DNA of 63,340 nucleotides, counting the filler, from Chrysochromulina tobinii (lineage: Eukaryota): the NCBI GenBank assembly GCA_001275005.1. It is 8 parts of 8 records of this genome, joined end to end, with 100 filler letters (N's around TTAATTAATTAA, not from the genome) between each part and the next. Parts side by side here need not be neighbours in the genome. Positions count along the whole stretch, not along the records: positions 7,056 to 24,602 come from JWZX01000170.1; positions 24,703 to 36,838 come from JWZX01000171.1; positions 36,939 to 39,973 come from JWZX01000172.1; positions 40,074 to 48,326 come from JWZX01000173.1; positions 48,427 to 58,813 come from JWZX01000174.1; positions 58,914 to 61,847 come from JWZX01000181.1; 2 more parts are not named here. One strand, 5' to 3'. The notes under the pieces were generated by a model. It saw only the letters and a list, made by a program, of their open reading frames with translations, was not told the DNA's origin and ran no database searches. Positions 1 to 63,340 of this stretch are shown one piece after another. Position 1 is the stretch's first letter; each line of letters starts with the position of its first letter. Made by a program: the position numbers and the translations under genes.

Positions 1-12
1 CGGGAGAGGACG

Positions 13-88
13 TTAGGGTTAGGGGTCAAAAGAGGAGAATGAGAGAAGAAATGACCCTAACCCTAACCCTAACCCTAACCCTAACCCT
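13..88. repeat. Telomere-type repeats: (TTAGGG)2 at 13-24 and (CCCTAA)5 plus a partial unit at 55-88, in opposite orientations
   Basis: Read directly from sequence. Confidence 0.9.
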
Positions 89-552
89 CGCAGTGGCTCG
101 GGAGGGCCTGGATCTCGCGACATCCGGTCGAGATCCGAGCGGTTTCGGGGGCCGGGGGGTCGGGTTGTGCGGCCGTGCGACGGCCTGCGTATATAGCGCA
201 CCGACGTGGGAGAAGGGCGGGTACCGACCCGTCTTCGCTCGGATCTCGCCTTATTTTGCAGGATCCCCCTCGCCATGGCTCGGGAGGGCCTGGATCTCGC
301 GACATCCGGTCGAGATCCAAGCGGTTTCGGGGGTCGAGTGGGTCGGGTTGTGCGGCGGTATGACGGCCTGCGTAGGGCGCACCGACGTGGAAGGGGGGCG
401 GGTTTCGACCCGTCTTCGCTCGGATCTCGCCTTATTTTGGAGGAGCCTCCTCGCAGTGGCTCGGGAGGGCCTGGATCTCGCGACATCCGGTCGAGATCCG
501 AGCGGTTTCGGGGGCCGGGGGGGTCGGGTTGTGCGGCGGTATGACGGCCTGC
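87..552. repeat. ~181-182 bp tandem satellite, 2.6 copies, abutting the CCCTAA tract
   Basis: Units starting ctcgcagtggctcgggagggcctggatctcgcgacatccggtcgagatcc (one variant) begin at 87, 269 and 450. Confidence 0.9.
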
Positions 553-800
553 GGCGGCGAGAGTGAGGGTGGTGGTGGGGGAGAGGGCGGCGGGGGCGAG
601 GGCGGAGACGGTGGCGGCGAGGGCGGCGGCAGTGGCGAGTGCGAGGGCGGAGGTGGCGAGGGCAACGGCGGCGGCGGCGGCGAGGGCGGAGGCGGCGATG
701 GCGATGGATGCGGCGGCGGCGGGGATGAGGACGGAGGCGAGGGCGATGGCGGCGTCGGCGACGGCGGCGGCGGCGAGGGTGATGGCGGCAGCGGCGAAGA
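553..800. repeat. GGC/GAG-rich low-complexity tract (reads as PPSPPP-type on minus strand)
   Basis: Degenerate (ggc)n array; no convincing gene context. Confidence 0.6.
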
Positions 801-1254
801 TGTGGGGTCACGGCGTCATGTGCCACGCCATCCCAATCATCTTCTTGGCGCCGTTCCACGTGATGTCGAGCTTCTTGGGACGCAAAGGCACACCCGTACC
901 CGAGGTGTCATCAATAAAAAGTGCGCCCCACAGTGTTCAAAGCCCCTCTGAGGTAATTACCTGAGTGTAGTGGCGTGGTGCGAAGGTCCCCCGCCCCCTA
1001 GGTCAAAAAAGTGCGCCGCCCTTGGCCCCCTGATGGCTTTTACCCTGGATACGGAGGCACGAGGGGACTTTTACCGATAGCGCATACCGTTTTACGCAAT
1101 TCTTGTACCCTGGACACTTTTACCGTCTTCGGCCAAAAGGCCCTCACTTTTACCCTACCCCCACCCTATGGGTTCGGTTGCAGCCACCCCGGGGCGGCCC
1201 GTGCGCGCCGGACCGTGCGGCAAGTCTGTTCATCCGCGATTTCACAGGTATGTT

Positions 1255-2515
1255 CCCAAATGAGCTCCCGTCGCATCCAAGTGCACGCCGATGTGCAGAA
1301 GCGGTATACGCCGCTCGTGTCGTGCACCGGGCGCAGCGCGGCTAGAGCAGGTTGAGGAACGCCTCACCGCTCTTCTTGTAGTTGTTGATCGCGACCGCGC
1401 CAAAGGGAATGGACGTTCGTCGCGACGGAGGCGACCTCGGTCTCAGGGCGCTGCAGGAAGCGGCAGATGCGCCCATTCGCCTCCCCCCTTTCGAGTAGCC
1501 CGTGCACTTGCAGAAGGCCTGGTTGACGTAAACAAGCTCTACGCCTCGGCGATGCGCATGTCTGCGATGCCGATTGCGAGGGGCAGTGTCTCGACGGCGG
1601 CCGCGATTGCTTGTAGCCACATGGCCGCGTCGGCTGGCACAGCGTACGCGGTACGTGTCCCAGCCAAGGGGGTTCGAGGTGCCAAAGGCGCGCTCCTTGC
1701 CTAGCTTCACCTTGTGAACAAGCGAATCGCTCGGTACTCGGAGAGCAGGAACCCGGGCAGGAACGAGAGCACGAGTGAGCGCACCGCTTGGTCGTTCAGC
1801 GCCCTGAGCTCCTCTTCGACCTCGTTTGGGGTAGCTGCTGGCTTTGCGTGAGAGGATTGGTTGAGGTCATGCCCTGCAGGTGCACCGCCGCGATGCGTGC
1901 GACGGCGCCCGCGCGCAACTGCGCAGTCTCGCTCTCATTGAGCTACGCAGTCTCGCTCTCGTTGAGCTCGTGCATCTGCACGACGACGAAGCTGAGCAGC
2001 TCTACTGCGGCCTCTGAGCGCTGCTTGAGGTGCTCACGGAAAGACGCCACGCTCGGTGCGTGCCCCACGAGCGTCTGCACCGACGCCAACCGACGCCTTA
2101 GCGTCTGCACCGACGCCTTTGCGTCTGCACCGACGCCTTTACGTCTTCGAGCCACATCATCTTGCGCAGCCGTCGCTGCCGATCCACCATCTCGGGGATC
2201 GGCTCCGAGATGTTCACCTCCCTTGATAGCCGGCTCTGCTTCGCGATACTCTCCAAGGGTCTCAGCGCGGACGGCTCGGGTGCCACCGACTCCTCGATCG
2301 GCACGGTCGCGGACGCCCATGGTAAGGGCTGCAGCCTCCGGGGCGAAGGAGCTCGGCAGCAGTCGGCACAGCCCCCCGTATTTCTCGCACTGCGGTTTCC
2401 GAGAGAGCAGCAGCACCAGCACGTCGGCGAGCACGCCGATGGAGTCGCGGTACACGCTGTCGGTGTCGTGCACCGGCTGCACCGAGAGCATGTTGCGGAA
2501 GCTGTGCCAGCTACG
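1255..2515 (-). pseudogene. Frameshifted multi-LOV photoreceptor (LOV C-terminus, RGS-like segment, complete LOV domain)
   Basis: Stitching minus-strand frames gives LPLAIGIADMRIAEA / ELVYVNQAFCKCTGYSK / EANGRICRFLQRPETE (GRICRFLQ at 1451-1474; LOV consensus GRNCRFLQG) / INNYKKSGEAFLNLL* / LRPVHDTSGVYRFC / IGVHLD. An upstream second LOV end FRNMLSVQPVHDTDSVYRDSIGVLADV lies at ~2420-2500. Several frameshifts and stops. Confidence 0.85.
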
Positions 2516-2559
2516 CGGCCATAGGTCATAATAATTTACAGAACTTTTCCGTGTATTAA

Positions 2560-2877
2560 CTATCCCTGCGCCTCGTCATCGTCCTCGCCATCGCTCTCAT
2601 TACCCGCCCACCCCATGGGCGTGAGTTCCGCGTTCACCACGCGGTGCGAGCGTCCATCATCGAAACGCACTTCGCAATTGGGAATCCGGTGTTCCCCGGT
2701 GTTCCCACGAGTCACCACGCCGTGACACACAGTCGCAGCACCGTCGTGCACGAGGACGCAGCTGACTCGCTGCCCTAAATGAAATTCAAGAACTTCTTCG
2801 AAACAGTCAATTATGGTTTTGTCTAACATCATATTGTAATCTTTTGACAAGTCATGCGTGACTCCGCAAGTATACAT
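2560..2877 (-). CDS. Small hypothetical ORF, possible SH3-like beta-barrel with acidic tail
   Basis: 105-aa ORF in lower-GC DNA; GQRVSC..HGVVTRG..CEVRFDDG pattern; no clear homology. Confidence 0.25.
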   Translation of the reverse strand: MYTCGVTHDLSKDYNMMLDKTIIDCFEEVLEFHLGQRVSCVLVHDGAATVCHGVVTRGNTGEHRIPNCEVRFDDGRSHRVVNAELTPMGWAGNESDGEDDDEAQG

Positions 2878-3338
2878 CGTGTTCAGAACACGGCATCCAG
2901 AACACGATCAAACGAAAAGTGTCTAAGCAGAGGGTCCACGTCAACAGGAAGCCGTGGCACTGGATACTGAGAGATAGATCGTTTGTACACGAGGGCGTAC
3001 CGCGTAGGCCGGGGGACCCATGGTCGGATCCGCCCCGGTGCGCGGATTTCTCCGCGCTGAGATGTATCATGTAAACCGATGAATAACCACGAATCATGTA
3101 CAGGGGCCTGACAGGGGCCTACACACGCCCCCCCCTGTCCGAAAGAACGCAATACGGCAAACTCCGATATCGTTCGCCGGAGACCGATGCGCGATGGCCC
3201 CCCTACCAAGCTTATCTCTCGTCACCTTCCAGTCGGGTTCCGGCCTCGTCCCGGCCTGCCTTCCGATCAGGTTCCGCCCTCGTCCCTGCACACAAGCCGA
3301 ACCCCCCGGCGCCGAAGAGCGGGGACAAAGCATGCTCT

Positions 3339-6300
3339 CTAACGCCTCAAGGCGTCAGCTGCGTGCGCCTTGCCTTGGGCGTCGCCGTCGCGCACCAGCG
3401 CCGCGAGCGGCACGAGGGCGCCCGCCGCAACGATGCCCACCTTGATGGCAGCGTCGCCGGCCGCCAGATCACACAACGCGCCGGCTGCCTTCGCCTTGCC
3501 TAGAGCGTCGCCGTTGCGCACGAGCGCCGCGAGCGGCTCGATCGCGCCCGCCGCTACGATGGCCGCCTACTTCTTGGCAGCGTCGCCGCCCGCCAGATGC
3601 CGCAACGCGCCGGCGGCCTCCGCCTTGCCTGGAGCGTCGCCGTCGCGCACGAGCGCCGCGAGCGGCTCGAGGGCGCCCGCCGCTACGATGGCCGCCTTGA
3701 TGGCCAAACATACCGCAACGCGCCGGCGGCCTTCGCCTTGCCTTCAGCGTCGCCGTCGCGCACGAGCGCCGCGAGCGGCTCGATCGCGCCCGCCGCCGCA
3801 ATCGCCCATACGATGGCATCGTCGTCACCGCCCGCCAGATTCCCCAACGCGCCGGCGGCCTTCGCCTTGCCTTCAGCGTCGCCGTCGCGCATGAGCGCCG
3901 CGAGCGGCTCGATCGCGCCCGCCGCTACGATGGCCGCCTTGTTGGCATCGTCGTCGCCAGCCAGATTCCCCAACGCGGCGGCTGCCTTCGCCTTGCCTTC
4001 ACGGTCGCCATCGCGCACGAGCGCCACGAGCGGCTCGATCGCGCTCGCCGCCGCAATCGCCGCCTTGCGCTCAACTTCCGCCAGCCGCTTTTCCGCCAGC
4101 CGCCGCGCCTCCTCAGCCTCGCGCAGCCGACGAAACTCGCCCACTTCCCGCTCCACCTCGGCAGCAATTGCGGCCCGCACGCGCTCGAGTGCAGGTAGCA
4201 CGCAGTGCCCGGCGCCGGCGAGCGCCACGAATGTGACGCGCCGTGCCGGGCGCAGCGTGCGGTCGAGCCGGCAGACAACGTCCCCGGGCTTCCACACGTC
4301 AAGTTGCATGTCGCCATCGCCCGATCGCTTGCATGCAATCCCGTGCATTAGGCAGCATCCGTGGTGACGCGAGGCCGCAGGCGGCTGGAAGTGCGGCACG
4401 CGCCCATCGCCCACCGGCTGATCGATGTCCATGGCCGCGGACGGCGGTGGCGGCGCGGCCGTCTCGCAAGCACTGCACGTGCTCCGAGGCGGCGCGTTGA
4501 TCAGCGTGCACGCGGAGCAGGACCACGGCACGGTGTGCTTGAGCGGCGGCTTGGGCGCATTCTTGATCGTAATCGGCGGGACCCATTCCACCGGCGTGAT
4601 TGCGTGCCCGGGCGCCGGCATTGCGCTCCCCGCGAAGGCCGGCGCCGGAGCACCATCGAGCCAACGCACGGCGCTCTGTGCGACGCGCGGTCGAATGCCA
4701 ACGCCCGGGATGTTGATGTCGACGCTCCCATCCGCGTGCAGCGCCGCCACGGAGCAGCCTGCGAAGCCGCCAAAAAGTACATTCGTGCCGACGGCAAAAT
4801 TAGGAGCAGGCGGCGGCGGCGGCGGCGGCGGCACGCCAAAGCTAGCCCCGCCTTCCTGCGAGGTGGACGCTGAGGTCGATGGCGAGAAAGCTGTGGAGGC
4901 CACGCAGCTGAGCGTCAGTGGTGCGCCCGTTACGACGCCGTCGGCCCGCGGTACGTAACTGGGAGGACCGATCCGCGGGCCAAGCGTGAGCTGTGCACGG
5001 CGCTGTCCCGAGCGCCGCACGCGCAGCCCATCGAGCCGGATTCGCATCGAAATACGATGGCCCGTAAACTGCTGCGCCAGCCATGCCTTGACGACCCCGG
5101 GCATCGACGTGAACGTACCCTGCATATTTGCCGCAAGCGCCTCAGCAATGTCAAGCACGCTCATGCCCGCCCTGATGCCTCGGCCCGTGTACCAACCGCC
5201 TGAGCCAGTACCCTCGAGCCTGTAGTAGCCATCGGGATCTTCGAGGTCGAAAGGCTTGTCGCTCGCTTGAGCATAAATCGAGTGCGTGGCTGCCTGCCCG
5301 CCGGACGCATCGAGTGCGAACTGCAGCTGGGCCACATCGGCGCTCCGGAATGCGCTGAAGAGGGACCTTGTCCAGTCGGCCGAAATCGACTGCTTAGCCT
5401 TGAGCGGGCCTCCCGCTACGCCGAGCTCTGGCGGCGAGGTCCATGCGGAGCTCGCATCGGCGGCCACACCGACGAATGTGAGGCATGCATCGGCTGAGAC
5501 GCGCACGATGGCCCCGATGAGGCGTCCACGCGGCTCACCTGCGGGACTAGCCGCCTCGAGGGCCGGCACGTGGTCGGGGCAGAGCTCTGCGAGCGCAAGC
5601 ATGTCCACGTAATAGTCAAGTCCACTCTCTTCACAGAGGACAGCGATCGGCTTGGTGAGCAGGATGGCACCAGCCCCACTTCTCGTGACGTCGAGGGTGC
5701 CGAAAAAGTGAAGCCAATCTTCATCCGCGACGACACGCGGCGACGTTTCGGCGTGTTGGCTGGCCGCAGGCCTCACCGCTGCCTTGGCGCCCACGGGCGC
5801 CTTGCCCGCTGCCTTGGATGCGACTGTGGCACTTCCTCCTCCGCCTCCTTCTCCAACGGGCGCCTTGCCTCTGGCTTGGGGCGAGTCGAAGGATGCCGAA
5901 GCGCCTACCATCGCCGTCGTCCGTGCGGCAGTCATCGTCGCCGCTGTCACGCCGTCGGCAAGCTCGAGCGGGCAGCTTTGCACACCAACGCTACCGCTGC
6001 TCGGTGTGTAAAGTACAGTGCCTAAAGCAACGGCCGTCTCGCCCTCTGAAGCTGCCGCAGCCGCGCCCACAGAGGCCGATGCGAGATGGGCAGAGGGCAA
6101 AATGGCCACAGGGGTGCAGAGGCTGGCCAACGGCGGCGGGCATGCTTGAAGGGAGCCGAGGCTCATGCGCGGCAAAAGGCGCGCGCACGACGGGCAGTTG
6201 TGTCCTTCGTGCGGCCCGCATGTGAACAACTTCTTGGCACCGCCACCGACCTCTGATGAGGTCCCATCAGCACCCTCGTGTGCCGCGATTGGTCGGCCGC

Positions 6301-6955
6301 AGTAGTACTTTAGCACGGCGCTCGTCACGACGCCCGGCGCGCCGCCGAGTGCCACGAGCGCGCCCTCGTCGTTGCGAAGGGGCGCCTCTTCGATGCTGGT
6401 GCCTTTCGGCGCGCCGATCGTCGCGTGGCCGAAGCAAGCGCGCAGGGTGCCACAGGCCATGCTTGCTGGCTTAAGTAGTGCAGAGGTCGTGGCGCTCGCC
6501 CGCCCTCTGCCTGTGACGATGCCACCGTTGCCATCGCCGTCGGTGTCGGCGTCGGGATCACTGCCGATGCCAACGACGCCCATGTCGAGCAGGAGTGGCG
6601 TGTGGTCCTCGTTGCGTTTCGAGGCGGAGCCGAGTGGGAAGGCGATCGAGCCAAGCGCGAGCCAGCCGCATGCGAGTCCTGCGGCATTGGACGCCGCGTA
6701 CACGACACGTCCGTCCTCAAAGACATCGAGCTGCACGAGCACCGCATCCAGCTCGCATGCCAGTGGCGGCGGCGGCGCCGGCAGCTCCTCGGTCGCGCGC
6801 CGACTCGGCCGGAAGCCGCCAATGACGCTCCCGAGTGCAGGTGCGGATGCGCGCTGCCTTGGCGCTGCCCAGGCGGCGCTGCCTAAAGCCCTTGGGACTG
6901 CACGCATGACTGCCTCGCGCGCGCGGGCCTCGAGACGTGGATCACACCCATAAAG
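3339..6955 (-). CDS. Large protein (5'-partial at gap) with Cys-rich YYCGR..CGP..CPSC motif, RanBP2-type zinc finger and C-terminal armadillo repeats; last repeats disrupted
   Basis: ORF 3683-6907 stays open up to the gap; WSCSACTLINAPPRSTCSACET; ~41-aa ARM units AIVAAGAIEPLAALVRDGDAEGKAKAAGALGNLA; frameshift at ~3705 and TAG at ~3568 in the distal repeats. Confidence 0.8.
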
Positions 6956-7055
6956 NNNNNNNNNNNNNNNNNNNNNNNNNNNNNNNNNNNNNNNNNNNNT
7001 TAATTAATTAANNNNNNNNNNNNNNNNNNNNNNNNNNNNNNNNNNNNNNNNNNNN
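6956..7055. other. Assembly linker (N-TTAATTAATTAA-N); others at 24603-24702, 36839-36938, 39974-40073, 48327-48426, 58814-58913, 61848-61947
   Basis: Identical 100-bp spacers with six-frame stops. Confidence 0.98.
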
Positions 7056-7451
7056 TGTTGCCAGTAGTCATGTAAGCGCGCCCCCCGGGGACGCGCCTGC
7101 ATGAGCGCCGCTGTACTGTGTGGTCCTGTTTCTAATTCACACAGACACACACAGCACCGCTCGTGACCGCTCTGTGGGTGTGGCCACTCTCGCATCGTCG
7201 CATGCATGCCTACCGACTCTATCCTTTGTTATCCTTGTTTATTTATAATAATCAGTCACACTGTCATCAGTGCTCAGTCTGCATCGTGTCTGTGTCATCA
7301 GAGTCTATCATGATCACATTGCAGGATTGCAGTCCTCGCTACTCAACCGCCGCTCCGGGCTCAGCGGCTCACCGTCACGTGCCGTGCTGCCGTCCTGCCT
7401 CCTTATAGTGGACCTTGCGGCAAGGATCTCTTAAGGATCTCCAGCCTACCA
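7056..7451 (-). mobile_element. Putative long terminal repeat (LTR) at contig edge
   Basis: ~396-bp lower-GC segment bounded by TG...CA (minus strand TGGTAG...GCAACA) with a TATAAATAAA core; the contig breaks exactly at the boundary. Confidence 0.4.
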
Positions 7452-7578
7452 CGTAGATGTAGTTGGTTGGCGATTCGTGTGCGAGGGAGGCCGCGACGAG
7501 TTTTCTCCGACAGCTATAGGTCGAAGACCAAGAGCCTCGTCGAAGCCCGCGGACTAGAGGAGCGGCGCGCGTCTGATT

Positions 7579-9690
7579 TCACGCCTCTCGCTCGGCCTGC
7601 TCAGCGTTGAGAACTTCCTCCCGGCGCTGCTTGGCTGCCTCAGAGCGGGCGTCGCGCTGCCGGTACAGCTTTGCGCGCCGCTCAAGGTCGAGCCGCACAC
7701 CATCGGGCGAGAGCTTACGCGCTCGCTCAACTGCCGCCCGAGCGTGGAGCGAGCCCAACAGTGATCAGTCAGTGGTCACCTGGGTGGCTGCTCAATAGCC
7801 TCAATGAGTGGCAATCCCGAATCCGTGGCCATCAGTGGCCGCACGAGTGGCTGATCAGTAGCCTCAATGAGCGGCCAACAATCATTGGCCATCAGTCGGC
7901 CATCAGCACACCTGCCGCCTGAGCGAGCTTGGCGCGTGATACCACCCTCTGCTGCTCGGTGAGGACGGGCGCTACGTACGGTGTGCTCGCAAAAGCGACA
8001 CGCCGCCCGTGCATGCCCTGGGGCCCAGTGGTGTGCAGCTTCGCCGGTAGCACGTACGAGTTCGGCCCAATGCGACACTCGTCCTCGTCGAGTTGCTCTA
8101 GTGGCCTGCCGAGGACCATCGCCGACGGACTCGATGCACACATCGCCCTCCGCGGGTTCCTATTGAAAGGGTGCACGTGAGTCACGCTATAGGTGCCCGG
8201 CCCGACCTCGGTGCCCGTGGACCCTGGCCAAAAGGCATCGGGCCGGCCAGACTGGGGGTTCGCGTCGCTGCCTGAGGGGAAGGGCCACTTGACACCATGG
8301 CGCAGCGGGGCGCAGGGCATGCTCGGAGCGCCCCCAGCATGGTTGTACGAGCCGATGGCCGGCGGAGCGTCGAGGGCCTTGAGGCCCTCTCGTAACTGCT
8401 GCGCCTCTAGGCCCGCCACGCTGGGCCAGCTGTAGTGCACTGGGTAGCGGTCGTCGAACCATCCTATCGCACGCATTCCGAGACTGTGTGAGCGCGCCGA
8501 AGCCATCGGGATCATGATGGGCATCTTTGGATAAGGATATGCGAGAGAGTCGAAGAGGCACAGCACGGGCGTCAGTGCAGGCGCAGATAGCTCAACGCAG
8601 GCGGCGAATGTGGCGGCGTGAGCATCAAGGTACAGTGTGTCATCAAGGTGCGCAGGCACGCGAGAGCTCATCAAGAGCTCATCAAGAGCTCAGACCTCTA
8701 AGGACGGTGCAGCGCCGAAGGGGTGTGAGATGGGAGAGCGAGAGCTTCGAGCGATGCACGCGGGTTCGAGCCGTCGCCTCCCTGTACATAGCAGCCCGGC
8801 CCTCGGCGGCTTGCCTGAGCCACGTCGCTCTTGCTTGGCTGCGCGCCGCCCGTGGGGCTCGAGCGTGAGCGCAGCCGCGCAGCCGAGGCGGTCGAGGGGC
8901 GGACCATCGGTCCGGCGTACTCTCCGGGGCTCGTCAGAATCGCATCGGGGAGCGGCGTGTCACTGCTCCAGCGTGGAAGCAGGGAGAAGCTATGCACCAT
9001 CTTTGTGTTGGCAAACGGACCGCCAAAGGGACGGGCGGGCTCGGCGGCGGGCGGCGGGGGCGCGTTGAGCAGCGCGCTCTGGATGCTCGGGTGGATGCTC
9101 CCTGCATTGAGCATCATTTCCTTCTCGAAGGCCTCATCGCGCGGTCTTCGCAACTTGTGCTGCAGGAATTGGTATGGGAAGGTCGAGCCCTGCATGTGCT
9201 GCAGATAGGCATGGCTGCGCCCACTCAGCTCATCGGCGAGTTCGGTGAAGTCGTCCGTCGAGGTGCCGAAGGCGTACTGCTCGGCGGCTTCGAGCTTGTG
9301 AGGGTGCCGACGCGTATGCTCGAGGTTGTGGGCCCCGCTCACCTCGGCGACCGAGAGCTTGTAGAAGGCCGACGCAGGCATGGGCGTTCGGAATTCCTCT
9401 TCTTGCACCCAGCTCTCAAAACCATGGCGGTCGAAGCGCGTGGCCTGCTCGGTGCTCAGTGTCTGCGGCGTCCTCAGCGCAGGGCCCGGCGACTGCGGCG
9501 GATGCTCCGGCGTCCATGCGACCAGGCGCTTTCTCGTGCTGAACGTCGCTTTCTGCTTGCCAAACCAAGCCATACCTTGGTGCTTGCGCAGATGCGGCGC
9601 TGAGGCCTGCCGCTGTGGCGTGTGAGCGCTGCGAAGGCTCGGCGTCGAGACAGAGGCTGCGAGGTGATTCTCGACTAGCTCGGGCTGCAT
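7579..9690 (-). CDS. SHIPPO/ODF3-like PGPGxY-repeat protein, 3 exons (introns 8464-8759 and 7731-7911); start uncertain
   Basis: SPGEY, GPGCY, GPGTY and GPNSY motifs; GT-AG splicing joins ORFs 8698-9960 and 7892-8674 to a final exon VERARKLSPDG...EREA*. Confidence 0.6.
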
Positions 9691-9951
9691 GGCGGGTATG
9701 GAAATGGATTGATCGCTGCGGTCCTCCTCGCTTGGACGAGGGTTTACTCGAACCTGCCATTCATTGCTGTCGATTCTCAAAGACGTTTGCATGCATCTCA
9801 TGTGGTGTTCAATAAAGGTTTTGCATTCGCTTTGAGGCGAATCCGAGATTGCATTTTTGGTTGGTTGCATGTTTGAATTGTGTCCGTTTCGTGTCCGTTT
9901 CGTCCCTGCGGTCGGCCGCGTTTTAGAAGGCTGCGTGTGATCCAGGAGCGC

Positions 9952-12949
9952 ATGATCCACACCGCCGCCACGTCGCTCGAGGCGCAGTGGATATCGCCAA
10001 AGCGTGGGAAGAAGCTCAGCAGCAGCCTCGAGCCAGGCGCGTCTCTCCGTGAAGCCTACGAGTTGCAGAGGCGCTTTGCCAGCGGCGGCGCTCGACTAAC
10101 GCCCTTTCCCGCTCCTAGGCCACGTCTAGATGCGACCGCATTTCTCGAAGCGCGGCGACGTACGTGGCTTGAGTCGAGGCAGGCCGCAGCTGCACTCTCT
10201 GCTTCGAATCCATCTCGACGACGAGGCGCGTCACCACGAGATGCGGAGGAGGAAGTGTGCCTCGCCGATCTGTGCGCAGACCCCCAATATGATGCGGCGA
10301 TCCTCGAGTCGATCTTTGGGCAAGAGGATGTGGATCGCAATCCCCATGCCGGCATGAGGCAATGGCGCAAGGCATCCCTCGCCATCATCGGATCCAGCCG
10401 CCTGAGACGTCTTGCGGATGCCGATCCGTTGGCCCTGCGGCGAGCGTCCTCGCGTCCAGCCTCGCATCAACATGTGAGCGGTGAGCTTAAGGAGGTGCGC
10501 GCTGATCCAAAGGAGACGCCCAAGCCGCCACCGGTCGAGCCACCGGCAGCGAAGCCGACCAAGAAAGGCTCGAGCACGCTCGGCAAGATCGACCTCGACG
10601 AAGGGCCCGACGCGCCGCCGATCCAGCAACAGATCGCGGCGGCGCTTCGCCGGAATGCGGGCAAGGTGCTCGACCTTTTCCGCGAGTGGGATGCCAACGG
10701 CGACGGCGAGGTGAGCAAGAAGGAGTTTCGGAAGGCGATGCCTGCCATCGGGCTCGATGTGTCGGTCCAGGAGGTCGATGCCCTCTTTGACAGCTGGGAC
10801 AGGGACGGAGGCGGCGCACTCAACTTGAAGGAGCTCAGCAAAGTTCTGAAGAGCCCCCCACCGCCGCTCGCCACAGCGCTGCCCAAGAGCTCAAGCTTGC
10901 CCTCTCTGAGTAAGCTGCCTGCGAGCTCGGGCCTGCCCCGGCTCGGCCAAACAACCAGCCGGGTGCGCATGAGGCTCGCCAGCGAGCTGCGCAACGAGCT
11001 GGACAAGGCGTTGCCGATGAAGAAGGCTGCCCCTCAGATGAACGCCACCGATCTGCGCGAGATGCTTGCAGGGTCGCTCGGCAGCCTCGTCGACGGGTTT
11101 CGTCAGTTCGACACCAACGGCGACGGCAAGGTTGACCTCCAAGAGTTTATCAAAGGCGTGCAGAGCATGGTCGCTTCTAGGGGAGCCAACTGCAGCCCGT
11201 GGTACATCGAGGCCATCTTTGACGATCTCGGTACGATCTCGGCGAGAGCGAAGCACTGTGATCTACCCCTCTATACCCCTCTATGCCGTTCTCCCTGCCT
11301 GCCTGCCTCAGTCCCTCCCTTCCTCCGTAACCGTCTCTCCCTCCCTACTCCCTCCCTCCCTCACTCCCTCCCTCCCTCCCACCTCACGCTCGATTGGAAT
11401 GGCCGCACACAGACTACGACGGCAACGGTTTCCTCTCTTACGACGAGCTACGCTCCACCAAGGTCGCCCATGACGTTATGTAAGCGGGCCACCCTGATGG
11501 TTCAGCCGCGCATGCCTCCGCCGCCAAAGGGCCTCGAGTCGCACGGACGCCAGGTGCTCTAGCACTCTCCTCAAGCGCATATTCGATCACCTCTGATGAC
11601 CTCTGTAGACCTCTGGTGACCTCTGATGACCTCTGTAGACCTCTGATGACCTCTGATGACCTCTGATGACCTCTGATGACCTCTGATGACCTCTGATGAC
11701 CTCTGATGACCTCAGGATGACCTCTGATGACCTCTGATGACCTCTGATGACCACTGATGACCTCTGATGACCACTGATGACCTCTGATGACCTCTGATGA
11801 CCTTATGTTGACCTCAGGATGACCTCTGGCATTGCCTTGCATGCAGGTGCTCGAGCTCCTGAATCAGTTCGAGGAGATTGAGAATGCGAAGGTGCTTGGC
11901 AACGTCGCTGCGGCCGCTGCGGCCGACTCAGCCATCGGGCGGCGCAATCGTGCAGAGGCATTCGATATGATCATACGCCAGTTCTTTGCGAGCGAGTCGA
12001 CACAGGCGGTCCTGCAGCTTCAAGAGTGGGTCCAACAGATACGGGAGCAACGCACGCGAGCCAAGGACGCAAGGATGCGGGAAGCGGACTCGGTGCTCAT
12101 CGCGTCGCTCGACACGGACGGGTACGAGTGTGCGGCTCAGCCGACTGCGCCACCCCCTTCCCTCCCACACCATGGTGACGAACTTACCCCTGCGCTCACT
12201 ATGCGGTGTTCTGAGGGCGCGTGCTGTTTGGTGATTCATGTAGGGACGGCACGATTAGCATCAACGAGTTCGTAGAGCTTTGGAAGACGACCGGCCTGTC
12301 GAAGCCAGTGCTGCGCCAGCACTTTCGCCGAAGAGACCTCGGTAACGTGGGACAGGCGACAGCTCAGCCAGCCCCCAGGCTTGGATGCAAGTGCTCACCA
12401 CGGCGCCCTCTCTTCCTAACTCTCTTCCCCACAGGTAACGTGGGACAGCTCAGCCAGCCCCAGATGCTCGAGGTACTGCGCGAGCTCAGGGCGGAGGTGA
12501 AGCAGCAGAAGGCACGCGAGAAGGCACAGGCGGAACTTGCCCTCGCGGGCGGCCTTACGCTTCCAGCAAGGCGTGCGGACTTGCCTGATGCCGAGCTGCC
12601 TGCGGACTTGCCCTCCGCCAGTCCGCAGAAGAGTCCGCAGAAGGCTGTTGCCGCAACAAGCACGCCGCCGCCTGCTCGGAGCTTCGGAGCTTGCATGCAA
12701 GTGCTCACCCCGGCGCCCTCTCTTCCTAACTCTGCTCTGAGCTTCGGAGCTCACTTGACATTGGAGGACCACGGGCACTCGGCTCGAGTGGGCGCTCCAT
12801 TGGGCGCTCCGTTGGAGCAGCCCCCGCGCGAGGGCGAGCTCATGCTGAAGAAGTACCAGGAAGAGAAGGTGGCTCAAAGGAGGCCGCAAAGGCCTTCGCG
12901 AGGTACTTTCTCGATCAATGAAGCTCTACGAGATCGCCAGGCGCCGTGA
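9952..12949 (+). CDS. Multi-EF-hand calcium-binding protein (introns 11231-11412, 11463-11846, 12122-12243, 12342-12434)
   Basis: EF loops DANGDGEVSKKEF, DRDGGGALNLKEL and DTNGDGKVDLQEF, plus spliced DYDGNGFLSYDEL and DTDGDGTISINEF. Confidence 0.85.
11586..11828. repeat. Intronic 10-bp minisatellite (ACCTCTGATG)n, ~24 units
   Basis: Read directly. Confidence 0.95.
12342..12434 (+). mobile_element. Introner-like intron with shared core tgcaagtgctcaccacggcgccct...ccccacag
   Basis: Core recurs at 12692-12731 and 59119-59165; the intron 5' end duplicates the start of the downstream exon. Confidence 0.7.
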
Positions 12950-13819
12950 TGGGCGCAGATGAGGAAGAGTATAGAGGAAGAGTAGAGGAAGAGAGGCGCC
13001 GACGGCATCTGAATCGATGTCGGTACTTGCAGCGGCACGTGCCTAAGCCGTGGCATCAGATTGCATACGAGATCAGATTGCATCAGATTGCTTGGGATTG
13101 CATGCCCAAGCCGTTGCATCAGATTGCATGCGAGGACGAGGCATTTCACGCCCACCGGCGTGCAGCCATCACAATTGTGTACCGCTTCATGTGCGTCAAC
13201 GCGTGGAGCACAGCTGGCGCGACACGCGGCGGCACCAGTCCGCGGAAGGAGCGCCGGTTCGGTTGCAAGCGTGCTGGTCCCCTCGAATACATCGGTCTGG
13301 AGCGGCACGGTGTCTGAGGTGTGAGGTCCGGCACATGTGCTTGCCTGTGACTAAATCAAACGTTCAGTGTCACGCGACGCGGACGGTATGTGGCCGCTTA
13401 AGTATCTCAAAATACAAAAAGGACTCGGTGAGCGTACGATGGTCGCGATGCGCTTGTATGTGCTCTCGTTTCCGCGATGTCGGCTTCTCACATGCGGTGT
13501 GGTATGGTTGGGGCACACCGATTGTAACTCAGCATGCTCGACGTTGTGACATTGTGTGTTGTGGCGCCGTGGGGACCCGCGCGGGCCCTCGACCACCGCC
13601 TCTGCCGTCCGGCCGGCAGAGCGCCCCCGACCACCCTCCGCCGCCTCCGCCGCCTCCGCTGCCTCCACCGCCTCCGCCGCCCAAGCCACCCCAGCCGCCT
13701 CCGCCGCCTCTGGCGCCCCCGCCGCCCCCGACGACCATGCCTCTGCCGCCTCAGCAATCGCCGTCTCTGACAGCGGGATTTTGAAGCCGCACTGCTCACG
13801 TGATCTGAGCCGTCCCCAC

Positions 13820-14848
13820 TCAAAGATCTTGGAGCTTCTCACGACTGATCCTTCGCTTGAACAAGCTTCGACTGGTGCCGAGACTAGCCATGGCTGACAG
13901 GGCATCTCCAGATAAACGTCGCACCCGGAAGGACATGCCGCTGCCAGGGCTGTCGCTCTCTTCAAGCCGACGTCCATCGGGATCAAGGGACTGGAGTTTG
14001 AGATGGCTCTCTTTGACGAAAGGCTCGAGCCACTCGGGCTTGACCCCACACATGATGGCATATTCACGCAGCTCAGGTACATTGTGGAGTAGGTGTCGCA
14101 GCGTGTTTTCACCGAGCTCCTGCGCCGCGGGGACGGCGTGGTGTGCATGCATCGCGTCCGCGACCGCCTTGAGCGCCCCAGCATTGGCCGCACTCTGCCG
14201 CCGATGGATGGCCGCTTCATCTTCTCCGTAGCAGCAGTTCTGGAGGGCGATGCAGCCCATTTCCTGTACCTCCGCGTTGCGGCCCATCCGGATCATCGCA
14301 TTCACGACCGCGACAAGAGCGCCCGACGACACGGACTTGTTGCGGTGCTCATTTGCAACGCGCGAGTTCAGATTGACAATGGCGGCAAGGCCCTGCAGTT
14401 GCACGTTCACATGAAAAGGCAGCGCCTTCATCGCCTCCACGACTGCCGCGGAAGCCCCTAGCTTCTGACACTCGTTCAGCTGTGCGGTCTCGCGGCAGAG
14501 GACTCGCACACGCATACAGCAGATCTCCATGGTCGTGTGATTGAGAGGCTTGGCCTGCACTGCCTCTTTCAGCGTCTTCACAACATCTGCCGGCACCATG
14601 TTGTCTATTTCAGCAACGGGCACTTCTGCTTCGCCGCCGTCGATGGCCCCCCCCTCTGTCACCATACTTAAGCCGGCAGACTTTCTCAGTATCTCCTCCT
14701 CCTTGATCTGTATGCGCCTCCTGATCTCGTCTTCGAGCTCCTTGTCTTCGGGCTGCTGCTCACGCAGCTCGCCGAGCGCCTGCGTACTCAAAGTCGAGTA
14801 TTTTGAGCTGATCTCCGAGAGGCTAACCGCGCTCAGCTCCGCACCCAT
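13820..14848 (-). CDS. Armadillo/HEAT-like repeat protein
   Basis: Repeats GASAAVVEAMKALP..VQLQGLAAIVNL, GALVAVVNAMIRMG..VQEMGCIALQN and GALKAVADAMHAH; possible MGAELS myristoylation-type start. Confidence 0.7.
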   Translation of the reverse strand: MGAELSAVSLSEISSKYSTLSTQALGELREQQPEDKELEDEIRRRIQIKEEEILRKSAGLSMVTEGGAIDGGEAEVPVAEIDNMVPADVVKTLKEAVQAKPLNHTTMEICCMRVRVLCRETAQLNECQKLGASAAVVEAMKALPFHVNVQLQGLAAIVNLNSRVANEHRNKSVSSGALVAVVNAMIRMGRNAEVQEMGCIALQNCCYGEDEAAIHRRQSAANAGALKAVADAMHAHHAVPAAQELGENTLRHLLHNVPELREYAIMCGVKPEWLEPFVKESHLKLQSLDPDGRRLEESDSPGSGMSFRVRRLSGDALSAMASLGTSRSLFKRRISREKLQDL

Positions 14849-15116
14849 ACAATCTCGTGTTGGTTGCAGAGTGCGAGCGAGCGAAGGGTTGCCCAAAAGG
14901 CAAACTCCGACGACAAACTCATTATGTTTCGTCAGTCTGCAATCTGGATGTCCAGGTCTTAAATAACTGCGAACAAACAAGGACTTGTTTGCGGACGCCT
15001 CGAGGAGAGGCGGGTGGCACTATCGGCACGCGTAAGTTGGTTGGTGCAAAACATCATCCAAAAACGGAATTCGGCATACGCGAAAACCCGCGCTCCGTGT
15101 CAACCTGTCAGAGTCG

Positions 15117-16016
15117 ATGTCACGCGATGAGGCCTATGTCGATCTCGATGCCTTGTGCGAGATGCTGAGTATGCATGCCTGTTGCTCACGCCTCTCTGCC
15201 TGCGATGTACTCACACTTGTCTCTTCCTCCTCCGTAGAATGCAGCTGGCCCGATGGCGAGTCGGGATCATCCATCTCCACCGATGCGTCGCCACTCGCCT
15301 CGGACGCAACAGAAGAGATGCCACTTGACCATCCGGAGCTGACACCGGTTGTCGTCGAATTCACGACACACGAGCCGCAAGTGTCGATCCCCATTCTTGC
15401 CTCTACCGTTGTACAACCTGGTCGCGTGCTCGCTCCAGTCAAGCAAGATCCGAGGGTGCTCGTGCCGCCCGAAACTCGCCTCGTGCTTGCGGTTCACAAG
15501 TGCGAGGAGGAAGAGGAGGAAGAGGAGGAGGAGGAGGAGGAGCACGAAGACGATCAGACTGGAGAGACCGGCTCATGGCTGCTCAAGCAGGGCGCACAAA
15601 AAGGAGGGCCCTCGAAGCCGCAGTTCAAGGATGAGGCGATGCGTGTGCTCTACGAGTGCGAGCAGATGCTGCTGCAGGGGAAGGGTGGCGCCCTCTCGAA
15701 TCGCGATCGAGTCCTGAAGGATATCGCACAGCTTAAGCGGCGCTACAGCCGAAGCACAAGTGCGAGCGCACCTTCACGCTCCTCGATCATGCGTCAGCGT
15801 CGCTACTCGCTCGGCATCGACGCTCGCCGTGTGCTCAAGACGTGGGTTGAGGACCACCTCGAAGATCCATACCCCAGCGTCCAAGACAAGCAGCAGCTGG
15901 GCGCCGCCACGCAACTCACCATGAAGCAGATCAACGACTGGTTCACAAACTACCGCAAGCGTCACTGGGCAGACGAGATGGACTCGATGATGGCCGTGCA
16001 CGATGACGAGCAGTGA
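15117..16016 (+). CDS. TALE-class (KN) homeodomain transcription factor
   Basis: RRVLKTWVEDHLEDPYPSVQDKQQL...QINDWFTNYRKRHW with PYP loop; poly-E tract. Confidence 0.92.
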   Translation: MSRDEAYVDLDALCEMLSMHACCSRLSACDVLTLVSSSSVECSWPDGESGSSISTDASPLASDATEEMPLDHPELTPVVVEFTTHEPQVSIPILASTVVQPGRVLAPVKQDPRVLVPPETRLVLAVHKCEEEEEEEEEEEEEHEDDQTGETGSWLLKQGAQKGGPSKPQFKDEAMRVLYECEQMLLQGKGGALSNRDRVLKDIAQLKRRYSRSTSASAPSRSSIMRQRRYSLGIDARRVLKTWVEDHLEDPYPSVQDKQQLGAATQLTMKQINDWFTNYRKRHWADEMDSMMAVHDDEQ

Positions 16017-16564
16017 AAGAGGTGGTGCTGATGACATCACCGAAAATCCAAAGGAATGCGAAGGAACGCGACTGAAGTCAGACGGCGAACGCGGATGCAA
16101 CATGCAGCAAAACAAGTGTGTTAGACGGCCGTCCGCATGGGCACGCCGCGCATGGGCCGTTGCGAAAGCGTGGTCCGTGGTTTGAGAAATACGCCACGCA
16201 GGCTGGGCCACGGGCATGGCCACGGGGCGACGGGGGAAGCGGACACTGCCGACTCAGGCGTCTTGGTGGCTCGTGGCACTCGACTGCGGCGTGCGAAGGC
16301 TGGCGGCTGATCGAAACAGAAACCCAGAAACCATGACCCAGTCCCAGAACAGATCTACACGACACAGATCTGTGCTCGATGCTATAACAAAGAATGCGCC
16401 ATGGAATGCGCACAGGCACACAGCACGGTGTGACGTAGTCGACATGGATGGATATCAATGCAGTTGTATGAGTTGCGGCGTGCGTGAGTTCTCCCAGCGG
16501 TGTGTGTAGCGTGTGCGTGTAGATTTCTCAGCCGCGTAGTAATCTGTTGACGGAGCACTTGAGC

Positions 16565-18367
16565 TCAATCGAGATATTCGTGCTGGACGCGCTTGCGTGC
16601 CCCGCCGCCCTTGCCGCCGCGGCCGCGGCCGCCCTCACGGCCGCCGGCCACGACGGCTGCCGTCGCGGGCGTGCTAAGAACGTAGCCGCTGCCACCGCCT
16701 CTTCCGCCCCCCCTTCCGCCGCCACCCCCCTTGCCGCCGCCCTTGCCGCCGCCCTTGCCGCTGCTGCCGCCCTCGTCGCCAGCGAAGCCAGCCCAATTCG
16801 ATTTGGGTGGGTTGGGGTAGTCCACGCCGATCGTCACGCCGCACCGCTGCTGCTCGTCGCGCGAGAGCGTCCATGGCTCGTGGATCTTGGCCGCCGGTAC
16901 CTCCTTGAGCTCTGGCAGCCAGTGGCGCACATACGCACCGTCCGCGTCGTAGTCCTTGCTCTGCTTCACGATGTTGAACCGGTTGACGCGCCCGCCCGTC
17001 ACGCCCGCCGCCGAGGCCCAATTTCCCCAATTCGAGGCCACGTCATAGTCGAGTAGCGTCTCTTCGAACCATGACGCGCCCGTGCGCCAATCGAGCGCGA
17101 GATCGAGCGCGAGATACGATGCGACATTCTGGCGACCGCGATTGGACATGAAGCCGGTGGCGGCGAGCTCGCGCATGTTCGCGTCGACGAGCGGCACGCC
17201 CAGCCGCCCCTCCTTCCATCTCTGCAGCAGCTCAGGGTTTGAGACCCATTTTGAGCGCACGCGCGCCGGCCCTTCTATATGAAAGATCGCGTCGCCGTGC
17301 TTCGCGGCGTAGAGGCGGAAGAAATCTCGCCAGAGGAGCTCAAAGACGAGCCAGTAGGTCGACTTGTTCTTCACGCGCTGCTTCTCGTACTTGGCGCACT
17401 CGGCTGCCACGAGCCGCGGCGAAAGGCACCCGTGCGCGAGCCAAGGGGCAAACTTGCTCGAGTAGTCTGCGCCGAGCATGCCGTTACGCGTCTCAAAGTA
17501 GGTGCCGAGGCAGTCGGCGTCCCAAATGTAGTGCTGGAGACGCGCGAGGGCGGCACGCTCGCCGCCCGGGAAGGGCATCGCGCCGCGCGGGTCGGGAGTC
17601 GCGGCGCTCGTCACCTCCTCCGAACTGAATCCCAGCGCGCTGAGCGACGGCATCGAGTCGAAGCCGGCGCCGCCGACAGCGGCCGCAGCGGCAGCAGTAG
17701 CCACCGCGCCGGCGTTGGCGGGCAGCGGGAGCGAGCCGGGCTTGGGCGATGCGAGAGGTGGAGGGATTACGAGTTTCGCCTCGACCTTTGTGCGGAACGG
17801 CGTGAACACGTCCGGCATTGATGCGTAATCGTCGCCGAACATTGTCTTCAAATTCTCGTCGTCGTACATCGTGCCCGAGAAGATGGTGCGGAGCGCCGGC
17901 GCGGACGCGGATCCATGCGCCTTTTTGAGTGCGCTCACAACCGCACGGTCGACGCGCAGCTCTTCGGAGGTGAGCTGCTGCTGGGTGACAAATGTTGTGG
18001 GTCCGGCGCTCGCTGGCTGCACGAGTGTAGGCAGCAGTTCCTCTGGCTTGCCCACGGCGACGAGAAGGTCGGAGCCGCATGCGCGGAGCGAAGAGCGCAG
18101 GTCGGCGACCGATTCGCACATGAACTTGGCACGGAGCACGCCCGTCTTCGCGCAGCCGAAGCTGTGCGGCGCGTCCTTGGCAAAGTGGCGCGGGTCAAAG
18201 CAGTAGACGGGCACAATCTCCTTAGCGCCGGGCAGCGCAGCGATCTTGTGGAGGACCGGGTTGTCATGCATACGCAGGTCGGAGCGAAACCATACGACGA
18301 AGCGCGGACGCGACGAGGTGAGCGCTGCGGTGGCCGCGGTAAGCGTCGCAGCCGCGGCGACCGACAT
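16565..18367 (-). CDS. CRYD: Cryptochrome DASH (photolyase/cryptochrome family) with G/RGG-rich tail
   Basis: WFRSDLRMHDN, YFETRNGMLGADYSSKFAPWLAHGCLSPR, STYWLVFELLWRDFF, TGFMSNRGRQNVAS, LLDYDVASNWGNW. Confidence 0.96.
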   Translation of the reverse strand: MSVAAAATLTAATAALTSSRPRFVVWFRSDLRMHDNPVLHKIAALPGAKEIVPVYCFDPRHFAKDAPHSFGCAKTGVLRAKFMCESVADLRSSLRACGSDLLVAVGKPEELLPTLVQPASAGPTTFVTQQQLTSEELRVDRAVVSALKKAHGSASAPALRTIFSGTMYDDENLKTMFGDDYASMPDVFTPFRTKVEAKLVIPPPLASPKPGSLPLPANAGAVATAAAAAAVGGAGFDSMPSLSALGFSSEEVTSAATPDPRGAMPFPGGERAALARLQHYIWDADCLGTYFETRNGMLGADYSSKFAPWLAHGCLSPRLVAAECAKYEKQRVKNKSTYWLVFELLWRDFFRLYAAKHGDAIFHIEGPARVRSKWVSNPELLQRWKEGRLGVPLVDANMRELAATGFMSNRGRQNVASYLALDLALDWRTGASWFEETLLDYDVASNWGNWASAAGVTGGRVNRFNIVKQSKDYDADGAYVRHWLPELKEVPAAKIHEPWTLSRDEQQRCGVTIGVDYPNPPKSNWAGFAGDEGGSSGKGGGKGGGKGGGGGRGGGRGGGSGYVLSTPATAAVVAGGREGGRGRGGKGGGARKRVQHEYLD

Positions 18368-18618
18368 GTGGACTGCCGAGAATTTCTCGGCAACTTCTAT
18401 GAAATTGACCGAGAGGCAACACCCCAACGCGTGATTCCACAAATCACGCTCGCCAGAGCGAATCGCTGCAATTTGTTGGGTGACTCGTGACCTCAACTCG
18501 GCTGCTTTAGAAATTGCATCTTTTCTCTAAAAAGGATCCGATCCACAACTTGCCATCTTTTGGATCCACTCCGCGCGACCGAGACGTGCTTGGGAGGGCT
18601 CGACGGATTTTCGGGTGC

Positions 18619-20577
18619 ATGTCCAATGTGTCCAATGCGCCAATGCTAGTCAACGGGTCGTTGTTGTCCAATGAGTCGTCTTGGCTTGGTGCGGACGCTC
18701 CCTTGGACCTTGCCGTCGTTTGCAAAGCGCTGCCCTCGTGGGGCCTCGCGGTCGGTGTGCTGATGGGCGTAGCTGGCTCGGTCGGCATCAACATCGGGCA
18801 GAACATCCAGGCCATGTCAATGCAGAAGCTCGATGAAAAGGGCCTCGCGCGGCCATGGACCAGCAGGGGCTGGAGGATAGGTATGTGGATGTTCATCATT
18901 TTCTCGATCATCAACTTTGCCGCCCTTGCATTCGCGCCCGCATCCATCCTCACGCCGATCGAGTCGATCCAGTTTGTCACCAACGTGGCGTTCAACCGGA
19001 TCGTGAACAAAACCAAGGTGTCACGGCGCATGCTCGCCGGCGTTGGGTTGTCCATAATCGGCACGTGCCTCTCTGTTGTTTGCGGCCCACCGGGCGACAG
19101 CTGCCACACGGTCAAACAGCTGACCGAGTTCTGGTCTGCCAATCCGACGTGGTGGTTCTACCTCGCCCTCACGGGCGGGCTGGCCGTGGGCTCGTACGTG
19201 TACCACGAGAGAGCCATGAAAGCGCGTAAGGCCGAGAGTTTAGCCAACGACGGAATCGAGGGGAAGCCGAGCATATGGTTGCCCTTGAGCTTCACACTCT
19301 TCTCGGCGCTCGCGGGCGGCGCACAGATGATTGTGCACTCCAAGGTGTTCTCGGAGCTCCTCGCGGCGCTGTTCCAGGGCAATTACAGCATGTTGTTGAC
19401 GTGGCTCTTCTACATCGAGATCATCCTTGTCGTGAGCTGCGGCATCCTTTGGGCCTTCAAGTTGACAGAGTGCCTCGGCTTGTACGACCCGCTTGTCATC
19501 CTGCCTCTGATGGTCGGGACTTTCATCCTCTTTGGGGGGGTGGCGGGCGGCATCTTCTTCCGAGAATTCGAGCGTCTGCACGAGGGGCTCGCAGGCCCGG
19601 CTGGCTGGCCGCTCTACATCATCGGCATGATCCTCGTCATCTGGGGTCTCGCTCTCATCGCCTCGGATTCGCCTGACCAGAGCGACACCGTGAGGAATGA
19701 CATCGATAATGACACGCTGAAGCTTGAGGAGGTGCAGGAGGTCGTCAGGGACGAGCTCGGGCGACTACGCTACAGTACCCGAAAAGACAGCACAGGCTGG
19801 CAGGTGATCAGGGATGCTTTGAGACCGACGGATCATTGGAATGACATTGGATTGAACCCTGAACATTCGCGCATGGCGCAAAGGAGCTACGCCCCCGGCG
19901 ACGGCCATGATCTGCCGCCGCCGGCGTACGAAGGAGAAAACCTGCCTGGCGGTCATCGTCGGACACCGTCGGACCCCAATGCCGCTGGTTTTGCAGCGGC
20001 GAGGCATCGTCGGACACCTTCGGACCCCGCGAAGGCAAAGTACGTCCTGTTCCCTTTTTCTTCGCGAGATGCCCTGGGCGCGTCTCGCGAATCGTCTGCA
20101 CGAGAGCGAAGTCCGGAAGAGGAGCGCAGATGGCAGCTACAACGCCAGGCGTCCCAAGCGATTCTAAAGGACAATCGGCGACAGGCTCTGAAGCAGCAGC
20201 TGGTGCTGCATCGCGCAGCCTCGTCAGCACAGCTGCCGGCACCGTTCGCCATGCAAAGGGCGGGCTCGAAATTGCCGCGCCTGCGCGAGAGCATGCGGGA
20301 AGCACTCCACCAAGCCGACACCTCGAGCGAGAAGCTGAGGCGCATCGTGCACTCAACTGGCGCGAGCATGCAGGCGCATGTGAATCATGGTGTCTCCGGC
20401 ATGGGACAGTCTGTGCAGCTGACCAGCACGAACGCGCAAGAGGCCGCCCGGGGCGGCCTGGGCGCGTTATTGCGGTTTGTGGGCGGTGGCGAGGCGCCCA
20501 TCACGGCGCCGGCGCCGGCGACCGCGGCGCCGTCATGGGCGTCGTTGCCCGAGACGGACCATGGAATGAGCGCATGA
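18619..20577 (+). CDS. NIPA-family (DMT superfamily) magnesium transporter with long C-terminal tail
   Basis: GINIGQNIQ, INFAALAFAPASILTPIESI, ~9 TM segments, GGIFFREF. Confidence 0.88.
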   Translation: MSNVSNAPMLVNGSLLSNESSWLGADAPLDLAVVCKALPSWGLAVGVLMGVAGSVGINIGQNIQAMSMQKLDEKGLARPWTSRGWRIGMWMFIIFSIINFAALAFAPASILTPIESIQFVTNVAFNRIVNKTKVSRRMLAGVGLSIIGTCLSVVCGPPGDSCHTVKQLTEFWSANPTWWFYLALTGGLAVGSYVYHERAMKARKAESLANDGIEGKPSIWLPLSFTLFSALAGGAQMIVHSKVFSELLAALFQGNYSMLLTWLFYIEIILVVSCGILWAFKLTECLGLYDPLVILPLMVGTFILFGGVAGGIFFREFERLHEGLAGPAGWPLYIIGMILVIWGLALIASDSPDQSDTVRNDIDNDTLKLEEVQEVVRDELGRLRYSTRKDSTGWQVIRDALRPTDHWNDIGLNPEHSRMAQRSYAPGDGHDLPPPAYEGENLPGGHRRTPSDPNAAGFAAARHRRTPSDPAKAKYVLFPFSSRDALGASRESSARERSPEEERRWQLQRQASQAILKDNRRQALKQQLVLHRAASSAQLPAPFAMQRAGSKLPRLRESMREALHQADTSSEKLRRIVHSTGASMQAHVNHGVSGMGQSVQLTSTNAQEAARGGLGALLRFVGGGEAPITAPAPATAAPSWASLPETDHGMSA

Positions 20578-20578
20578 C

Positions 20579-20660
20579 AAGAAGGTTTTGGGGATGCCGA
20601 TCGGATGACGAAACTGACTAAGAAGGTTTTGGGGATGCCGATCGGATGACGAAACTGACT
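20579..20660. repeat. Perfect 41-bp tandem duplication just after the stop codon
   Basis: aagaaggttttggggatgccgatcggatgacgaaactgact x2. Confidence 0.95.
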
Positions 20661-21648
20661 GAAACGGCGGGGCCATCACCATCGCGTGCAGCATCGCCAC
20701 CGCCGTCGGCGCCGCTGGCGATTGCGACGGGTGCGACGGTTGCAGCGCTGGCGCCGGCGCCCGTCCCGAACAAAACCATCTGGCTGGCTTTCTTCCATGG
20801 GCACAAGGGATGGCGAGCCTGACGCCCCTCATCTCCCCACATGGACTTAACATGGACTGCATTCCATATACGTGCGCAAGGGATGGCGTGCCTGACTAAA
20901 TTCATGTGCAGATGTGCTTCCGATGGTAGCCATCCCCGAGCCACCCCCCAATGTCATCTCAGCAAGACGGGAATCTGTTCCTGATCTCATCACTATGAAA
21001 GTCGAAAAGCGGCGGCCGTGGAAGTTCGTCACTACGACCTGGGAAGTGGAAACAGAATGGGATATAGGGTAGGCGGTAGGCTTGGCTTGCCTTGGCACTT
21101 TGTGCTGAGCCGCGGAGCGCGCGCGGTTCCGGTTGGCTGTGCTTCGCGCGTGCCGTGAGTGTGAGAGCGCTGCGAACGTGCAGGCGCGGTAAGAGTATCA
21201 CGTAGGTTCGACACGGGGGACCTCGTTACCTACCCGCTGACTGACTCCGGGACCGCGTGACCTCTCTCCTCTACACTGATTCGACTTTCAAGCTTTGACG
21301 ATTTGTCTCGTCATGTCACTGATTTAGAGGGTCACAGGAAGGCGACCACGGCGCCAGGTCGTGACTGTGAAGGACGGTGAGCGCGGGGGACCGCGAACGA
21401 AACTCAATTGTCCGCGACAAGTGGTGCCTACCCATTGACGAAACTCGCTGACTGAGAGGAGTGAGTGCGTGTCTCTGCCCAAGATGTGGCTCGTCCTTAT
21501 GAGGGGAGCGGAGCCGTCCGTCGAGACGGTGGTGGAGTGAGCGTGGGGGGACCGCGAAGAAACTGAAACTGAGAAACTGATCTTTCGGGAAAGTGCCGTG
21601 GAGCTTGTGAGAGAAAAAGGGTTCACACGTGTCAGCCCGGCTACAAAG

Positions 21649-22749
21649 ATGGCGAGTGGACGACGCATTTCGCTGGTCGCGCAGCTCCGGCCACGTTCGG
21701 CGGCAGTGCGGCCTTCGCTGGGCTTGACGCTGCAGCGTGCCGATGAGACCGCTGCGAGTCTGTCGCTGCCGCCCGTCGAGAGTCCTGAGCGCAGCCGCGC
21801 CTTGACATGCTGCATCATCGGCCCCACCAACGCAGGCAAGTCAACGCTGCTCAATACACTAATCAATGCACGTGTATCGGCCGTGTCGGCCAAGATCCAC
21901 ACGACGCGCGAGAATACGCTTGGATATCTGACGGACTTGCCGTCCAGAACGCAGGTTGAGTTCGTGGACGCGCCGGGAGCGCTCGGGCCCGATGTTCCAT
22001 CGCTTCACCGTGCTTTGTGGGACGCGGTGCGCGGCGCGCAGCTCGCGCTCGTGGTGGTGGACGCTGCGGACGTGCCGTCGCACCGGCAAGTTGGCCGCTT
22101 CCTCGACCGGCTCGCACGCGAGCTCGACGAGCTCGAGGCGGCCGAGGGTCCTGAGCGCCGGCCGCTGACGGCGCTCGTGCTCAACAAGGTCGACATTGTG
22201 AACAAGAAGGAGCGGCTGCTGAAGGCGAGCGCGGCACTTCACGGGGAATTCGCCTTTGACGGGCCCCCATTCATGGTCTCGGCGCACACGGGCGACGGCG
22301 TCGATCACTTGCGCGGCTGGCTGCTGCTGCAGGCTAAGCCGCGCCAGTGGACCATGGCGGCGGGCGTGACACACGTGCAGCCGCCGCTCACGCGTGCGAC
22401 GGAGATCATCCGCGAGGCGCTATTCACGTACCTGGACCGCGAGCTGCCGTACGTCCTCGAGCAGCGCAATCTCGGCTGGACCGAGCTCACCAACCCTACG
22501 CAAGGCCTCCGAATCGACCAGCAGCTTCTCATCCCGCGAGAGCGCAAGTCAGTTCGAAAGATCCTTGAGGCCAGGCTTCCCGGGATCGCCACGTCCGCGC
22601 GTCGGCAGCTGCGCGCCGAGTTTGGACGGCCCGTGTTCCTGCATCTCTCGATCGGCGTCGCCTCCAACGTCTTCGAGCTCGAGAGCGCCCGCCCGCACGA
22701 TGTGCTGCAGATGTTGGCAGATAGGGGGCCGGATGCTCGTGAGACATGA
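21649..22749 (+). CDS. era: Era-like GTPase (organellar ribosome assembly)
   Basis: G1 GPTNAGKST, G2 HTTR, G3 DAPG, G4 NKVD, EIIRE..ELPY, degenerate KH domain. Confidence 0.92.
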   Translation: MASGRRISLVAQLRPRSAAVRPSLGLTLQRADETAASLSLPPVESPERSRALTCCIIGPTNAGKSTLLNTLINARVSAVSAKIHTTRENTLGYLTDLPSRTQVEFVDAPGALGPDVPSLHRALWDAVRGAQLALVVVDAADVPSHRQVGRFLDRLARELDELEAAEGPERRPLTALVLNKVDIVNKKERLLKASAALHGEFAFDGPPFMVSAHTGDGVDHLRGWLLLQAKPRQWTMAAGVTHVQPPLTRATEIIREALFTYLDRELPYVLEQRNLGWTELTNPTQGLRIDQQLLIPRERKSVRKILEARLPGIATSARRQLRAEFGRPVFLHLSIGVASNVFELESARPHDVLQMLADRGPDARET

Positions 22750-23357
22750 CGCCGCGCGCAAAATTTCGTTTTTTCTGAGCGAGGCGCTCTAAGCGCGCGA
22801 CTATTCCGTTGCCGCTTCTCTCGGAGAATTCGTGAAAAATCCAAAATCGGATCGCTCGGCTTACGAAGGCACCACGGTAACGCTTTCCGGCGTTTCACCG
22901 TGCCGTGCACGCTTGTGCACGCATCGCCGGCGCCCCGGGCGCCGAGCCAAGCGTCGTGGTGTGATGGAGAAGTTCATCCTTATTCCTTAGTTTCATCGCG
23001 CGCATTGGCATAATTGTGTAGCTACGAACCTCCCGAGTTCGTCGAAAACTCGCCCGACTGAAAGAGTGAAAGGTCGTTGTATCGCGCGATCTCACATGCG
23101 ATTCATCAAAGTAGGGTGCGTTTGTTCGTAGGTTGGGCTTGGGGTGTGTCAAAAATCAGTAATCACAGACCGTGTGTGAAATCACGATACGATAACTGAC
23201 ACGCGAGGCCGGTTGCGGTTCCGGCTCGCGTCGGGCGCGCGCGCCCCGCGCGCCCCGCGTCCGGTCGGTCGTGTCACAGTGTTGTCGCTATCTGGGGCTA
23301 TTTTGCATTAGCTATACGGCGTAGACGACCAAAATGTATCAATTAGAATTTACAATT

Positions 23358-24602
23358 TCAATAGTCGTCGACGGCTTCGCGCAGGTCGAGTCGACGGCGA
23401 CTTAGAGGACTGCCGCTCGCGCCGCTGCTGCTGCTGCTGCTTCCGCGCCGCTCGCTGGCTAGCCCGCTCCAAACCTCTTGCGCCTCGAGGTCGAAACCGT
23501 CGCCGCCTGGCGTCGTGATGGGCGCCTCGAGGTCGAAACCGTCGCCGTCTGGCGTCGTGATGGGCGCAACCTTGGAGCGCGGCGACGCGGCGCCCGACGC
23601 GGCGCCGAGCCAGTTCCATGCACGCATCGGTACGCCGGCCATACGACCCCCGGTCGGCGCCGTGGCGTGCTGTGGCCGCACCAGGAGCGTGAGCGGCGGC
23701 GGCGGCGGCAGCGGCGGCGCAGTGGGCGCGCCTGCGCCTGTGGGTAGCTGTGCCTGTGCCGCTTCCCCACAGGCTTCCCCCGGCCGCCGGACGACGCCGA
23801 GGCTTGTGGCGGCACGCTCGGCATGGCGCTCGGCATGGCGCTCCGCCCCGGGCAAGCCTGCGACCGATGGCGTCGTGTTGTGCGTGTGCCACCGGAAGGA
23901 GGGCGTGTTTGGCATGTGTTGACCTGGCAGGTAGGTGGGCAGACGAAGCACTAAGGCATGACGAAGCTTGAAGGGACGGTTGCGGGAGGCGGCGATGCCG
24001 AGTACACCCGCGCCGTCCTCGGCCGCGTCATCATCCGCTTCGTCCTCGTCCTCGTCCTCTTCCTCGTCAAGCCGTGCCTCGACACGCGCCCTCATCTTGG
24101 CTAGCGCCGTCGCGGAGAGAGTGACACGCCGGCCGGCCTGCTCGAAGGCCACCCAGCCACTGGTGCTCTGGGCTGCCTTGCCCGCGAGCCCGACGACCTG
24201 CCGCCCCGTCAGTTCGATGCACAGCCCGTCGTCCCGAAGCAGGTGCACCGGAGACGCGAGAATCCGTTGCCAGCGACGCAGCGTAGCTGCACGGCAGGCC
24301 TCGTTGGTGAGCATCGAGTCAATCTGGCGCTGCTGCTGTGCCGTGGCGGCCACCGCCGCCTGCGCCATCGCCGCCAGGCGCCGCTGCTCCGCCTCGCACG
24401 TGCGTCGCACCATCTCCGCCTCACGCCGCTCCTCCGCTTCCAGACGCTTTAGACGCGCCGCCTCGGCCGCCAGCTGCTCTGCAACGACCTTTTCCTCCTC
24501 TGCACGCTCGGCAGCGGCGTGCGCGGCCTGGGCGGCGGCGGCGGCGCGCGCCTGGCCCGCGGCGAGCTCGGCAGCGGCGCGCTCGGCCGCCTCGGCCGCG
24601 AG
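23358..24602 (-). CDS. Hypothetical coiled-coil protein, 5'-partial at gap
   Basis: Frame open to the gap; Ala/Glu-rich coil, acidic tract, 14-aa in-frame duplication APITTP(D/G)GDGFDLE. Confidence 0.55.
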   Translation of the reverse strand, partial: LAAEAAERAAAELAAGQARAAAAAQAAHAAAERAEEEKVVAEQLAAEAARLKRLEAEERREAEMVRRTCEAEQRRLAAMAQAAVAATAQQQRQIDSMLTNEACRAATLRRWQRILASPVHLLRDDGLCIELTGRQVVGLAGKAAQSTSGWVAFEQAGRRVTLSATALAKMRARVEARLDEEEDEDEDEADDDAAEDGAGVLGIAASRNRPFKLRHALVLRLPTYLPGQHMPNTPSFRWHTHNTTPSVAGLPGAERHAERHAERAATSLGVVRRPGEACGEAAQAQLPTGAGAPTAPPLPPPPPLTLLVRPQHATAPTGGRMAGVPMRAWNWLGAASGAASPRSKVAPITTPDGDGFDLEAPITTPGGDGFDLEAQEVWSGLASERRGSSSSSSGASGSPLSRRRLDLREAVDDY

Positions 24603-24973
24603 NNNNNNNNNNNNNNNNNNNNNNNNNNNNNNNNNNNNNNNNNNNNTTAATTAATTAANNNNNNNNNNNNNNNNNNNNNNNNNNNNNNNNNNNNNNNNNN
24701 NNGAGTTTTTACAGTCACAGGTGCTACAAGTTGCGAGGAGCTGTGAGAATGAAACTCACAGCCGCTCGAACTTGAGGAGCTGTGAGAAAAAAATTCACAG
24801 CTGCTCACTTGGTGGAAAACACCGTTAACCCGCAGGGACGGGATGAAGAGCCCGCAACGACGCGTTTTCGAGCTGCGTTCTCTTGCAACGCGCTCATAAA
24901 AATAAAGGCCACACGCAGCGCATGCCTACCTACTGTGCGCGCGCGCGCGCGCGCCTGTCCCTCACAGTGTGTC

Positions 24974-26218
24974 TCACCCTCCTATGGTCGTCATTGGACG
25001 GTTCTTCGTGGCGGCGATCTGGTGCATGCCCGCATGCGCTGCGTGCTTGCGTTGGAGCGCGCCACCCACGAGCTCGAGCAGCTCCGCGTCCGTCGCGCCT
25101 TCGCGCATCGCGTCGCGAAGCGAGACCTCGCGGCTCCCGAAGAGGCATACCTTGAGGCTCCCGTCGGCGGTGAGCCGGAGCCGGTTGCATCCGGAGCAGA
25201 ACGGCTGCGTCATCGAGGCGATGAACGAGACCGAGCCGGCCGAATCGGGCAGCTTCCAGGAGACGGCCACGTCATTCGGGGGCGACGGCTGCTTCGAGAG
25301 CTCAGGGTGCGCCTCCCGCAGCCGCAGGAGCATCTCCTCGAGTGAAACCATACTCTCGTGCTTCCACTTGTTGCCGTCGAAGGGCATGTACTCGATGAAG
25401 CGCACGTCGATCGGGCGCGCGCGAGAGAGCTCTGCGAACGCAAGCAGCTCGTCGTCGTTGATCCCCGCCATCACGACGCAGTTGAGCTTGAGTGGCGTGA
25501 GTCCGATCTGGAGCGCGAGATCGATCGCCTCGAGCACACGCGCGAGCCCATCGCGGCGCGCGATCTGCACGAATCGAGCGCGGTCGAGCGTGTCGAGCGA
25601 CACGTTGAGACGGTCGAGCCCATTGAGCACGAGCGTTGGCAGCATGCGCGGCAGCGCTATGCCATTGCTCGTGAGCGCAATCTGGCGCAGCCCGCGCGGA
25701 CGCAGCTCGTTCAACGAGCTCACGATCTCAGGCAGGTCGCGCCGCACCGTCGGCTCGCCGCCTGTCAGGCGGATTTTGTTGACGCCCGCGTCGACAAGGA
25801 GCGAAGCGATCCGCATCATCTCCTCAGTGCGGAGCAGCCGCGAGTCGGGCGTCAGGTCCACGCCACCCTCGGGCATGCAGTAGACGCAGCGGAGCGAGCA
25901 GCGCTCCGTCAGCGAGATGCGCAGGTATGTGTGGCGCCGACTGAAGCGATCGGAGAGCGCCGGGTCGACGGATGTAGAGGCTTCAGCCGCGGGAACACCA
26001 TGCTGCCGCCGTAGCTCGGCGGCAGCGCGCACGGCGGAATGGTCGGAGCGCCCGGCGGAGTGGTCTGCATCGACGGGCCGTGGCGAACCAGCGACGAAGT
26101 CCTGAGGCGACGGGGCCTCCTCGGCGAGGCGGCTCCGCAACAGCCGCGCACGTGCAGAGGTGGACGCGGAGGCAGAGGTGGAGAGGAAGCGCGAGGCACA
26201 AAGGCGTCTCGCCCCCAT
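24974..26218 (-). CDS. MOCS1: GTP 3',8-cyclase (MoaA/MOCS1A/CNX2), molybdenum cofactor biosynthesis radical SAM enzyme, with mitochondrial-type presequence
   Basis: YLRISLTERCSLRCVYCMP (CxxxCxxC), IRLTGGEP, NVSLDTL, RFIEYMPF, FCSGCNRLRLTADG..VCLF, C-terminal NRPMTTIGG. Confidence 0.97.
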   Translation of the reverse strand: MGARRLCASRFLSTSASASTSARARLLRSRLAEEAPSPQDFVAGSPRPVDADHSAGRSDHSAVRAAAELRRQHGVPAAEASTSVDPALSDRFSRRHTYLRISLTERCSLRCVYCMPEGGVDLTPDSRLLRTEEMMRIASLLVDAGVNKIRLTGGEPTVRRDLPEIVSSLNELRPRGLRQIALTSNGIALPRMLPTLVLNGLDRLNVSLDTLDRARFVQIARRDGLARVLEAIDLALQIGLTPLKLNCVVMAGINDDELLAFAELSRARPIDVRFIEYMPFDGNKWKHESMVSLEEMLLRLREAHPELSKQPSPPNDVAVSWKLPDSAGSVSFIASMTQPFCSGCNRLRLTADGSLKVCLFGSREVSLRDAMREGATDAELLELVGGALQRKHAAHAGMHQIAATKNRPMTTIGG

Positions 26219-26313
26219 TCGGGCAGTGTATGTGAAGCGTACGTTCACACTGGATTACAGTCAGTTCAGAGCACGCCAACATATTCCGTGCAGTTCTACA
26301 CAAGTGCTACTGT

Positions 26314-27716
26314 ATGCTTCTCTCGATCCGGGAGCGCGGCCGCCGAAACAGGTCAACAAGTGTACAAAACAAGCCCAACATGCAGCCCATTAGAAGTCTT
26401 GGCGGCACACCACAGGTGCCCCTCAGCTACACCTTCGGCTTTGGCCGTCGCCTCCTCTACACTGCAACAAGCTCGCCACGTGGCGTGCTCAGGCTTCGCG
26501 ATCAACTCGACGCTGCGGTGATAGGCCAGAAACCACTCAAAGAGTGCCTCGTGCTGGCTCTCATCGCCAAGGAACACGTTTACGTTGAAGGTCCACCAGG
26601 AGCCGCCAAGACCCTGCTTGCTGAGACAGCTTCCGCAACCGCGGGGCTCAGCGCCTTCTTTTGTCAGCTGCATCGCGATACGCGCCTCTCCGAGCTTGTG
26701 GGCGATGCCGTCATCCGTCGTGAGCAACGACCCACTGGAGAGCTGATCCGTTCAGAGGTTGAAGCAGGCGGGCTCCTCACCGCCGAGGTTGCGGTTCTCG
26801 ATGACATCAGCCGTGCTCCCGGAGAGGCACTCAACGTCTTGTTGAGGCTTCTCAACGAGCGGCGGTGGCACGCCAAGCCCATTCCACTTCTCACAGCGAT
26901 CGCCACCGGCAACCCGACGAGTGCGACGTATTACAACGAGCCGCTCGGTAAGTCGCCAGGCTAAGTGATGAGCCCTGCCATGGCCGAGTGGCGCACTCTG
27001 TCATGCCATCATCCCAACGAGCTGAGACCTCGGCGTGCTCACCTCACAGATCCAGCGACGCTCGACCGCTTTGCCTTCCAATTGAGATGTGACGGGCTGC
27101 TTGGCTTGGGTCGATGGGAGGATGCCGCGAGCGTCATCGACCGCTTTACAACCGAAGCCGCACCTCGAGAGCAGGGCACTCATGGAGATAGTGATGAGCG
27201 AGAGCGCTCTCTGTGCGCCACGGAGCTCGCACAGTTGCAAACCGCCGTGGAGCGCGTGCGCTTTCCGCCCGAGGTGCGTGACGGCATCATCCGCTTCATC
27301 GTGCAGCTGATCGCGCGACATAAGCTCGATGCGAGTAACTCGTGCATTTCGGACCGGACGTTCCTCGTCAAGGCGCCCAAGCTCCTGCGTGCGTGCGCCG
27401 TGGCCGCTGGCCGAGACGAATGCATGCCCGAGGACCTGAGAGTGCTGCAGCACATGATGACTTTCCGGCTGCCCGAGCATGTGGAGTCGGAGCAGGTGCT
27501 CGCCTTGCTAGAGGAAGTGGTGGAGGAGGCGCGCCATGCAGCCGCGCGTCGGGCTGGTACGGCAAAGGAGAGCGTGAAGGGAGACCACAGTGGCGGCACA
27601 CGTGGTGGTGATGATGGTGGTGAGCAGAGCACTGGACAGAGTCCGCCCGCCGAAGATGGGGGAGCCGCAGTGATGCCTGCGCAGCAGCAGCAGCAGCAGC
27701 AGCAGGAGCAGCAGCA

Positions 27717-27768
<52 letters not shown>

Positions 27769-28899
27769 CAGCAGCGGCAGCGGCAGCAGCAGGAGCAGCA
27801 ATCTTCGACAGAGGAAAGGCCAGGTACCGGTAGCAGTGCCACCTTAGCCGATGCGACCGCCGCCGAGCTGGCCACGCTAGCGACCGTGTCTCCGTCGCAA
27901 CGCAGCGCAGGTGCTGCCGGCACGCCGCGGCCCCGCCCACCCCCCTCAGCTGACACGATCAACTCCAACCCCGAGACTGTGCAGGGGCTCGAGCGCCTCC
28001 TCGAGGGGCTCGATGGCCAATTTGAGCGTTCGAGTGCGGTGTCCCGCGCCTCCTCGCAATCCGACGGCGCCCCTCGTGGCTGGCGGCGGCTGCGCTCGTT
28101 TGCGGACTTTGCAGCCGATACGGACGGCGTGGATGCGGCCACCTGGTGTTCCGCCCCAGGCGCAGCGACGGAGCCACGGGCTATTGACCGTTCGAAGCCA
28201 CGCAGCAACGGAGCGCTCGCCATCTTGCGTGACGTGTCGACCTCTATGCACGGCCTGAATGCGAAATGGGCTTCGTCACTCACGCTGCGCGTGGTGGAGC
28301 TTGCTCGGCGGCGCAAGATGCACGTCGGCTTGATTGAGTACTCCGACACGGTCACCAAGCTGCACCCCCCCGCGGGCTTCTTTTCACAAGACTACGGCCG
28401 GCTCGCCGCCTTTGCCCGCCGGCTCGAATGCCAAGGGCTCACCGACTATGAAGCCTCGATCTCCGGTGCGCTGCGTGAGTTCCAGGGAGATCGGCGGCTG
28501 AGCGCCCCAAACACGCCGAAGCACATCCTCTTCGTCACCGACGGAGCGCCGACCAAAGGCGACAGGCGTTGCCGCATGGCGCGCGAGATGGCCGGGCGTG
28601 CGGGCGTGCGCATCCACACCCTCTTCTTGCAGTCGGGTCCGTACGACCGTTACCCGCCGGTGCTCAACGATCTCGCGAACGACTCGGGTGGCCTTCGCAT
28701 GCAGGCGAGGGTTCTTGATCACGACCGTGGCCACATTGATCTGAGGGTCCTGGCCGAGGGGGAGAACGGCACTGAGCGACCTGAGCTTTTCGCGGTGAGC
28801 GCTCGGTCAGGGGGTATGCTGCGAAGCTCACAGCGCGCGCAGAGCGAACAGTCAGCGTTGCCGAAGCGGCCCGCTGAGCCGAGGCGCCTGATCCCTTGA
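26314..28899 (+). CDS. MoxR/RavA-like AAA+ ATPase fused via a poly-Q linker to a VWA (MIDAS) domain; intron 26948-27049; start at 26314 or 26380
   Basis: EHVYVEGPPGAAKT, LLTAEVAVLDDISRA..LNVLLRLLNER, spliced EPLDPATLDRF, ISDRT; VWA with DVSTSM, GLTDY and LFVTDG. Confidence 0.88.
27681..27800 (+). repeat. (CAG)n poly-glutamine tract within the AAA-VWA linker
   Basis: Read directly. Confidence 0.95.
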
Positions 28900-29677
28900 T
28901 TGTAGCGGAGCTGATACAGGTGAACTACAGGTGACACACGCTACAGGGGAACATCGTGAACGCCAACGGCCCAACGGCGCCGCGGCGCGCACGGCACTCG
29001 GCGGAGAGTCCGCAGAGAGTCCGCAGAGAGTCTGCAGAGAGACGAGAACGGAGCCCCCGCTCGGTTGCCGCCCGGGCGCGCACACCGACCGCGCCGCCGC
29101 GCCGGGGTTCGGTATCGGCGCCCCGCGTCCGTCCGCGGCGTTGGACGAGTCCGGGTCTGGGTGTCGCGCTCGGAGACGGACCGTGCGACCGTGCGCTCCG
29201 TCGTCCGACGTGTGGCCGCACCCCCGGGCGGGGCCCGCGTGGCATCAAGTTTTTCGCGTTTTCGCGGCAGCGTGCCACCGCGCCCCGGACCATGCCCTAC
29301 CCAGCAGCCAGGGCCCACCCACGATCTCCAGTGATCTCGACACGACGACGGCCACGCGGTGGCTCAAGCCTCCGTACCCGCGCGCCCGGCGTCGGAAAAG
29401 GTCACGGACGCTCGCTACTGCCTACTCGGATCTCCCGCCATCTCGCGGCGCCATGTGCCATCTCCGGCATCTGTCAGTGTTGGCCGGGGTCCGAAATAAG
29501 CAAACTTTTCCGTGAAGCGATAAGCAGCCCGGCCCTCCAACACATATTAATGTATCACAAGCGCGCGTACGCCCTCGTCCGCGACCTTCGCCCCACAGAC
29601 TCACCTGAGGGACACACCTACTATACGAACCCCGGCCGCGGCCGCCTGCTGTGCCACAGACTTCGGAGAACAACAGC

Positions 29678-30337
<660 letters not shown>

Positions 30338-30849
30338 TCAATCGAGGCGAAACATGCGCGCGTCAGCACCGGCAGAGGGGTACGGCGCGAATCGGCCGGG
30401 GCTTGACGGGAGCGAGCTGGGCGTTGCGGGCCCCGCGTGCGAGCGCGCCCCCGCGAGCCGATGGGCCGGTGGCGTTGCGGCGCAAGAAGGCGCGCGCCGC
30501 ACTGTCGGGTGCGACTCACTTGATCCTTGGATGCGATCCAATGCTGACGCCATCAGTGCTGCTAAGAAAGCGGAAATGAATTTCCCGTTTCGGTGTGGAA
30601 GCACACAGGAGTTCGAACAGTGGCCAACGATGCCTATCTTCGGCGACGCTTTTCGGCCGAGTCTCGTAGACACTAGAAACGGCCCCACGATATCGGCGGG
30701 GACAACTCTTCACACCACGACAAAAAGACCCGAGTTACACGTGTGAAGACTTTCTCGAGGGAGAAGAGAGCCCTTCCGTCGTGGCACCGCTGAGCACCAG
30801 ACGCTCAGGTGACTAGCGTCGGTAGAGCGCTCTGGGCGACGGCCCAGCC

Positions 30850-31605
30850 ATGCTCTTCGCGGACAAGCGCGCCCTGCGCACCGATCTCAAGTTGCAGCTC
30901 CTCGAGATCCGCGAAAAGGAGCTCAGTTTCTACACAACCAACACGCTCTCAATTGGCACACAGGCGGCACTCTTTGCCGGTTTCTCCTCGACCGCGCTCA
31001 TGACCGAGGTGGACAAATCGTATCAAGTGCTGCACACCCTGTTCCTCCTTTCCACCATCTTGGGGCTCGCGTCTTGCCTGTCCACCGTCGTGAGCACAAG
31101 TCTACTAGTAATGGTTGCGCCTGGTCTGGCACTCCGCGGCCCTGACGGCTCGATGAGCGTAGCGGTCGACAATATGATCGACGAGTACCGCCGAGCGTTC
31201 CGGGGCGTGCTCTTCGGCATCATGATGTTTCACATCTCGACCATATGTTACGCGTGGCTGACGTTCTGGTGGCCCTTGGCGGCGGTTCTATCCATCGGCG
31301 TCAGCGGCTCGCTCTATTGCATCATCAGGTACATCCGAGTCCTAATGAGGCGCTTTGCCCTGCCCGCCGAGGCCGTGGTGACCGGCAAGTTTGAGGGCAA
31401 CGAGGCGCAACGCGCGGGACAAGCGGCGGGCCTGAAGAACCGCGGAGAGATCTCGACGCTCTCAACACTCATCCAGGAAGAGAGCAGAGGGCGCGGCATC
31501 GGCCTCGACGGCGCGCCGCTCGCTCCAGAGCTACAGAGGGGGCTGCCGCGAGAGGTGGACCGCGGTGGCAGGCATCTTGGAGTGCAGCGGCTGGGTAGAT
31601 CGTAG
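30850..31605 (+). CDS. Four-TM membrane protein (LALRGPDGSM family; TM1 faintly Orai-like)
   Basis: Clean ATG ORF; hydrophobic segments QAALFAGFS, LFLLSTILGL, LFGIMMF and WWPLAAVL. Confidence 0.7.
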   Translation: MLFADKRALRTDLKLQLLEIREKELSFYTTNTLSIGTQAALFAGFSSTALMTEVDKSYQVLHTLFLLSTILGLASCLSTVVSTSLLVMVAPGLALRGPDGSMSVAVDNMIDEYRRAFRGVLFGIMMFHISTICYAWLTFWWPLAAVLSIGVSGSLYCIIRYIRVLMRRFALPAEAVVTGKFEGNEAQRAGQAAGLKNRGEISTLSTLIQEESRGRGIGLDGAPLAPELQRGLPREVDRGGRHLGVQRLGRS

Positions 31606-31898
31606 AGTACCATGTAGGCCGTCGCAGCATAGCGTGAGAGTCACACGGAGACAGTCCCAGTCAGACCTCTCAGGACTGAGATTGAAGGGGACACTGACTG
31701 TGATGTGTGAAAGTCTGACAGTCACAGTCAGGTCGAGCGCGCCGCCGCCGCCAGCGTTGAGCGTATCGACGACAATTCGCCACACATCAGCTATCCTAAA
31801 CAATTTACAATTACTCAAATCTCAAGAGGTGGAGATTTGTGTCGCGGCGGTGGGGGGAGGACACGGGGATGTGTACAGGGTATGTGTCCCGTGTGTGT

Positions 31899-31930
31899 GT
31901 CCCGGCTCCCCCCGGTGTCTTTTTACCGGT
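31899..31930 (+). repeat. 32-bp dispersed motif gtcccggctccccccggtgtctttttaccggt (copy 1 of 3)
   Basis: Identical at 49446-49477 (-) and 52741-52772 (+). Confidence 0.9.
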
Positions 31931-31997
31931 TACCGGTATGTTTCTTGACATGACATGACGCGCTTGACTTTTGCGCCCCGCCCGGCCCCGGGCGAAC

Positions 31998-33158
31998 ATG
32001 GCGTCGGTGGCAATCGAGATCCTGAGCGACGAAGAGGATCTGGCCGCGCCTCCCCCGACTGCTTCCGCGCCGCCAGGGCACATCAGCCGCCGCCGCCGCC
32101 TGCGTGAGGAGTCTGCTTCATCTTCCTCGGCCGCCGGCGGCGGCGGTGCCTCGACTGCCATCGACCTTGATGACGACGACGAGCTCGTGGCGCTGCCGCC
32201 GCCGCCACCCCGTGTGGCCTCGGGCCGTGCCGACGAGCCGGTTGCCCTCGAGGACGATGATCCGGCCGAGCGGGCTGCGCAACGCCGCAAGTATGAGGCG
32301 GCTGCGTGTAAGATATGCGAAGCAGCCGTGCTGCGCATGGCGTACAAGCTTCACGGGTGTGGCCACAGCTTTTGCCGCACGTGCATCGCCGAGTACGTCG
32401 AGCGCAAGCTGCGCCGTCACCTTGCAAGCGAGGTTGCGTGCCCCACGTGTGCCAAGGCATTGGCCATCCTCGATGTGCAGACGCTCAGCGCAGACGGCAA
32501 AGACACTCGGCCGCGCACGGTGCATCATGCCGATTCGATAGTGCTGCCCCCCGGTCTGCCACCGCACGTGGCGGCCGCGTTCCTGCAGCGGCACGGAGGC
32601 GCCGCCGGTGGAAGCAGGAGCGGCGGCGGTGGCGGTATGGACGGTATGGGCGGGCCGCCGCGCGCCACGGGCAGCGCCGCAGCGACCAAGCGACTGATGC
32701 GAGAGTTCCAGGCGATCCAGAAGGCGAACACGTCGCAGCACGGCTTCGACGTCGAGCTGCCCGACGAGACCGATATGTACACGTGGGACGCCACCTTTTT
32801 TGGCTTCGAGAAGGGCACCCCTCTTGCAAAGGATCTCGAGCGATCTCCGGGCAAGCGGATCTTGCTGCGCATCGCCTTCCCGTCGACGTATCCAGCCGCG
32901 CCGCCCTACATTCGCGTCATCCGGCCGCGCTTCCAGTTCCGCACCGGCCACGTGACCATCGGCGGCTCCATCTGCACCGAGATGCTCACCTCGGCGGGCT
33001 GGCAGCCGACGATGACCATCGAGTCGGCGCTGCTCTCGATCCGCACCAACATGCTCGTTGGCGGCGCGCGGCTAGACCTCAGCCAGCGCAGCGACTACTC
33101 AGAGCTCGAGGCGCGCGAGGCCTTCAATAGGATGGTGCGCGAGCACGGCTGGTTCTGA
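31998..33158 (+). CDS. RING finger + UBE2Q-type ubiquitin-conjugating (E2) fusion with N-terminal SIM-like motifs
   Basis: CKIC..CGHSFCRTC..CPTC; KRLMREF, FPSTYPAAPPYIRVIRPRF..GHVTIGGSICTEMLT..GWQP; IEILSDEED, AIDLDDDDE, VALEDDD. Confidence 0.9.
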   Translation: MASVAIEILSDEEDLAAPPPTASAPPGHISRRRRLREESASSSSAAGGGGASTAIDLDDDDELVALPPPPPRVASGRADEPVALEDDDPAERAAQRRKYEAAACKICEAAVLRMAYKLHGCGHSFCRTCIAEYVERKLRRHLASEVACPTCAKALAILDVQTLSADGKDTRPRTVHHADSIVLPPGLPPHVAAAFLQRHGGAAGGSRSGGGGGMDGMGGPPRATGSAAATKRLMREFQAIQKANTSQHGFDVELPDETDMYTWDATFFGFEKGTPLAKDLERSPGKRILLRIAFPSTYPAAPPYIRVIRPRFQFRTGHVTIGGSICTEMLTSAGWQPTMTIESALLSIRTNMLVGGARLDLSQRSDYSELEAREAFNRMVREHGWF

Positions 33159-33560
33159 AAGTTGGCTGTGAGAGGGGCTTGGATAGGGCTTGGGCGCTTG
33201 GGCGCAGGTTATGCGCTGAAACGTGAAAGCCCCGAACCACGACCGTCGACGCAACGCGGGCTCTGTGGCCGCTCGCCGCTCCGATCGCCCGCACCCCGCT
33301 CGTACGACGCGCTCCGCGCCCCCCCCCCCCCGCCCGCCTGTGACTTCGGTTGATCCGATCGTCATCGTGTTACAGCCGGGCGGCGGTGTGTAGTCGTTGA
33401 TCCGTGGTTGCGTGTTGTCAGTTGTGGTGTGAACGGGTGTAAGCGCTCAACACGATAAGAACACGACATGTGACAGCCACCGAGACTCGTCTGTGTTACG
33501 TCCGTGTCTGATCCGTGACCAGCTCGGCCGCGGGGAGCTCTAACACGTCTAAGGCTTCCT

Positions 33561-34655
33561 TCACCGGAGATGAACGGAACACTCGGGGGGCACGTTGGGG
33601 CCATCGTCATCGGAGAGGGGCTCGTCTTTGCCGCCCACAAAGTCAAAATGGTCGAGGACCTGCTCGAGAACCATGGCACCGCAGGATGCTTGGACCACCG
33701 GCCTCTGAAGCTCCGCCGCGAGCAGTCCTTCCCACTCGTCAGCATCCAGCGCGTTCCCCCAGTGGCATACGGCGATCAGATTCTGAGTGGTGCTGCAACG
33801 CACGCTGTACACGCTGTCGAAGCGCTGGCACAGGAGCCGCAGCACTCCCCGCGCAATGTAGTAGTCGGGGTCGTCCGGGTCGTCAGGCGGTCCGGTGTGC
33901 ACGTTGATCATCAGAAGCCCAGCTTTCGAGAGGCAGCCTGCAGCGGCGTCGAGGGTCGGATTCTTACGTGCACTCGGCGACAATCCCTCTGCATCGAAGA
34001 CGTCGAGCAAGATGACGTCATAGCGGCCATCATCAGCAGTACCCACAGCCGCTTCAGCAGCGCCGGCAGCCTCGGTAGCAACAGCAGCCTCCGCATCGGC
34101 ACCGAACCCGTCAGCGTCGTCAACTGCATCGGCACCTTGCTTAGCACCTTCTGCGAGGAGCCATCGATGACGGCTTTTGAGGAACGTCGCGCACTCGCCC
34201 GCTTCGGCGGTGCATCGCGGTTCGCTCAACTCCAGGCCAAAGTACGTGGCAGCTGCCGTGATCACCTCGGGCTCGAGCTCCACCGAGTGTACCCGGCCAG
34301 CAGGCGGGAGTGCGGATGCCAGGACACGTGCGATCGAGCCGCCACCAAGGCCGAGAAGCAGCACACGCGGAGCATCTGACGTGGTGGATGTGCCACGTGC
34401 GGCCCACCCAAGCGTTAGGACACTCATGATGCGCACCAGCTCCAGCGGTTGTGCTGGCGAGAGTGACCCATCGGCAAGCACCAATGCGTCTGATTGGCAA
34501 TGGCCGTCGAGGTAGAGCGTTCGCACGCCGCGCTCCTCTTCAACAGACACCATGACTCCGGTGCCCGAGCTCGGCGTCTTCATGAGAACCTTGACGTCCG
34601 GCGTGCCAGCGTAGCCCTCCGCGACCGTCGGCGATGCGCCGTAGCGAGTGGACAT
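33561..34655 (-). CDS. Spermidine-synthase-like SAM-dependent methyltransferase
   Basis: VRTLYLDGHCQS, VLLLGLGGGSI, VELEPEVITAAATYFGL, YDVILLDVFD, GLLMINV. Confidence 0.85.
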   Translation of the reverse strand: MSTRYGASPTVAEGYAGTPDVKVLMKTPSSGTGVMVSVEEERGVRTLYLDGHCQSDALVLADGSLSPAQPLELVRIMSVLTLGWAARGTSTTSDAPRVLLLGLGGGSIARVLASALPPAGRVHSVELEPEVITAAATYFGLELSEPRCTAEAGECATFLKSRHRWLLAEGAKQGADAVDDADGFGADAEAAVATEAAGAAEAAVGTADDGRYDVILLDVFDAEGLSPSARKNPTLDAAAGCLSKAGLLMINVHTGPPDDPDDPDYYIARGVLRLLCQRFDSVYSVRCSTTQNLIAVCHWGNALDADEWEGLLAAELQRPVVQASCGAMVLEQVLDHFDFVGGKDEPLSDDDGPNVPPECSVHLR

Positions 34656-34785
34656 TAGTGCGAAAAGCAGACGCTGCCTGTGAACCTTTGGCTGTGAAAA
34701 ACAAGGTGGCAAGGTGGGCCGACACAACCTGCTATACACAGGCCGTTAATCGGCAGAATGTGGAGGCGAGGCAACCACTTCACCT

Positions 34786-34936
34786 CGAAAGAGTACGCCA
34801 CCGCTGCTTCTGCTGTCAACACAACGCGCAAGACCTCCGCTGCTGCTGCTGTTCAACACAACGCGCACGACCTCCGGACCCCCAAGCACGAGGGCCTCTA
34901 TCGCTATGGACGGAGGTGTGGCCAACACAACCTGCT
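34786..34936 (-). repeat. Detached copy (~1.5 units) of the 94-bp monomer found upstream of ORF 37177
   Basis: Reverse complement of ggccacacctccgtccatagcgatagaggccctcgtgcttgggggtccggagg...gttgaacagcagcag. Confidence 0.85.
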
Positions 34937-35588
34937 ATTACACAGCGCGTAAGTCGGCGGCACGGGGGGAGGCCCTGGGGGAGGCGCGCAGCCTCCCCGT
35001 CCCCCTCTAGAGTAAACCAATCAAGGATGAAACCAATAGTACGGATCGGGCCGCTGTTCGCAGCGGCAACTGCCGCGGCGGCGCGCACGCGCGCGCGCCG
35101 CGGTGTCGTCTCCCCTTGGAGCAGTAGTATAACCTGACGCACATGCACCGCGCGTGGCACCCCTAGTTCATGCGGGCTTCTGCGCCCGCGCCGCGATCAC
35201 GGCCGTGCGCCTTACGCGCGCTTAGTGCGCCCGAAGGCACGCACCATGCAGCCACGCACCCTCTCCGAGACATCTTATGCGCGTCCTGTCGGCGCCTCGC
35301 CTATTACTCGCCTACAGGTTACCGCCTATACCGGTTACCGCGTTCGACGTTCGAGCACTGTGTGTGGGGGTGATCCGACGCGTACGCCCCCCTCCTCCAC
35401 AGCTCCACTCTGGCCCCTACGACATCGAATTGAAATTCTCGCCCGCCTCGATCGCCCGCCGGACCGCCTCGCCGGGCGGTCAGTCAACTCGCTGACCAGT
35501 GACCTCGACGATGTGCGCGTGTTCAAATGGTCTACGCATTTGAACTACGGCTTACCTTTCAATTGCGTTTTCAGTTGTTTTCAATGTA

Positions 35589-36543
35589 CTACGCACGCGC
35601 TCTGCAACCGCTTTCATTGAAAATCGGCAGAGCAAGCTTCGAGTCGTACATGAACGAGTCGTCGTCCTCCTCGACATAACGCGTGGTCGAGCATGTTGGA
35701 GAACGGAGTTTCTTCCCTACACGGTTCATGAGAGCGGCCGCAGCACGGCACTTTGGCAAGGCATCGCACGGCATCGGGCGGCCTTCTTTCTGCTCAACAA
35801 ATTGACGATGCCACTCGAGGGCGAGCAGGTTGATGCTGCGGTCTCGGGGCCCGCAAACCAGCCCCATGTCGAGCATGCGCCCAACAATGTCGAACTCTGC
35901 TGCTTCGACATCGAGCTTCATCAGCACCGTCGGTGACGTAGGGGCCGACGAAGATGGGATGCGCCGCTCCAGAATGTGGTATCGTATCCACCACGCGAGG
36001 TCAATGGCAGCAACCTCGTTGCGCCGTCTGCTTCCTCCAGCTCCTGCCGTGTTGTAGTAACGAGGCGGCCCACTCCTGCCGACGTATATTGACGGGGTCG
36101 TCATAGAAGGGCAGCGTGGAATTAATCGCGGCGGCAGCTGTCTCAGTGAAGATTTTGGCGCGCCAGCCTCGTGCCTTGTAGCACGTCTCGAGAGATCGCA
36201 GCCGCGGCGAGTGATGCACGTTCGCTTCGAATGCGAATGAGCACGTGTGCTGCTGTCGATTCTCGCCCAGCATGGAGTCGAAGGCACCTGTCCATGAGAA
36301 ACTGTGACCGGGAGTGCGAGTGCCAGCCAACGGGTAGGCTTGCGGCTCAAAGAGCTTGCGCGTCTGCACGCCGATATTTGCGCCTACGTCGAGGAAGACG
36401 TGAAGGCAGCCATCACCCCAATGACTGCCTGGCGAAGGCCCTTCCAGGGCGAGCTGCAGTGATGCAGCAGCTGATATTGGTACTGTACAGTATACCATTA
36501 TCGCCACGAGAGCGCACAGTGCGGCGGCGCGCCCATTTGCCAT
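35589..36543 (-). CDS. FkbM-family (Methyltransf_21-like) methyltransferase with signal peptide; one frameshift near 36020-36040
   Basis: CLHVFLDVGANIGVQTRKLFEP, FAFEAN, then in another frame IDLAWWI..VLMKLDVEAAEF..LALEWH. Confidence 0.8.
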
Positions 36544-36938
36544 GAGGGAGTCCGCGTGCGTCCCGTGTGATAAACGCCGAGGGGTGAAATGACCAGACCG
36601 CCTGGAGTACAGTCTGTGAAACGCTAGACGCGGGCCTTCCACCCAAGAAACGTGTACGCGAACTCACACACCGAGTGCGGCTCATGCCCTAACCGTGCCC
36701 GTGTAGCAAGGAGAGCGCATGACGACGGACGCACGCTGACACTCGTACTCTACGCTGCATACGAGCCATACAGCTTGACAACCTTGGTGGGCAGCGCGGG
36801 CCAGAGCTCGTCGACCGCCGCCAGAGAGCGACCATGCCNNNNNNNNNNNNNNNNNNNNNNNNNNNNNNNNNNNNNNNNNNNNTTAATTAATTAANNNNNN
36901 NNNNNNNNNNNNNNNNNNNNNNNNNNNNNNNNNNNNNN

Positions 36939-37120
36939 CGGCCACACCTCCGTCCATAGCGATAGAGGCCCTCGTGCTTGGGGGTCCGGAGGTTGTGCGC
37001 GTTGTGTTGAACAGCAGCAGCAGGCGTTGTGTCGGCCACACCTCCGTCCATAGCGATAGAGGCCCTCGTGCTTGGGGGTCCGGAGGTTGTGCGCGTTGTG
37101 TTGAACAGCAGCAGCAGGCG
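36939..37120 (+). repeat. 94-bp tandem monomers (two or more, truncated by gap) ~57 bp upstream of ORF 37177
   Basis: Units start at 36939 and 37033. Confidence 0.9.
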
Positions 37121-37176
37121 TCTTCGAAAGGCAGGAGCCGAGTAGACCCCACGGCCTGACGTAGCGTACTCACATC

Positions 37177-37701
37177 ATGAAACAAACTCTCCGCTCTGGT
37201 GCACCTGCATTCGCACCGAGCTCCTCTACTACTCCACCAAATCTTGCTATTCAGGCAGACTCCCCCGGCGAGGTGCAGCCTGAAAGGATGTTTATTTCCG
37301 ATAATATGGAAGTTTCGGAGTCGCTTGCCACAAATGGAAGCGGCGTGCTCTTCCCGCGAATGGCTGCCGCTGACCCGAACGCAGCAGCACCTGCGCGCGA
37401 GTCCGCCGAGGCCGCAACTTGGCGCAAGAGTCCGACTCGAGCACCATCAACGGCAGCAGCAGCAGCAGCAGAAGCTGCACCTTCCCAGAGCACGTCGCCA
37501 GGGATTGTGATGACGATCGATGGAATCCTGGGCGCTGCGGCAGCAGCAGCAGCAGCTCCGTGGAATCGCTCAGCATCGACCGGCGCGCCCGCGTTCCCAG
37601 ATCCGACCGCGCACGGCGCATCACCGCCTCTCTTCCTGTCGCCGCAGCAGTGGGCGGCGCAGCAGCAGCAGGTCCATCAGTATGTGGAACAGCAGCAGCA
37701 T

Positions 37702-37732
<31 letters not shown>

Positions 37733-39973
37733 AAGCAGCAGCAGGGGCAGCAGCAGGAGCAGCAGCGACGGCAGCATCACCAGCAGCAGTGGCAGCGGGA
37801 GGAGGAGCAGCGGCGCGACGCCCGCCGACGCACTTTCCGACGGGCACGGCCGCATTGGCAACGGCAGCCTCAGCAGCACCTGCAGCCTCGGCAGCAGCAG
37901 CACCACCACCACCACCACCAGCGGCTCGAGCATCAGCAGGGGCAGGATCGGCGGCGCCAGCGTCGGCACCCGCGAGATCGTCAGCGGGATCCTCGGCGGG
38001 GGCGACTCTGGCAGCGGCTAGGCCGTCCTCGACGACGGCGGTTCTTCACCTCGACGCGAATGGTGCCATCGAACGCTCGAGCGCGAGCGGAGACACTCGC
38101 GTCCTCCCAGCGGATTTCGACCGCGTGCAAACGCGCTTGACGCAGCTTTTCATGGTTCCCACCGTGGAGACGCTCATCGCGCACGCGCCGCCGCGCAAGG
38201 CCGCCAACGCGGTCACCACCAAACTAACGATCACGCCGATCCAGTCGGATGCCCCCGACGCGACTCATAACCCTTGCATCATTCCTGCCAATGCGTCGCC
38301 CGCAGCTGCAGGCCACGCCGCCATGTGCCTCCGCATGGAGGTCTGGCAGGCGTGCGAGGAGAACTATGCGCGCGAAGGCGGGGACGACCCAGCCACTCGC
38401 TTCGCAGCCATCTTCCCCGGAGGCAACCGGGCGTTTACGGTCGCCAGAGATGGCGGCCGCGCGACGGGGCAGATTATAGTCAACGCCTCGGTCGACGAGT
38501 CGCCGCGCCTCCGGTCGTGGCTCAAGAGCCTGTCGGCGGGGTACCTAGTATCCGTGGCGGCCAGCGACGAGTACAACTATGCGGTCGCAGTCGAGAAGCA
38601 GTTTCAGGGCCGCCCCGTACACCTCGCCGAGGTGCAGGCCGCGATATACACGCAGCTGGGCGTCGAGACCACCATCTTCTACAACAACCGCGAGTACAAG
38701 AACTGCGCGATCTTTGCCTTCATGCTCACGGACGCGCAGCATGCGAGCGTCGTCGCCAACATGGACGGAGAGGCGGTCATCGAGCTCCTTGGCGAGCGCA
38801 CACCTATCTTCGACTTCTACCCGAAGGCGCTCCGCCACAAGATCTACCTCATGGGCGGCAGCGACGGGCTGTACTCGGAGCCGTATGTGATCCAACACTT
38901 TGCCGATTTGCTCTGCACGAGCCCCGAAACCATGGTCTTTACGTCGGTGGTTGACATCGCCTCCCGCCACGCTGGACTCCACTGCCTCGAGGTCGACTAC
39001 ACTGCTGACACCTACGACCAGGTCTGCGAGCTCACCGCCCAGGCGATTATGCGCATCCAGAACCCGCGGAAGCCGCGCCTCCCAGGTACCAAGCTCACCG
39101 TCGCTGCCTCCGCGGACGAGATGCAGTTGCTGCTCAACTTCGGCATCCTCAAGGGCATCGCCGCCCCGGAGGCCATCGAGGAGTTTGGCGCCGCCCCGCT
39201 CCAGATTGCCCCGACCCGGCCGCGCCTCAGTGCGCTGCTGATCCAAGGCCCCCCGAGACCGCCGTCTGCCCCGGCTGGCCTGACCGCGCCTGCCCGCCCG
39301 CCTGCTGCCGCAACCAGCCCGTCTACCGCTGCGACTCGCCTGCCCGCAGCACAGCCCAGCCAGCCCGCTGCTCCGATCGGTCCCGCCGCATCTTCCGCCA
39401 TGGGATCGGCGGACACCGTGGCACTGGCGGCCTCCATTGGACTCAATCCGTCGGAGTTGCAGATCCAGTTCCAGCAGTTCCTGACCCACCACGCCGAGCA
39501 GCTGCGGCTGCAGCAGCAGGAGCGGTACTTGCAGCAACAAGAGGACCAGCGGAATCGGCTCATCTCCGATCAGATCGCGGCCGCTAGCGCAATAGCGGAG
39601 GAGCAACAGCAGCTCGCCTCGCAACAGCAGCTCGGCCAGCAGCAGCAGTCGCAGCAGCCCGAGCAGCCGCCGTTGCAGGCGCCGCAGCCGCTCTCGCAGC
39701 CGCCGCTGCAGCCGGTCTTGCAGCAGCAGCCGCCGCCATCGTCACCCCCGCCCGCAGCGGCAGATGAGGCTGACGACTGGACCATGGGCATGGCGCCCGA
39801 TGACCGCGGTACGCTTCGACCCCGGCCACGCCTCCCGCCAGGTCTCGCCGCTGATCTTCGCCTCGCCTCCTACCCCTCTCACCCTATCTGTATCGCCCAT
39901 CTGTCTCCCCCGCAGCCGAACTCTAATCAGAGCGAGGGCACTCCCCCGGTCGCTGAGGCGGATCGGGGAGGGC
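37177..39973 (+). CDS. Long intronless ORF (3'-partial), possible retroelement ORF1/gag-like protein
   Basis: >930 codons; Ala/Gln/Pro low-complexity ends around a globular core; tandem 5' monomers; contig broken on both sides; no diagnostic motif seen. Confidence 0.45.
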
Positions 39974-40073
39974 NNNNNNNNNNNNNNNNNNNNNNNNNNN
40001 NNNNNNNNNNNNNNNNNTTAATTAATTAANNNNNNNNNNNNNNNNNNNNNNNNNNNNNNNNNNNNNNNNNNNN

Positions 40074-40990
40074 TCCGACATGCGATGCTGGAGACCGAAG
40101 CCAAGATGCAGAGTCTTGAGCGCAGCCTCAGCCGGCTCGCCGAGGGCGAGCTCGACTGCCCCCGCCTCTTTGTGCTACTGCCGATGGAGGCATCGAGCTC
40201 GAAGCTCATGCAGCTCGTCAAGAGGGAGTTTGTCAAGGACAAGTACCGCCTCGTCTTCCTCGACCCGGTGACCGGCTGCGCGGTGCGCTGCGGCCCCGAC
40301 GGCGACGGCTACAAGCTGGAAGTGCCCAAGAAGTGGCTGGTTGAGAACCGCAAGATTATCTCGGCCGCCCTTCACATTGTGAAGAGTTGCGTCATGGCAG
40401 GCCGCCTTGCGGGGCTGCCGCTGCCGTCGGCTGCCGGACTGCCGGCGCAGGCGGTGTCGAAGGCGGAGGTCGAGGCGCTCAAGACCTTTGAGGCTGTGTA
40501 TTCGGGCGAGGGAGTTCTCGGAGACGATGCAAGCAGCACGTCGTCCTCAGCCTCGCCGTCCGCGGTGAAGGCGGTGAAGGCGGCGACGGGCCAGGCATAC
40601 AAGCAGCTGCGCAAGATGCTCAAGGAGCAGTGCAAAGACGAGTACCTGGTGCACTGTGAGATGACCAAGGAGAAGGCGCGCGACGGCTCGATCGAGTTCG
40701 TGAGCGCCGGCAGCAAGGAACGCTTCCTCCACTTCGGCCAGCAGGCCCTGATCTGGAACGACGAGACGCTCAAGCAAAAAGCGGCGGCCAAGGCGGCGGC
40801 GCTCAGGGAAGTCGAGGCAATGGCCGCTGCGCCCGCCAGTAAAGCGAAGGCGGTTCCATTCGGCACTGGGGCGGGTGAGATGGCGGGCCCGGAACTCAAA
40901 CCCACTGCCGCAACCAAGGTCTCGGAGCTCCAGAACCCACCGATCGTGTCCTCGTTCCTGGAGATGTTTTCGAAGCCAGAGGGTGTGTAA
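40074..40990 (+). CDS. C-terminal fragment resembling ROCO/TORNADO1-like protein tails
   Basis: DCPRLFVLLP..YRLVFLDP..GPDGDGYKLEVPKKW..AGLPLP..TGQAYKQL; 5' part lost in gap. Confidence 0.55.
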
Positions 40991-41822
40991 AAAACGCCCG
41001 ACGTGGCGGTGACCAACAAGAAGGACAAGACGACGATGCTGCCAATCGTCGGCAAGACCGACGAGCGCGTCCGGTAGATGATGAGCGGCATGCACAGCTG
41101 CTGAGCCTGAGGGGTTTTCACTTCGGCTTTTGTCATACTTTTGGAAGGGGAAGGGGGGAGCGTGGACGTGGGATCGTCGGGGGTGGGGCGCCATCTTGGC
41201 GTCCAGAGGCAGAGCGTTACGTACGAGCAGCAGCTCAGGTGAGGAACTATGCTCCATCCTCCATGGAGGGGTGGTCCGGTCCCTTGTGTAAAGTGTCGTG
41301 CGTCTGTTTTACATGTGCCCGCATGCTGAGGCGCGGGGGCGGGGGGCGGGTCCTGACTCGCTTTGTGTTGGCTGTTGCCATGCGCATGATGGCCAGCGAG
41401 GAGAGACGACAGTGGCGCATGTCTGGCTTGTCGCGCTTGTATGCGAAGCCGCGAGGACGAGAGCGAGACAGTGAGCACGAGGTCGGTTGTGTCGTGTGCG
41501 ATTTTTGATAGATGATACCGGTGTCATGTCGCGGTGTCAAGTGTGGTGTGCGCCGCCGGCGGAGGGCGCATGCCCGAGAATGGCGCACGTGCGTAAGATT
41601 CGACGCGGCGGTCCGACCGACTTTGTGTCCACACATGCTGACCACACACGCGGGTACGTCCGCGGACCGAGACGCTCCCCCGGCACGAGCACGACCTCCA
41701 TCTCGTGAGCGGCGACGCGCGGCATGCGGCTCGGCTCGGCTCACGGTCGTGATCCTGAAAGTACTCGCTCTCGCAGCCAAAGGTCTTGGCGCGTGATTCG
41801 CTCCCTAGTCTCGGGATCAAGC

Positions 41823-43511
41823 CTACTGCGCGTACGCGGCCTGGACCTGGCCCTTGAGCTCCTTGATCATCTCGAAGCAGAAGTCGCGGTCGGCGGCGCC
41901 CTGCGCGAGCTGCTCGAGCAGTCCACTCTTCTGCAGCTCAGCCGCCTGTAGCCTCGACTGGAGCTCAGCCTTGTCATTCTGGAGCGTCTGACGCGCCTCG
42001 ACGAGCATCGTGCGCTCGCGCATCGTGGTCGCCTCTGCCGCGCTCGCCGCGTCGCTCGCCTTCTTCGCCTCCGCCTGCGCGCCCACGAGCTGGCCCGCCA
42101 TGGTACTCAACTGACGCTCCAGAGCGGCCACCTGCACCGCCTTCGCCTCCAGCTGCTGCGAGTGCTCGCGCTCGCGCGACGAGAGGGCGACGTTGTCGAG
42201 CCGCGCCTGCACGAGAAGCTTCTCGCGTGCCTCCCGCTCCTCCCTCAGCTCCCGCTTGAGCTCCGCGACGAGATTGCGCTCGCGCTCGCACTCCGAATGG
42301 CTCGCGTCGAGCAGCGCCTGCAGCCGTTGGATGTCCGGTAGCGCGCCCGCCTGTGCCGCCGCGAGCAGGCCGAGGGCCTCCTCCTTCTTGCGCACCGCCT
42401 CGACGAGCTCCGCCTGCATCTGGGAGCGCAGCGCCTCATTGGCGCGCTCAGCAACGTCTCGCGCCTCGCGCGCCTCACGCAACGCGGCTGCGGTGCCGCC
42501 GTCGCCGCCGTCGCCGTACGCGCTGACGCCGAGGGCCGACTGGAGCGCCTCGAGGCCGCTCGCGAGGCGCCCAACGTCCTCCGTCGCGGCGGCCGTGCGC
42601 TGCCACTCGGACTGCGCCGCGCCACGAAGGTCTTTGAGTTCCTTGGCCATCGTCGCCTTCTCGACCTGCACAGCTCGGAGCAATTCGGATTCCGATCGGC
42701 GTGCCGTCTCGAGCGCCTCCTGCGCCGCCTTGCGCGCCGCGTTGGCGGCGACCGCATCGGCCTGCGCGCGGTCGCGCTGCTTCTCGACCTCGCGCAGCTG
42801 CCGCTCGCTCTCCCGCAGCAGCCGCTCCCACGTCTTCTTATCGGCACGGCTCGCCTCGAGCGCCGCGTCCTTCTCCGTGCGAGCGGCGACCAGCTGAGCC
42901 TCGAGTGTGGTGACCACCTTGGCGAGCACGCTCTGGTTGCCCTCGATATTCTTGGCGACCTGCGCCATCGCCTTCGCGTCGTTGCGCGTCTGCTCCCACA
43001 TCGCCGTCTTGTCTGCACGCGCCTCGTCCGCCTGCGCCGCAAGGACGCGGATCATCGCGTGCGCCTGCTCGATGCTGCCAAAGTGCTCACCCTTAGTCGC
43101 AGAGATCACCTGTGTGGCCGTGAAGGCCGCGCTAGCCGGTGACGGGCGCGCTGTCGTGTCCGGCTTGGTCATTGCCTCCTCCTCTGCCTTGTTCATCTCG
43201 TCCTCACGCGGGCTGATCGCATCCTTGCCGCCGGGCGTGCGCTTGGCTCCAGGAGGTCCGGGTGGCGGCCGGTTGCTCGAGCGCGGCCGCACGAAGGGCG
43301 ATGCGCCGCGCGGCGCGCCGGCGACAACGCCGCGCGGCGACAAGCTGCGCACGGTGTTACTGCTCGTCGGAGCGCCGTCGGTAGGCGTGCTGCTGCGAGG
43401 CGAGGTCTGACCGCTGACGGTTGGCGCTGGCGTCTTTGCGTCGCGATAGCCCCGAGGCGAGACATTGCCAGGACGTGGTGGCTCGGATATACGCGGGCTG
43501 ACCGTCGCCAT
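41823..43511 (-). CDS. Long coiled-coil protein with SP-rich disordered N-terminus
   Basis: 562-aa ATG ORF, heptad-rich A/E/L/R composition. Confidence 0.8.
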   Translation of the reverse strand: MATVSPRISEPPRPGNVSPRGYRDAKTPAPTVSGQTSPRSSTPTDGAPTSSNTVRSLSPRGVVAGAPRGASPFVRPRSSNRPPPGPPGAKRTPGGKDAISPREDEMNKAEEEAMTKPDTTARPSPASAAFTATQVISATKGEHFGSIEQAHAMIRVLAAQADEARADKTAMWEQTRNDAKAMAQVAKNIEGNQSVLAKVVTTLEAQLVAARTEKDAALEASRADKKTWERLLRESERQLREVEKQRDRAQADAVAANAARKAAQEALETARRSESELLRAVQVEKATMAKELKDLRGAAQSEWQRTAAATEDVGRLASGLEALQSALGVSAYGDGGDGGTAAALREAREARDVAERANEALRSQMQAELVEAVRKKEEALGLLAAAQAGALPDIQRLQALLDASHSECERERNLVAELKRELREEREAREKLLVQARLDNVALSSREREHSQQLEAKAVQVAALERQLSTMAGQLVGAQAEAKKASDAASAAEATTMRERTMLVEARQTLQNDKAELQSRLQAAELQKSGLLEQLAQGAADRDFCFEMIKELKGQVQAAYAQ

Positions 43512-43729
43512 CGGCGCGACTGGAGTGACGACGGCAGCAGGCGCGTCGGACGGTCAGGTGAAGCGTTGTCCTCGAATTCGGAATTCGATGAGCAAAATCT
43601 GAGACCTACACAATCATGTGGGGGAACCCCTTGCCTGAGGCAGGAGGGGCCACGCGTTGCTCACAATTCACGCCAACGGGATCCGAGTGAGTGGACCCTC
43701 GTGCGTGCGCTGATCTCTGTTCGACCACG

Positions 43730-45154
43730 ATGCGCAAGACTGCGCTCTTCACCGACGACCACCACAACGGGATTCAACGCCACAACGCCGATGAGGACCT
43801 CTTTCAGTTGTACGGCGTGCACTATCGCATCCCGCCGCTCTTCGACCAGATGCACGCGGATCCGACCTGTTCATGGCTACCTGCTGGCGGAGCGTCGTAT
43901 GCGCAGATCGCTCGAGCGATGCGAGGTCCGCCCGCCGCCAGCGCAGACGCTCAGAAGGCTACCGGGCGGCCGAACCCTCAGAAGGCTCCCAAGGAGCGTG
44001 CGGAAGCCGTCACCATCCAGAATGAGGCGCTGCCGTTGCCGGACTCTGCTCCAGGCTCCAAGGCGCTCGTGGATGATCGGGACGAGATCGATCGATGGCG
44101 CCGATCGTGGTCGGTGGTCGTCCGCCGGGACATCTTGCGTCAGCAGCGCGCCCTCGTCACGCAGCAGCGCGAGATGGTCGTGACTCAGAAGCGCACCGCA
44201 CTTGCGGTCCAGAAGGAGGTCCGCAAACGCGCCCTTCGCGCGCAACGGCTCGCCTCGAATCCCCAGGTTCAGGTGCGATGCAAGCGCATCGCGCGCGACC
44301 TCATCACGCTGACGCCGGCCCTCGAGACCAAGAACAACGCTCGGCGCCTCGCGGCCGAGCACGCCAACCACGAGCTCGCTAACCAGACGCATCGGCGACC
44401 CCTCAGCGTCACATCTGCAGACCCGCCGGAGTGGGCCCAGGGTGGAGCCAGTCAGCGATGCGCCTCGGCTCCGGGCAGTGCCCCGCTCAGCTGCACGGAT
44501 GGGGGTCCCCCCGACGTAGAAATGGGAGCACCTGCAACGGCCGCTGCCTCCGACGCGCGCGGTTCGACGCTGAGTGCCGCCGAGCGCTGCCTCCTCTCGA
44601 TGCTTACCGCGGCGGCGCACAGGGGTGCTCAGGGCGGCGCGCATGCGGGTGCCAACGGCGTCGACGAGCGCATCCCGACGCACTTGCTGCCGCTCCTCGT
44701 GCAAGCCGTACGGGCGGCCAGGGCCCCCAAGGGTCCCATCGGCGGATGCGGCGCATTTGCGATGGTGACCACTGCGGAAGCTGCGACGAGCGGCAGCGCA
44801 CCTTCTTTACCCTCTTTGAGCGTCGCGGGGGGGGTCTTGCCGGTGAGCGTGCCGGCCCTTGTGCGAGATCTGATGCATGCGCATGAGCCCATCGTCGAGG
44901 CCGACGCCGCGGGCCAGATGAAGGCCGAGGTACGCGACGCCAAGGCAGCCGAGCTGTCCGAATTGTCCCGTCTGCTGTGGCCTATGGGGGAGGAGACGGA
45001 GGCGCACGATGTGCATCGCATGTGGACGGGCAAGCTAGACGCTCAGACGATCCTCCTTGACGAAGCGAGGCGGCAAGTCGTCCCCGCAGGCGGCGAGCAC
45101 TCATGGCGCGCCGCGTTTGTGCCGCGCGCTGTGGCCGCGCCACCGCGGTTGTAA
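43730..45154 (+). CDS. Protein with INO80 DBINO/HSA-like helical domain but no Snf2 ATPase
   Basis: WSVVVRRDI..QKRTALAVQKEVRKRALR..VRCKRIARDL matches the DBINO pattern. Confidence 0.65.
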   Translation: MRKTALFTDDHHNGIQRHNADEDLFQLYGVHYRIPPLFDQMHADPTCSWLPAGGASYAQIARAMRGPPAASADAQKATGRPNPQKAPKERAEAVTIQNEALPLPDSAPGSKALVDDRDEIDRWRRSWSVVVRRDILRQQRALVTQQREMVVTQKRTALAVQKEVRKRALRAQRLASNPQVQVRCKRIARDLITLTPALETKNNARRLAAEHANHELANQTHRRPLSVTSADPPEWAQGGASQRCASAPGSAPLSCTDGGPPDVEMGAPATAAASDARGSTLSAAERCLLSMLTAAAHRGAQGGAHAGANGVDERIPTHLLPLLVQAVRAARAPKGPIGGCGAFAMVTTAEAATSGSAPSLPSLSVAGGVLPVSVPALVRDLMHAHEPIVEADAAGQMKAEVRDAKAAELSELSRLLWPMGEETEAHDVHRMWTGKLDAQTILLDEARRQVVPAGGEHSWRAAFVPRAVAAPPRL

Positions 45155-45245
45155 TGGGCGGCCCATTACTGCAATGGGCGCCACCGCGGTTGTAATGGGC
45201 GGCCCATTACTGCAATGGGCGCCACCGCGGTTGTAATGGGCGGCT
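45137..45245. repeat. 41-bp tandem repeat (2.6 copies) spanning the stop codon, containing the hairpin gtaatgggc-g-gcccattac
   Basis: Read directly. Confidence 0.92.
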
Positions 45246-45499
45246 CGGGAAGTTATCGGGAAGATCTGACCACGTACGAAGCGCCGATCGAGGCAACGTG
45301 GGTCCTTGTGGTTGTGCCGCGGAGTGCCTGTGCCCTCACAGTCTCAACGTGGGCGGGCGGAAATAGAAATGGGCGCGGCCTGGCGCCGATGGGAAGCGCC
45401 GCTCACTCTCACAATGCCAATATGTGAGCATGCGACGCAGCGGGCGAGAGGTCCGGCAGAGGATCGGCCATGGGCCCTGTGGTTGCCGGTATGGAGGCC

Positions 45500-45720
45500 G
45501 ACCGACGGGGGGGCGGTGGGTGGTACGGAGCATTCGGGCGGTACGGAGGCATGAGGGGCGGCGAGGGCGTCTGTTGGACGTTCTCGTTGAGTGGGAAGGG
45601 GAGAACTCGGACGCGGACCTCTTGGACCGGACGTGGAGGATTAATGGGTCAGCGGGTCACGTCGCCTATATCGTAACGATCGGATCGTACCTCTCTGCGG
45701 ACCTACACGACAAGCGGACG
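45500..45720 (+). pseudogene. Degenerate chromodomain, probably a retroelement remnant
   Basis: WVVRSIRAVRRHEGRRGRLLDVLVEWEGE...TW/ED*WVS..LSADL. Confidence 0.5.
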
Positions 45721-46323
45721 CGAGGAAGTCAGAAGCGGAGGGGCTGTATCTTGGTCCGCGCCCGGTGCCGGCTGCGAGTCGCAGTCGGCGCTCGCGGCGG
45801 GCTGAACGGAGGACGCGGCGCGGCGAACGTAACCCAACGGCACACTCAGGTGAGCGAGAGCGAGAGGCACGTGGCGGGCTCCCCGCTCGGCTGAGAGATT
45901 CCTCAGCACCGGATCTGGGACGCAGACACACAGATCGAACAGTACGGTAGATCGAGCGTTCTACTTGACTGATGACTTTCATCAGCTACGCATCAGTTAC
46001 TATTACCGATCACAATCCCGCCCAGCAGTGATTCGGCGGCCGGGCAGCGAGCGGCAGGGATCATCCTCGACCCTGTCGCGCGCTGCCGCTGGGCGCTGGG
46101 CGAGATTGAAGATTGACAAGCAAACAAAAAAACGGGAAAAAACTTTCTCGACGCTTCGAAGATGACGTTAGGACCACCGGTCAGTTAGTAGTCAGTTTCG
46201 TCGCGGTCCCCCCGCGATCACTCCAAGAACCGATCGTGTTTTACCAGCTCTAAAACGAGATTTTCGTGTGTCAGTACAGGTTCCTTCATTCCGAGCGCGT
46301 ACTCCAATTGTTTTCATAACCAG

Positions 46324-47790
46324 ATGCTCCTTAGTGCGCGGCAACACGACGAGAGCCGATTGGTGCAAGGGCCGAACCGGTCAATGAGGAGTACGTCGCG
46401 GCACGCTGCCGAGACACGTGCAATTACTGCAGTGCTGGAACCTCGAAATCGGACAAACCAATCTGCGAATGTGCTACACATGCCTTTGACGGCGACGGAA
46501 GATGTACCATGGCAGGAAAGACCAGTGACATGTTACGATCGCCAACGCATGCAGGGCACGGCGGCGCACAACGGCATGCACGTCCACGTCCATGAGGCCA
46601 ACCACAGCAGCCCCAGAAAGCATGTAGGCAGTGCACGGCTCGCCAGAATAGCCGAGGCAGACGCACCGGAACCTGCTCTGGTCAACCACTCGTGGGGTTC
46701 CGATTTTGGAACGGCTCGCATCTCCAAGATGGGGCGTGTTGGGCCACCTGCAGGCTTCGGAAAGGGTGAAGTGGGGCAAGCAGCACTAATTGGTACTTGC
46801 GTTTCGGGTGAGTTCCGCGCCCTCGACCGTTCGTGGCCCACATGGCAGCGCTACGTGGCCGGGCCAATGGGAGGCGTGCACATCTACTTCTTCTACCTCG
46901 TCGTGGCGAGGAAGCTCTGCATCCACACTGGGAGCTGCCTGCGTGCAAGTGGACCGAACCGAGCCGGACTCGGGAGTTACAGCAATCGGGTGCTGGTCGG
47001 GCCGTGGGCGCTTGTCAATGACAGTTGTGTTGTTGAGTCAGCCCTGCAACTTGGCATCCGGTTCGACTTGTGGTACGGCGAACCGCCTCTCAACCGCCGG
47101 TTCTGCTCACATACGACGCCAGGGCATGTCTCGTATCGTGTTGTGGCGCCGGACCAGTTCGCGAACCTCCAAATGTCATTTCGGATGCTAACCGACTATG
47201 AAGTGAGGTGGAAAGTTCGCTTCGACTGGGTGCTCAGGCTGCGTACTGATATGCTGCTGTTCACCCCACTGCCGCACCACGCGCAGCTCGCGCCAGGTGC
47301 ACACCTCGTCAAGGGAATGGTCAACGCGATAATTAACGATCACACCGCACTTGTCTCACGAGCACACGCACCAGCATACTTCGAACTTGCGGAGGAATTC
47401 CGATGCGCCGTGAATGACACCACTGGTCAGTACGTACCAATGAGCAAACTGGTCGACAATAACTACCTGATCGTATCGAAGCTGTTGGCGCATCGCGTGC
47501 CGATCTGGCTGCTGCACATGGGTTACGTGCTCATTCGCCCGGGGCTTCCACTCGGCGAGTTCCACTATGACTGCTGGCGCCTCCTTATAAGCAACGCCGC
47601 CGTGCCTTTAACAAACTCGACTCCCTGGTCCTGGTACGGGAACGGCTCATTAGAGGGCAGGACAGGCTCTGACTATGGCATCTATTTTCCGTATTGCTGC
47701 GAACACCTAACCCCATCGTTCAACGGGTGCTTAAAAGGGTGGGGAAGCTTTAATGGCACGAAGCAGTTGGGCTTCTCCGCGGCAGGCTGA
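46324..47790 (+). CDS. Putative glycosyltransferase-like protein (CxSGxxR ... FDWVLRLRTD family)
   Basis: TCVSGEFRAL, QF..L..SF.ML..YE..RFDWVLRLRTD, INDHTALVSR..APAYF; start uncertain. Confidence 0.6.
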   Translation: MLLSARQHDESRLVQGPNRSMRSTSRHAAETRAITAVLEPRNRTNQSANVLHMPLTATEDVPWQERPVTCYDRQRMQGTAAHNGMHVHVHEANHSSPRKHVGSARLARIAEADAPEPALVNHSWGSDFGTARISKMGRVGPPAGFGKGEVGQAALIGTCVSGEFRALDRSWPTWQRYVAGPMGGVHIYFFYLVVARKLCIHTGSCLRASGPNRAGLGSYSNRVLVGPWALVNDSCVVESALQLGIRFDLWYGEPPLNRRFCSHTTPGHVSYRVVAPDQFANLQMSFRMLTDYEVRWKVRFDWVLRLRTDMLLFTPLPHHAQLAPGAHLVKGMVNAIINDHTALVSRAHAPAYFELAEEFRCAVNDTTGQYVPMSKLVDNNYLIVSKLLAHRVPIWLLHMGYVLIRPGLPLGEFHYDCWRLLISNAAVPLTNSTPWSWYGNGSLEGRTGSDYGIYFPYCCEHLTPSFNGCLKGWGSFNGTKQLGFSAAG

Positions 47791-47967
47791 CCATGCGAAA
47801 CAAGACTCAAGTCTCGAGGGGGGTGTCTTGAGTCATCAAACCAGCGAGTCTCAATTCTCGAGTCTTGTGGTACAGTTTGCTACGTAAGTTCCGAGAAGGC
47901 TTCCGAGTGAACATCAAGTTCACATGCAAAGTTCACACACATCCAAAAGGTCCTTTTAGGAAACCTC

Positions 47968-48326
47968 ATGCTGCTGGGGATGCTTGCTGGGGTTGTGCTC
48001 TGCGCAGTGGTTGCCGGCCTTTCGGAGACCGCACCCGGTCCTGCTATGTGGTACATGTCGCGCGCCATTCGCACACGCTTCGTCCCAGCAAAGCTTATAG
48101 TGAGCTCGGTCGAATCGACACCGAATCCATCAGCTTTCCTGCTTAAGCTCGACTCGCCACTTGAGGATGTCACCACCACAGAAGGGCTGAGGGGGCAGAC
48201 GTTTTACAAGGGTCGCTGCCCGGCGTCGCTTACCGACGTGCTCGCCTGTGAGGGGGTCGTGTCGGTCTTCGTCGTCGGACGGATGCTCACCATCTCCAAG
48301 GACGCAAGGGCCTCGTGGGAGAGCGT
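47968..48326 (+). CDS. Nfu N-terminal-like (scaffold Nfu_N) domain protein with signal peptide, 3'-partial
   Basis: VESTPNPSAFLLKL..EGVVSVFVVGRMLTISKDARASW. Confidence 0.75.
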
Positions 48327-48426
48327 NNNNNNNNNNNNNNNNNNNNNNNNNNNNNNNNNNNNNNNNNNNNTTAATTAATTAANNNNNNNNNNNNNNNNNN
48401 NNNNNNNNNNNNNNNNNNNNNNNNNN

Positions 48427-48503
48427 ACAGCGCCTCGACAGTCGACTCGACAGCGCCTCGACAGCGCCTCGACGGAGCCTCGACAGCTCGACAGCTCGAC
48501 AGC
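48427..48503. repeat. Short ctcgacag tandem repeats at contig start
   Basis: Read directly. Confidence 0.8.
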
Positions 48504-48817
48504 CAGGGCTCAAGGCGACCGACTACTTGACTGTGGAGTCGTATGCCGTTGTCTCCGCGTCTTCACTGAAACGGTATTCTTCCTTATTGATGGTAAGAAC
48601 TGAAGTGCTTAGAAAACTCCACGCGACCACCTGAGTCACTGCTCCTCAAACTGTGGGGTCTCTGCTCTATGTTCATCCATCCGACCCACAGCCACCACCG
48701 AAGAATCCGTACTCGTACTGCATGCGGCTTCCTGTACATAGCCTCCATGCACAGTCCATGGCGTAACCGCCACACCGGCGGGCGTCGATGCACAAGCACC
48801 TACTAAGAGAATCCGCA

Positions 48818-49363
48818 TCACATCTGAAAGGTGCCATTTTGATAGAAATGGCTGCTGTTGTTGCGCATCCTGCTGTGCACGAAGCCGTTTGTGGCCTCGA
48901 TCTGATTGACGTGCATGTTGTCGGTGAAGGAAAGGCCGCGATGGCGAGGCTGCAGCTTTTCCATCGGCAGCTCATTTGCGTTCAGATAGTTCCCGGCGCT
49001 GCTCGGCAGAACGCCATCACCACCGAAAAACCCGGCACTGTCGTCGACGGCTCCCCAGTCATCGGGAACCCCAAGATGCCGCGGCGTCACACCTCCGATC
49101 CCCGACGCTTTGATCGTCTTGATCTGCACGTCGACTATCCAGGCGAGCAGCTCGTCTCGCAGCGCTGGCACTGGTGGGAGAGCATGTCCGCCAATCTTTT
49201 GTTGGAGATCGAGGGCCTTGTTCTTCAATGAGGTCGTCTTTGACTGCTCGAGGTTCTCAAAGGTATAGATCGGAATCCTTGTGGCAAGGCCTGTCGGTAG
49301 CTGCCCCGCCTTGAAGACACACTCTGTCGGCACTCCGTTGATCATCGTGTTGGGCTGCGGCAT
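48818..49363 (-). CDS. Hypothetical protein (~181 aa)
   Basis: ATG ORF with coding-like composition (MPQPNTMINGVPTECVFKAGQL...). Confidence 0.65.
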   Translation of the reverse strand: MPQPNTMINGVPTECVFKAGQLPTGLATRIPIYTFENLEQSKTTSLKNKALDLQQKIGGHALPPVPALRDELLAWIVDVQIKTIKASGIGGVTPRHLGVPDDWGAVDDSAGFFGGDGVLPSSAGNYLNANELPMEKLQPRHRGLSFTDNMHVNQIEATNGFVHSRMRNNSSHFYQNGTFQM

Positions 49364-49445
49364 CGGGGTCGTCGGATTTTGGGAAGATGTCGAGAGGGAC
49401 GCGCTCGGCTTCAACAAAGATGGGTCTTTTCAGTTGTCTTTTCGT

Positions 49446-49477
49446 ACCGGTAAAAAGACACCGGGGGGAGCCGGGAC
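49446..49477 (-). repeat. 32-bp dispersed motif, copy 2
   Basis: Reverse complement identical to 31899-31930. Confidence 0.9.
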
Positions 49478-49779
49478 ACACACGAGACACACGGAACACG
49501 CGGACGCACAAAGGCACACAGACCACACAGACGAACCTCAGAACCATCGAAACCCACCAACAACACACACCCCGCACGTCAGCGCGACGACCGAAGCCGT
49601 ACCGGTACATGTAAAAATTCAGACGAACGTTAGCCCCCTTCGAGCGCCAGGTTATCTGGACCTGAGCTCAACTCCCCAACCGGGAGTGTGCCCGGTCTGT
49701 GAACGGAAATATGGGCGTCTCCTGGCTCGCACCCGCGGTGGCTCGTGAGCGACGACTTCTTTCAGGACGTACATTCTGA

Positions 49780-52740
49780 ATGACCTGCTGCGCCTCCTCA
49801 CCGTTTGCTTCGTCGCACCTATTGTCTACCGCACCCATTCCGAAGACGGTGGACCTCGCTGATCCAAACGCGCTCGAGCGCGTGGCCCGAGCGCGTGCAT
49901 ACCGCGGCGAGCTCATCCTCTTCTCCTTTGACTTTTGCGGCATTTCCGAGGCGCTCTCGCTCATCATCTCCCTGCGGCGTGCGAGCTTTGAGCACTTTCT
50001 GCCGTTGACCGATGGCATTGAAACATGTGATGCGATGCGAACTGCCGCCAGGCTGCGAGACCTAGACGATCGCACGATGCCGTGCTATTTCAGCTCGTGG
50101 CCTCGAGACCACGCTGGCTGGAAGATGTGGGGTCATGGCCCGGCGTGCGTGAGTGCGGCGCGGCCGTCTCATTCCTGCGTCCTCGAGCAGCTGTGGACGT
50201 CTCGGTACGCCGTCGCAGGCCGGCTGCTTGCGCTTGGCCAGATCAACTTGCTACACATGGACACCGACTCGGCCATCCTCGCGGACCCATACGCAGTGCT
50301 CAAGACGGCGCCACTAGCGGCGCACAATTTGATCTTCGTACCCGAATTGCCGATCAACGGCGGTATGTGGTATGCGCAGAACACCACCGACGGCGGACCC
50401 TCTCAGTGGATCATCGCCGAAGTCGCGCGACGCACGCTACAAGTCATCTCGCTCACGCCGCAGCGACGGATGCTGCCCCCTTTCGACCAGGCAATGCTGG
50501 GCGACGTGCTGTACACGGCCGCGGATCGTGGCACGGTGCATTGGGGCGCTGCATGCGAGCACATGGTCGTTCGCAAGTCCGCACTTTGCACGGCCAACAC
50601 GAGTCGCAATCCGCGAATGATGCGATGGGACGTGCGCCATCGCGGTGAGCCTCCAATTCTCGCTGCCCTCGTGCGCCCCCGCCCAGCATGCACGTGCTCA
50701 CCACGACGCTCCGCCCGCTTCCCCACAGTTGCGCCTCCAACGGCCGCGGCCAGGGCGGCGCTCAAGGCTCCGGCGCCGAAGTCCGAGTACGGTCGCGCGA
50801 GGCTCCCGACCCGGAACAAAGGGATAGTTCCCACCGCTCTCTTCCGTTCCGTCGAGCTGCGCGTGCCCGGGACCACGCATGTCGAGCGAGCAGCGACCAC
50901 GTTGCCGTGGCTCTTCCCCAACGGCTGGAAAGCGCAGCAGCTCGGCCTCTTTGCGCGGCGGCCGGCGGCGGCGGCGGTTGTGCACCTGCTTGGCGTGCGC
51001 TGCCGCTGGTGCGAGAGCAGCGAAGATGTCGACCATGGTTCCAAGTGGGAGTGGCAGCACCTCGCCGGCTTTTGGCCGGCGCGGGCGTATACGCTCGCAC
51101 CGCTACTCGCCTCCACCTCGGGCGCCTCGGCCACGGCCACGGCTGCGGCTGCTGCTGCGGCTGCGGGCGGCACGGCGCCCAGGCCGCCCGGCACAGCGCC
51201 AACGGACGGTGGTGGAGTGCCCGGTACGGCGCCATCGGCTGGGCAGGCTGCGCTCTCGCAATCGATTGAGTCGTCGCCACCCGTAGAGTTTGGCACGATT
51301 GGCTCTCCATTGAGTGAGCGCGTGGAGCGTCACTGCCGCAAGCGCGGCCGCGCGCGCCTGCTGTACGCCGACCGGCGTGTGCTGAGCGTCAGTCGCAAGG
51401 CCTTGGCCTACCTGCATGCCGAGGGTGCTGACGACGACGGCGCCGCCGCACGCACCCTCATTCGTCAGTTGATCGTCCTGGCGAGCGTGAGCGGGCGCAT
51501 GGCGGTGCTCCCGTCCTTCAACTGCTCCGCCCCGTGGATTCAGAAGGTGCCTCGTGAGGACGGCAGCCTTGTTCTCGCCGACTTGCGCGTGGTCATCGTC
51601 GACGCGGCCGAGGGCCGCCCCATACACGAGCAGCGGTGCGCGCCATGCAACGTACAGTTTGCATGCCGCCAGCACGTCCTCTCGGAGGCTCAGTGGCGTG
51701 CGGCAAAGGAAGCGACGGTTACAGCGACGGTGCCCCAGCCCCCCTCCGATGCCGCTCACGACGGCGCCTCGGCAGGTGTTCTCGACTCGCCGACGAGGCT
51801 GCCTCTGCCCTTGGTCGCGCCCGAACCGGGCGCCGTACCGGGCGCTCATCGAGTGGTCCATCTGCTGCAGCTCTGGGCCCTGTTGGCCACGCACCTCGGC
51901 ACCCAGCGCGAGTTGCAGCTGGAGGAGCTCGGCGACGTCCGCGGGGACGCTTGCTCTCTCGATGGGGAGCTTCTGAAGCAGTCGGCTTCTCTGGCGGCGA
52001 CGGTCGTGCGACTACACTGCGGGGTGGCGGAGGCGGCCCTAGAGCTGCGCAGCCTATGCCCTCGCACGGACGCGGAGACGAGATACGCCCTCGGCCGTTG
52101 GGGGCAGGGAATCGAGGAGGCGAGGTGCCCCCAGTACACCACCAACGAGGGGCAGCTCCTAGAACGTCGGGATGTCCGTGCGGCTCCGCACCCGATGACC
52201 CATTCGGCGGCGGCGTGGCGACGCTCACTGTTGGCGGCGCGGCTGGGAGTCCGCTGTGGGGATATGCTTTGCTCCGACCGCTCGTGCGACGTGCTCGCCG
52301 TCGAAGAGTGCTCGCATAATCTCCGACGCGAGCTCGCGGGGATCGACGCCAACAGCAGCGCGGCGATGCAGCGCGTGCGATCGCACCTTCGGCACGCGTC
52401 GCCTGCGGTGGTGCAGGAGATGGTGCGGGAGCGTTGCACCGTGTGGATCCATCGTCTCCCCAAAGATTCGAGACCCCGGTGCGACGCACTCACAGGGCAG
52501 TGCCTTGCGCCGCCGAGAGCTTTCCCGGGAAGGGCAACCTGGCCCTCGGCCATTTGCCTCGAGGAGCCACCGGCGCGCATGTGCTTTGCGGGTCGGCCGG
52601 TAGACCTCAAAGCCGAGAACGCAGAGCGCTTTTGTTCAAAGTGCTACAGCCGTGCCGACGTCGCGCACGGCGCACGATCGTCCAAATCGAGGCACGATAC
52701 GTCATTAGGGCTACCGGTACGCATTCGTGTGTCCGTGTGA
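49780..52740 (+). CDS. Nucleotide-diphospho-sugar transferase (GT77-like) with long extension
   Basis: LERVARARAYRGELILF, LWTSRYAVAGRLLALGQINLLHMDTD (DxD), INGGMWY, FDQAMLGD, VLASVSGRMAVLPSFNC. Confidence 0.8.
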   Translation: MTCCASSPFASSHLLSTAPIPKTVDLADPNALERVARARAYRGELILFSFDFCGISEALSLIISLRRASFEHFLPLTDGIETCDAMRTAARLRDLDDRTMPCYFSSWPRDHAGWKMWGHGPACVSAARPSHSCVLEQLWTSRYAVAGRLLALGQINLLHMDTDSAILADPYAVLKTAPLAAHNLIFVPELPINGGMWYAQNTTDGGPSQWIIAEVARRTLQVISLTPQRRMLPPFDQAMLGDVLYTAADRGTVHWGAACEHMVVRKSALCTANTSRNPRMMRWDVRHRGEPPILAALVRPRPACTCSPRRSARFPTVAPPTAAARAALKAPAPKSEYGRARLPTRNKGIVPTALFRSVELRVPGTTHVERAATTLPWLFPNGWKAQQLGLFARRPAAAAVVHLLGVRCRWCESSEDVDHGSKWEWQHLAGFWPARAYTLAPLLASTSGASATATAAAAAAAAGGTAPRPPGTAPTDGGGVPGTAPSAGQAALSQSIESSPPVEFGTIGSPLSERVERHCRKRGRARLLYADRRVLSVSRKALAYLHAEGADDDGAAARTLIRQLIVLASVSGRMAVLPSFNCSAPWIQKVPREDGSLVLADLRVVIVDAAEGRPIHEQRCAPCNVQFACRQHVLSEAQWRAAKEATVTATVPQPPSDAAHDGASAGVLDSPTRLPLPLVAPEPGAVPGAHRVVHLLQLWALLATHLGTQRELQLEELGDVRGDACSLDGELLKQSASLAATVVRLHCGVAEAALELRSLCPRTDAETRYALGRWGQGIEEARCPQYTTNEGQLLERRDVRAAPHPMTHSAAAWRRSLLAARLGVRCGDMLCSDRSCDVLAVEECSHNLRRELAGIDANSSAAMQRVRSHLRHASPAVVQEMVRERCTVWIHRLPKDSRPRCDALTGQCLAPPRAFPGRATWPSAICLEEPPARMCFAGRPVDLKAENAERFCSKCYSRADVAHGARSSKSRHDTSLGLPVRIRVSV

Positions 52741-52772
52741 GTCCCGGCTCCCCCCGGTGTCTTTTTACCGGT
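52741..52772 (+). repeat. 32-bp dispersed motif, copy 3
   Basis: Identical to 31899-31930. Confidence 0.9.
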
Positions 52773-52814
52773 ACGCAATCTCCGTACAATTGAGGAAATG
52801 CAAAGTGTCTGCTG

Positions 52815-54155
52815 ATGAAACTCCGCGGTGCTGTGCATTTCTCCGGCACACCCTCAATCTTTGGGTGGCAACGCGGCGGCGCGCAGGTCGGCTTCGACCC
52901 AGGGGGTGGAGGGATGATAAGACAAGAGGCCAGAAAGCAAGTGGCAAAGCAGGTTGTCAATGTCGTGAATCCACGCCTCGTGATGTATACCCACTCTTGT
53001 TCCCTTGCTGCGACCATACTGGTGTTGAACTACGTCATCATCATCATCCTAGCTTTCGTGCTGAAGGATGACTGCTCCGAGACGTCAGTTGTTGATCGCT
53101 CCTTGCCTGTGACGTTCGGAGACTTCGTGACGTACGAAGAGTTCATCAATATAACGCTGAGCCGTGAGGGTGTCGTCTCATCAGGCACGACCACCACCAC
53201 CACCACAGTCAGTGGATGCGTTAAGAGGAACAGCGCCGTACTTGTGGCACCGTATATGTCCGATATTTGCGCGAACACGTGCAACTACGCCTCGGATGGT
53301 GACTGCGACGATGGTGGACCGGGCTCCGAGTTCCAATTCGGGAGCTCGAACATGTTAAGTGCGGCATGCGCCCTCGGCAGCGACTGCGTAGACTGCGGCC
53401 CTCGAGTGCGGCCCACGACCTATGCAGGCACAGGAATCACAACTGATGTGCCGTGCTGGAATCAGTATGTGCCATGCAGTAACCGAACAGGCACACCAAC
53501 ATCACCTGCAATCAGACCATCAGGCTCGGCAACCACAGAATTCCAGGCTGTTGCAGGATTCACGATAATTCCTGGCGGACTTCCTTGTGGTTGGTACAAG
53601 TCAGACGACGCTCGCAATGTGGGAGGGGATAGCTATCGCGCAGAGATGGGATACACAAAGGCCGATCGCTTTCCCTGGTGCTCACCAGCGGACGAGGACT
53701 TTGCTATTGAACGCTACCGCAGCATGAGCAACCTTTCGGCGATGGATGGGACAAGGGTGAATCTTGCAATCAGTTGTGGCTTGAACAAGATGAATCGATA
53801 TCCTGTCACACCAGCAGGTGTCTTCTCGCCGAACCTTTCTCCGTCGCCAGGTGACCTCAGTGCTGGCACATTGACCTCATTCACCACACATTGGAATCTC
53901 ACCGTGATTACGACGACAAAGGTGTGCCCAAAGTTTTCCGCGACGTTTTCAAGTGCGTTCGCGTACACCGCGCAAATCGAGATCGTCATTACCCTTGTGC
54001 TGATCTACTTGTTCAAGAAGATTGCTCTGATTGCGGATAATAAGGATGTGATTGACATTGGAACCGACGGGATCATTACGAAGGAGAAAGCCTTGGAGCT
54101 CACGAAAGGGAACTCGCAGACAGCGGATGGTGGGATCCGTGCGCAGCGCGCTTGA
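52815..54155 (+). CDS. Two-TM membrane protein with Cys-rich CDDGGPG module in the extracellular loop
   Basis: TM at ILVLNYVIIIILAFVL and IEIVITLVLIYLF; CANTCNYASDGDCDDGGPGSEF..CALGSDCVDCGPR; start at 52815 or 52914. Confidence 0.8.
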   Translation: MKLRGAVHFSGTPSIFGWQRGGAQVGFDPGGGGMIRQEARKQVAKQVVNVVNPRLVMYTHSCSLAATILVLNYVIIIILAFVLKDDCSETSVVDRSLPVTFGDFVTYEEFINITLSREGVVSSGTTTTTTTVSGCVKRNSAVLVAPYMSDICANTCNYASDGDCDDGGPGSEFQFGSSNMLSAACALGSDCVDCGPRVRPTTYAGTGITTDVPCWNQYVPCSNRTGTPTSPAIRPSGSATTEFQAVAGFTIIPGGLPCGWYKSDDARNVGGDSYRAEMGYTKADRFPWCSPADEDFAIERYRSMSNLSAMDGTRVNLAISCGLNKMNRYPVTPAGVFSPNLSPSPGDLSAGTLTSFTTHWNLTVITTTKVCPKFSATFSSAFAYTAQIEIVITLVLIYLFKKIALIADNKDVIDIGTDGIITKEKALELTKGNSQTADGGIRAQRA

Positions 54156-54172
54156 CCGCTGGGGCAACATGC

Positions 54173-54377
54173 GTTCAAAATGAGCTTGGGCATCACGGGG
54201 GCGCCATCGGGGTCCGTCACCACTGGCGCCGCCGACGGCGCGAGATCCGAGCTGAGCGCTGGCGTGGGCATTGTCCCTCGACATCGTCCCGTCCAAGATC
54301 GGATGTCGACTGCGCCGTTCATGTCGATTGGCGGTGGCGTCGAGGGGCGCGTGCGCTCGCGGTGTGCCCAGCACGGC
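54173..54377 (-). pseudogene. Diverged duplicate of the kinesin-TPR 3' coding segment (55520-55705)
   Basis: TRPSTPPPIDMNGAVDI..APSAAPVVTDPDGAPVMPKL vs TRPSTPLPNDMDGAVDI..APSAAPVVTGPDGAPVMPKL. Confidence 0.85.
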
Positions 54378-55333
54378 CTCGCGCTTCTCGGCCTCATCAC
54401 TCCGTACCGGTAGCACGTCTTCTCTCGTCTGAGGTGCCACAGCGGGTGCTCGGGTCGCTGTGGAGGGCTCGACACCTCGACTGTGCTTCGTGTGTGGAGT
54501 GTGCCGTCGCCGCGCCCGGTCGTCGTCGGTTTGTGGCTAGTTTTCGGGCAGTTTTAGTTTCAGTGAGGACATGTCTGAGCGGGAGCGGATGGACCGCCGC
54601 GGACCTGACCGCCGACCGACCCCGCAAGAGCCCGACTGGGGCGGTCTGATGCGCGCCCCGGGGGCGGCAGAGCGCGGGTCCATCGGACGACATTTCATGG
54701 GTACCGGTACGTTATTACTCGGTCGTACAGACGCGAGACGGTACGTATCTTTCGATCGATAACAATTAACATCGCGTGCGGAGCGCGGTCGAACGGGCCC
54801 CTCACGACGCGCATGCCGAATAAATGCGAATTTCGTAATGAGTCAAATAAAATGAGTATTATAGAAGTGTGTGCTTTCTCAATCTGCGTGTACACTGCTT
54901 ACCCACCGCCCCGCGCACCGCGCGCTCCCGGCCGGCACCGGACCTCGCTCGTTCTCTCTCGCTAGTCTCTGCGCTCTTGATACAGGACAACGCCGGTTCA
55001 ACGCGCACAACAACAAGCTACAAGGCCCACAAGCCTGTCTCTGACAGTAGACGTCGAGAACGACTCTCGGACACACAACGGCCTAGGAGCAGACATTGCA
55101 GACGAGAACCAGAAAGGGGGCACAGATGCTCGACGTCCAAACCGGCTCGAGCTTCAACTCACGGCTCGCCCTGTGAACGCGCTTTGGCCCTGCCCCGCTG
55201 CCGCCGCGATTCCGGCCCCTTCCACAGCACAAAATAAGTGAACATCCAGTCTCTCCTGTAGCGGCCCGCCTGAGGTCCTCGCCGTGCCTAGACGCCGCCA
55301 CTCATCACGCGCCGCTACCCGTCGCGGGTCGCC

Positions 55334-58300
55334 TCAATGGTCGCCGTCGAGGCCGCTATAGTCCATTTTGGCCACCTGCTGGCGCAGCATCGAGCGCGCT
55401 GAGCCCTTGCCGCCCGCCCGCGAGTCGGCCATCGCCCGTGCCGCATCCGACGAGGCCTTCGAGTACGTAGAGCGCGGCGTGGCAGCGGGGCCCTCGTCGA
55501 CGCTCTTCTTGATGTTCATGTTCAGCTTGAGCTTTGGCATCACGGGGGCGCCATCGGGGCCCGTCACCACTGGCGCCGCCGACGGCGCGGGCTCCGAGCT
55601 GAGCGCTGTCATGGGCACCGGCCCGTCCGAGATGTCGACGGCGCCGTCCATGTCGTTTGGCAAAGGCGTCGAGGGTCGCGTGCCCCGCGGTGTGCCCAGC
55701 TCGGCAGCACGATCGACGCGCGCCTGCAGCACGGCATCGCGCTTCTCGGACGCTGCCTGCAGCGCCCCCTCCATTTGCTCCTCGGTGCGCGCTTTGCCCT
55801 TCTGCTTGAGGCGCTCGGCGAGGTCCTTTGGAGGCTCCCTCGGCGTCTCGTTGACCGCCACCTCGATCACCTGCGTCGCCGACAGATTGCGTGCGACCGT
55901 TAGCGTCTTCGGGTCGTCCGGTCCGAGCGCCGCGGCCATGATGTCGTACGCGCGCTTGAAGAGCGCGATTGCCTCGTCGCGCCGCCCTTGCACGCGGTAG
56001 ACGATGCCCAGGTTGGACAGATCCATCGCCACCTCGGGATGATCATCGCCAAGCGCGGCCTGGTCAATGGCGAGCGCGCGGAGGTAGAGCGGCACCGCCT
56101 CCGAATGCTGGTTCTGATCGCAGAAGGCGTTGCCCAGATTGACGAGATCCTTGGCAACCTCCGGGTGATCTGGCCCGAGGGTCTTCTCATAGATCGCGAG
56201 CGCCGTCATGTAGAGAGGCACTGCGTGCGGCGCCTTGCCCTGCGTCCGGTAGAGCAGCGCCAGGCGCCCTAGGTCAGAGGCGACCTCGTGCAGCGTGGCC
56301 TCCATGTCCTCGCGCTCGCGCTCGAGCCGCTGAGCCTCGGCTTCGCTGTCTTTCTCGGCCTGGGACACCTCCTTTGCCTGCCATCGCGTCGGGTCGTCGG
56401 TGAGAGGTCTTGTCGCTCGTCATCCATCGCAATCAATCCTCATTCAGGGGAAATCCATGCTCATCAAGGGGCAATGCATGCTCATCCATCGCAATCAATC
56501 CTCATTCAGGGGGAATCCATGCTCATCAAGGGGCAATGCATGCTCATCCATCGCAATCAATCCTCATTCAGGGGGAATCCATGCTCATCAAGGGGCAATC
56601 CATGCTCCTCAGGGGCCATGTCTCACCTTGTCTTCGAGCGACTGGACGTCGGCCCACGCGCGCTCGACGGCGCCCTGATACGCCTCGAGAGTCGCCGCCT
56701 GCTCCTCCTGCGATTGAGTCGAACGGTCTGTCCCTTCAGGCGAGTCCGCTTTCATGGCGTCGCGCGCTGCCGCCTCGAGCGCCCTGCCATCGAGCGCGCC
56801 GCTCGCAGTGCTCAGTCGCGCCGCCCCAAAGCTATCCTTGATGAAGTCGTCCACCATCACAGCCTCGTCGGCGGGCATGCGCTTGCTGCTGCTGCTGCTG
56901 CTGCTGCTGTCTGCCTGCTTGGCGGCCTTGGGCAACGTCGGCGCCGCCTCCGGGAGCGCCACTCCCTTGGAGGTGGCCAGCGCGCGCAGTCGCTCGAGCT
57001 CGATTGACGAAGCGGCCTGCTGCTTGCGCATCGCCTTCATCTTGCTCTCGTGCTCTTTGCGCTTTCGGGCGAGCTTGCCAGAGAGGGCGGCCTGCGCCTC
57101 CGCCTGCGCCTGCATGAGCTCGTCGAGCTCGAGCTTCGCTGCCTCCACCTTGGCCTGTACTGACCCTAGTGCCACGCGCAGAGACTGCTGAGACTCGTAC
57201 GTCGGACGGAGCCGCGCCCACGCGCCAAGCTCGGCGCGCACGCGCCCGAGCTGCGACTCGTAATACTTCCAAAACAGCTCATCCTCGAGAGCGGTGAAGT
57301 CGACTGACGCGTTCACCTTGGCCTGCACCTTGACCGACATGGCCTGCTGGCCGAATTGCAGCGAGTTCAGTGTCTCAAACGAGTCGGAGGCCGTCGGAGC
57401 GACGCACACGATCAGCACCGTGTTGGCGCGCCCACCAAAGGCGCCCGACAGCAGCCGCGTGAGCTTCGTCTCGCGAAAGGGCGGTCGGCCGCCCTTGGGG
57501 CCCGCGGCGAGAGCCTGCACGCACCGGCCGAGCGTCGTGAGCGAATTGTTGATCGCGATCGCCTCGTCGAACGCCTGCCCCGTCACTTCGGACTTTTTGA
57601 CGCGCTCGGAGCCGGCGAGGTCGACGAGGTGCAGCTTGCCGCGCAGGATGCGTGAGCCCGCGCGGGTGGTGACGTCGAGCAAGAGCACCGAATGCGAGCG
57701 CGACGATGCATCGTTCATCGCTGTCGCGCTCGTCACGCGGTTGCGGTTGGCTGCCTCGATCACGCCCACCGCCTGCTGCACCGACGTGAGCGGCGTCGAC
57801 TGCGCGCCGGTGAGGACCACGCCCTCCTTGGGATCTTCTCGTAGGTCGACCTGATGAGGGAGGCAATCACATGCCGTCAGAGGCCTTCCGACGCCATCAG
57901 GGGAGGCAATCACATCCCCTCGTCGTTGGGATCCTCTCGCGGACCCACCTCGTTCTTAGGCTCGAGCAGGTCGTACAGGCCTTCGAGATAGATCTGGACG
58001 TACGAGAGCCGCACTTCGCGCCCCTCAGCCGCGTCATCCGTCAGGATCTGCGAGAGCGCTCGCCACACGACACCCTCCTTGCCCGCCGCCACGTTGCCGA
58101 GCGTGTGCGTCTTGCCAGCGCCCGTCTGGCCGTAGCACATGACGCAGCCGTTGATGCCCTCGAGCACGCCGGCGATCACCTCCGTCTCCGTGCACGCTGC
58201 GCGGTACACATCCTCCTGCTGCGCGTCGGGAGGCAGCACACCGTCGAAGACGAACTGGCGCGGCGACGCCGAGCGCTCGCCCTTGCGCGATCCGGCGTCG

Positions 58301-58813
58301 TTCCCGTCCTCACCGGCGCCCTCCTTGTTCTCGAGGAGCCAGAGCTTCGGGCTCTGCACGTGGATCGCCGAGCTGCCCGCGCTGCTGCTGTCCTCCTTCG
58401 CCTCATTCTTGCGCACCGTCGGCCGCACGCGCACGTAGACGCGCACGCGTGTCGCGCCGCCACCCGCGGCGGCGCTCGAGCCCGACGTCGATTGCCGCTT
58501 GAGCTTCGTGGGCGTACCCTCCTTGCTGCCGGGCTTGCTGCCACCCTCCTTGGCAGGCGGCGTGTCAGCGCCCGCCTCACCTTTGTTTTGCTGCCGCTCC
58601 GCGAGCGCCTCGTCATCCACCATGCGGTTGGCGGCACCGGCCGACGAGGGCGGCAGCGGGGGACGTGCGCCGGGCGGCAGCGGCGGCGCCTTGGCTCCGG
58701 GGCGCCGCGCGGTGGGACCGGCAGCGGGTGCTTTCGCCGGCTTCTGGGCGTCGGGCGTGGACGGCCGTGGCGAGCGAGGCGACGCCGGCGCCGCCGGCGC
58801 CGCCGCTGCAGGG
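55334..58813 (-). CDS. Kinesin motor + coiled coil + kinesin-light-chain-like TPR repeats; introns 57851-57948 and 56378-56626; 5'-partial
   Basis: VRVYVRVRP, GQTGAGKT, NDASSRSH, DLAGSER, PFRETKLTRLL; TPRs LGPDHPEVAKDLVNLG and LGDDHPEVAMDLSNLG; GT-AG splicing keeps the frame (KNE|VDLRED, EDK|AKEVSQ). Confidence 0.9.
56420..56610. repeat. Intronic 62-bp tandem repeat, ~3 copies
   Basis: tcatccatcgcaatcaatcctcattcagggggaatccatgctcatcaaggggcaatgcatgc units at 56420, 56482 and 56544. Confidence 0.92.
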
Positions 58814-58913
58814 NNNNNNNNNNNNNNNNNNNNNNNNNNNNNNNNNNNNNNNNNNNNTTAATTAATTAANNNNNNNNNNNNNNNNNNNNNNNNNNNNNNN
58901 NNNNNNNNNNNNN

Positions 58914-59432
58914 GCGCCATGCCACGCTGCTTCCAGAGCTTCTTCGCCGTGGGCAAGGCGTACCGCGCCCCCATGTTCATCGCGACGAGCGTGGAGCAGG
59001 ACGTCTCGATCCACACCTTCCTGATGCGGCTGCCGCCCGCGACCGCCTCGCAGTCGCCGCCTTTTCAGGAGCCGGTGCGCTGGCGCTTCCACCTCGATGG
59101 CGCTTCCACCTCGATCGAGCATGCAAGTGCTCACCACGGCGCCCTAACCTTGCCTCTCCCCACAGGTGCTCTGGCGCTTCCACCTCGATGGCTCGCTGCC
59201 CCCGAACCGCCGCTGCGTGCACGTCAACTTCATCGACCGCACCGATGGCACCGTGCACGGCGAGGACGAGTTCCTCTTCGCGCCGTACTCAACCTTCACC
59301 GTGCGCGCCTTCGAGTGGAGTTCGCAGCCAAGCGTCAACGCGTACACCTTGCGGCCGCACTATATCGACGTCAACGTCGCCAGCGACAACCTGCGGCCGC
59401 CGCTCGACCTGCCGCTCGCGCCGTGGTGCTGA
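58914..59432 (+). CDS. Mono-ADP-ribosyltransferase (R-S-E class) C-terminal domain, 5'-partial; intron 59075-59165
   Basis: YRAPMFIATS (STS-like), spliced EP|VLWRFHLD, GEDEFLFAPYSTFTV (ExE), ends DLPLAPWC*. Confidence 0.8.
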
Positions 59433-59941
59433 CGGGCTACCTGCCGCTCGCGCCGTGGTGCTGACGGGCTGAGGGTCTGCAACTGCGTAGCGGTACAGCT
59501 GCACAGCTGTACCTGTAGCCCGATCGACGGTAGGCTGCGGCTGAGACCGGACCTGTGTGTGCGTGTGAATGTGAATGGCTGCGGCTGGGACCGGACCTGT
59601 GTGTGCGCGCTGTGTGGCGTGCGGGGCGCGGCTACATCGGGCATGCGATGCTGCGTGTGATGACGGGTATGCGTAAGTGGGGGCTGAGGCGTTTCCCACA
59701 GCGGGACCCGTGAGTGGTCCCGTGGGCCCGGGCGGGGGGGGAGAGCGTCACGTTGGGCATGTCTTCACAGCGGACTACGGTAGCTATTGGCTGAGCCTAA
59801 TTGGCTGGAGTGTGCCGAAACAGTGTCCGGTGTCCGGTCGGCGCGGGGCATCCCCCAGGGGCCACTACGTAGGAACTCGAACTGTCTACGTCTGAGCGGC
59901 CACTCTGTGGCGTGTGGGAAACACCTTCCACAAGGTTCCTA

Positions 59942-60315
59942 GCTTCCTAATTTATAAATGGACTACATTACAAGTGCAATTGCACGCAGCCCGACGCAGC
60001 ACTTGAATGCGACTCATGCCCGCATCGTGTACCCCTTAGGCCTTTGTTTGAGTCGCCTGTTCCACGTCACCCTCGTAGACGCTGCCATCCGCATAGCGCT
60101 TCGTGCGAAGCCCCTACTCTCTCTCGCAAAAGCGATCCAACACAGTGCCTAATTTGGACATTCACGCTTCCTATTGTATAAATGGACTACAATACAAGTG
60201 CAAGTGCACCACTTGGGCCGAATGCGTTCACTCTCGTGAAGCTACCGCGGGCGCCTTCCACCCGTCGCTCTCGTAGACGCTGCCGTCCGCTTAGCACTTC
60301 GTGCGAAGCCCCTAC
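59942..60315. repeat. Two diverged ~224-bp tandem units, each with TATAAATGG
   Basis: gcttccta..tataaatggactaca.tacaagtgcaa.tgcac ... ctcgtagacgctgcc ... cttcgtgcgaagccccta repeated. Confidence 0.8.
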
Positions 60316-60841
60316 AATTGTAGTGTGTGCCGCGCTGAGTCTTGAGCCTCTGTCCGCGCTGCGCCCGCTGCGTGAGTGCGTGTGGGTTACGCGTGTGTGT
60401 TCTGTAGATCGCTCACGGAACGAATTTTCCGAAGAGGGGTGAAATCCACGAAATTTGCCATAGCGGGATCGAAGAGAAAAAATCGAAATTTTATCGAAAT
60501 TTGTCACTCACGATTCGAAATTATGGCATCGAAATTTCCTATGTCAGCCATTCGAAACTCTGAGACACCCCAAACAGTTTGAGAACCGCAATGGATCAAG
60601 TTGCCGTGGGTAACGGGCGCAAGGGAAGCCGTGACTTGACGTGACTTGACTCGATCGAAAATAATATATCTAAATCTCCGTTCTACTTGTAATTCCCCAA
60701 GATCCTCAGTACAGATCGAGAGAGCGCCTATATGCGACGGTTATATCGACGCAAACTTAGATGTCCATTCGGGTCGGACTGCCACCCTGCTGACGGCGGA
60801 GGAGGTACGCGCGCGAGGCAACCGATCCGATAGCGCGTGCT

Positions 60842-61038
60842 AGGCGGCCCTTGTGCTTGGGTCGCGCGCCGATGTCCTCCGCCGCCGGCCCGCCGCTCGC
60901 CGCCGCCGCATCTCGCACTCGGCACAAGCGCTTCCCATCGCCACCTGCACTCGAGCAGCTGCGCGCAGTGCATGCACACAGGCGGCCCTTGTACTTGGGT
61001 GGCGCGCTAATGTCCTCCGCCGCCGGCCCGCCGCTCGC
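60842..61038. repeat. ~59-bp direct repeat with 138-bp period
   Basis: aggcggcccttgt.cttgggt.gcgcgc..atgtcctccgccgccggcccgccgctcgc at 60842 and 60980. Confidence 0.8.
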
Positions 61039-61220
61039 TCGTCCCCAGCAGCCTCTCCACCACGTCCCGTGCACCACGTGGACAGCTGCTGCTGCTCGCG
61101 GTGCCTTCGAGCTGCAGCTCCTTTTGCCCTCCGCCGTGCCGCGCGCTGCCACGGCCCGTGCTGACCACGCCGCGTCCGTCCCACCCGCAGCCCTCCGCAC
61201 GCAATCGGCCAGGCGAGCGG

Positions 61221-61637
61221 ATGAGCCTCCTGGATGGTGACACGTACAAACGGCCCGACGCCGAGGTCCACCCGCTGATCACGCCAGCAGCAGCCAGAGC
61301 GACGGATGAGGTGCGCCGCATTTCGCACGCGACGCGCTCGGGACAGCGCCGCCCGGTGGCGAAGCGATCGACGGGGCGGGGCAGGGGAAGGGCCGCAGGG
61401 GGAGGCGGCGGCGCGGCCGTACGACTCCGTACATTCGCCATCGCTCGCGCGCCCCCCGCAAGTACCCTGTCCCTCACATCCGCCCCACCCACCTCGCCGC
61501 TCACCCTCCTTGCTGCTGTGTTCCACGCACAGGACGGGGACACGCCCCTTCACTACGCCGCTCTGTACAGCTCATCGGTGGCGGTGGTGCAGGCGCTCCT
61601 CGCGGCGTATCCGGAGGCCGCCTCGGCGACGGACAAT
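61221..61637 (+). CDS. Ankyrin-repeat gene, first exons (61221-61310, 61533-61637); 3'-partial
   Basis: 105-bp phase-0 exon DGDTPLHYAALYSSSVAVVQALLAAYPEAASATDN flanked by AG and GT. Confidence 0.75.
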
Positions 61638-61947
61638 GTACGCCGCCCCTCCCCCCTTGCCGCGTGGATGAGAGGCCCTGAGCGGTCATCAGAGGTCATC
61701 ATATGTAATCAATGGCAATCAGGGGTCATCATTCGCAATCAGAGGGCACTCAGCGGCACTCAGAGGGCACTCAGCGGCACTCAGAGCCACTCGGTGGCCA
61801 CTCGGTGGGCCCCTCAGAGGCCATCAGCGGGCCCCTCAGAGGCCATCNNNNNNNNNNNNNNNNNNNNNNNNNNNNNNNNNNNNNNNNNNNNTTAATTAAT
61901 TAANNNNNNNNNNNNNNNNNNNNNNNNNNNNNNNNNNNNNNNNNNNN

Positions 61948-63340
61948 CGGCCGTACAGCATGCGAGACGCGCTGCAGCGCCTCGGCTGTCGGGTCGACAC
62001 TTACGAGCTTCTCGACGGACCCGAGCAGGACCTGTCGAGGCCCACGGTGCAGTCGGTCGTCCTCGCGGGCGTCACGGCGGGCGTGTGGGACGGCGTCTTC
62101 ATGGCACCGCCGTGCGCGTCGTTCTGCCCCGCGCTGGTCCCCCGGCTCCGGTCGCTTACCGAGGTCGAAGGGATTCGGCCCGTGCCCGAGCGCTGGAGCG
62201 CCTACCTAGCCAAGCACAACGCGCTCGTCGCGTTCGTGGCGCAGGTGGCGACGGCTGCCGATGCGAAGGGGGTCTTCTGGGCCATCGAAAACCCGGCTTC
62301 CAGACGAGGCGGGTGGGCGTGGTGGCCCGAGCAGGCCGATGCGCCCAGCCTGTGGGACATGCCTGCGATCGTCGAGCTCCGTCGAGCGACGAAGGCGGCG
62401 AGGAGGACCTTCGCGCAGTGCCAGTTCGGCTCCGAGTACCAGAAGTACACGTCGGTCATGGTCTCTGCCCGAGGGGAAGCTGAGCTCGTACGTGCCTTCG
62501 GAACGGCCCGATGCTCTTGCATCGACCAGGGGCGCGTGCACGCTAAGGTCGCCGCGGGCTCAGACGAGTTTGGCGCGTCGCTGTCGGCTCCGTCGGCGGC
62601 GTACCCGCCGAAGCTCAACTCGGCGCTCGCGGAGATGCTCGATAGGGCGACAGGCGGCCAGGCGGAGACCCGGTGCACGCCCTTCGAAACGGGGCCGACG
62701 CAGGCTCTTGGGCTTCACGTCGGTTCGGACGACCCGCACGTGCTGCAGCTCGACGATGACAAGGTCGCGCGCTCGCGGAAGCGCCCGACGTTCTCGCTGC
62801 GCAGCCACACGGCGGCAACGCCGGCGGAGCTCGCGAGCAGGCCGGTGGCGCGGATGAACGCGCCGGTGGCGACGGTGGAGACGTGCGCGTCGCCCGTGCA
62901 GGCGGCTGGTCATCCGACCGTGCGCAGCCTCAACGACCTGCTCTACCCGAGCTGGGCGAAGCGGGTAACGCACTGGCGACGACAGATGCGTCGGTGCCTC
63001 ACCCTCGCCGAGTACGGCGACTGGAGAGCGGCGCGGCGGATGCGGCCGGCTGACCTCCTCGTCCCGAGCGAGGCGATGCTGCCCGCGGTACGCGCGTGGG
63101 AGTGGGATCTCCGCCCGTGGGCGCTCGGGCTGCCGGCGGTGCCGACAGTCCCCTCGTCCTTCGAGGGCGTTCGTCCGGCGACGTCGGTTGACGTCGAACG
63201 ACTAACGCGAGAGACGGAGCCAGGGGGCGATCTCGAGCACTACCCCGACCAGGCCATCCTCCAGCAGCTCAGGGACGGCGTGTCGGACGACGTGCCCCCC
63301 CTGACGGGCTCCTTTCTGTGCGGCCCGCACACAGGGGCGC
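61948..63340 (+). mobile_element. Open frame (both ends partial) with C5 cytosine-methyltransferase domain followed by a DIRS-pol-like region: probable DNMT-carrying retrotransposon
   Basis: Own translation from 61948 has no stop for 464 codons: WDGVFMAPPCASF (catalytic PC at 62110-62115), WAIENP (ENP at 62287-62295), QCQFG..QKYT, SAAYPPKLNSALA; later WEWDLRP and YPDQAILQQLRDGV. Confidence 0.75.

What the first reader, a model, noticed from the sequence alone, without database searches (positions are those of the whole stretch)
12342..59165. Introner-like family: a shared ~45-nt core inserted with long exon duplications creates new introns
Seen: the core (tg)catgcaagtgctcaccacggcgccct...ccccacag, which supplies the pyrimidine tract and acceptor, ends introns in two unrelated genes on different contigs: 12342-12434 (EF-hand) and 59075-59165 (ART). 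In both, the intron's first ~27-30 nt copy the start of the downstream exon (gtaacgtgggacag..ctcagccagcccc; gtgcgctggcgcttccacctcgatggc vs gtgctctggcgcttccacctcgatggc). The duplicated G|GT becomes the donor and splicing restores the protein exactly. Known: introner elements that co-opt target-site duplications as splice sites exist in Micromonas and Aureococcus, with short TSDs. Inference: here the duplications are long and variable and no TIRs are visible, suggesting a different route to intron gain (TPRT-like, or templated break repair).
Basis: partly seen in the sequence, partly recalled or inferred. Interest (0 to 1): 0.8.

Follow-up and report, generated by a model that had tools for sequence, protein, structure and literature searches.

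The report
Half-intron cassettes that spawn new introns
In a freshwater haptophyte alga, a large family of introns is built from a 10-45 base copy of the next exon's start joined to a shared intron-end cassette; the two tested here are missing exactly from RNA, and the family likely spreads when DNA break repair copies the end of an existing intron into a new site.

Summary
Both introns are as described, and RNA-library contigs skip them exactly. The shared part is a 25-nt core plus a terminal CCCCACAG, not one 45-nt block. A capped metagenome scan gave 204 distinct copies. 88 of 131 acceptor-bearing copies have a 9-44 nt exon duplication, 83 of the 88 start at GT/GC, and 0 of 84 have terminal inverted repeats. 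One allele pair shows an empty exon against an 81-nt insertion whose junction, core and tail match an intron 524 bp away, with 2- and 4-nt microhomologies. A mirror class carries the donor and duplicates the upstream exon. A second, unrelated intron end uses the same layout, and plain 20-42 nt tandem duplications are common. Best reading (0.5): existing intron ends are copied by microhomology-primed template switching at staggered breaks, so introns seed introns without a transposase. Main rival (0.27): a non-LTR reverse transcriptase. The enzyme and the template type (DNA or RNA) are untested. Published introner screens require similarity at both intron ends and would miss this family.

The parts
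12342..12434 (+). Family intron 1 (93 nt, GT..AG) in an EF-hand gene; in frame and stop-free if retained
   Evidence: skipped exactly in one RNA-library contig; EF-hand Pfam hits in the upstream exon 9877-11478
12342..12375 (+). Duplication copy 1 (gives the donor), with a 7-nt internal stutter
12383..12407 (+). 25-nt core with branch-site-like TGCTCAC
   Evidence: branch role inferred from motif and spacing
12408..12434 (+). Pyrimidine tail ending CCCCACAG (acceptor)
12435..12461 (+). Duplication copy 2 (start of the downstream exon)
12672..12731 (+). Acceptor-less copy: 20-nt duplication copy 1, core at 12693-12717, cut tail; 60 nt, in frame; 43 of 45 nt alike with intron 1 310 bp upstream (likely its local donor)
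   Evidence: (family D19); retained in contigs of RNA runs X12 and X14
12732..12751 (+). Duplication copy 2 of the acceptor-less copy
50645..50728 (+). Older decayed copy (core 50686-50710, CCCCACAG end, 84 nt); candidate intron, in frame if retained; splicing not tested
51754..51767 (+). Possible half-core copy (1 mismatch in 14 nt); may be chance (0.4 expected per window)
59075..59165 (+). Family intron 2 (91 nt, GT..AG) in a haptophyte gene of unassigned family
   Evidence: skipped exactly in RNA runs X12 and X15, unspliced in X16; same insertion with another tail in L087
59075..59101 (+). Duplication copy 1, followed by a re-copied 17-nt stretch
59119..59143 (+). 25-nt core
59144..59165 (+). 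Pyrimidine tail ending CCCCACAG
59166..59192 (+). Duplication copy 2 (start of the downstream exon)
59404..59467 (.). Plain 32-nt tandem duplication without insert; one of six of 20-42 nt in the window (others at 1919, 2089, 20576, 23478, 45134)
   Evidence: 0 in each of 3 shuffles

Best explanation
These introns are an exon duplication with a copied intron-end cassette at its joint, and they likely arise when host break repair copies the 3' end of an existing intron into a staggered break. Shown: the layout X-cassette-X, with X of 9-44 nt starting at G|GT(A/G); exact removal in RNA-library contigs at both window sites; an empty allele; and a matching intron nearby in some cases. Inferred steps: (1) two nicks 25-45 nt apart on opposite strands leave complementary 3' overhangs; (2) the antisense 3' tip anneals by 2-6 nt to the AG|GT junction of an existing family intron, nearby or unlinked, as DNA or pre-mRNA; (3) a polymerase of the Pol theta type copies back through the pyrimidine tract and branch site and leaves near GCATGC, often at a GC/GCA microhomology, sometimes slipping or repeating the round; (4) joining and fill-in duplicate X, whose first copy supplies the donor; (5) each product is a new template, so the cassette multiplies with no transposase. 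Priming from the sense tip would give the mirror class (donor carried, acceptor taken from the duplicated upstream exon); joining without a switch would give plain duplications.
For: Natural experiment: L008/L028 have an uninterrupted reading frame where L057 (871 matches, 14 mismatches) has an 81-nt insertion with a perfect 34-nt duplication; its 6-nt junction, core and 18-nt tail match the family intron 524 bp downstream, with GGTG and GC shared at the two switch points. Window 12693 shares 43 of 45 nt with intron 1. Tails within one edit: 4 of 50 same-locus pairs vs 53 of 9125 cross-locus pairs, p=2e-4. Microhomology of 2 nt or more at the 5' joint in 9 of 19 gap-free copies vs 13.6% background, p=4e-4. 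Joint 'filler' shares words of 8 nt or more with the local flank in direct orientation in 12 of 35 (null 7%), inverted in 1 of 35. 83 of 88 duplications start GT/GC, more than purging of exonic insertions alone predicts even if only 5% of targets were neutral. Mirror class restores a clean frame in L086 and L082. A second intron end (GATTGCC/GATGACC repeats ending CTCATCAG or similar) shows the same layout mid-exon in 9 of 21 cases read by eye; 0 hits at 889 shuffled sites. Six plain 20-42 nt duplications in the window. In mouse cells, paired nicks with 3' overhangs give tandem duplications, and the Pol theta route spans nearly the whole overhang with junction microhomology (PMC8355091, passages).
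Against: Most neighbours are not traceable copies of each other: the first test found no difference in tail distance (25 vs 5699 pairs, p=0.30), and shared core variants (11 of 30 pairs vs 14.6%, permutation p=0.004) rest on one locus for 6 of 11; per locus it is 6 of 14 against about 3.7 expected (hand count). Two unrelated genes (L012, L103) share 51 nt including the junction, so unlinked copying occurs. The sharp pile-up of 5' ends at GCATGC (that count includes the scan's own anchors) looks like an element end and is only partly explained. Acceptor-bearing neighbours are on the same strand 38 to 0, which fits an RNA template as well. TPRT leaves the same final geometry. The L057/L008 pair could be a precise loss by recombination between the repeats rather than a gain. 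43 of 131 acceptor-bearing copies have no significant anchored duplication. No enzyme was identified and no genome was available.
Confidence: 0.5

Rival explanations
1. Target-primed reverse transcription: a non-LTR retrotransposon's endonuclease and reverse transcriptase act on pre-mRNA or intron RNA. The nicked antisense strand pairs with the RNA's AG|GU junction, the cDNA is 5'-truncated near GCATGC, and second-strand nicking 25-45 nt away gives the duplication.
For: Variable duplication length, precise 3' end and ragged 5' end with microhomology or extra letters; same-strand bias 38 to 0 and about 8-fold clustering (54 events in about 104 kb of flank vs 4 in 62.6 kb of window) fit a template from the same gene's RNA; unlinked identical copies L012/L103. 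About 5% of classified introners are non-LTR derived (PMC12130899 section 6).
Against: No poly(A) or simple-repeat 3' tail; no Rfam family at gathering score in 4 long-form loci; the mirror class has its precise end on the 5' side; a second cassette and insert-free duplications share the size range; no RT or endonuclease domain among 32 window ORFs scanned (a 63-kb window cannot show absence).
Confidence: 0.27
2. The spliceosome reverse-splices an excised lariat's 3' end into displaced DNA at an exon-like site; reverse transcription stops just past the branch region, and end joining with fill-in makes the duplication.
For: Precise CAG 3' end, sense-only acceptor-bearing copies, core centred on a branch-like CTCAC at a median 27 nt from the AG; post-splicing catalysis by the intron-lariat spliceosome is proposed as a route to intron transposition (PMC10996645, passages).
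Against: [quoted passage not shown] The target's +3 to +5 donor-like bias is already in the exon copy (47 of 84 GT[AG]NG vs 0.8% background), which reverse exon ligation should not need (my inference). Acceptor-less, core-only, mirror and antisense copies (L033/L079, L051) are not explained.
Confidence: 0.08
3. The introns are old, and the likeness comes from gene conversion between intron ends plus independent exon duplications; empty alleles are losses.
For: Insertions are shared between alleles 1-4% apart and tails differ between alleles; long direct repeats allow precise loss.
Against: The intron's 5' part, including the donor itself, is the duplicated exon: 39 of 88 aligned stretches are perfect and mean identity is 96%, so the intron cannot predate the duplication.
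Confidence: 0.05
4. A MITE-type DNA-transposon introner as in Micromonas or Aureococcus.
For: High copy number, co-option of a splice site from the duplication, precise removal.
Against: 0 of 84 with terminal inverted repeats; duplication lengths spread evenly from 9 to 44 nt; no fixed 5' end; tandem core-target arrays in 29 of 172 events.
Confidence: 0.03

Closest known systems
Introners (Micromonas, Aureococcus; marine Chrysochromulina families in Gozashti et al. 2022, PMC9860276; 2025, PMC12130899)
   Same: Repeated short sequences that create introns across a genome, carry one splice site and take the other from a target duplication. The paper's Chrysochromulina example has no TIRs.
   Different: That example has a 4-bp duplication and carries the 5' site. 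Here the duplication is 9-44 nt and makes up a third to a half of the intron, so introns are alike only at one end. Both screens require similarity at both intron boundaries. I could not see their family sequences, so the donor-carrying long form may overlap one of their families.
Intron gain by double-strand-break repair (Daphnia neointrons, PMC4202315)
   Same: Direct repeat of the adjacent exon at the far end of the new intron, read as repair of a staggered break; internal stutters.
   Different: Daphnia repeats are 4-12 bp and the inserted sequence mostly has no known source. Here repeats are longer and the insert is a recurring splice-signal cassette, sometimes with a traceable donor intron.
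Intron gain by tandem genomic duplication at AGGT (review PMC3443670)
   Same: A duplicated exon stretch supplies a splice site and the coding sequence is unchanged.
   Different: There the duplication gives both sites. Here only the donor comes from it (A at -2 in 43 of 88); branch site, pyrimidine tract and AG are imported.
Tandem duplications from paired nicks repaired by end joining (PMC8355091)
   Same: Duplication of the overhang, junction microhomology in the Pol theta route, similar size range.
   Different: Shown in mammalian cells as a mutational process, with no recurring cassette and no intron creation.
5'-truncated non-LTR/SINE insertions (general features recalled, not from a call)
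   Same: Variable duplication, precise 3' end, ragged 5' end.
   Different: No poly(A) or repeat tail, no small-RNA head found, mirror class present, no partner element seen.

Membership tests
MITE-type introner | Terminal inverted repeats | tested here: not met
   0 of 84 reach 8 of 10 complementary letters, for whole intron or insert; mean score at null level
MITE-type introner | Short target duplication of fixed length | tested here: not met
   9-44 nt, median 25.5, no peak
MITE-type introner | Cognate transposase in the genome | not testable with these tools
   No genome held; none among 32 window ORFs
Introner (broad sense) | Many related copies in unrelated genes | tested here: met
   204 distinct copies in a capped scan pooled over several samples
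Introner (broad sense) | Removed by splicing without changing the protein | tested here: met
   Exact joints at 2 of 2 sites laid; homologues continuous at site 2. Contigs of related strains, so an empty allele cannot be fully excluded
Introner (broad sense) | Similarity over the whole intron, both ends | tested here: not met
   The 5' 27-46 nt are mostly target-specific
Introner (broad sense) | Presence/absence between close relatives | tested here: met
   L057 vs L008/L028; tail-only insertion L079 vs L033; polarity not fixed by an outgroup
Non-LTR/SINE insertion (TPRT) | Variable-length duplication, precise 3' end, truncated 5' end with microhomology | tested here: met
Non-LTR/SINE insertion (TPRT) | 3' poly(A) or simple-repeat tail | tested here: not met
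   91 of 131 tails end CCCACAG
Non-LTR/SINE insertion (TPRT) | tRNA/5S/7SL-derived head | tested here: inconclusive
   No Rfam hit near gathering score in 4 of 132 loci scanned
Non-LTR/SINE insertion (TPRT) | Partner LINE sharing the 3' end | not testable with these tools
   No genome held; contigs behind the loci not searchable
Fungal introner-like elements (reverse-splicing model) | No target duplication; whole intron copied | tested here: not met
   88 of 131 with duplication; only the 3' part is shared; family definition from PMC9860276 passage
Tandem genomic duplication route | Both splice sites come from a duplicated AGGT | tested here: not met
   Acceptor lies in the cassette; target has A at -2 in 43 of 88
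Break-repair intron gain | Direct repeat of the adjacent exon at the intron's far end | tested here: met
Break-repair intron gain | Dependence on an end-joining polymerase | not testable with these tools
   Needs genetics or inhibitors

The most novel reading that the evidence does not exclude
Introns in this alga reproduce as half-introns with no mobile-element enzyme: host break repair, primed by a few bases of likeness to AG|GT junctions, copies an existing intron's branch site and acceptor (or its donor) into the joint of an exon duplication. Every product is a new template with the same priming junction, so splice-signal cassettes are self-amplifying replicators. At least two unrelated cassettes use the route, which may be the main source of new introns in this lineage and is invisible to current introner screens.
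Probability: 0.45. Interest if true: 0.9.

Novelty: new variant of a known kind. Interest (0 to 1): 0.8.

Why it matters
Where the sequence of new introns comes from is a long-standing question; reviews list several routes, each with few caught cases, and recent surveys credit transposons. This family shows mass intron gain with a footprint that joins three of those routes: exon duplication gives the donor, a copied intron end gives branch site and acceptor, and repair-like joints link them. It comes with an empty allele and a candidate donor intron 524 bp away. Because such introns are alike at only one end, published screens filter them out, so the route may be under-counted in other lineages. 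The organism grows in mixed culture and strains differ at these sites, so gain can be watched and the enzyme tested.

Tried and rejected
No whole genome is held and the contigs behind the loci are not searchable, so copy number per genome and an autonomous partner could not be checked. Local copying as the general rule: rejected; the first test was negative (which had dropped the L057 pair as an orthologue of L008 and used stricter filters) and the corrected one shows a minority. Core as a known RNA (tRNA, snRNA, telomerase template): no Rfam support; the telomere-like CCCTAACC at site 2 is absent from the allele L087. Element on the antisense strand as a SINE: no support; acceptor-bearing copies follow their neighbours' strand. 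Assembly or library artefact: rejected, since identical junctions recur in separate samples with allelic differences and decayed copies exist. Inverted (snap-back) origin of the joint filler: not enriched. Post-insertion improvement of the donor: few changes at +1 to +6, the consensus is already in the exon copy. Viral scans: 1 hit for the core, 0 for the long form. Prokaryote scan: 2 hits for a 19-mer, about what chance gives in 596 Gb (my estimate is about 4). The long form is absent from the window. 'ART' label: no Pfam or PDB support. RNA runs X11, X12, X14 did not cover joint 1 and X14 did not cover joint 2; lack of cover is no evidence. One search was a mistyped alignment and the last translation used wrong coordinates; neither is used. 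MFE folds of four copies gave no common structure and had no shuffle control.
Full report
Setting. The window is eight contigs joined by N-linkers, about 63% GC. A kinesin-TPR exon has Prymnesium parvum as its only named relative with a species (53%) and the site-2 exon has an Emiliania huxleyi relative (68%), so the host is a haptophyte. Runs holding the stretch are labelled mixed-culture, freshwater or lake metagenomes. That it is a Chrysochromulina is my recall of similar repeats, not a result. No genome is held.

Observation. Both introns are at the stated places. They share an exact 25-nt word, never seen in 100 shuffles, and the end CCCCACAG; the spacer differs. Each begins with a copy of the next exon plus a short re-copied stretch. 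Two more copies lie at 12693 and 50686. One contig of polyA run X15 skips 12342-12434 exactly (depth 3; 1 of 4 runs). Contigs of X12 and X15 skip 59075-59165 exactly, and X16 holds that intron unspliced. The three share a nearby variant (59062), which suggests the joined form is spliced RNA and not an empty allele, but contigs of related strains cannot prove it. The 60-nt acceptor-less copy at 12672-12731 is retained in X12 and X14 contigs and keeps the frame; DNA in those libraries is not excluded. Six of 35 homologues show EP[VI]LWRF across junction 2 in the printed matches, with EPVLW in further ones; one gene call (P0020) reads through the same intron.

Family anatomy. Allowing 4 mismatches in these loci, L001 and the window gave 228 copies, 204 after merging orthologues. 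These pool several samples and strains. 131 have a pyrimidine tail with enough flank, 63 have no tail, 10 were dropped for short flank. Of the 131, 91 end CCCACAG and 113 are followed by GT or GC. 88 have a duplication anchored at the acceptor (null 0.9%): length 9-44 nt, median 25.5, identity 96%, 39 perfect. Donor-to-core distance is 27-46 nt (10th-90th percentile); introns are 57-148 nt, median 77. The first copy starts GT in 78 and GC in 5 of 88, with G before it in 70. For 84 of them (4 dropped, core more than 55 nt from the donor), the exon copy already reads GT[AG]NG in 47 against 0.8% background. The A of CTCAC lies a median 27 nt from the AG, and GCTCA is among the least changed parts of the core; I infer it is the branch site. 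No TIRs in 84. Of 60 tail-less copies examined, 36 have a duplication (null 6%; several belong to arrays). 29 of 172 events are tandem arrays of core plus target. Tails differ between alleles of one insertion, so part of the tail variety arises afterwards.

Targeting. If insertion ignored sequence and only unspliceable exonic copies were purged, GT/GC starts would be 69% with 5% neutral DNA and 31% with 30%; 83 of 88 is far above either. ORFs of 250 codons or more cover 69% of the window at most. I infer the mechanism itself prefers G|GT. Caveat: assembled metagenome contigs favour genes.

The allele pair. L057 and L008/L028 align over 972 columns with 14 mismatches. L057 has an extra 81 nt: a perfect 34-nt copy starting G|GTGAGT, six letters, core and tail. 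The six letters, core and tail match the family intron 524 bp downstream in its L008 form; in L057 that donor has one private change. Donor and target share GGTG at the 3' switch and GC at the 5' switch. The empty site lies in an open frame. Gain is the simplest reading; precise loss between the repeats is possible. A second pair (L079 vs L033) differs by a 42-nt duplication with only the tail, antisense and just past the stop of a neighbouring frame.

Local against distant donors. Copies cluster: 54 further events in about 104 kb of flank from 118 non-redundant loci, against 4 in the window (6.6 expected; the baseline is small). Acceptor-bearing neighbours are on the same strand 38 to 0; tail-less ones 11 to 5. 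A first test found neighbours' tails no closer than others (p=0.30). With orthologous copies kept in their own loci, 4 of 50 neighbour pairs are within one edit against 53 of 9125 (p=2e-4). Shared core variants are enriched by pair but not clearly by locus. So about one neighbour pair in ten looks like a direct copy. L012 and L103, unrelated genes, share 51 nt, so distant copying happens too.

Mirror class and second cassette. 16 copies have a GATTGCCACTGATG-like stretch before the core; several of them begin with their own GT(A/G)CG donor right after an exonic AG. In L086 and L082 the duplicated stretch is the end of the upstream exon and supplies the acceptor; removal gives a clean frame (not tested in RNA). 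A scan of 765 YAG|G[TC] sites in the loci found 77 core cases and 69 other rows, 0 at 889 shuffled sites; the 37 minus-strand rows are mostly mirror images of plus-strand cases. Of the 32 plus-strand rows I read 21 in context: 9 are mid-exon duplications with a GATTGCC/GATGACC-type intron end, 6 are duplications spanning an existing acceptor, 6 are arrays, local slippage or unclear. The window has six plain 20-42 nt tandem duplications, none in 3 shuffles.

Mechanism. One geometry covers all forms: nicks on opposite strands 25-45 nt apart, with one 3' tip copying a stretch of an existing intron before joining. The antisense tip priming at AG|GT gives the main class, the sense tip gives the mirror class, and no switch gives a plain duplication. 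Microhomology at the 5' joint (9 of 19) and direct-orientation filler (12 of 35) fit a repair polymerase. All enzymatic steps are inferred. TPRT by a non-LTR element leaves the same geometry and explains the strand bias and the sharp 5' end at least as well, but no tail, head or partner was seen, and it fits the mirror class and second cassette less simply.

What is known. Gozashti 2022 (PMC9860276: passages, section 15, and supplementary table rows for 32 of 214 mentions of the genus plus two family rows) lists introners in many marine Chrysochromulina genomes; its example has a 4-bp duplication and carries the 5' site, and the method needs similarity at both boundaries. Gozashti 2025 (PMC12130899: abstract, section 6, passages) uses the same filter and leaves about 72% of families unclassified. 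Li 2014 (PMC4202315, passages) gives 4-12 bp repeats in Daphnia. Yenerall and Zhou (PMC3443670, passages), the review PMC11282704 (passages), Ares 2024 (PMC10996645, passages) and Schimmel 2021 (PMC8355091, passages) give the other routes. Ten searches (listings only for papers not named above) showed no description of this layout. The library lacks most subscription papers, and the published family sequences (GitHub, figure) were not visible, so overlap of the long form with a listed family is open. Long duplications by RTE-type elements are my recall; two searches did not give a passage I read. Earlier scan notes had no match by sequence; two notes on same-gene intron copies are related leads.

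Verdict. Real, high-copy and supported by RNA at both sites; works like an introner but fails the tests for MITE-type, fungal-type and SINE-type membership. New variant of a known kind, with a fair chance of being a transposase-free route. Interest 0.8.

Noticed in passing
L001 (viral contigs) 1-1557: A record filed as viral carries the core and tail next to a 491-aa frame with a P-loop (GAGTGKS) that looks like a phage primase/helicase by my recall, plus haptophyte-type short repeats: a chimera, or phage DNA inside the alga.
   Followed up: partly
window 11585-11828, 56420-56616, 61688-61845; many loci: Introns made of 10-21 nt repeat arrays (GATGACCTCT and kin) whose unit holds a branch-like CTGAT/CTGAC; in L082 such an array grows inside the long form.
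   Followed up: partly
L029 1341-1444, L020 1172-1305, L078, L084, L021 (oriented to the core): The 14-nt half core is itself repeated in tandem arrays (18-nt period in L029) and occurs on both strands.
   Followed up: no
window 11836-11852: A repeat-type intron ends TTGCATGCAG|GTGCTC, one letter from the start of the core; the core may descend from such an intron-exon junction.
   Followed up: no
L033/L079: Antisense core insertion at the end of a frame reading ...KLRLPVAVTFGPSWAEM, which resembles a family A polymerase C-terminus by my recall; the core supplies the stop. A contig of run X15 shows a second core at this site (table 5c).
   Followed up: partly
L027 vs L064: 94-nt presence/absence difference made of a GATTGCC-type intron end plus a duplicated exon stretch: a polymorphism of the second cassette.
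   Followed up: partly
L013/L088 and L008/L057: Another short repeated motif (GCGCCGTACCG[AG]) occurs in unrelated exons with copy-number differences between alleles.
   Followed up: no
L010, L083, L090, L114: A variant acceptor end CCCTAATTAG follows the core in 4 copies.
   Followed up: no
L058 896-946 (oriented): An exon duplication whose repeated GATTACAG makes its own acceptor with no imported cassette: candidate intron from pure slippage.
   Followed up: no
window 54-553: Telomere-type ACCCTA repeat followed by a 181-nt tandem repeat at the start of the first contig.
   Followed up: no
window 58914-59432: The site-2 gene family is conserved in haptophytes without Pfam or PDB match; two longer homologues also carry a SidE PDE-like domain.
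   Followed up: partly

Follow-up and report, generated by a model that had tools for sequence, protein, structure and literature searches.

A spliced AAA+-VWA protein of Chrysochromulina tobinii belongs to an unnamed MoxR-clade family and is predicted to be imported into mitochondria

RavA/ViaA and the RavA-like pairs are the nearest named relatives of both halves of the protein described here, and RavA/ViaA have been linked to complex I and fumarate reductase in the accounts of PMC10743472 and PMC7159879. The best mechanistic model is provided by NorQ/NorD and CbbQ/CbbO, described as a hexamer with one VWA, a finger in the pore and a strained linker; the NorQ/NorD ring, with one VWA per hexamer, twists the VWA finger against a second anchor (PMC9976466, PMC13036017). 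The VWA of CobST is described as likewise placed at the pore (bioRxiv 10.64898/2026.10.09.757910). ChlI/ChlD share the order AAA-linker-VWA, and VWA8, reported to be mitochondrial (PMC10743472), and midasin/Rea1 are eukaryotic proteins with AAA+ and MIDAS in a single chain.

The window, i.e. the whole stretch of DNA analysed, is 63,340 nucleotides long and strings several contigs together with N spacers between them. Its contig part at 24703-36838 carries a gene consisting of exon 1, a 102-nt intron and exon 2. The features are as follows, residue numbers being counted here and below from the ATG at 26314:

24974..26218, minus strand: moaA/CNX2 (GTP 3',8-cyclase), divergent, with its own Arg-rich N-terminus; TIGR02666 360 bits against a cut-off of 284
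26380..26947, plus strand: coding part of exon 1 from the likely start (presequence plus the bulk of the large AAA+ subdomain); Pfam bpMoxR 8e-17, AAA_5 4e-16
26380..26481, plus strand: predicted mitochondrial presequence, 34 aa, 4 Arg/Lys, no acid, no hydrophobic stretch (by composition only)
26590..26613, plus strand: Walker A GPPGAAKT; Lys kept in 136/136 family rows
26797..26808, plus strand: Walker B LDDI, with Asp at the catalytic-Glu position
26948..27049, plus strand: spliceosomal intron of 102 nt, GTAAGT...CAG (GT..AG), within the AAA module, with an in-frame stop inside
27050..27531, plus strand: exon 2, first part, with Arg finger (LDRF), helical lid and sensor 2 (ISDR); Pfam AAA_lid_8 6e-07
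27532..27957, plus strand: low-complexity linker of about 145 aa, Gly-rich at its start, with a poly-Q whose length varies between strains; A runs at the junction no longer than 3
27958..28209, plus strand: helix and two-strand element preceding the VWA core, predicted pore-entering "finger" (VWA-region model; putative function)
28210..28755, plus strand: VWA domain with complete MIDAS (D606, S608, S610, T676, D709); Pfam VWA_2 7e-10
28756..28899, plus strand: unconserved C-terminal tail and stop

RNA contigs in two of four runs (X1 and X2) skip exactly the intron at 26948-27049, and an identical intron was present in 7/7 close-strain loci. The original prediction had the AAA and VWA parts joined by a spliceosomal intron; the intron is real, but it sits inside the AAA module and not between the domains. 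Unspliced RNA contigs, which may be DNA, were also seen. In the poly-A run X2 a 1269-nt contig covers 26404-27672 and a second one 27865-29032; they break at the poly-Q repeat, and among the four runs no contig bridges AAA and VWA. The RNA evidence consists of contigs, which lose rare forms. Exon 2 alone is a single frame from the Arg finger through the end of the VWA, and the relatives P0004, P0005, P0006 and P0010 are intronless single-ORF AAA-VWA fusions. The gene, which is spliced and represented in RNA libraries, codes for a single AAA+-linker-VWA chain, as had been proposed for one AAA module and an intact VWA.

The reading frame is 827 aa long from the ATG at 26314 and 805 aa long from that at 26380. 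The former is absent from five of six close-strain loci compared (L081-L085) while the latter (start MQPIR) is common to all seven sequences compared, so the true start is probably 26380 and the protein 805 aa in length. Indels between the two ATGs were found in run X15. The start bears on the claim of a basic, acid-free N-terminus: read from 26314 it contains one Glu, while from 26380 there is no acid and there are 4 Arg/Lys in 34 aa.

All of the motifs originally listed (GPPGAAKT, LDDI, LDRF, ISDR and a MIDAS VWA) were located, the Arg finger LDRF at 27067 and the sensor-2 Arg of ISDR at 27355. Pfam bpMoxR, AAA_5, AAA_3 and AAA_lid_8 scored above their cut-offs, which is the pattern of a MoxR-type AAA+ module with its helix-2 insert region and lid, and the best Foldseek matches of the relative P0004 were 2r44 and RavA. 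The linker had a pLDDT below 50 in the model of P0004. In the window clade it measures 111-145 residues, versus 63-76 in five of the six bacterial fusions measured and 121 in the sixth. Its Q/E tract spans 27682-27801. The poly-Q, once regarded as a feature of the linker, varies from 24 to 40 residues across six close-strain loci and is missing in other family members (longest run 1-4 Q); a functional role for it in the linker is not supported. Each of the MIDAS residues, together with the invariant C672 and H703, was present in 43/43 rows, as were G551, P553, D568 and W577 of the pre-VWA element. Comparison of the VWA fold gave Z 19.2, rmsd 2.2 and 168 aligned residues.

Searches made separately with the AAA half and the VWA half recovered one and the same set of proteins. 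The eukaryote-type fusions are 777-799 aa in length, and one cluster of them includes a Chrysochromulina parva protein. Bacterial matches came from Tectomicrobia, Dadabacteria, SAR324 and relatives, with 58-65% identity across exon 1; some are fusions 630-710 aa long, others apparent gene pairs whose products have approximately 320 and 377 aa. In-frame bacterial AAA-VWA fusions are thus common, and the fusion is not the eukaryotic novelty for which it was taken. In a tree of 94 rows, in which long-branch joins were flagged among the outgroups, the 77 family rows formed one clade (99/97), separate from the RavA-like, MoxR proper, ChlD, CoxD and CbbQ/NorQ rows. In a further tree the window gene and the C. 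parva cluster formed a clade of their own (100/99). Besides this clade membership, the window protein carries the family markers: the LDDISR Walker B, HRD/NEPLDP, the GxPRxW finger and the CxGxT loop. Based on these sequence characters, the gene is a member of an unnamed MoxR-clade AAA+-VWA family known from Dadabacteria, Tectomicrobia, SAR324 and Myxococcota. Neither the family nor its eukaryotic members were found in the literature searched, which lay outside subscription journals and supplements; the supplements and database on chlD frameshifts could include some of the genes.

RavA was the best NCBIfam match for the ATPase, which has a RavA-type lid domain and PDB profile matches of 1e-15. 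The window exons scored 30.6 and 19.3 bits and relatives 31-67 bits against PRK13531 (cut-off 681 bits over 498 positions), and the NCBIfam scores of both were in general far below family cut-offs. The VWA half was, by VWA profile, nearest to the partners of RavA-like ATPases. In contrast to RavA, there is no LARA domain match, the Walker B is of the Asp-Asp (DD) type, ATPase and VWA are in one gene, and the RavA-like rows (100/97) fall outside the family clade, a placement to which the long-branch warnings apply. The protein differs from NorQ/NorD in its distant ATPase subfamily, in the AAA module which replaces the N-terminal anchor of the adaptor, and in having no client gene adjoining. Against VWA8 and midasin, the trees containing no rows of either, it is set apart by architecture: one AAA module in approximately 805 aa versus several, which agrees with the earlier separation from VWA8. 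Over exon 1 it is, moreover, 60-65% identical to bacterial proteins. The ternary conflict system of MoxR, VWA and beta-propeller (Pfam bpMoxR), defined as a beta-propeller fused to VWA plus a third locus component (PMC7159879), was considered and rejected: the protein carries no propeller, and no third gene is conserved at the loci.

A metal-chelatase medium subunit of the ChlD/CobT type has the same domain order. Furthermore, an Atlas feature search with a bacterial member led to chelatase-type clusters at 0.95-0.96, TIGR02442 matches the relative P0079 at 4e-11, and the slip-site logic described below resembles that of fs-chlD. Yet P0079 reaches only 29 of 500 and 42 of 779 bits (TIGR02031 and TIGR02442 cut-offs), and neither model matched the window exons. 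CobN/ChlH scored above cut-off in 3/31 bacterial host genomes (possibly incomplete), so that most family hosts are without a large subunit; the VWA profile gave 6e-14 to 6e-4 for RavA-like partners and 0.2 for ChlD; the ChlD rows lie outside the family clade; and the bacterial genes, unlike the Mg/Co chelatases, are without a consistent 3' hairpin. The cut-off, tree, large-subunit and VWA-profile tests refute membership, and a chelatase subunit is the most improbable of the readings considered. The original distinction from ChlD is in agreement with the tree and with the missed chelatase cut-offs. The window protein belongs neither to RavA nor to ChlD nor, by its architecture, to VWA8; by analogy, it most likely works like NorQ/NorD.

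Compared with the MoxR clade with a VWA co-chaperone, where a catalytic Walker B Glu is expected, the window protein has Asp. This had been presented as a peculiarity of the gene, but it is family-wide: DD was found in 136/136 aligned family rows and Glu (DE) in 17/17 outgroup rows, and among more distant representatives the motif could be recognised in 65, of which 61 had DD, three DE and one DN. DnaA is a known precedent for DD in Walker B, and no published natural DD MoxR protein was found in the literature search. The Walker B Glu has been described as essential for hydrolysis (PMC9976466), so DD may mean that there is no ATPase activity. The entire family would then be an ATP-binding scaffold incapable of hydrolysis, as the replacement of the catalytic Glu throughout would suggest. 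Against this stand the Walker A Lys, Arg finger and sensor 2 conserved in 136/136 family rows and sensor 1 in 134, and the maintenance of free ATPase forms without any other domain. A family-specific Glu (E171), conserved in 134/136 rows, could also assist catalysis. A dead scaffold is held to be quite improbable; with Asp, hydrolysis is likely to be slow or triggered by a partner, not abolished.

The family was found in 251 stretches among 185,579 species genomes, and the layouts of 80 of these 251 loci were surveyed. In 46 of the 80 an A9-11 run precedes a VWA that is read in the -1 frame; 18 are fused in frame, with an A9-12 run and a -1-frame stop 2-16 codons on; 12 are fused without an A run and adjoin an ATPase-only paralog; and four, by the anchor used, are ATPase only. 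All 65 of 65 junction runs consist of pure AAA codons, as against approximately 15% predicted from codon use (the genes are related), and other A/T runs of at least nine number only 15 in 1.19 Mb. No consistent conserved hairpin was found 3' of the run (6/65 with z < -2), a result consistent with polymerase slippage like that of Thermus dnaX. It appears that bacteria produce a free ATPase as well as a fusion, either via a putative poly-A slip site or via a second gene. The bacterial layouts match the two-product scheme that has been put to the test with chelatase genes and with dnaX (PMC3711429, PMC5009743, PMC9227772); the likeness to frameshifted chlD lies in the short and long products which one A-run gene or two genes appear to yield (PMC3711429, PMC9227772).

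The family is present in 105 of 107 Dadabacteria-phylum genomes, including 16 of approximately 1 Mb, and in 10 of 63 SAR324-phylum genomes, each of which (10/10) has both genes. In bacteria that also have a free paralog, the ATPase of the fusion has drifted, its Walker A Pro being Glu in 12 of 15 cases; in the window clade, 5/5 rows keep all 21 ATPase sites checked. No client gene recurs next to the bacterial loci. The recurring neighbours (mltG, proB, gyrA, guaAB, SDR and RNase III) were rejected as a guide to the client, as they track lineage synteny and often lie on the opposite strand. Thirty pattern matches in viral contigs were found, none confirmed as family, and none of 272 plasmid records with a weak match covered 80% of the query.

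In the model of the window VWA region (pLDDT 82.6) the VWA core is preceded by a helix and two strands, a part with a pLDDT of 46-76. Among the 50 structural matches listed, only Rea1-MIDAS (196 aligned residues), MDN1-MIDAS (189) and NorD (168; Z 14.9, rmsd 2.8) align from model residue 1. These finger matches are of modest strength: their Z of 14.9-15.9 falls short of the 16-19 reached by plain VWA domains. The VWA domains of ChlD, CobT and ViaA are not among the 50 matches listed, and their absence there is not evidence.

In the mechanism which we favour, the fused chains would form a six-membered ATPase ring in the mitochondrial matrix, the pore would take the finger of one VWA domain, and the MIDAS site would grip a client protein for the ring to twist. 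The hexamer, the finger in the pore and the single working VWA per ring are drawn by analogy from NorQ/NorD, CobST and ChlI/ChlD. Taken as a whole, with splicing, mitochondrial import, hexamer, one finger in the pore and client remodelling, this reading of the protein is considered rather probable. A pore which holds one finger would explain why bacteria keep a free ATPase beside the fusion.

No poly-A slip site was found in the window clade, and since all of its ATPase motifs are intact the fused chain is probably the motor itself. Alternatively, it may be an adaptor resembling ChlD that hydrolyses ATP weakly or not at all, the motor being a separate free-ATPase gene. The free form is retained by bacteria in every layout seen, and eukaryotic free-ATPase clades exist: ten dinoflagellate-type rows (100/100) and a further clade of L095 with P0434 (support 98). 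However, no free ATPase grouped with the window clade among the 50% representatives (best 150 of 261 at 1e-30) or in earlier searches, and the clade does not have the motif decay of the paired bacterial fusions. A ChlD-like adaptor is regarded as rather unlikely. How a fused motor would be accommodated can be ranked. The intact 21 sites, the missing A run and the longer linker favour a ring in which all six chains are fused and one VWA is engaged, to which we give somewhat short of an even chance. That a free ATPase paralog was missed in the window organism is possible but less so, and the release of a free ATPase by clipping within the linker, for which Caulobacter DnaX is a precedent, is unlikely.

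The client is tentatively placed among core metal-containing respiratory or matrix enzymes that mitochondria have in common with aerobic bacteria of small genome size, and a role in metalloprotein maturation is proposed by analogy. The same motor could instead act on a ribosome assembly intermediate, as midasin/Rea1 does and as has been proposed for VWA8, which co-migrates with mitoribosome intermediates (PMC10743472). The pre-VWA element aligning longest with the Rea1 and MDN1 MIDAS among the 50 matches, and the retention in 1-Mb genomes, would suit such a role in translation. The absence of the family from 53/63 SAR324-phylum genomes, its restriction to the 251 stretches in 185,579 genomes and the lack of a conserved ribosomal neighbour gene speak against it, and a ribosomal client is deemed improbable.

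The moaA gene, whose product is an Fe-S enzyme, lies head to head with the window gene, 161 nt separating the two start codons. With both N-termini presequence-like, the divergent pair could mean that the window protein serves molybdenum-cofactor synthesis. The pairing is present in close strains, but it is absent in 4/4 Chrysochromulina-type loci; moaA is not among the recurring neighbours of the 80 bacterial loci and is present in 6/32 bacterial host genomes, with 0/16 of those of about 1 Mb. Because the pairing is limited to close strains, the link is probably incidental, a shared promoter at most, and a molybdenum-cofactor role is very improbable.

Named eukaryotic sources of the family number six: Chrysochromulina parva, Gymnodinium smaydae, Yihiella yeosuensis, Effrenium voratum, Cladocopium and one MMETSP transcriptome. 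Members from G. smaydae and the MMETSP transcriptome are fused, while those from Y. yeosuensis, E. voratum and Cladocopium are ATPase only; fused and free family genes were not seen within one eukaryotic species among the members found. N-terminal extensions longer than 15 aa were present in 28/32 eukaryote-like versus 6/177 bacterial-type proteins, a count which is not fully independent as most eukaryote-like rows were labelled by eye, partly from these extensions. At least four Arg/Lys and at most two acids were counted in 23/32 (the window gene and 22/31 relatives), and none of the 32 N-termini has a hydrophobic signal stretch. An Arg-rich, acid-poor, non-hydrophobic extension is the pattern of a mitochondrial presequence and not of the bipartite plastid signal of these algae. 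The window protein is predicted, from the composition of its N-terminus, to be imported into the mitochondrial matrix, and the organelle of the original prediction is probably the mitochondrion. What is new is that many protist lineages (those named being a haptophyte and four dinoflagellates) carry the family, with apparent presequences of mitochondrial type.

Monophyly of the eukaryotes was obtained in one tree (74/50) and not recovered in three others; AU tests, at p 0.71 and 0.86, gave no ground for rejecting it. One reduced tree omitted 38/94 rows (distant outgroups, degenerate and near-duplicate), and the 24 representatives newly included in one extended tree were limited to those whose DD-type AAA was complete. 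The eukaryote-like members are diverse, with less than 50% identity, which speaks against a recent transfer into this one lineage as the form of the possible horizontal acquisition that had been suggested; an old presence in eukaryotes is tentatively preferred to a recent single transfer. No Alphaproteobacteria were named among the 80 of 251 loci or the other named matches, which is weak evidence.

In a broader and more doubtful scenario, many protists would carry a second mitochondrial AAA+-VWA chaperone beside VWA8, taken early and once from delta-type bacteria, whose DD site hydrolyses ATP. After loss of the poly-A switch the ratio of motor to adaptor would have been solved variously: by a separate free-ATPase gene in dinoflagellates, by an in-frame linker stop in another clade and, in haptophytes, by a ring made of fusions only.

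Pairs of MoxR and VWA proteins insert metals and remodel complexes; for mitochondria, the literature covered records only VWA8, which is poorly understood. A small version with one module, found in several protist groups and almost throughout the Dadabacteria phylum, even in genomes of 1 Mb, offers a tractable model with few possible clients. The family is in addition a natural test of two questions: can an AAA+ ring work with Asp at the position of the catalytic Glu, and can six VWA domains be accommodated by a ring whose pore has room for one?

Among the bacterial members, the state at the poly-A slip site flips often, judging from near-identical genes (locus L033 versus L063, and L099 versus L102) that are fused in one case and carry a -1 frameshift at the A run in the other. 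Any single case of such a difference may be an assembly error in the homopolymer. Some Entotheonella-type genomes carry two family genes (L127 and L132 in genome G001; also L016), the second being a SAR324-type paired-clade fusion in addition to the slip-site gene, or a tandem copy. In the large Myxococcota-type group (L106, L115, L130; database proteins P0422-P0537), fusions of approximately 600 aa with a decayed ATPase adjoin a free ATPase that is intact. Of the arrangements in the family, this one most resembles ChlD with ChlI.

In the Chrysochromulina gene, the intron contains an in-frame ATG (window 26980-26982), which gene callers have given as the start of truncated database proteins such as P0001; this start is probably a calling artefact. 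Two residues of its VWA domain, numbered from the ATG at 26314, and several other genes of the window are listed below.

Features of the window
28429-28431 (+), Cys672, adjoining the Thr loop of the MIDAS; invariant (43/43 VWA rows)
28522-28524 (+), His703; invariant (43/43 VWA rows)
29715-30320 (-), ARF1-type GTPase with introns, named from sequence alone; downstream of the AAA+-VWA gene and convergent with it
31995-33158 (+), single-frame fusion of a RING finger with a ubiquitin-conjugating domain (domain search)
16568-18526 (-), photolyase/cryptochrome, different contig
15036-16013 (+), TALE-type homeobox, different contig
21541-22746 (+), ribosome-binding GTPase, different contig
56612-57955 (-), kinesin, different contig

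The last four are ordinary eukaryotic genes. Cys672 and His703 possibly form a redox or metal site.

At locus L089, two genes away from a Chrysochromulina-type family member, an FAD monooxygenase domain shares a single open frame (1-2778, minus strand) with an RlmN/Cfr-like radical-SAM methyltransferase; this frame is either a fusion or two genes in frame.

Further members show possible routes to a free ATPase. One eukaryote-like clade (L105, P0258, P0261, P0267, P0268 and P0271 among others; tree support 98/98) consists of proteins, from many independent contigs, which stop 25-30 residues past the ATPase. In L105, the member examined at the DNA level, an in-frame TAG (1284-1286) is followed by 110 open, linker-like codons and is a candidate for stop read-through, which would yield both the free ATPase and a longer form. 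In the other members the early end could instead reflect an intron beginning within a Gln-stop pair. In L109 (1160-1180) the ATPase frame closes with ATG TAA directly past the domain, and the same letters can be read as a GTAAG splice donor; retention of an intron at this putative donor would produce a free ATPase.

Follow-up and report, generated by a model that had tools for sequence, protein, structure and literature searches.

A compact phage-type C5-cytosine-methyltransferase-like domain in the pol frame of a tyrosine-recombinase retrotransposon from a haptophyte

Introduction

The published captures of cytosine methylases by retrotransposons considered here are Dnmt3-type enzymes, an orphan clade on SymbioLINE elements and the DNMTs of EpiLTRs (PMC5890265; PMC12344493; bioRxiv 10.64898/2026.05.21.726589). 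The closest of these systems is SymbioDIRS-Dnmt3 (de Mendoza et al. 2018, PMC5890265), a tyrosine-recombinase (YR) retrotransposon with A-coding-B-A-B repeats, in which a methylase under purifying selection is encoded in the pol ORF together with the reverse transcriptase (RT), and the recombinase in a separate ORF. Its methylase was found via PF00145 and clusters with eukaryotic Dnmt3, not with viral enzymes; the peer-review file of the same paper states that viral enzymes did not cluster with the Symbiodinium ones. In yeast, SymbioDIRS-Dnmt3 carries out de novo CG methylation, and the authors propose that it methylates cDNA (PMC5890265). The survey of DNMT-bearing transposons in that paper starts from PF00145; its table gives only four PF00145 genes for “C. 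tobin”, and its main text makes no mention of haptophytes.

Other described elements share single aspects with the one reported here. The SymbioLINE-Dnmt orphan clade (PMC5890265) also places a non-Dnmt3 methylase on a retroelement, but in ORF1 of a LINE and in a form detected by PF00145; it is set beside our family by description only. For EpiLTRs and DAM-LTRs (bioRxiv 10.64898/2026.05.21.726589), prokaryote-like methylases are described as moving between retrotransposons of the DIRS and LTR types, but the enzymes are adenine (Dam) methylases or DNMTs sister to DNMT4 with a chromodomain, and a compact phage-type C5 family does not figure in the available text. Ngaro and PAT-like YR elements (PMC3783388, PMC6681497, PMC3266345) have the order gag - pol (RT/RNase H) - YR and split direct repeats, Ngaro being defined by A-pol-B-A-B repeats and the lack of a Dam domain (PMC3783388); the available descriptions of these elements include no cytosine methylase. 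Outside retrotransposons, the phage and viral methylases of the phrog_757 family (Tetrasphaera phage TJE1, Bacteroides phage BKO1-3, Inoviridae sp.) span about 200-250 aa, with a PC..ENP..FG..K-x-T motif series and a short variable region. These are free-standing phage genes, some of them PF00145-positive, whose activity is an annotation.

Here, we analyze a stretch of 63,340 nucleotides from Chrysochromulina tobinii (assembly GCA_001275005.1; eight joined parts, hereafter the window), at whose end lies a fragment of a YR retrotransposon. Its relatives share with SymbioDIRS-Dnmt3 the repeat layout, the position of the methylase beside the RT, the separate recombinase ORF and the purifying selection on the methylase, but the methylase itself differs: PF00145 does not see it, its match is to a phage family, K-x-T takes the place of R-x-R, it comprises about 240 aa and its host is a haptophyte.

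Results

An open frame with ordered methylase motifs

The earlier note on this DNA had pointed to a frame open from the last gap to the window end, with C5-methylase-like motifs in order. Both observations hold: window 61948-63339(+) contains 464 codons without a stop, and MAPPC, IENP, QCQFG..KYT, AAYPPKL and DQAILQQLRDGV follow one another at 62101-63282. This ordered pattern, which was written from the same family, occurs a single time in the six frames of the window. The features are:

61848..61947, no strand: gap of 100 positions, N plus a 12-base stop linker; one of seven in the window
61948..63339, + strand: pol ORF fragment of a tyrosine-recombinase retrotransposon, 464 aa, corresponding to residues 298-761 of a 1724-aa relative; protein P0306 is 93% identical over 464 aa
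61948..62661, + strand: predicted compact C5-cytosine-methyltransferase-like domain, phrog_757-like (PHROG match, AlphaFold2 model, structure searches); motif I in the gap
62101..62115, + strand: motif IV MAPPC with the predicted catalytic Cys (PPC); Cys in 137/138 representatives, one gap
62146..62154, + strand: LRS, with a family-specific near-invariant Arg after the catalytic loop; Arg in 135/138 representatives and 99% of 149 domains
62284..62295, + strand: motif VI variant IENP; Glu in 138/138 representatives, Pro in 134/138
62416..62451, + strand: putative motif VIII variant QCQFG..Y-Q-K-Y-T, matched to the canonical R-x-R by motif order; K-x-T in 128/138 representatives, Arg at either place in 0/138
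62512..62550, + strand: C-x-C...H segment in a short variable region; first Cys in 129/138 representatives
62596..62616, + strand: motif X-like AAYPP (AAYPPKL) and C-terminal helix (domain alignment, model, conservation)
62722..63340, + strand: conserved Trp-rich N-terminal RT module, kept in methylase-less relatives too; leaves the window before the RT core
63247..63282, + strand: DQAILQQLRDGV motif, last of the ordered motifs in the frame

Motif I, which the earlier note placed just upstream in the gap, is indeed found there in relatives, where VVLFAGRER precedes the window's first residue (L001, 97.7%; P0002, 91%). Canonical C5 methylases have the SAM-binding motif I F-x-G-x-G; in relatives of the present family, 138 cluster representatives among them, the motif instead reads L-F-[AS]-G followed by R, P or D and not by x-G (the window's own copy lies in the gap). 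Motif VI is E-N/H-P in place of ENV, and the Q-x-R-x-R of motif VIII is absent, K-x-T standing where motif order would put it. The Cys of the QC motif is nearly as conserved as the predicted catalytic one (136 of 138); together with the C-x-C...H segment, it makes up a possible metal site. In Dnmt3a, the arginines of motif VIII are described as essential for catalysis, and they are regarded as common to C5 enzymes (PMC4802922).

To the left of the gap, the sequence is host-like, with ankyrin, kinesin and TPR fragments, and the rest of the window has no match to the element loci described below. In locus L003, the match to the window fragment starts at position 3905; if the window copy were whole, the gap would therefore hide about 3.9 kb of 5' element, namely, repeat A, ORF1 and the pol leader.

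A predicted C5-methylase fold related to phage enzymes

From an alignment of 23 domains, we derived an AlphaFold2 model of the L001 domain, which is 98% identical to that of the window (pLDDT 88). Against the PDB, Foldseek returned C5-cytosine methylases only, among the matches listed, with a TM score to DNMTs of about 0.43, which is moderate. A VIA alignment to M.HhaI 10-323 covered 206 residues (Z 11.4, rmsd 4.1), and in an unbiased structure search, the top 7 of 48,161 chains were C5 methylases with 191-214 residues aligned. SDR Rossmann folds came less than one Z unit behind (Z 9.6), with a shorter alignment of 161 residues, and 8yf3, a carboxymethyl-transfer enzyme of C5-methylase-like fold, ranked 9th (Z 9.6) in the wide structure search. 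Scores to DNMT3, DNMT1 and M.HhaI were tied. The domain combines a predicted C5-methylase fold with putative motifs I to X in canonical order. The best viral structure models were a 210-aa protein (TM 0.61/0.70) and a putative cytosine methylase of Tetraselmis virus 1.

The profile check suggested in the earlier note came out negative: PF00145 has no match to the window at E≤10, nor to any of the 25 long homologs described below or of two further sets of 17 and 31; against 31 short representatives, it gave a weak, sub-cut-off match in two. Likewise, a phmmer search of the PDB with the window frame found no methylase, and NCBIfam returned nothing significant for the domain. Profile searches of the PDB gave nothing significant either, DNMT2 being the sole match (E 0.15), with no DNMT3 chain at E≤10. 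The identification as a C5 methylase was nevertheless borne out by the fold and by PHROG, in which the DNA methyltransferase family phrog_757 matches window 61948-62661 at E 5.8e-11, an independent match that makes a chance origin of the motifs unlikely. The same profile matches 18 of the 23 aligned domains at E≤1, and HHalign relates the element domain to the compact methylases of phrog_757 with a probability of 96.5. The element domain differs from these in its additional QC motif, Cys/His residues and invariant Arg, and in being fused to pol. A distant member, L032, retrieved seven weak phage records (E 0.008-0.5), six of them annotated as DNA methyltransferases; three phage proteins from this search have PC, ENP and K-x-T in common, and two of the three match PF00145. 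In the ESM Atlas, 30 unnamed clusters lie at about 0.95 and the nearest named one, a PF00145 cluster, at 0.88, which we take as a lead only.

Among the phage members, the 4.6-kb Inoviridae sp. sequence L039 (MW202486.1) encodes a compact methylase of the phrog_757-like family adjoining a Rep gene. Related compact methylase genes were also seen in Bacillus phages and in Haloferax tailed virus 1.

Architecture of the element in relatives

RT, RNase H and a tyrosine recombinase had been expected beyond position 63340, and relatives contain all three. We found 25 longer protein homologs, the best of which (1724 aa) is 91% identical across the whole fragment. A downstream YIDD/YVDD motif is present in 25/25; the methylase motifs, with motif I directly before the window's first residue, occur in 20, and the domain is absent from the remaining 5. 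At the DNA level, a metagenome scan yielded 37 loci, with identities to the window of 97.7% (L001), about 89% (L002-L006) and 69% (L008). The L003 unit of 8544 bp has three ORFs: ORF1 (930 aa), called gag-like solely for its position; pol; and, overlapping pol, a recombinase ORF in which HSLRIG and GRWAS motifs occur. Recombinase ORFs of this type (HSLRIG..GRW.S) were found in L002, L003, L008, L009 and L012-L015; their PF00589 match is weak in close relatives (L003, E 0.013; L015, 0.0012) and clear in two distant ones (L022, 3.5e-8; the other, 2e-7). Downstream of the methylase, the L003 pol has a predicted fold (pLDDT 89) for which Foldseek returned caulimoviral, foamy-viral, MLV and Ty3 RTs (best E 4e-13), and the RNase H motif set of the relatives' pol retains its acidic residues.

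L003, L008, L013 and L015 combine a methylase in the pol ORF with a separate YR ORF, and L008 displays A-coding-B-A-B repeats (A, 1-99 = 7945-8043; B, 7660-7783 = 8240-8363). The architecture of the relatives is A - ORF1 - pol (methylase, RT, RNase H) - recombinase - B - A - B. A search for DIRS1-type inverted terminal repeats in the relatives revealed short chance inverted pairs only and direct repeats instead, and Pfam gave no match to a Dam domain in them. Of the proposed DIRS-type assignment, the YR retrotransposon with its DIRS order stands, while the repeats are of the split direct, Ngaro/PAT-like kind rather than the inverted ones of DIRS1. By its repeats and the absence of a Dam domain, the layout fits the Ngaro/PAT type. 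On homology, the window frame is a fragment of pol from a split-direct-repeat, DIRS-order YR retrotransposon of about 8.5 kb. Two loci stop at the identical base before differing flanks, and one starts at the A repeat behind unrelated DNA; such shared ends with different flanks argue for independent insertions. In L001, the nearest relative, pol is split and the recombinase deleted, so the window copy may itself be dead.

The junction between the first two ORFs was compared in ten close loci (L001-L003, L007-L009, L012-L015), with one example given here:

L003 2936-3020: ORF1/pol junction with conserved pol ATG context

In 10/10 loci, the pol ATG stands in a GA-GAG-ATG-GG context 66-77 bases past the ORF1 stop, which suggests a dedicated start for pol, by re-initiation, a splice acceptor or an internal promoter. 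In several loci, only one in-frame stop separates ORF1 from pol, and readthrough of this codon was therefore weighed; it was rejected, given the differing frame in L007-L009, the second stop in L015 and the ATG context conserved throughout. Circular assemblies of L002, L003, L009 and L013 were not accepted as circular DNA, since collapsed A/B repeats look identical.

Several relatives depart from this layout. Methylase, RT/RNase H and recombinase share a single 2,200-aa ORF in L022 (2-6682) and L024 (3887-10513), the latter with a ubiquitin-like ORF at 11365-12192. In L028, of the L028-L033 group, the methylase ends an ORF that overlaps a recombinase-like one, and a 980-aa Pro-rich ORF comes after it. 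DUF4326 adjoins the methylase in the pol proteins P0145, P0210, P0235 and P0186.

Purifying selection and cytosine content

The methylase domain is under purifying selection, with dN/dS of 0.07-0.15 in nine close pairs and of 0.11 and 0.28 in two distant ones. These values are similar to those of the RT (0.04-0.14 in five of the close-pair lineages). The 300-aa leader after the pol ATG evolves near-neutrally in the closest pairs: dN/dS is 0.90 and 0.98 in the two closest that cover it and 0.45 in a third. CpG is not depleted in the fragment (observed/expected 1.25 versus 1.15 in the rest of the window), and scans of dinucleotides, 3- and 4-mers and C-to-T contexts gave no shared depleted cytosine word, no C-to-T excess at CG and no target motif.

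Breadth of the family and exchange between element classes

Searching 1.84 billion representatives with the family profile returned 15,986 clusters at E≤0.001, 7,595 at 1e-10 and 1,041 at 1e-30, counts that pool clusters regardless of taxon. The best 120 of 138 matches in a long-protein search were mostly pol proteins of 1,000-1,200 aa. Named among the matches listed are Cladocopium goreaui, Symbiodinium sp. CCMP2592 and EukProt “Skav” models, which we take to be S. kawagutii; several have PF00078 on record and none PF00145. Their pol is collinear with the haptophyte pol over 889 columns (HHalign 99.9).

The domain is not confined to YR elements. Among 31 long representatives chosen from 150 listed, 10 have Copia-type domains and 1 Gypsy-type domains, with PF00145 in 0/31. 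P0046 and P0051 carry the methylase between integrase and RT of Copia elements, and P0196, the Gypsy-type polyprotein, at an N-terminal position. In a quick tree of 53 domains, two Copia-borne methylases intermix with two YR-borne ones (SH-aLRT 99), and a quick RT tree of 40 rows from the family's own members places two methylase-less elements inside a methylase-bearing clade (99) and three just outside. Both trees have long phage branches, which limits what they say on the direction of transfer. Taken together, the intermixing and the methylase-less elements within the methylase-bearing clade suggest that the methylase behaves as an accessory, exchangeable cassette, cleanly absent in some relatives and also present on Copia and Gypsy elements. 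Its absence from 5/25 long homologs indicates that mobility probably does not depend on it.

Host and occurrence

Where members of the nearest protein clusters are named, they belong to Chrysochromulina tobinii and C. parva, at 89-91% identity to the window, which points to a Chrysochromulina-like haptophyte as host and agrees with the lineage assumed in the earlier note. Most occurrences of near-identical DNA are in freshwater metagenomes: of 13 runs that contain at least half of the words, 9 are labelled freshwater or lake. DNA runs hold several variants each, compatible with multiple copies and equally with multiple strains. RNA-library contigs of one sample (X18 and X19 being the same) span 28 and 30 of the 30 L003 bins, where DNA carry-over is possible, and two further RNA runs reach 5 and 2 of the 30; we do not take this coverage as evidence of transcription. 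Scans of viral contigs gave no relative of the element. In prokaryotic genomes, two short MAG contigs match (L041 and L042; 3.2 and 4.5 kb, 96% and 69% identity), which probably are binning contamination. In L004 and L016, eukaryote-like genes and repeats flank the element copies.

Discussion

DNMT-bearing YR elements are already known from Symbiodinium; what appears to be new is a compact, phage-type methylase invisible to PF00145. The likeness to the Symbiodinium and Klebsormidium elements drawn in the earlier note accordingly survives for the methylase-bearing retrotransposon and fails for the enzyme, which is of the compact phage type and not of the Dnmt3 type. Retrotransposons would have taken up a cytosine methylase independently once more, apparently from something phage-like and not from a host Dnmt3. 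Fusions of DNMT and RT were reportedly noted by Iyer in 2011. Our literature search, mostly by title and start of abstract, found no report of a compact C5 methylase of phage type on retrotransposons, whether of haptophytes or of other hosts, and Iyer 2011 and the main supplement of PMC5890265 may bear on this point; as far as the literature was searched, the capture is the first of its kind in haptophytes. A practical consequence is that surveys based on PF00145 miss a compact family numbering thousands of clusters (eukaryotic and other, in an undivided count).

What did the element gain from this domain? Established for it are the C5-methylase fold, as modeled, the conserved Cys and Glu, and purifying selection. 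We favor, with a probability of about 0.6, that the domain places methyl groups on cytosines of the cDNA that the element has just made. On the model of SymbioDIRS-Dnmt3 (PMC5890265), the element RNA would be reverse-transcribed, the pol-fused methylase would sit on the nascent cDNA and mark its cytosines using SAM, and the recombinase would integrate the marked cDNA. With such a mark, the new copy might pass for host DNA or be shielded from cytosine-directed attack; the earlier note had likewise proposed self-methylation as a possible escape from host surveillance. In this lineage, DNMT5 is reported to methylate CG in gene bodies (PMC12344493, PMC9998398). Against this self-marking stand the altered motifs I and VIII, the moderate fold similarity, the lack of cytosine depletion and the dispensability of the domain. 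Searching the literature by the name phrog_757 only, we found no assay of an enzyme of this type. The enzyme is small, easily expressed and non-canonical in its catalytic motif, and its activity is amenable to testing in yeast; moreover, the sister elements with and without methylase offer a natural way to learn the domain's benefit to the element.

The same altered motifs invite a second, rather doubtful reading, in which the domain is catalytically re-purposed: it would bind or covalently trap cytosine-containing cDNA or RNA, or write a non-methyl C5 adduct, and so aid cDNA handling or integration instead of methylation mimicry. K-x-T in place of R-x-R, the unusual motif I, the family-specific set of invariant Arg and Cys residues and the missing deamination footprint are all in line with it. 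Precedents can be named as well: the C5-methylase fold also hosts carboxymethyl transfer (8yf3; PMC12783734), SymbioLINE-Dnmt is described as inactive on yeast DNA (PMC5890265), some phage members reside in 4.6-kb ssDNA-type genomes beside a Rep gene, and DIRS-1 is described as making single-stranded cDNA (PMC7192593). However, catalytic Cys and Glu are invariant, as in a working C5 enzyme, and two of three phage members tested are recognized by PF00145. In addition, the CmoX carboxymethyltransferases have a carboxylate-binding Arg (R350) with SPPC (PMC12783734), which we tentatively place in the motif-X region, and neither the 23-domain alignment nor the 149 domains show a conserved Arg there by sequence.

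Less probable still is an active methylase working in trans on host chromatin, competing elements or giant-virus DNA, for which the element would be tolerated or favored. In its favor, the closest named relatives are methylases of phages and an algal virus, and the domain is dispensable for the element and common to YR and Copia elements; its fusion within the pol polyprotein of the YR and Copia elements examined, however, favors action in cis on the cDNA. It seems very improbable, and is largely refuted, that the domain is a passenger in decay, that the frame is a GC-rich ORF arisen by chance, or that a gene of bacterial or phage origin was mis-binned. The lack of any Pfam or PDB sequence match and the presence of the domain in two prokaryotic MAG contigs could be read that way, but dN/dS is 0.07-0.15, L004 and L016 have eukaryote-like flanks, named relatives come from Chrysochromulina, the MAG matches are short contigs and probably contamination, and viral contigs gave no match.

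It is tempting to speculate, quite tentatively, that no methylase is carried more commonly by algal retrotransposons than this Pfam-invisible, phage-derived family of cytosine-modifying enzymes with its rebuilt active site (K-x-T, additional invariant Arg, possible metal site), that it rides on haptophyte and dinoflagellate elements of the YR, Copia and Gypsy types, and that its cDNA mark is not ordinary CG methylation and could be non-CG, single-strand-directed or non-methyl. If so, methylases would lie hidden in published control sets of “DIRS without DNMT”, and the elements themselves would write part of the CH methylation that targets transposons in Symbiodiniaceae and lacks an explanation so far.

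Other features of the window

Elsewhere in the window, pieces of a kinesin motor gene followed by a TPR region at 55334-58813(-) represent an ordinary host gene. Tandem repeats with 10-base and 62-base units lie at 11555-11846, 56420-56610 and 61668-61847, apparently in introns or beside gaps. Dispersed inverted repeat pairs of 45-92 bases, 91-99% complementary, occur at 31884-31930, 49440-49492 and 52734-52778 and at 34840-34931 and 36939-37121, and look like the ends of small DNA transposons or MITEs.
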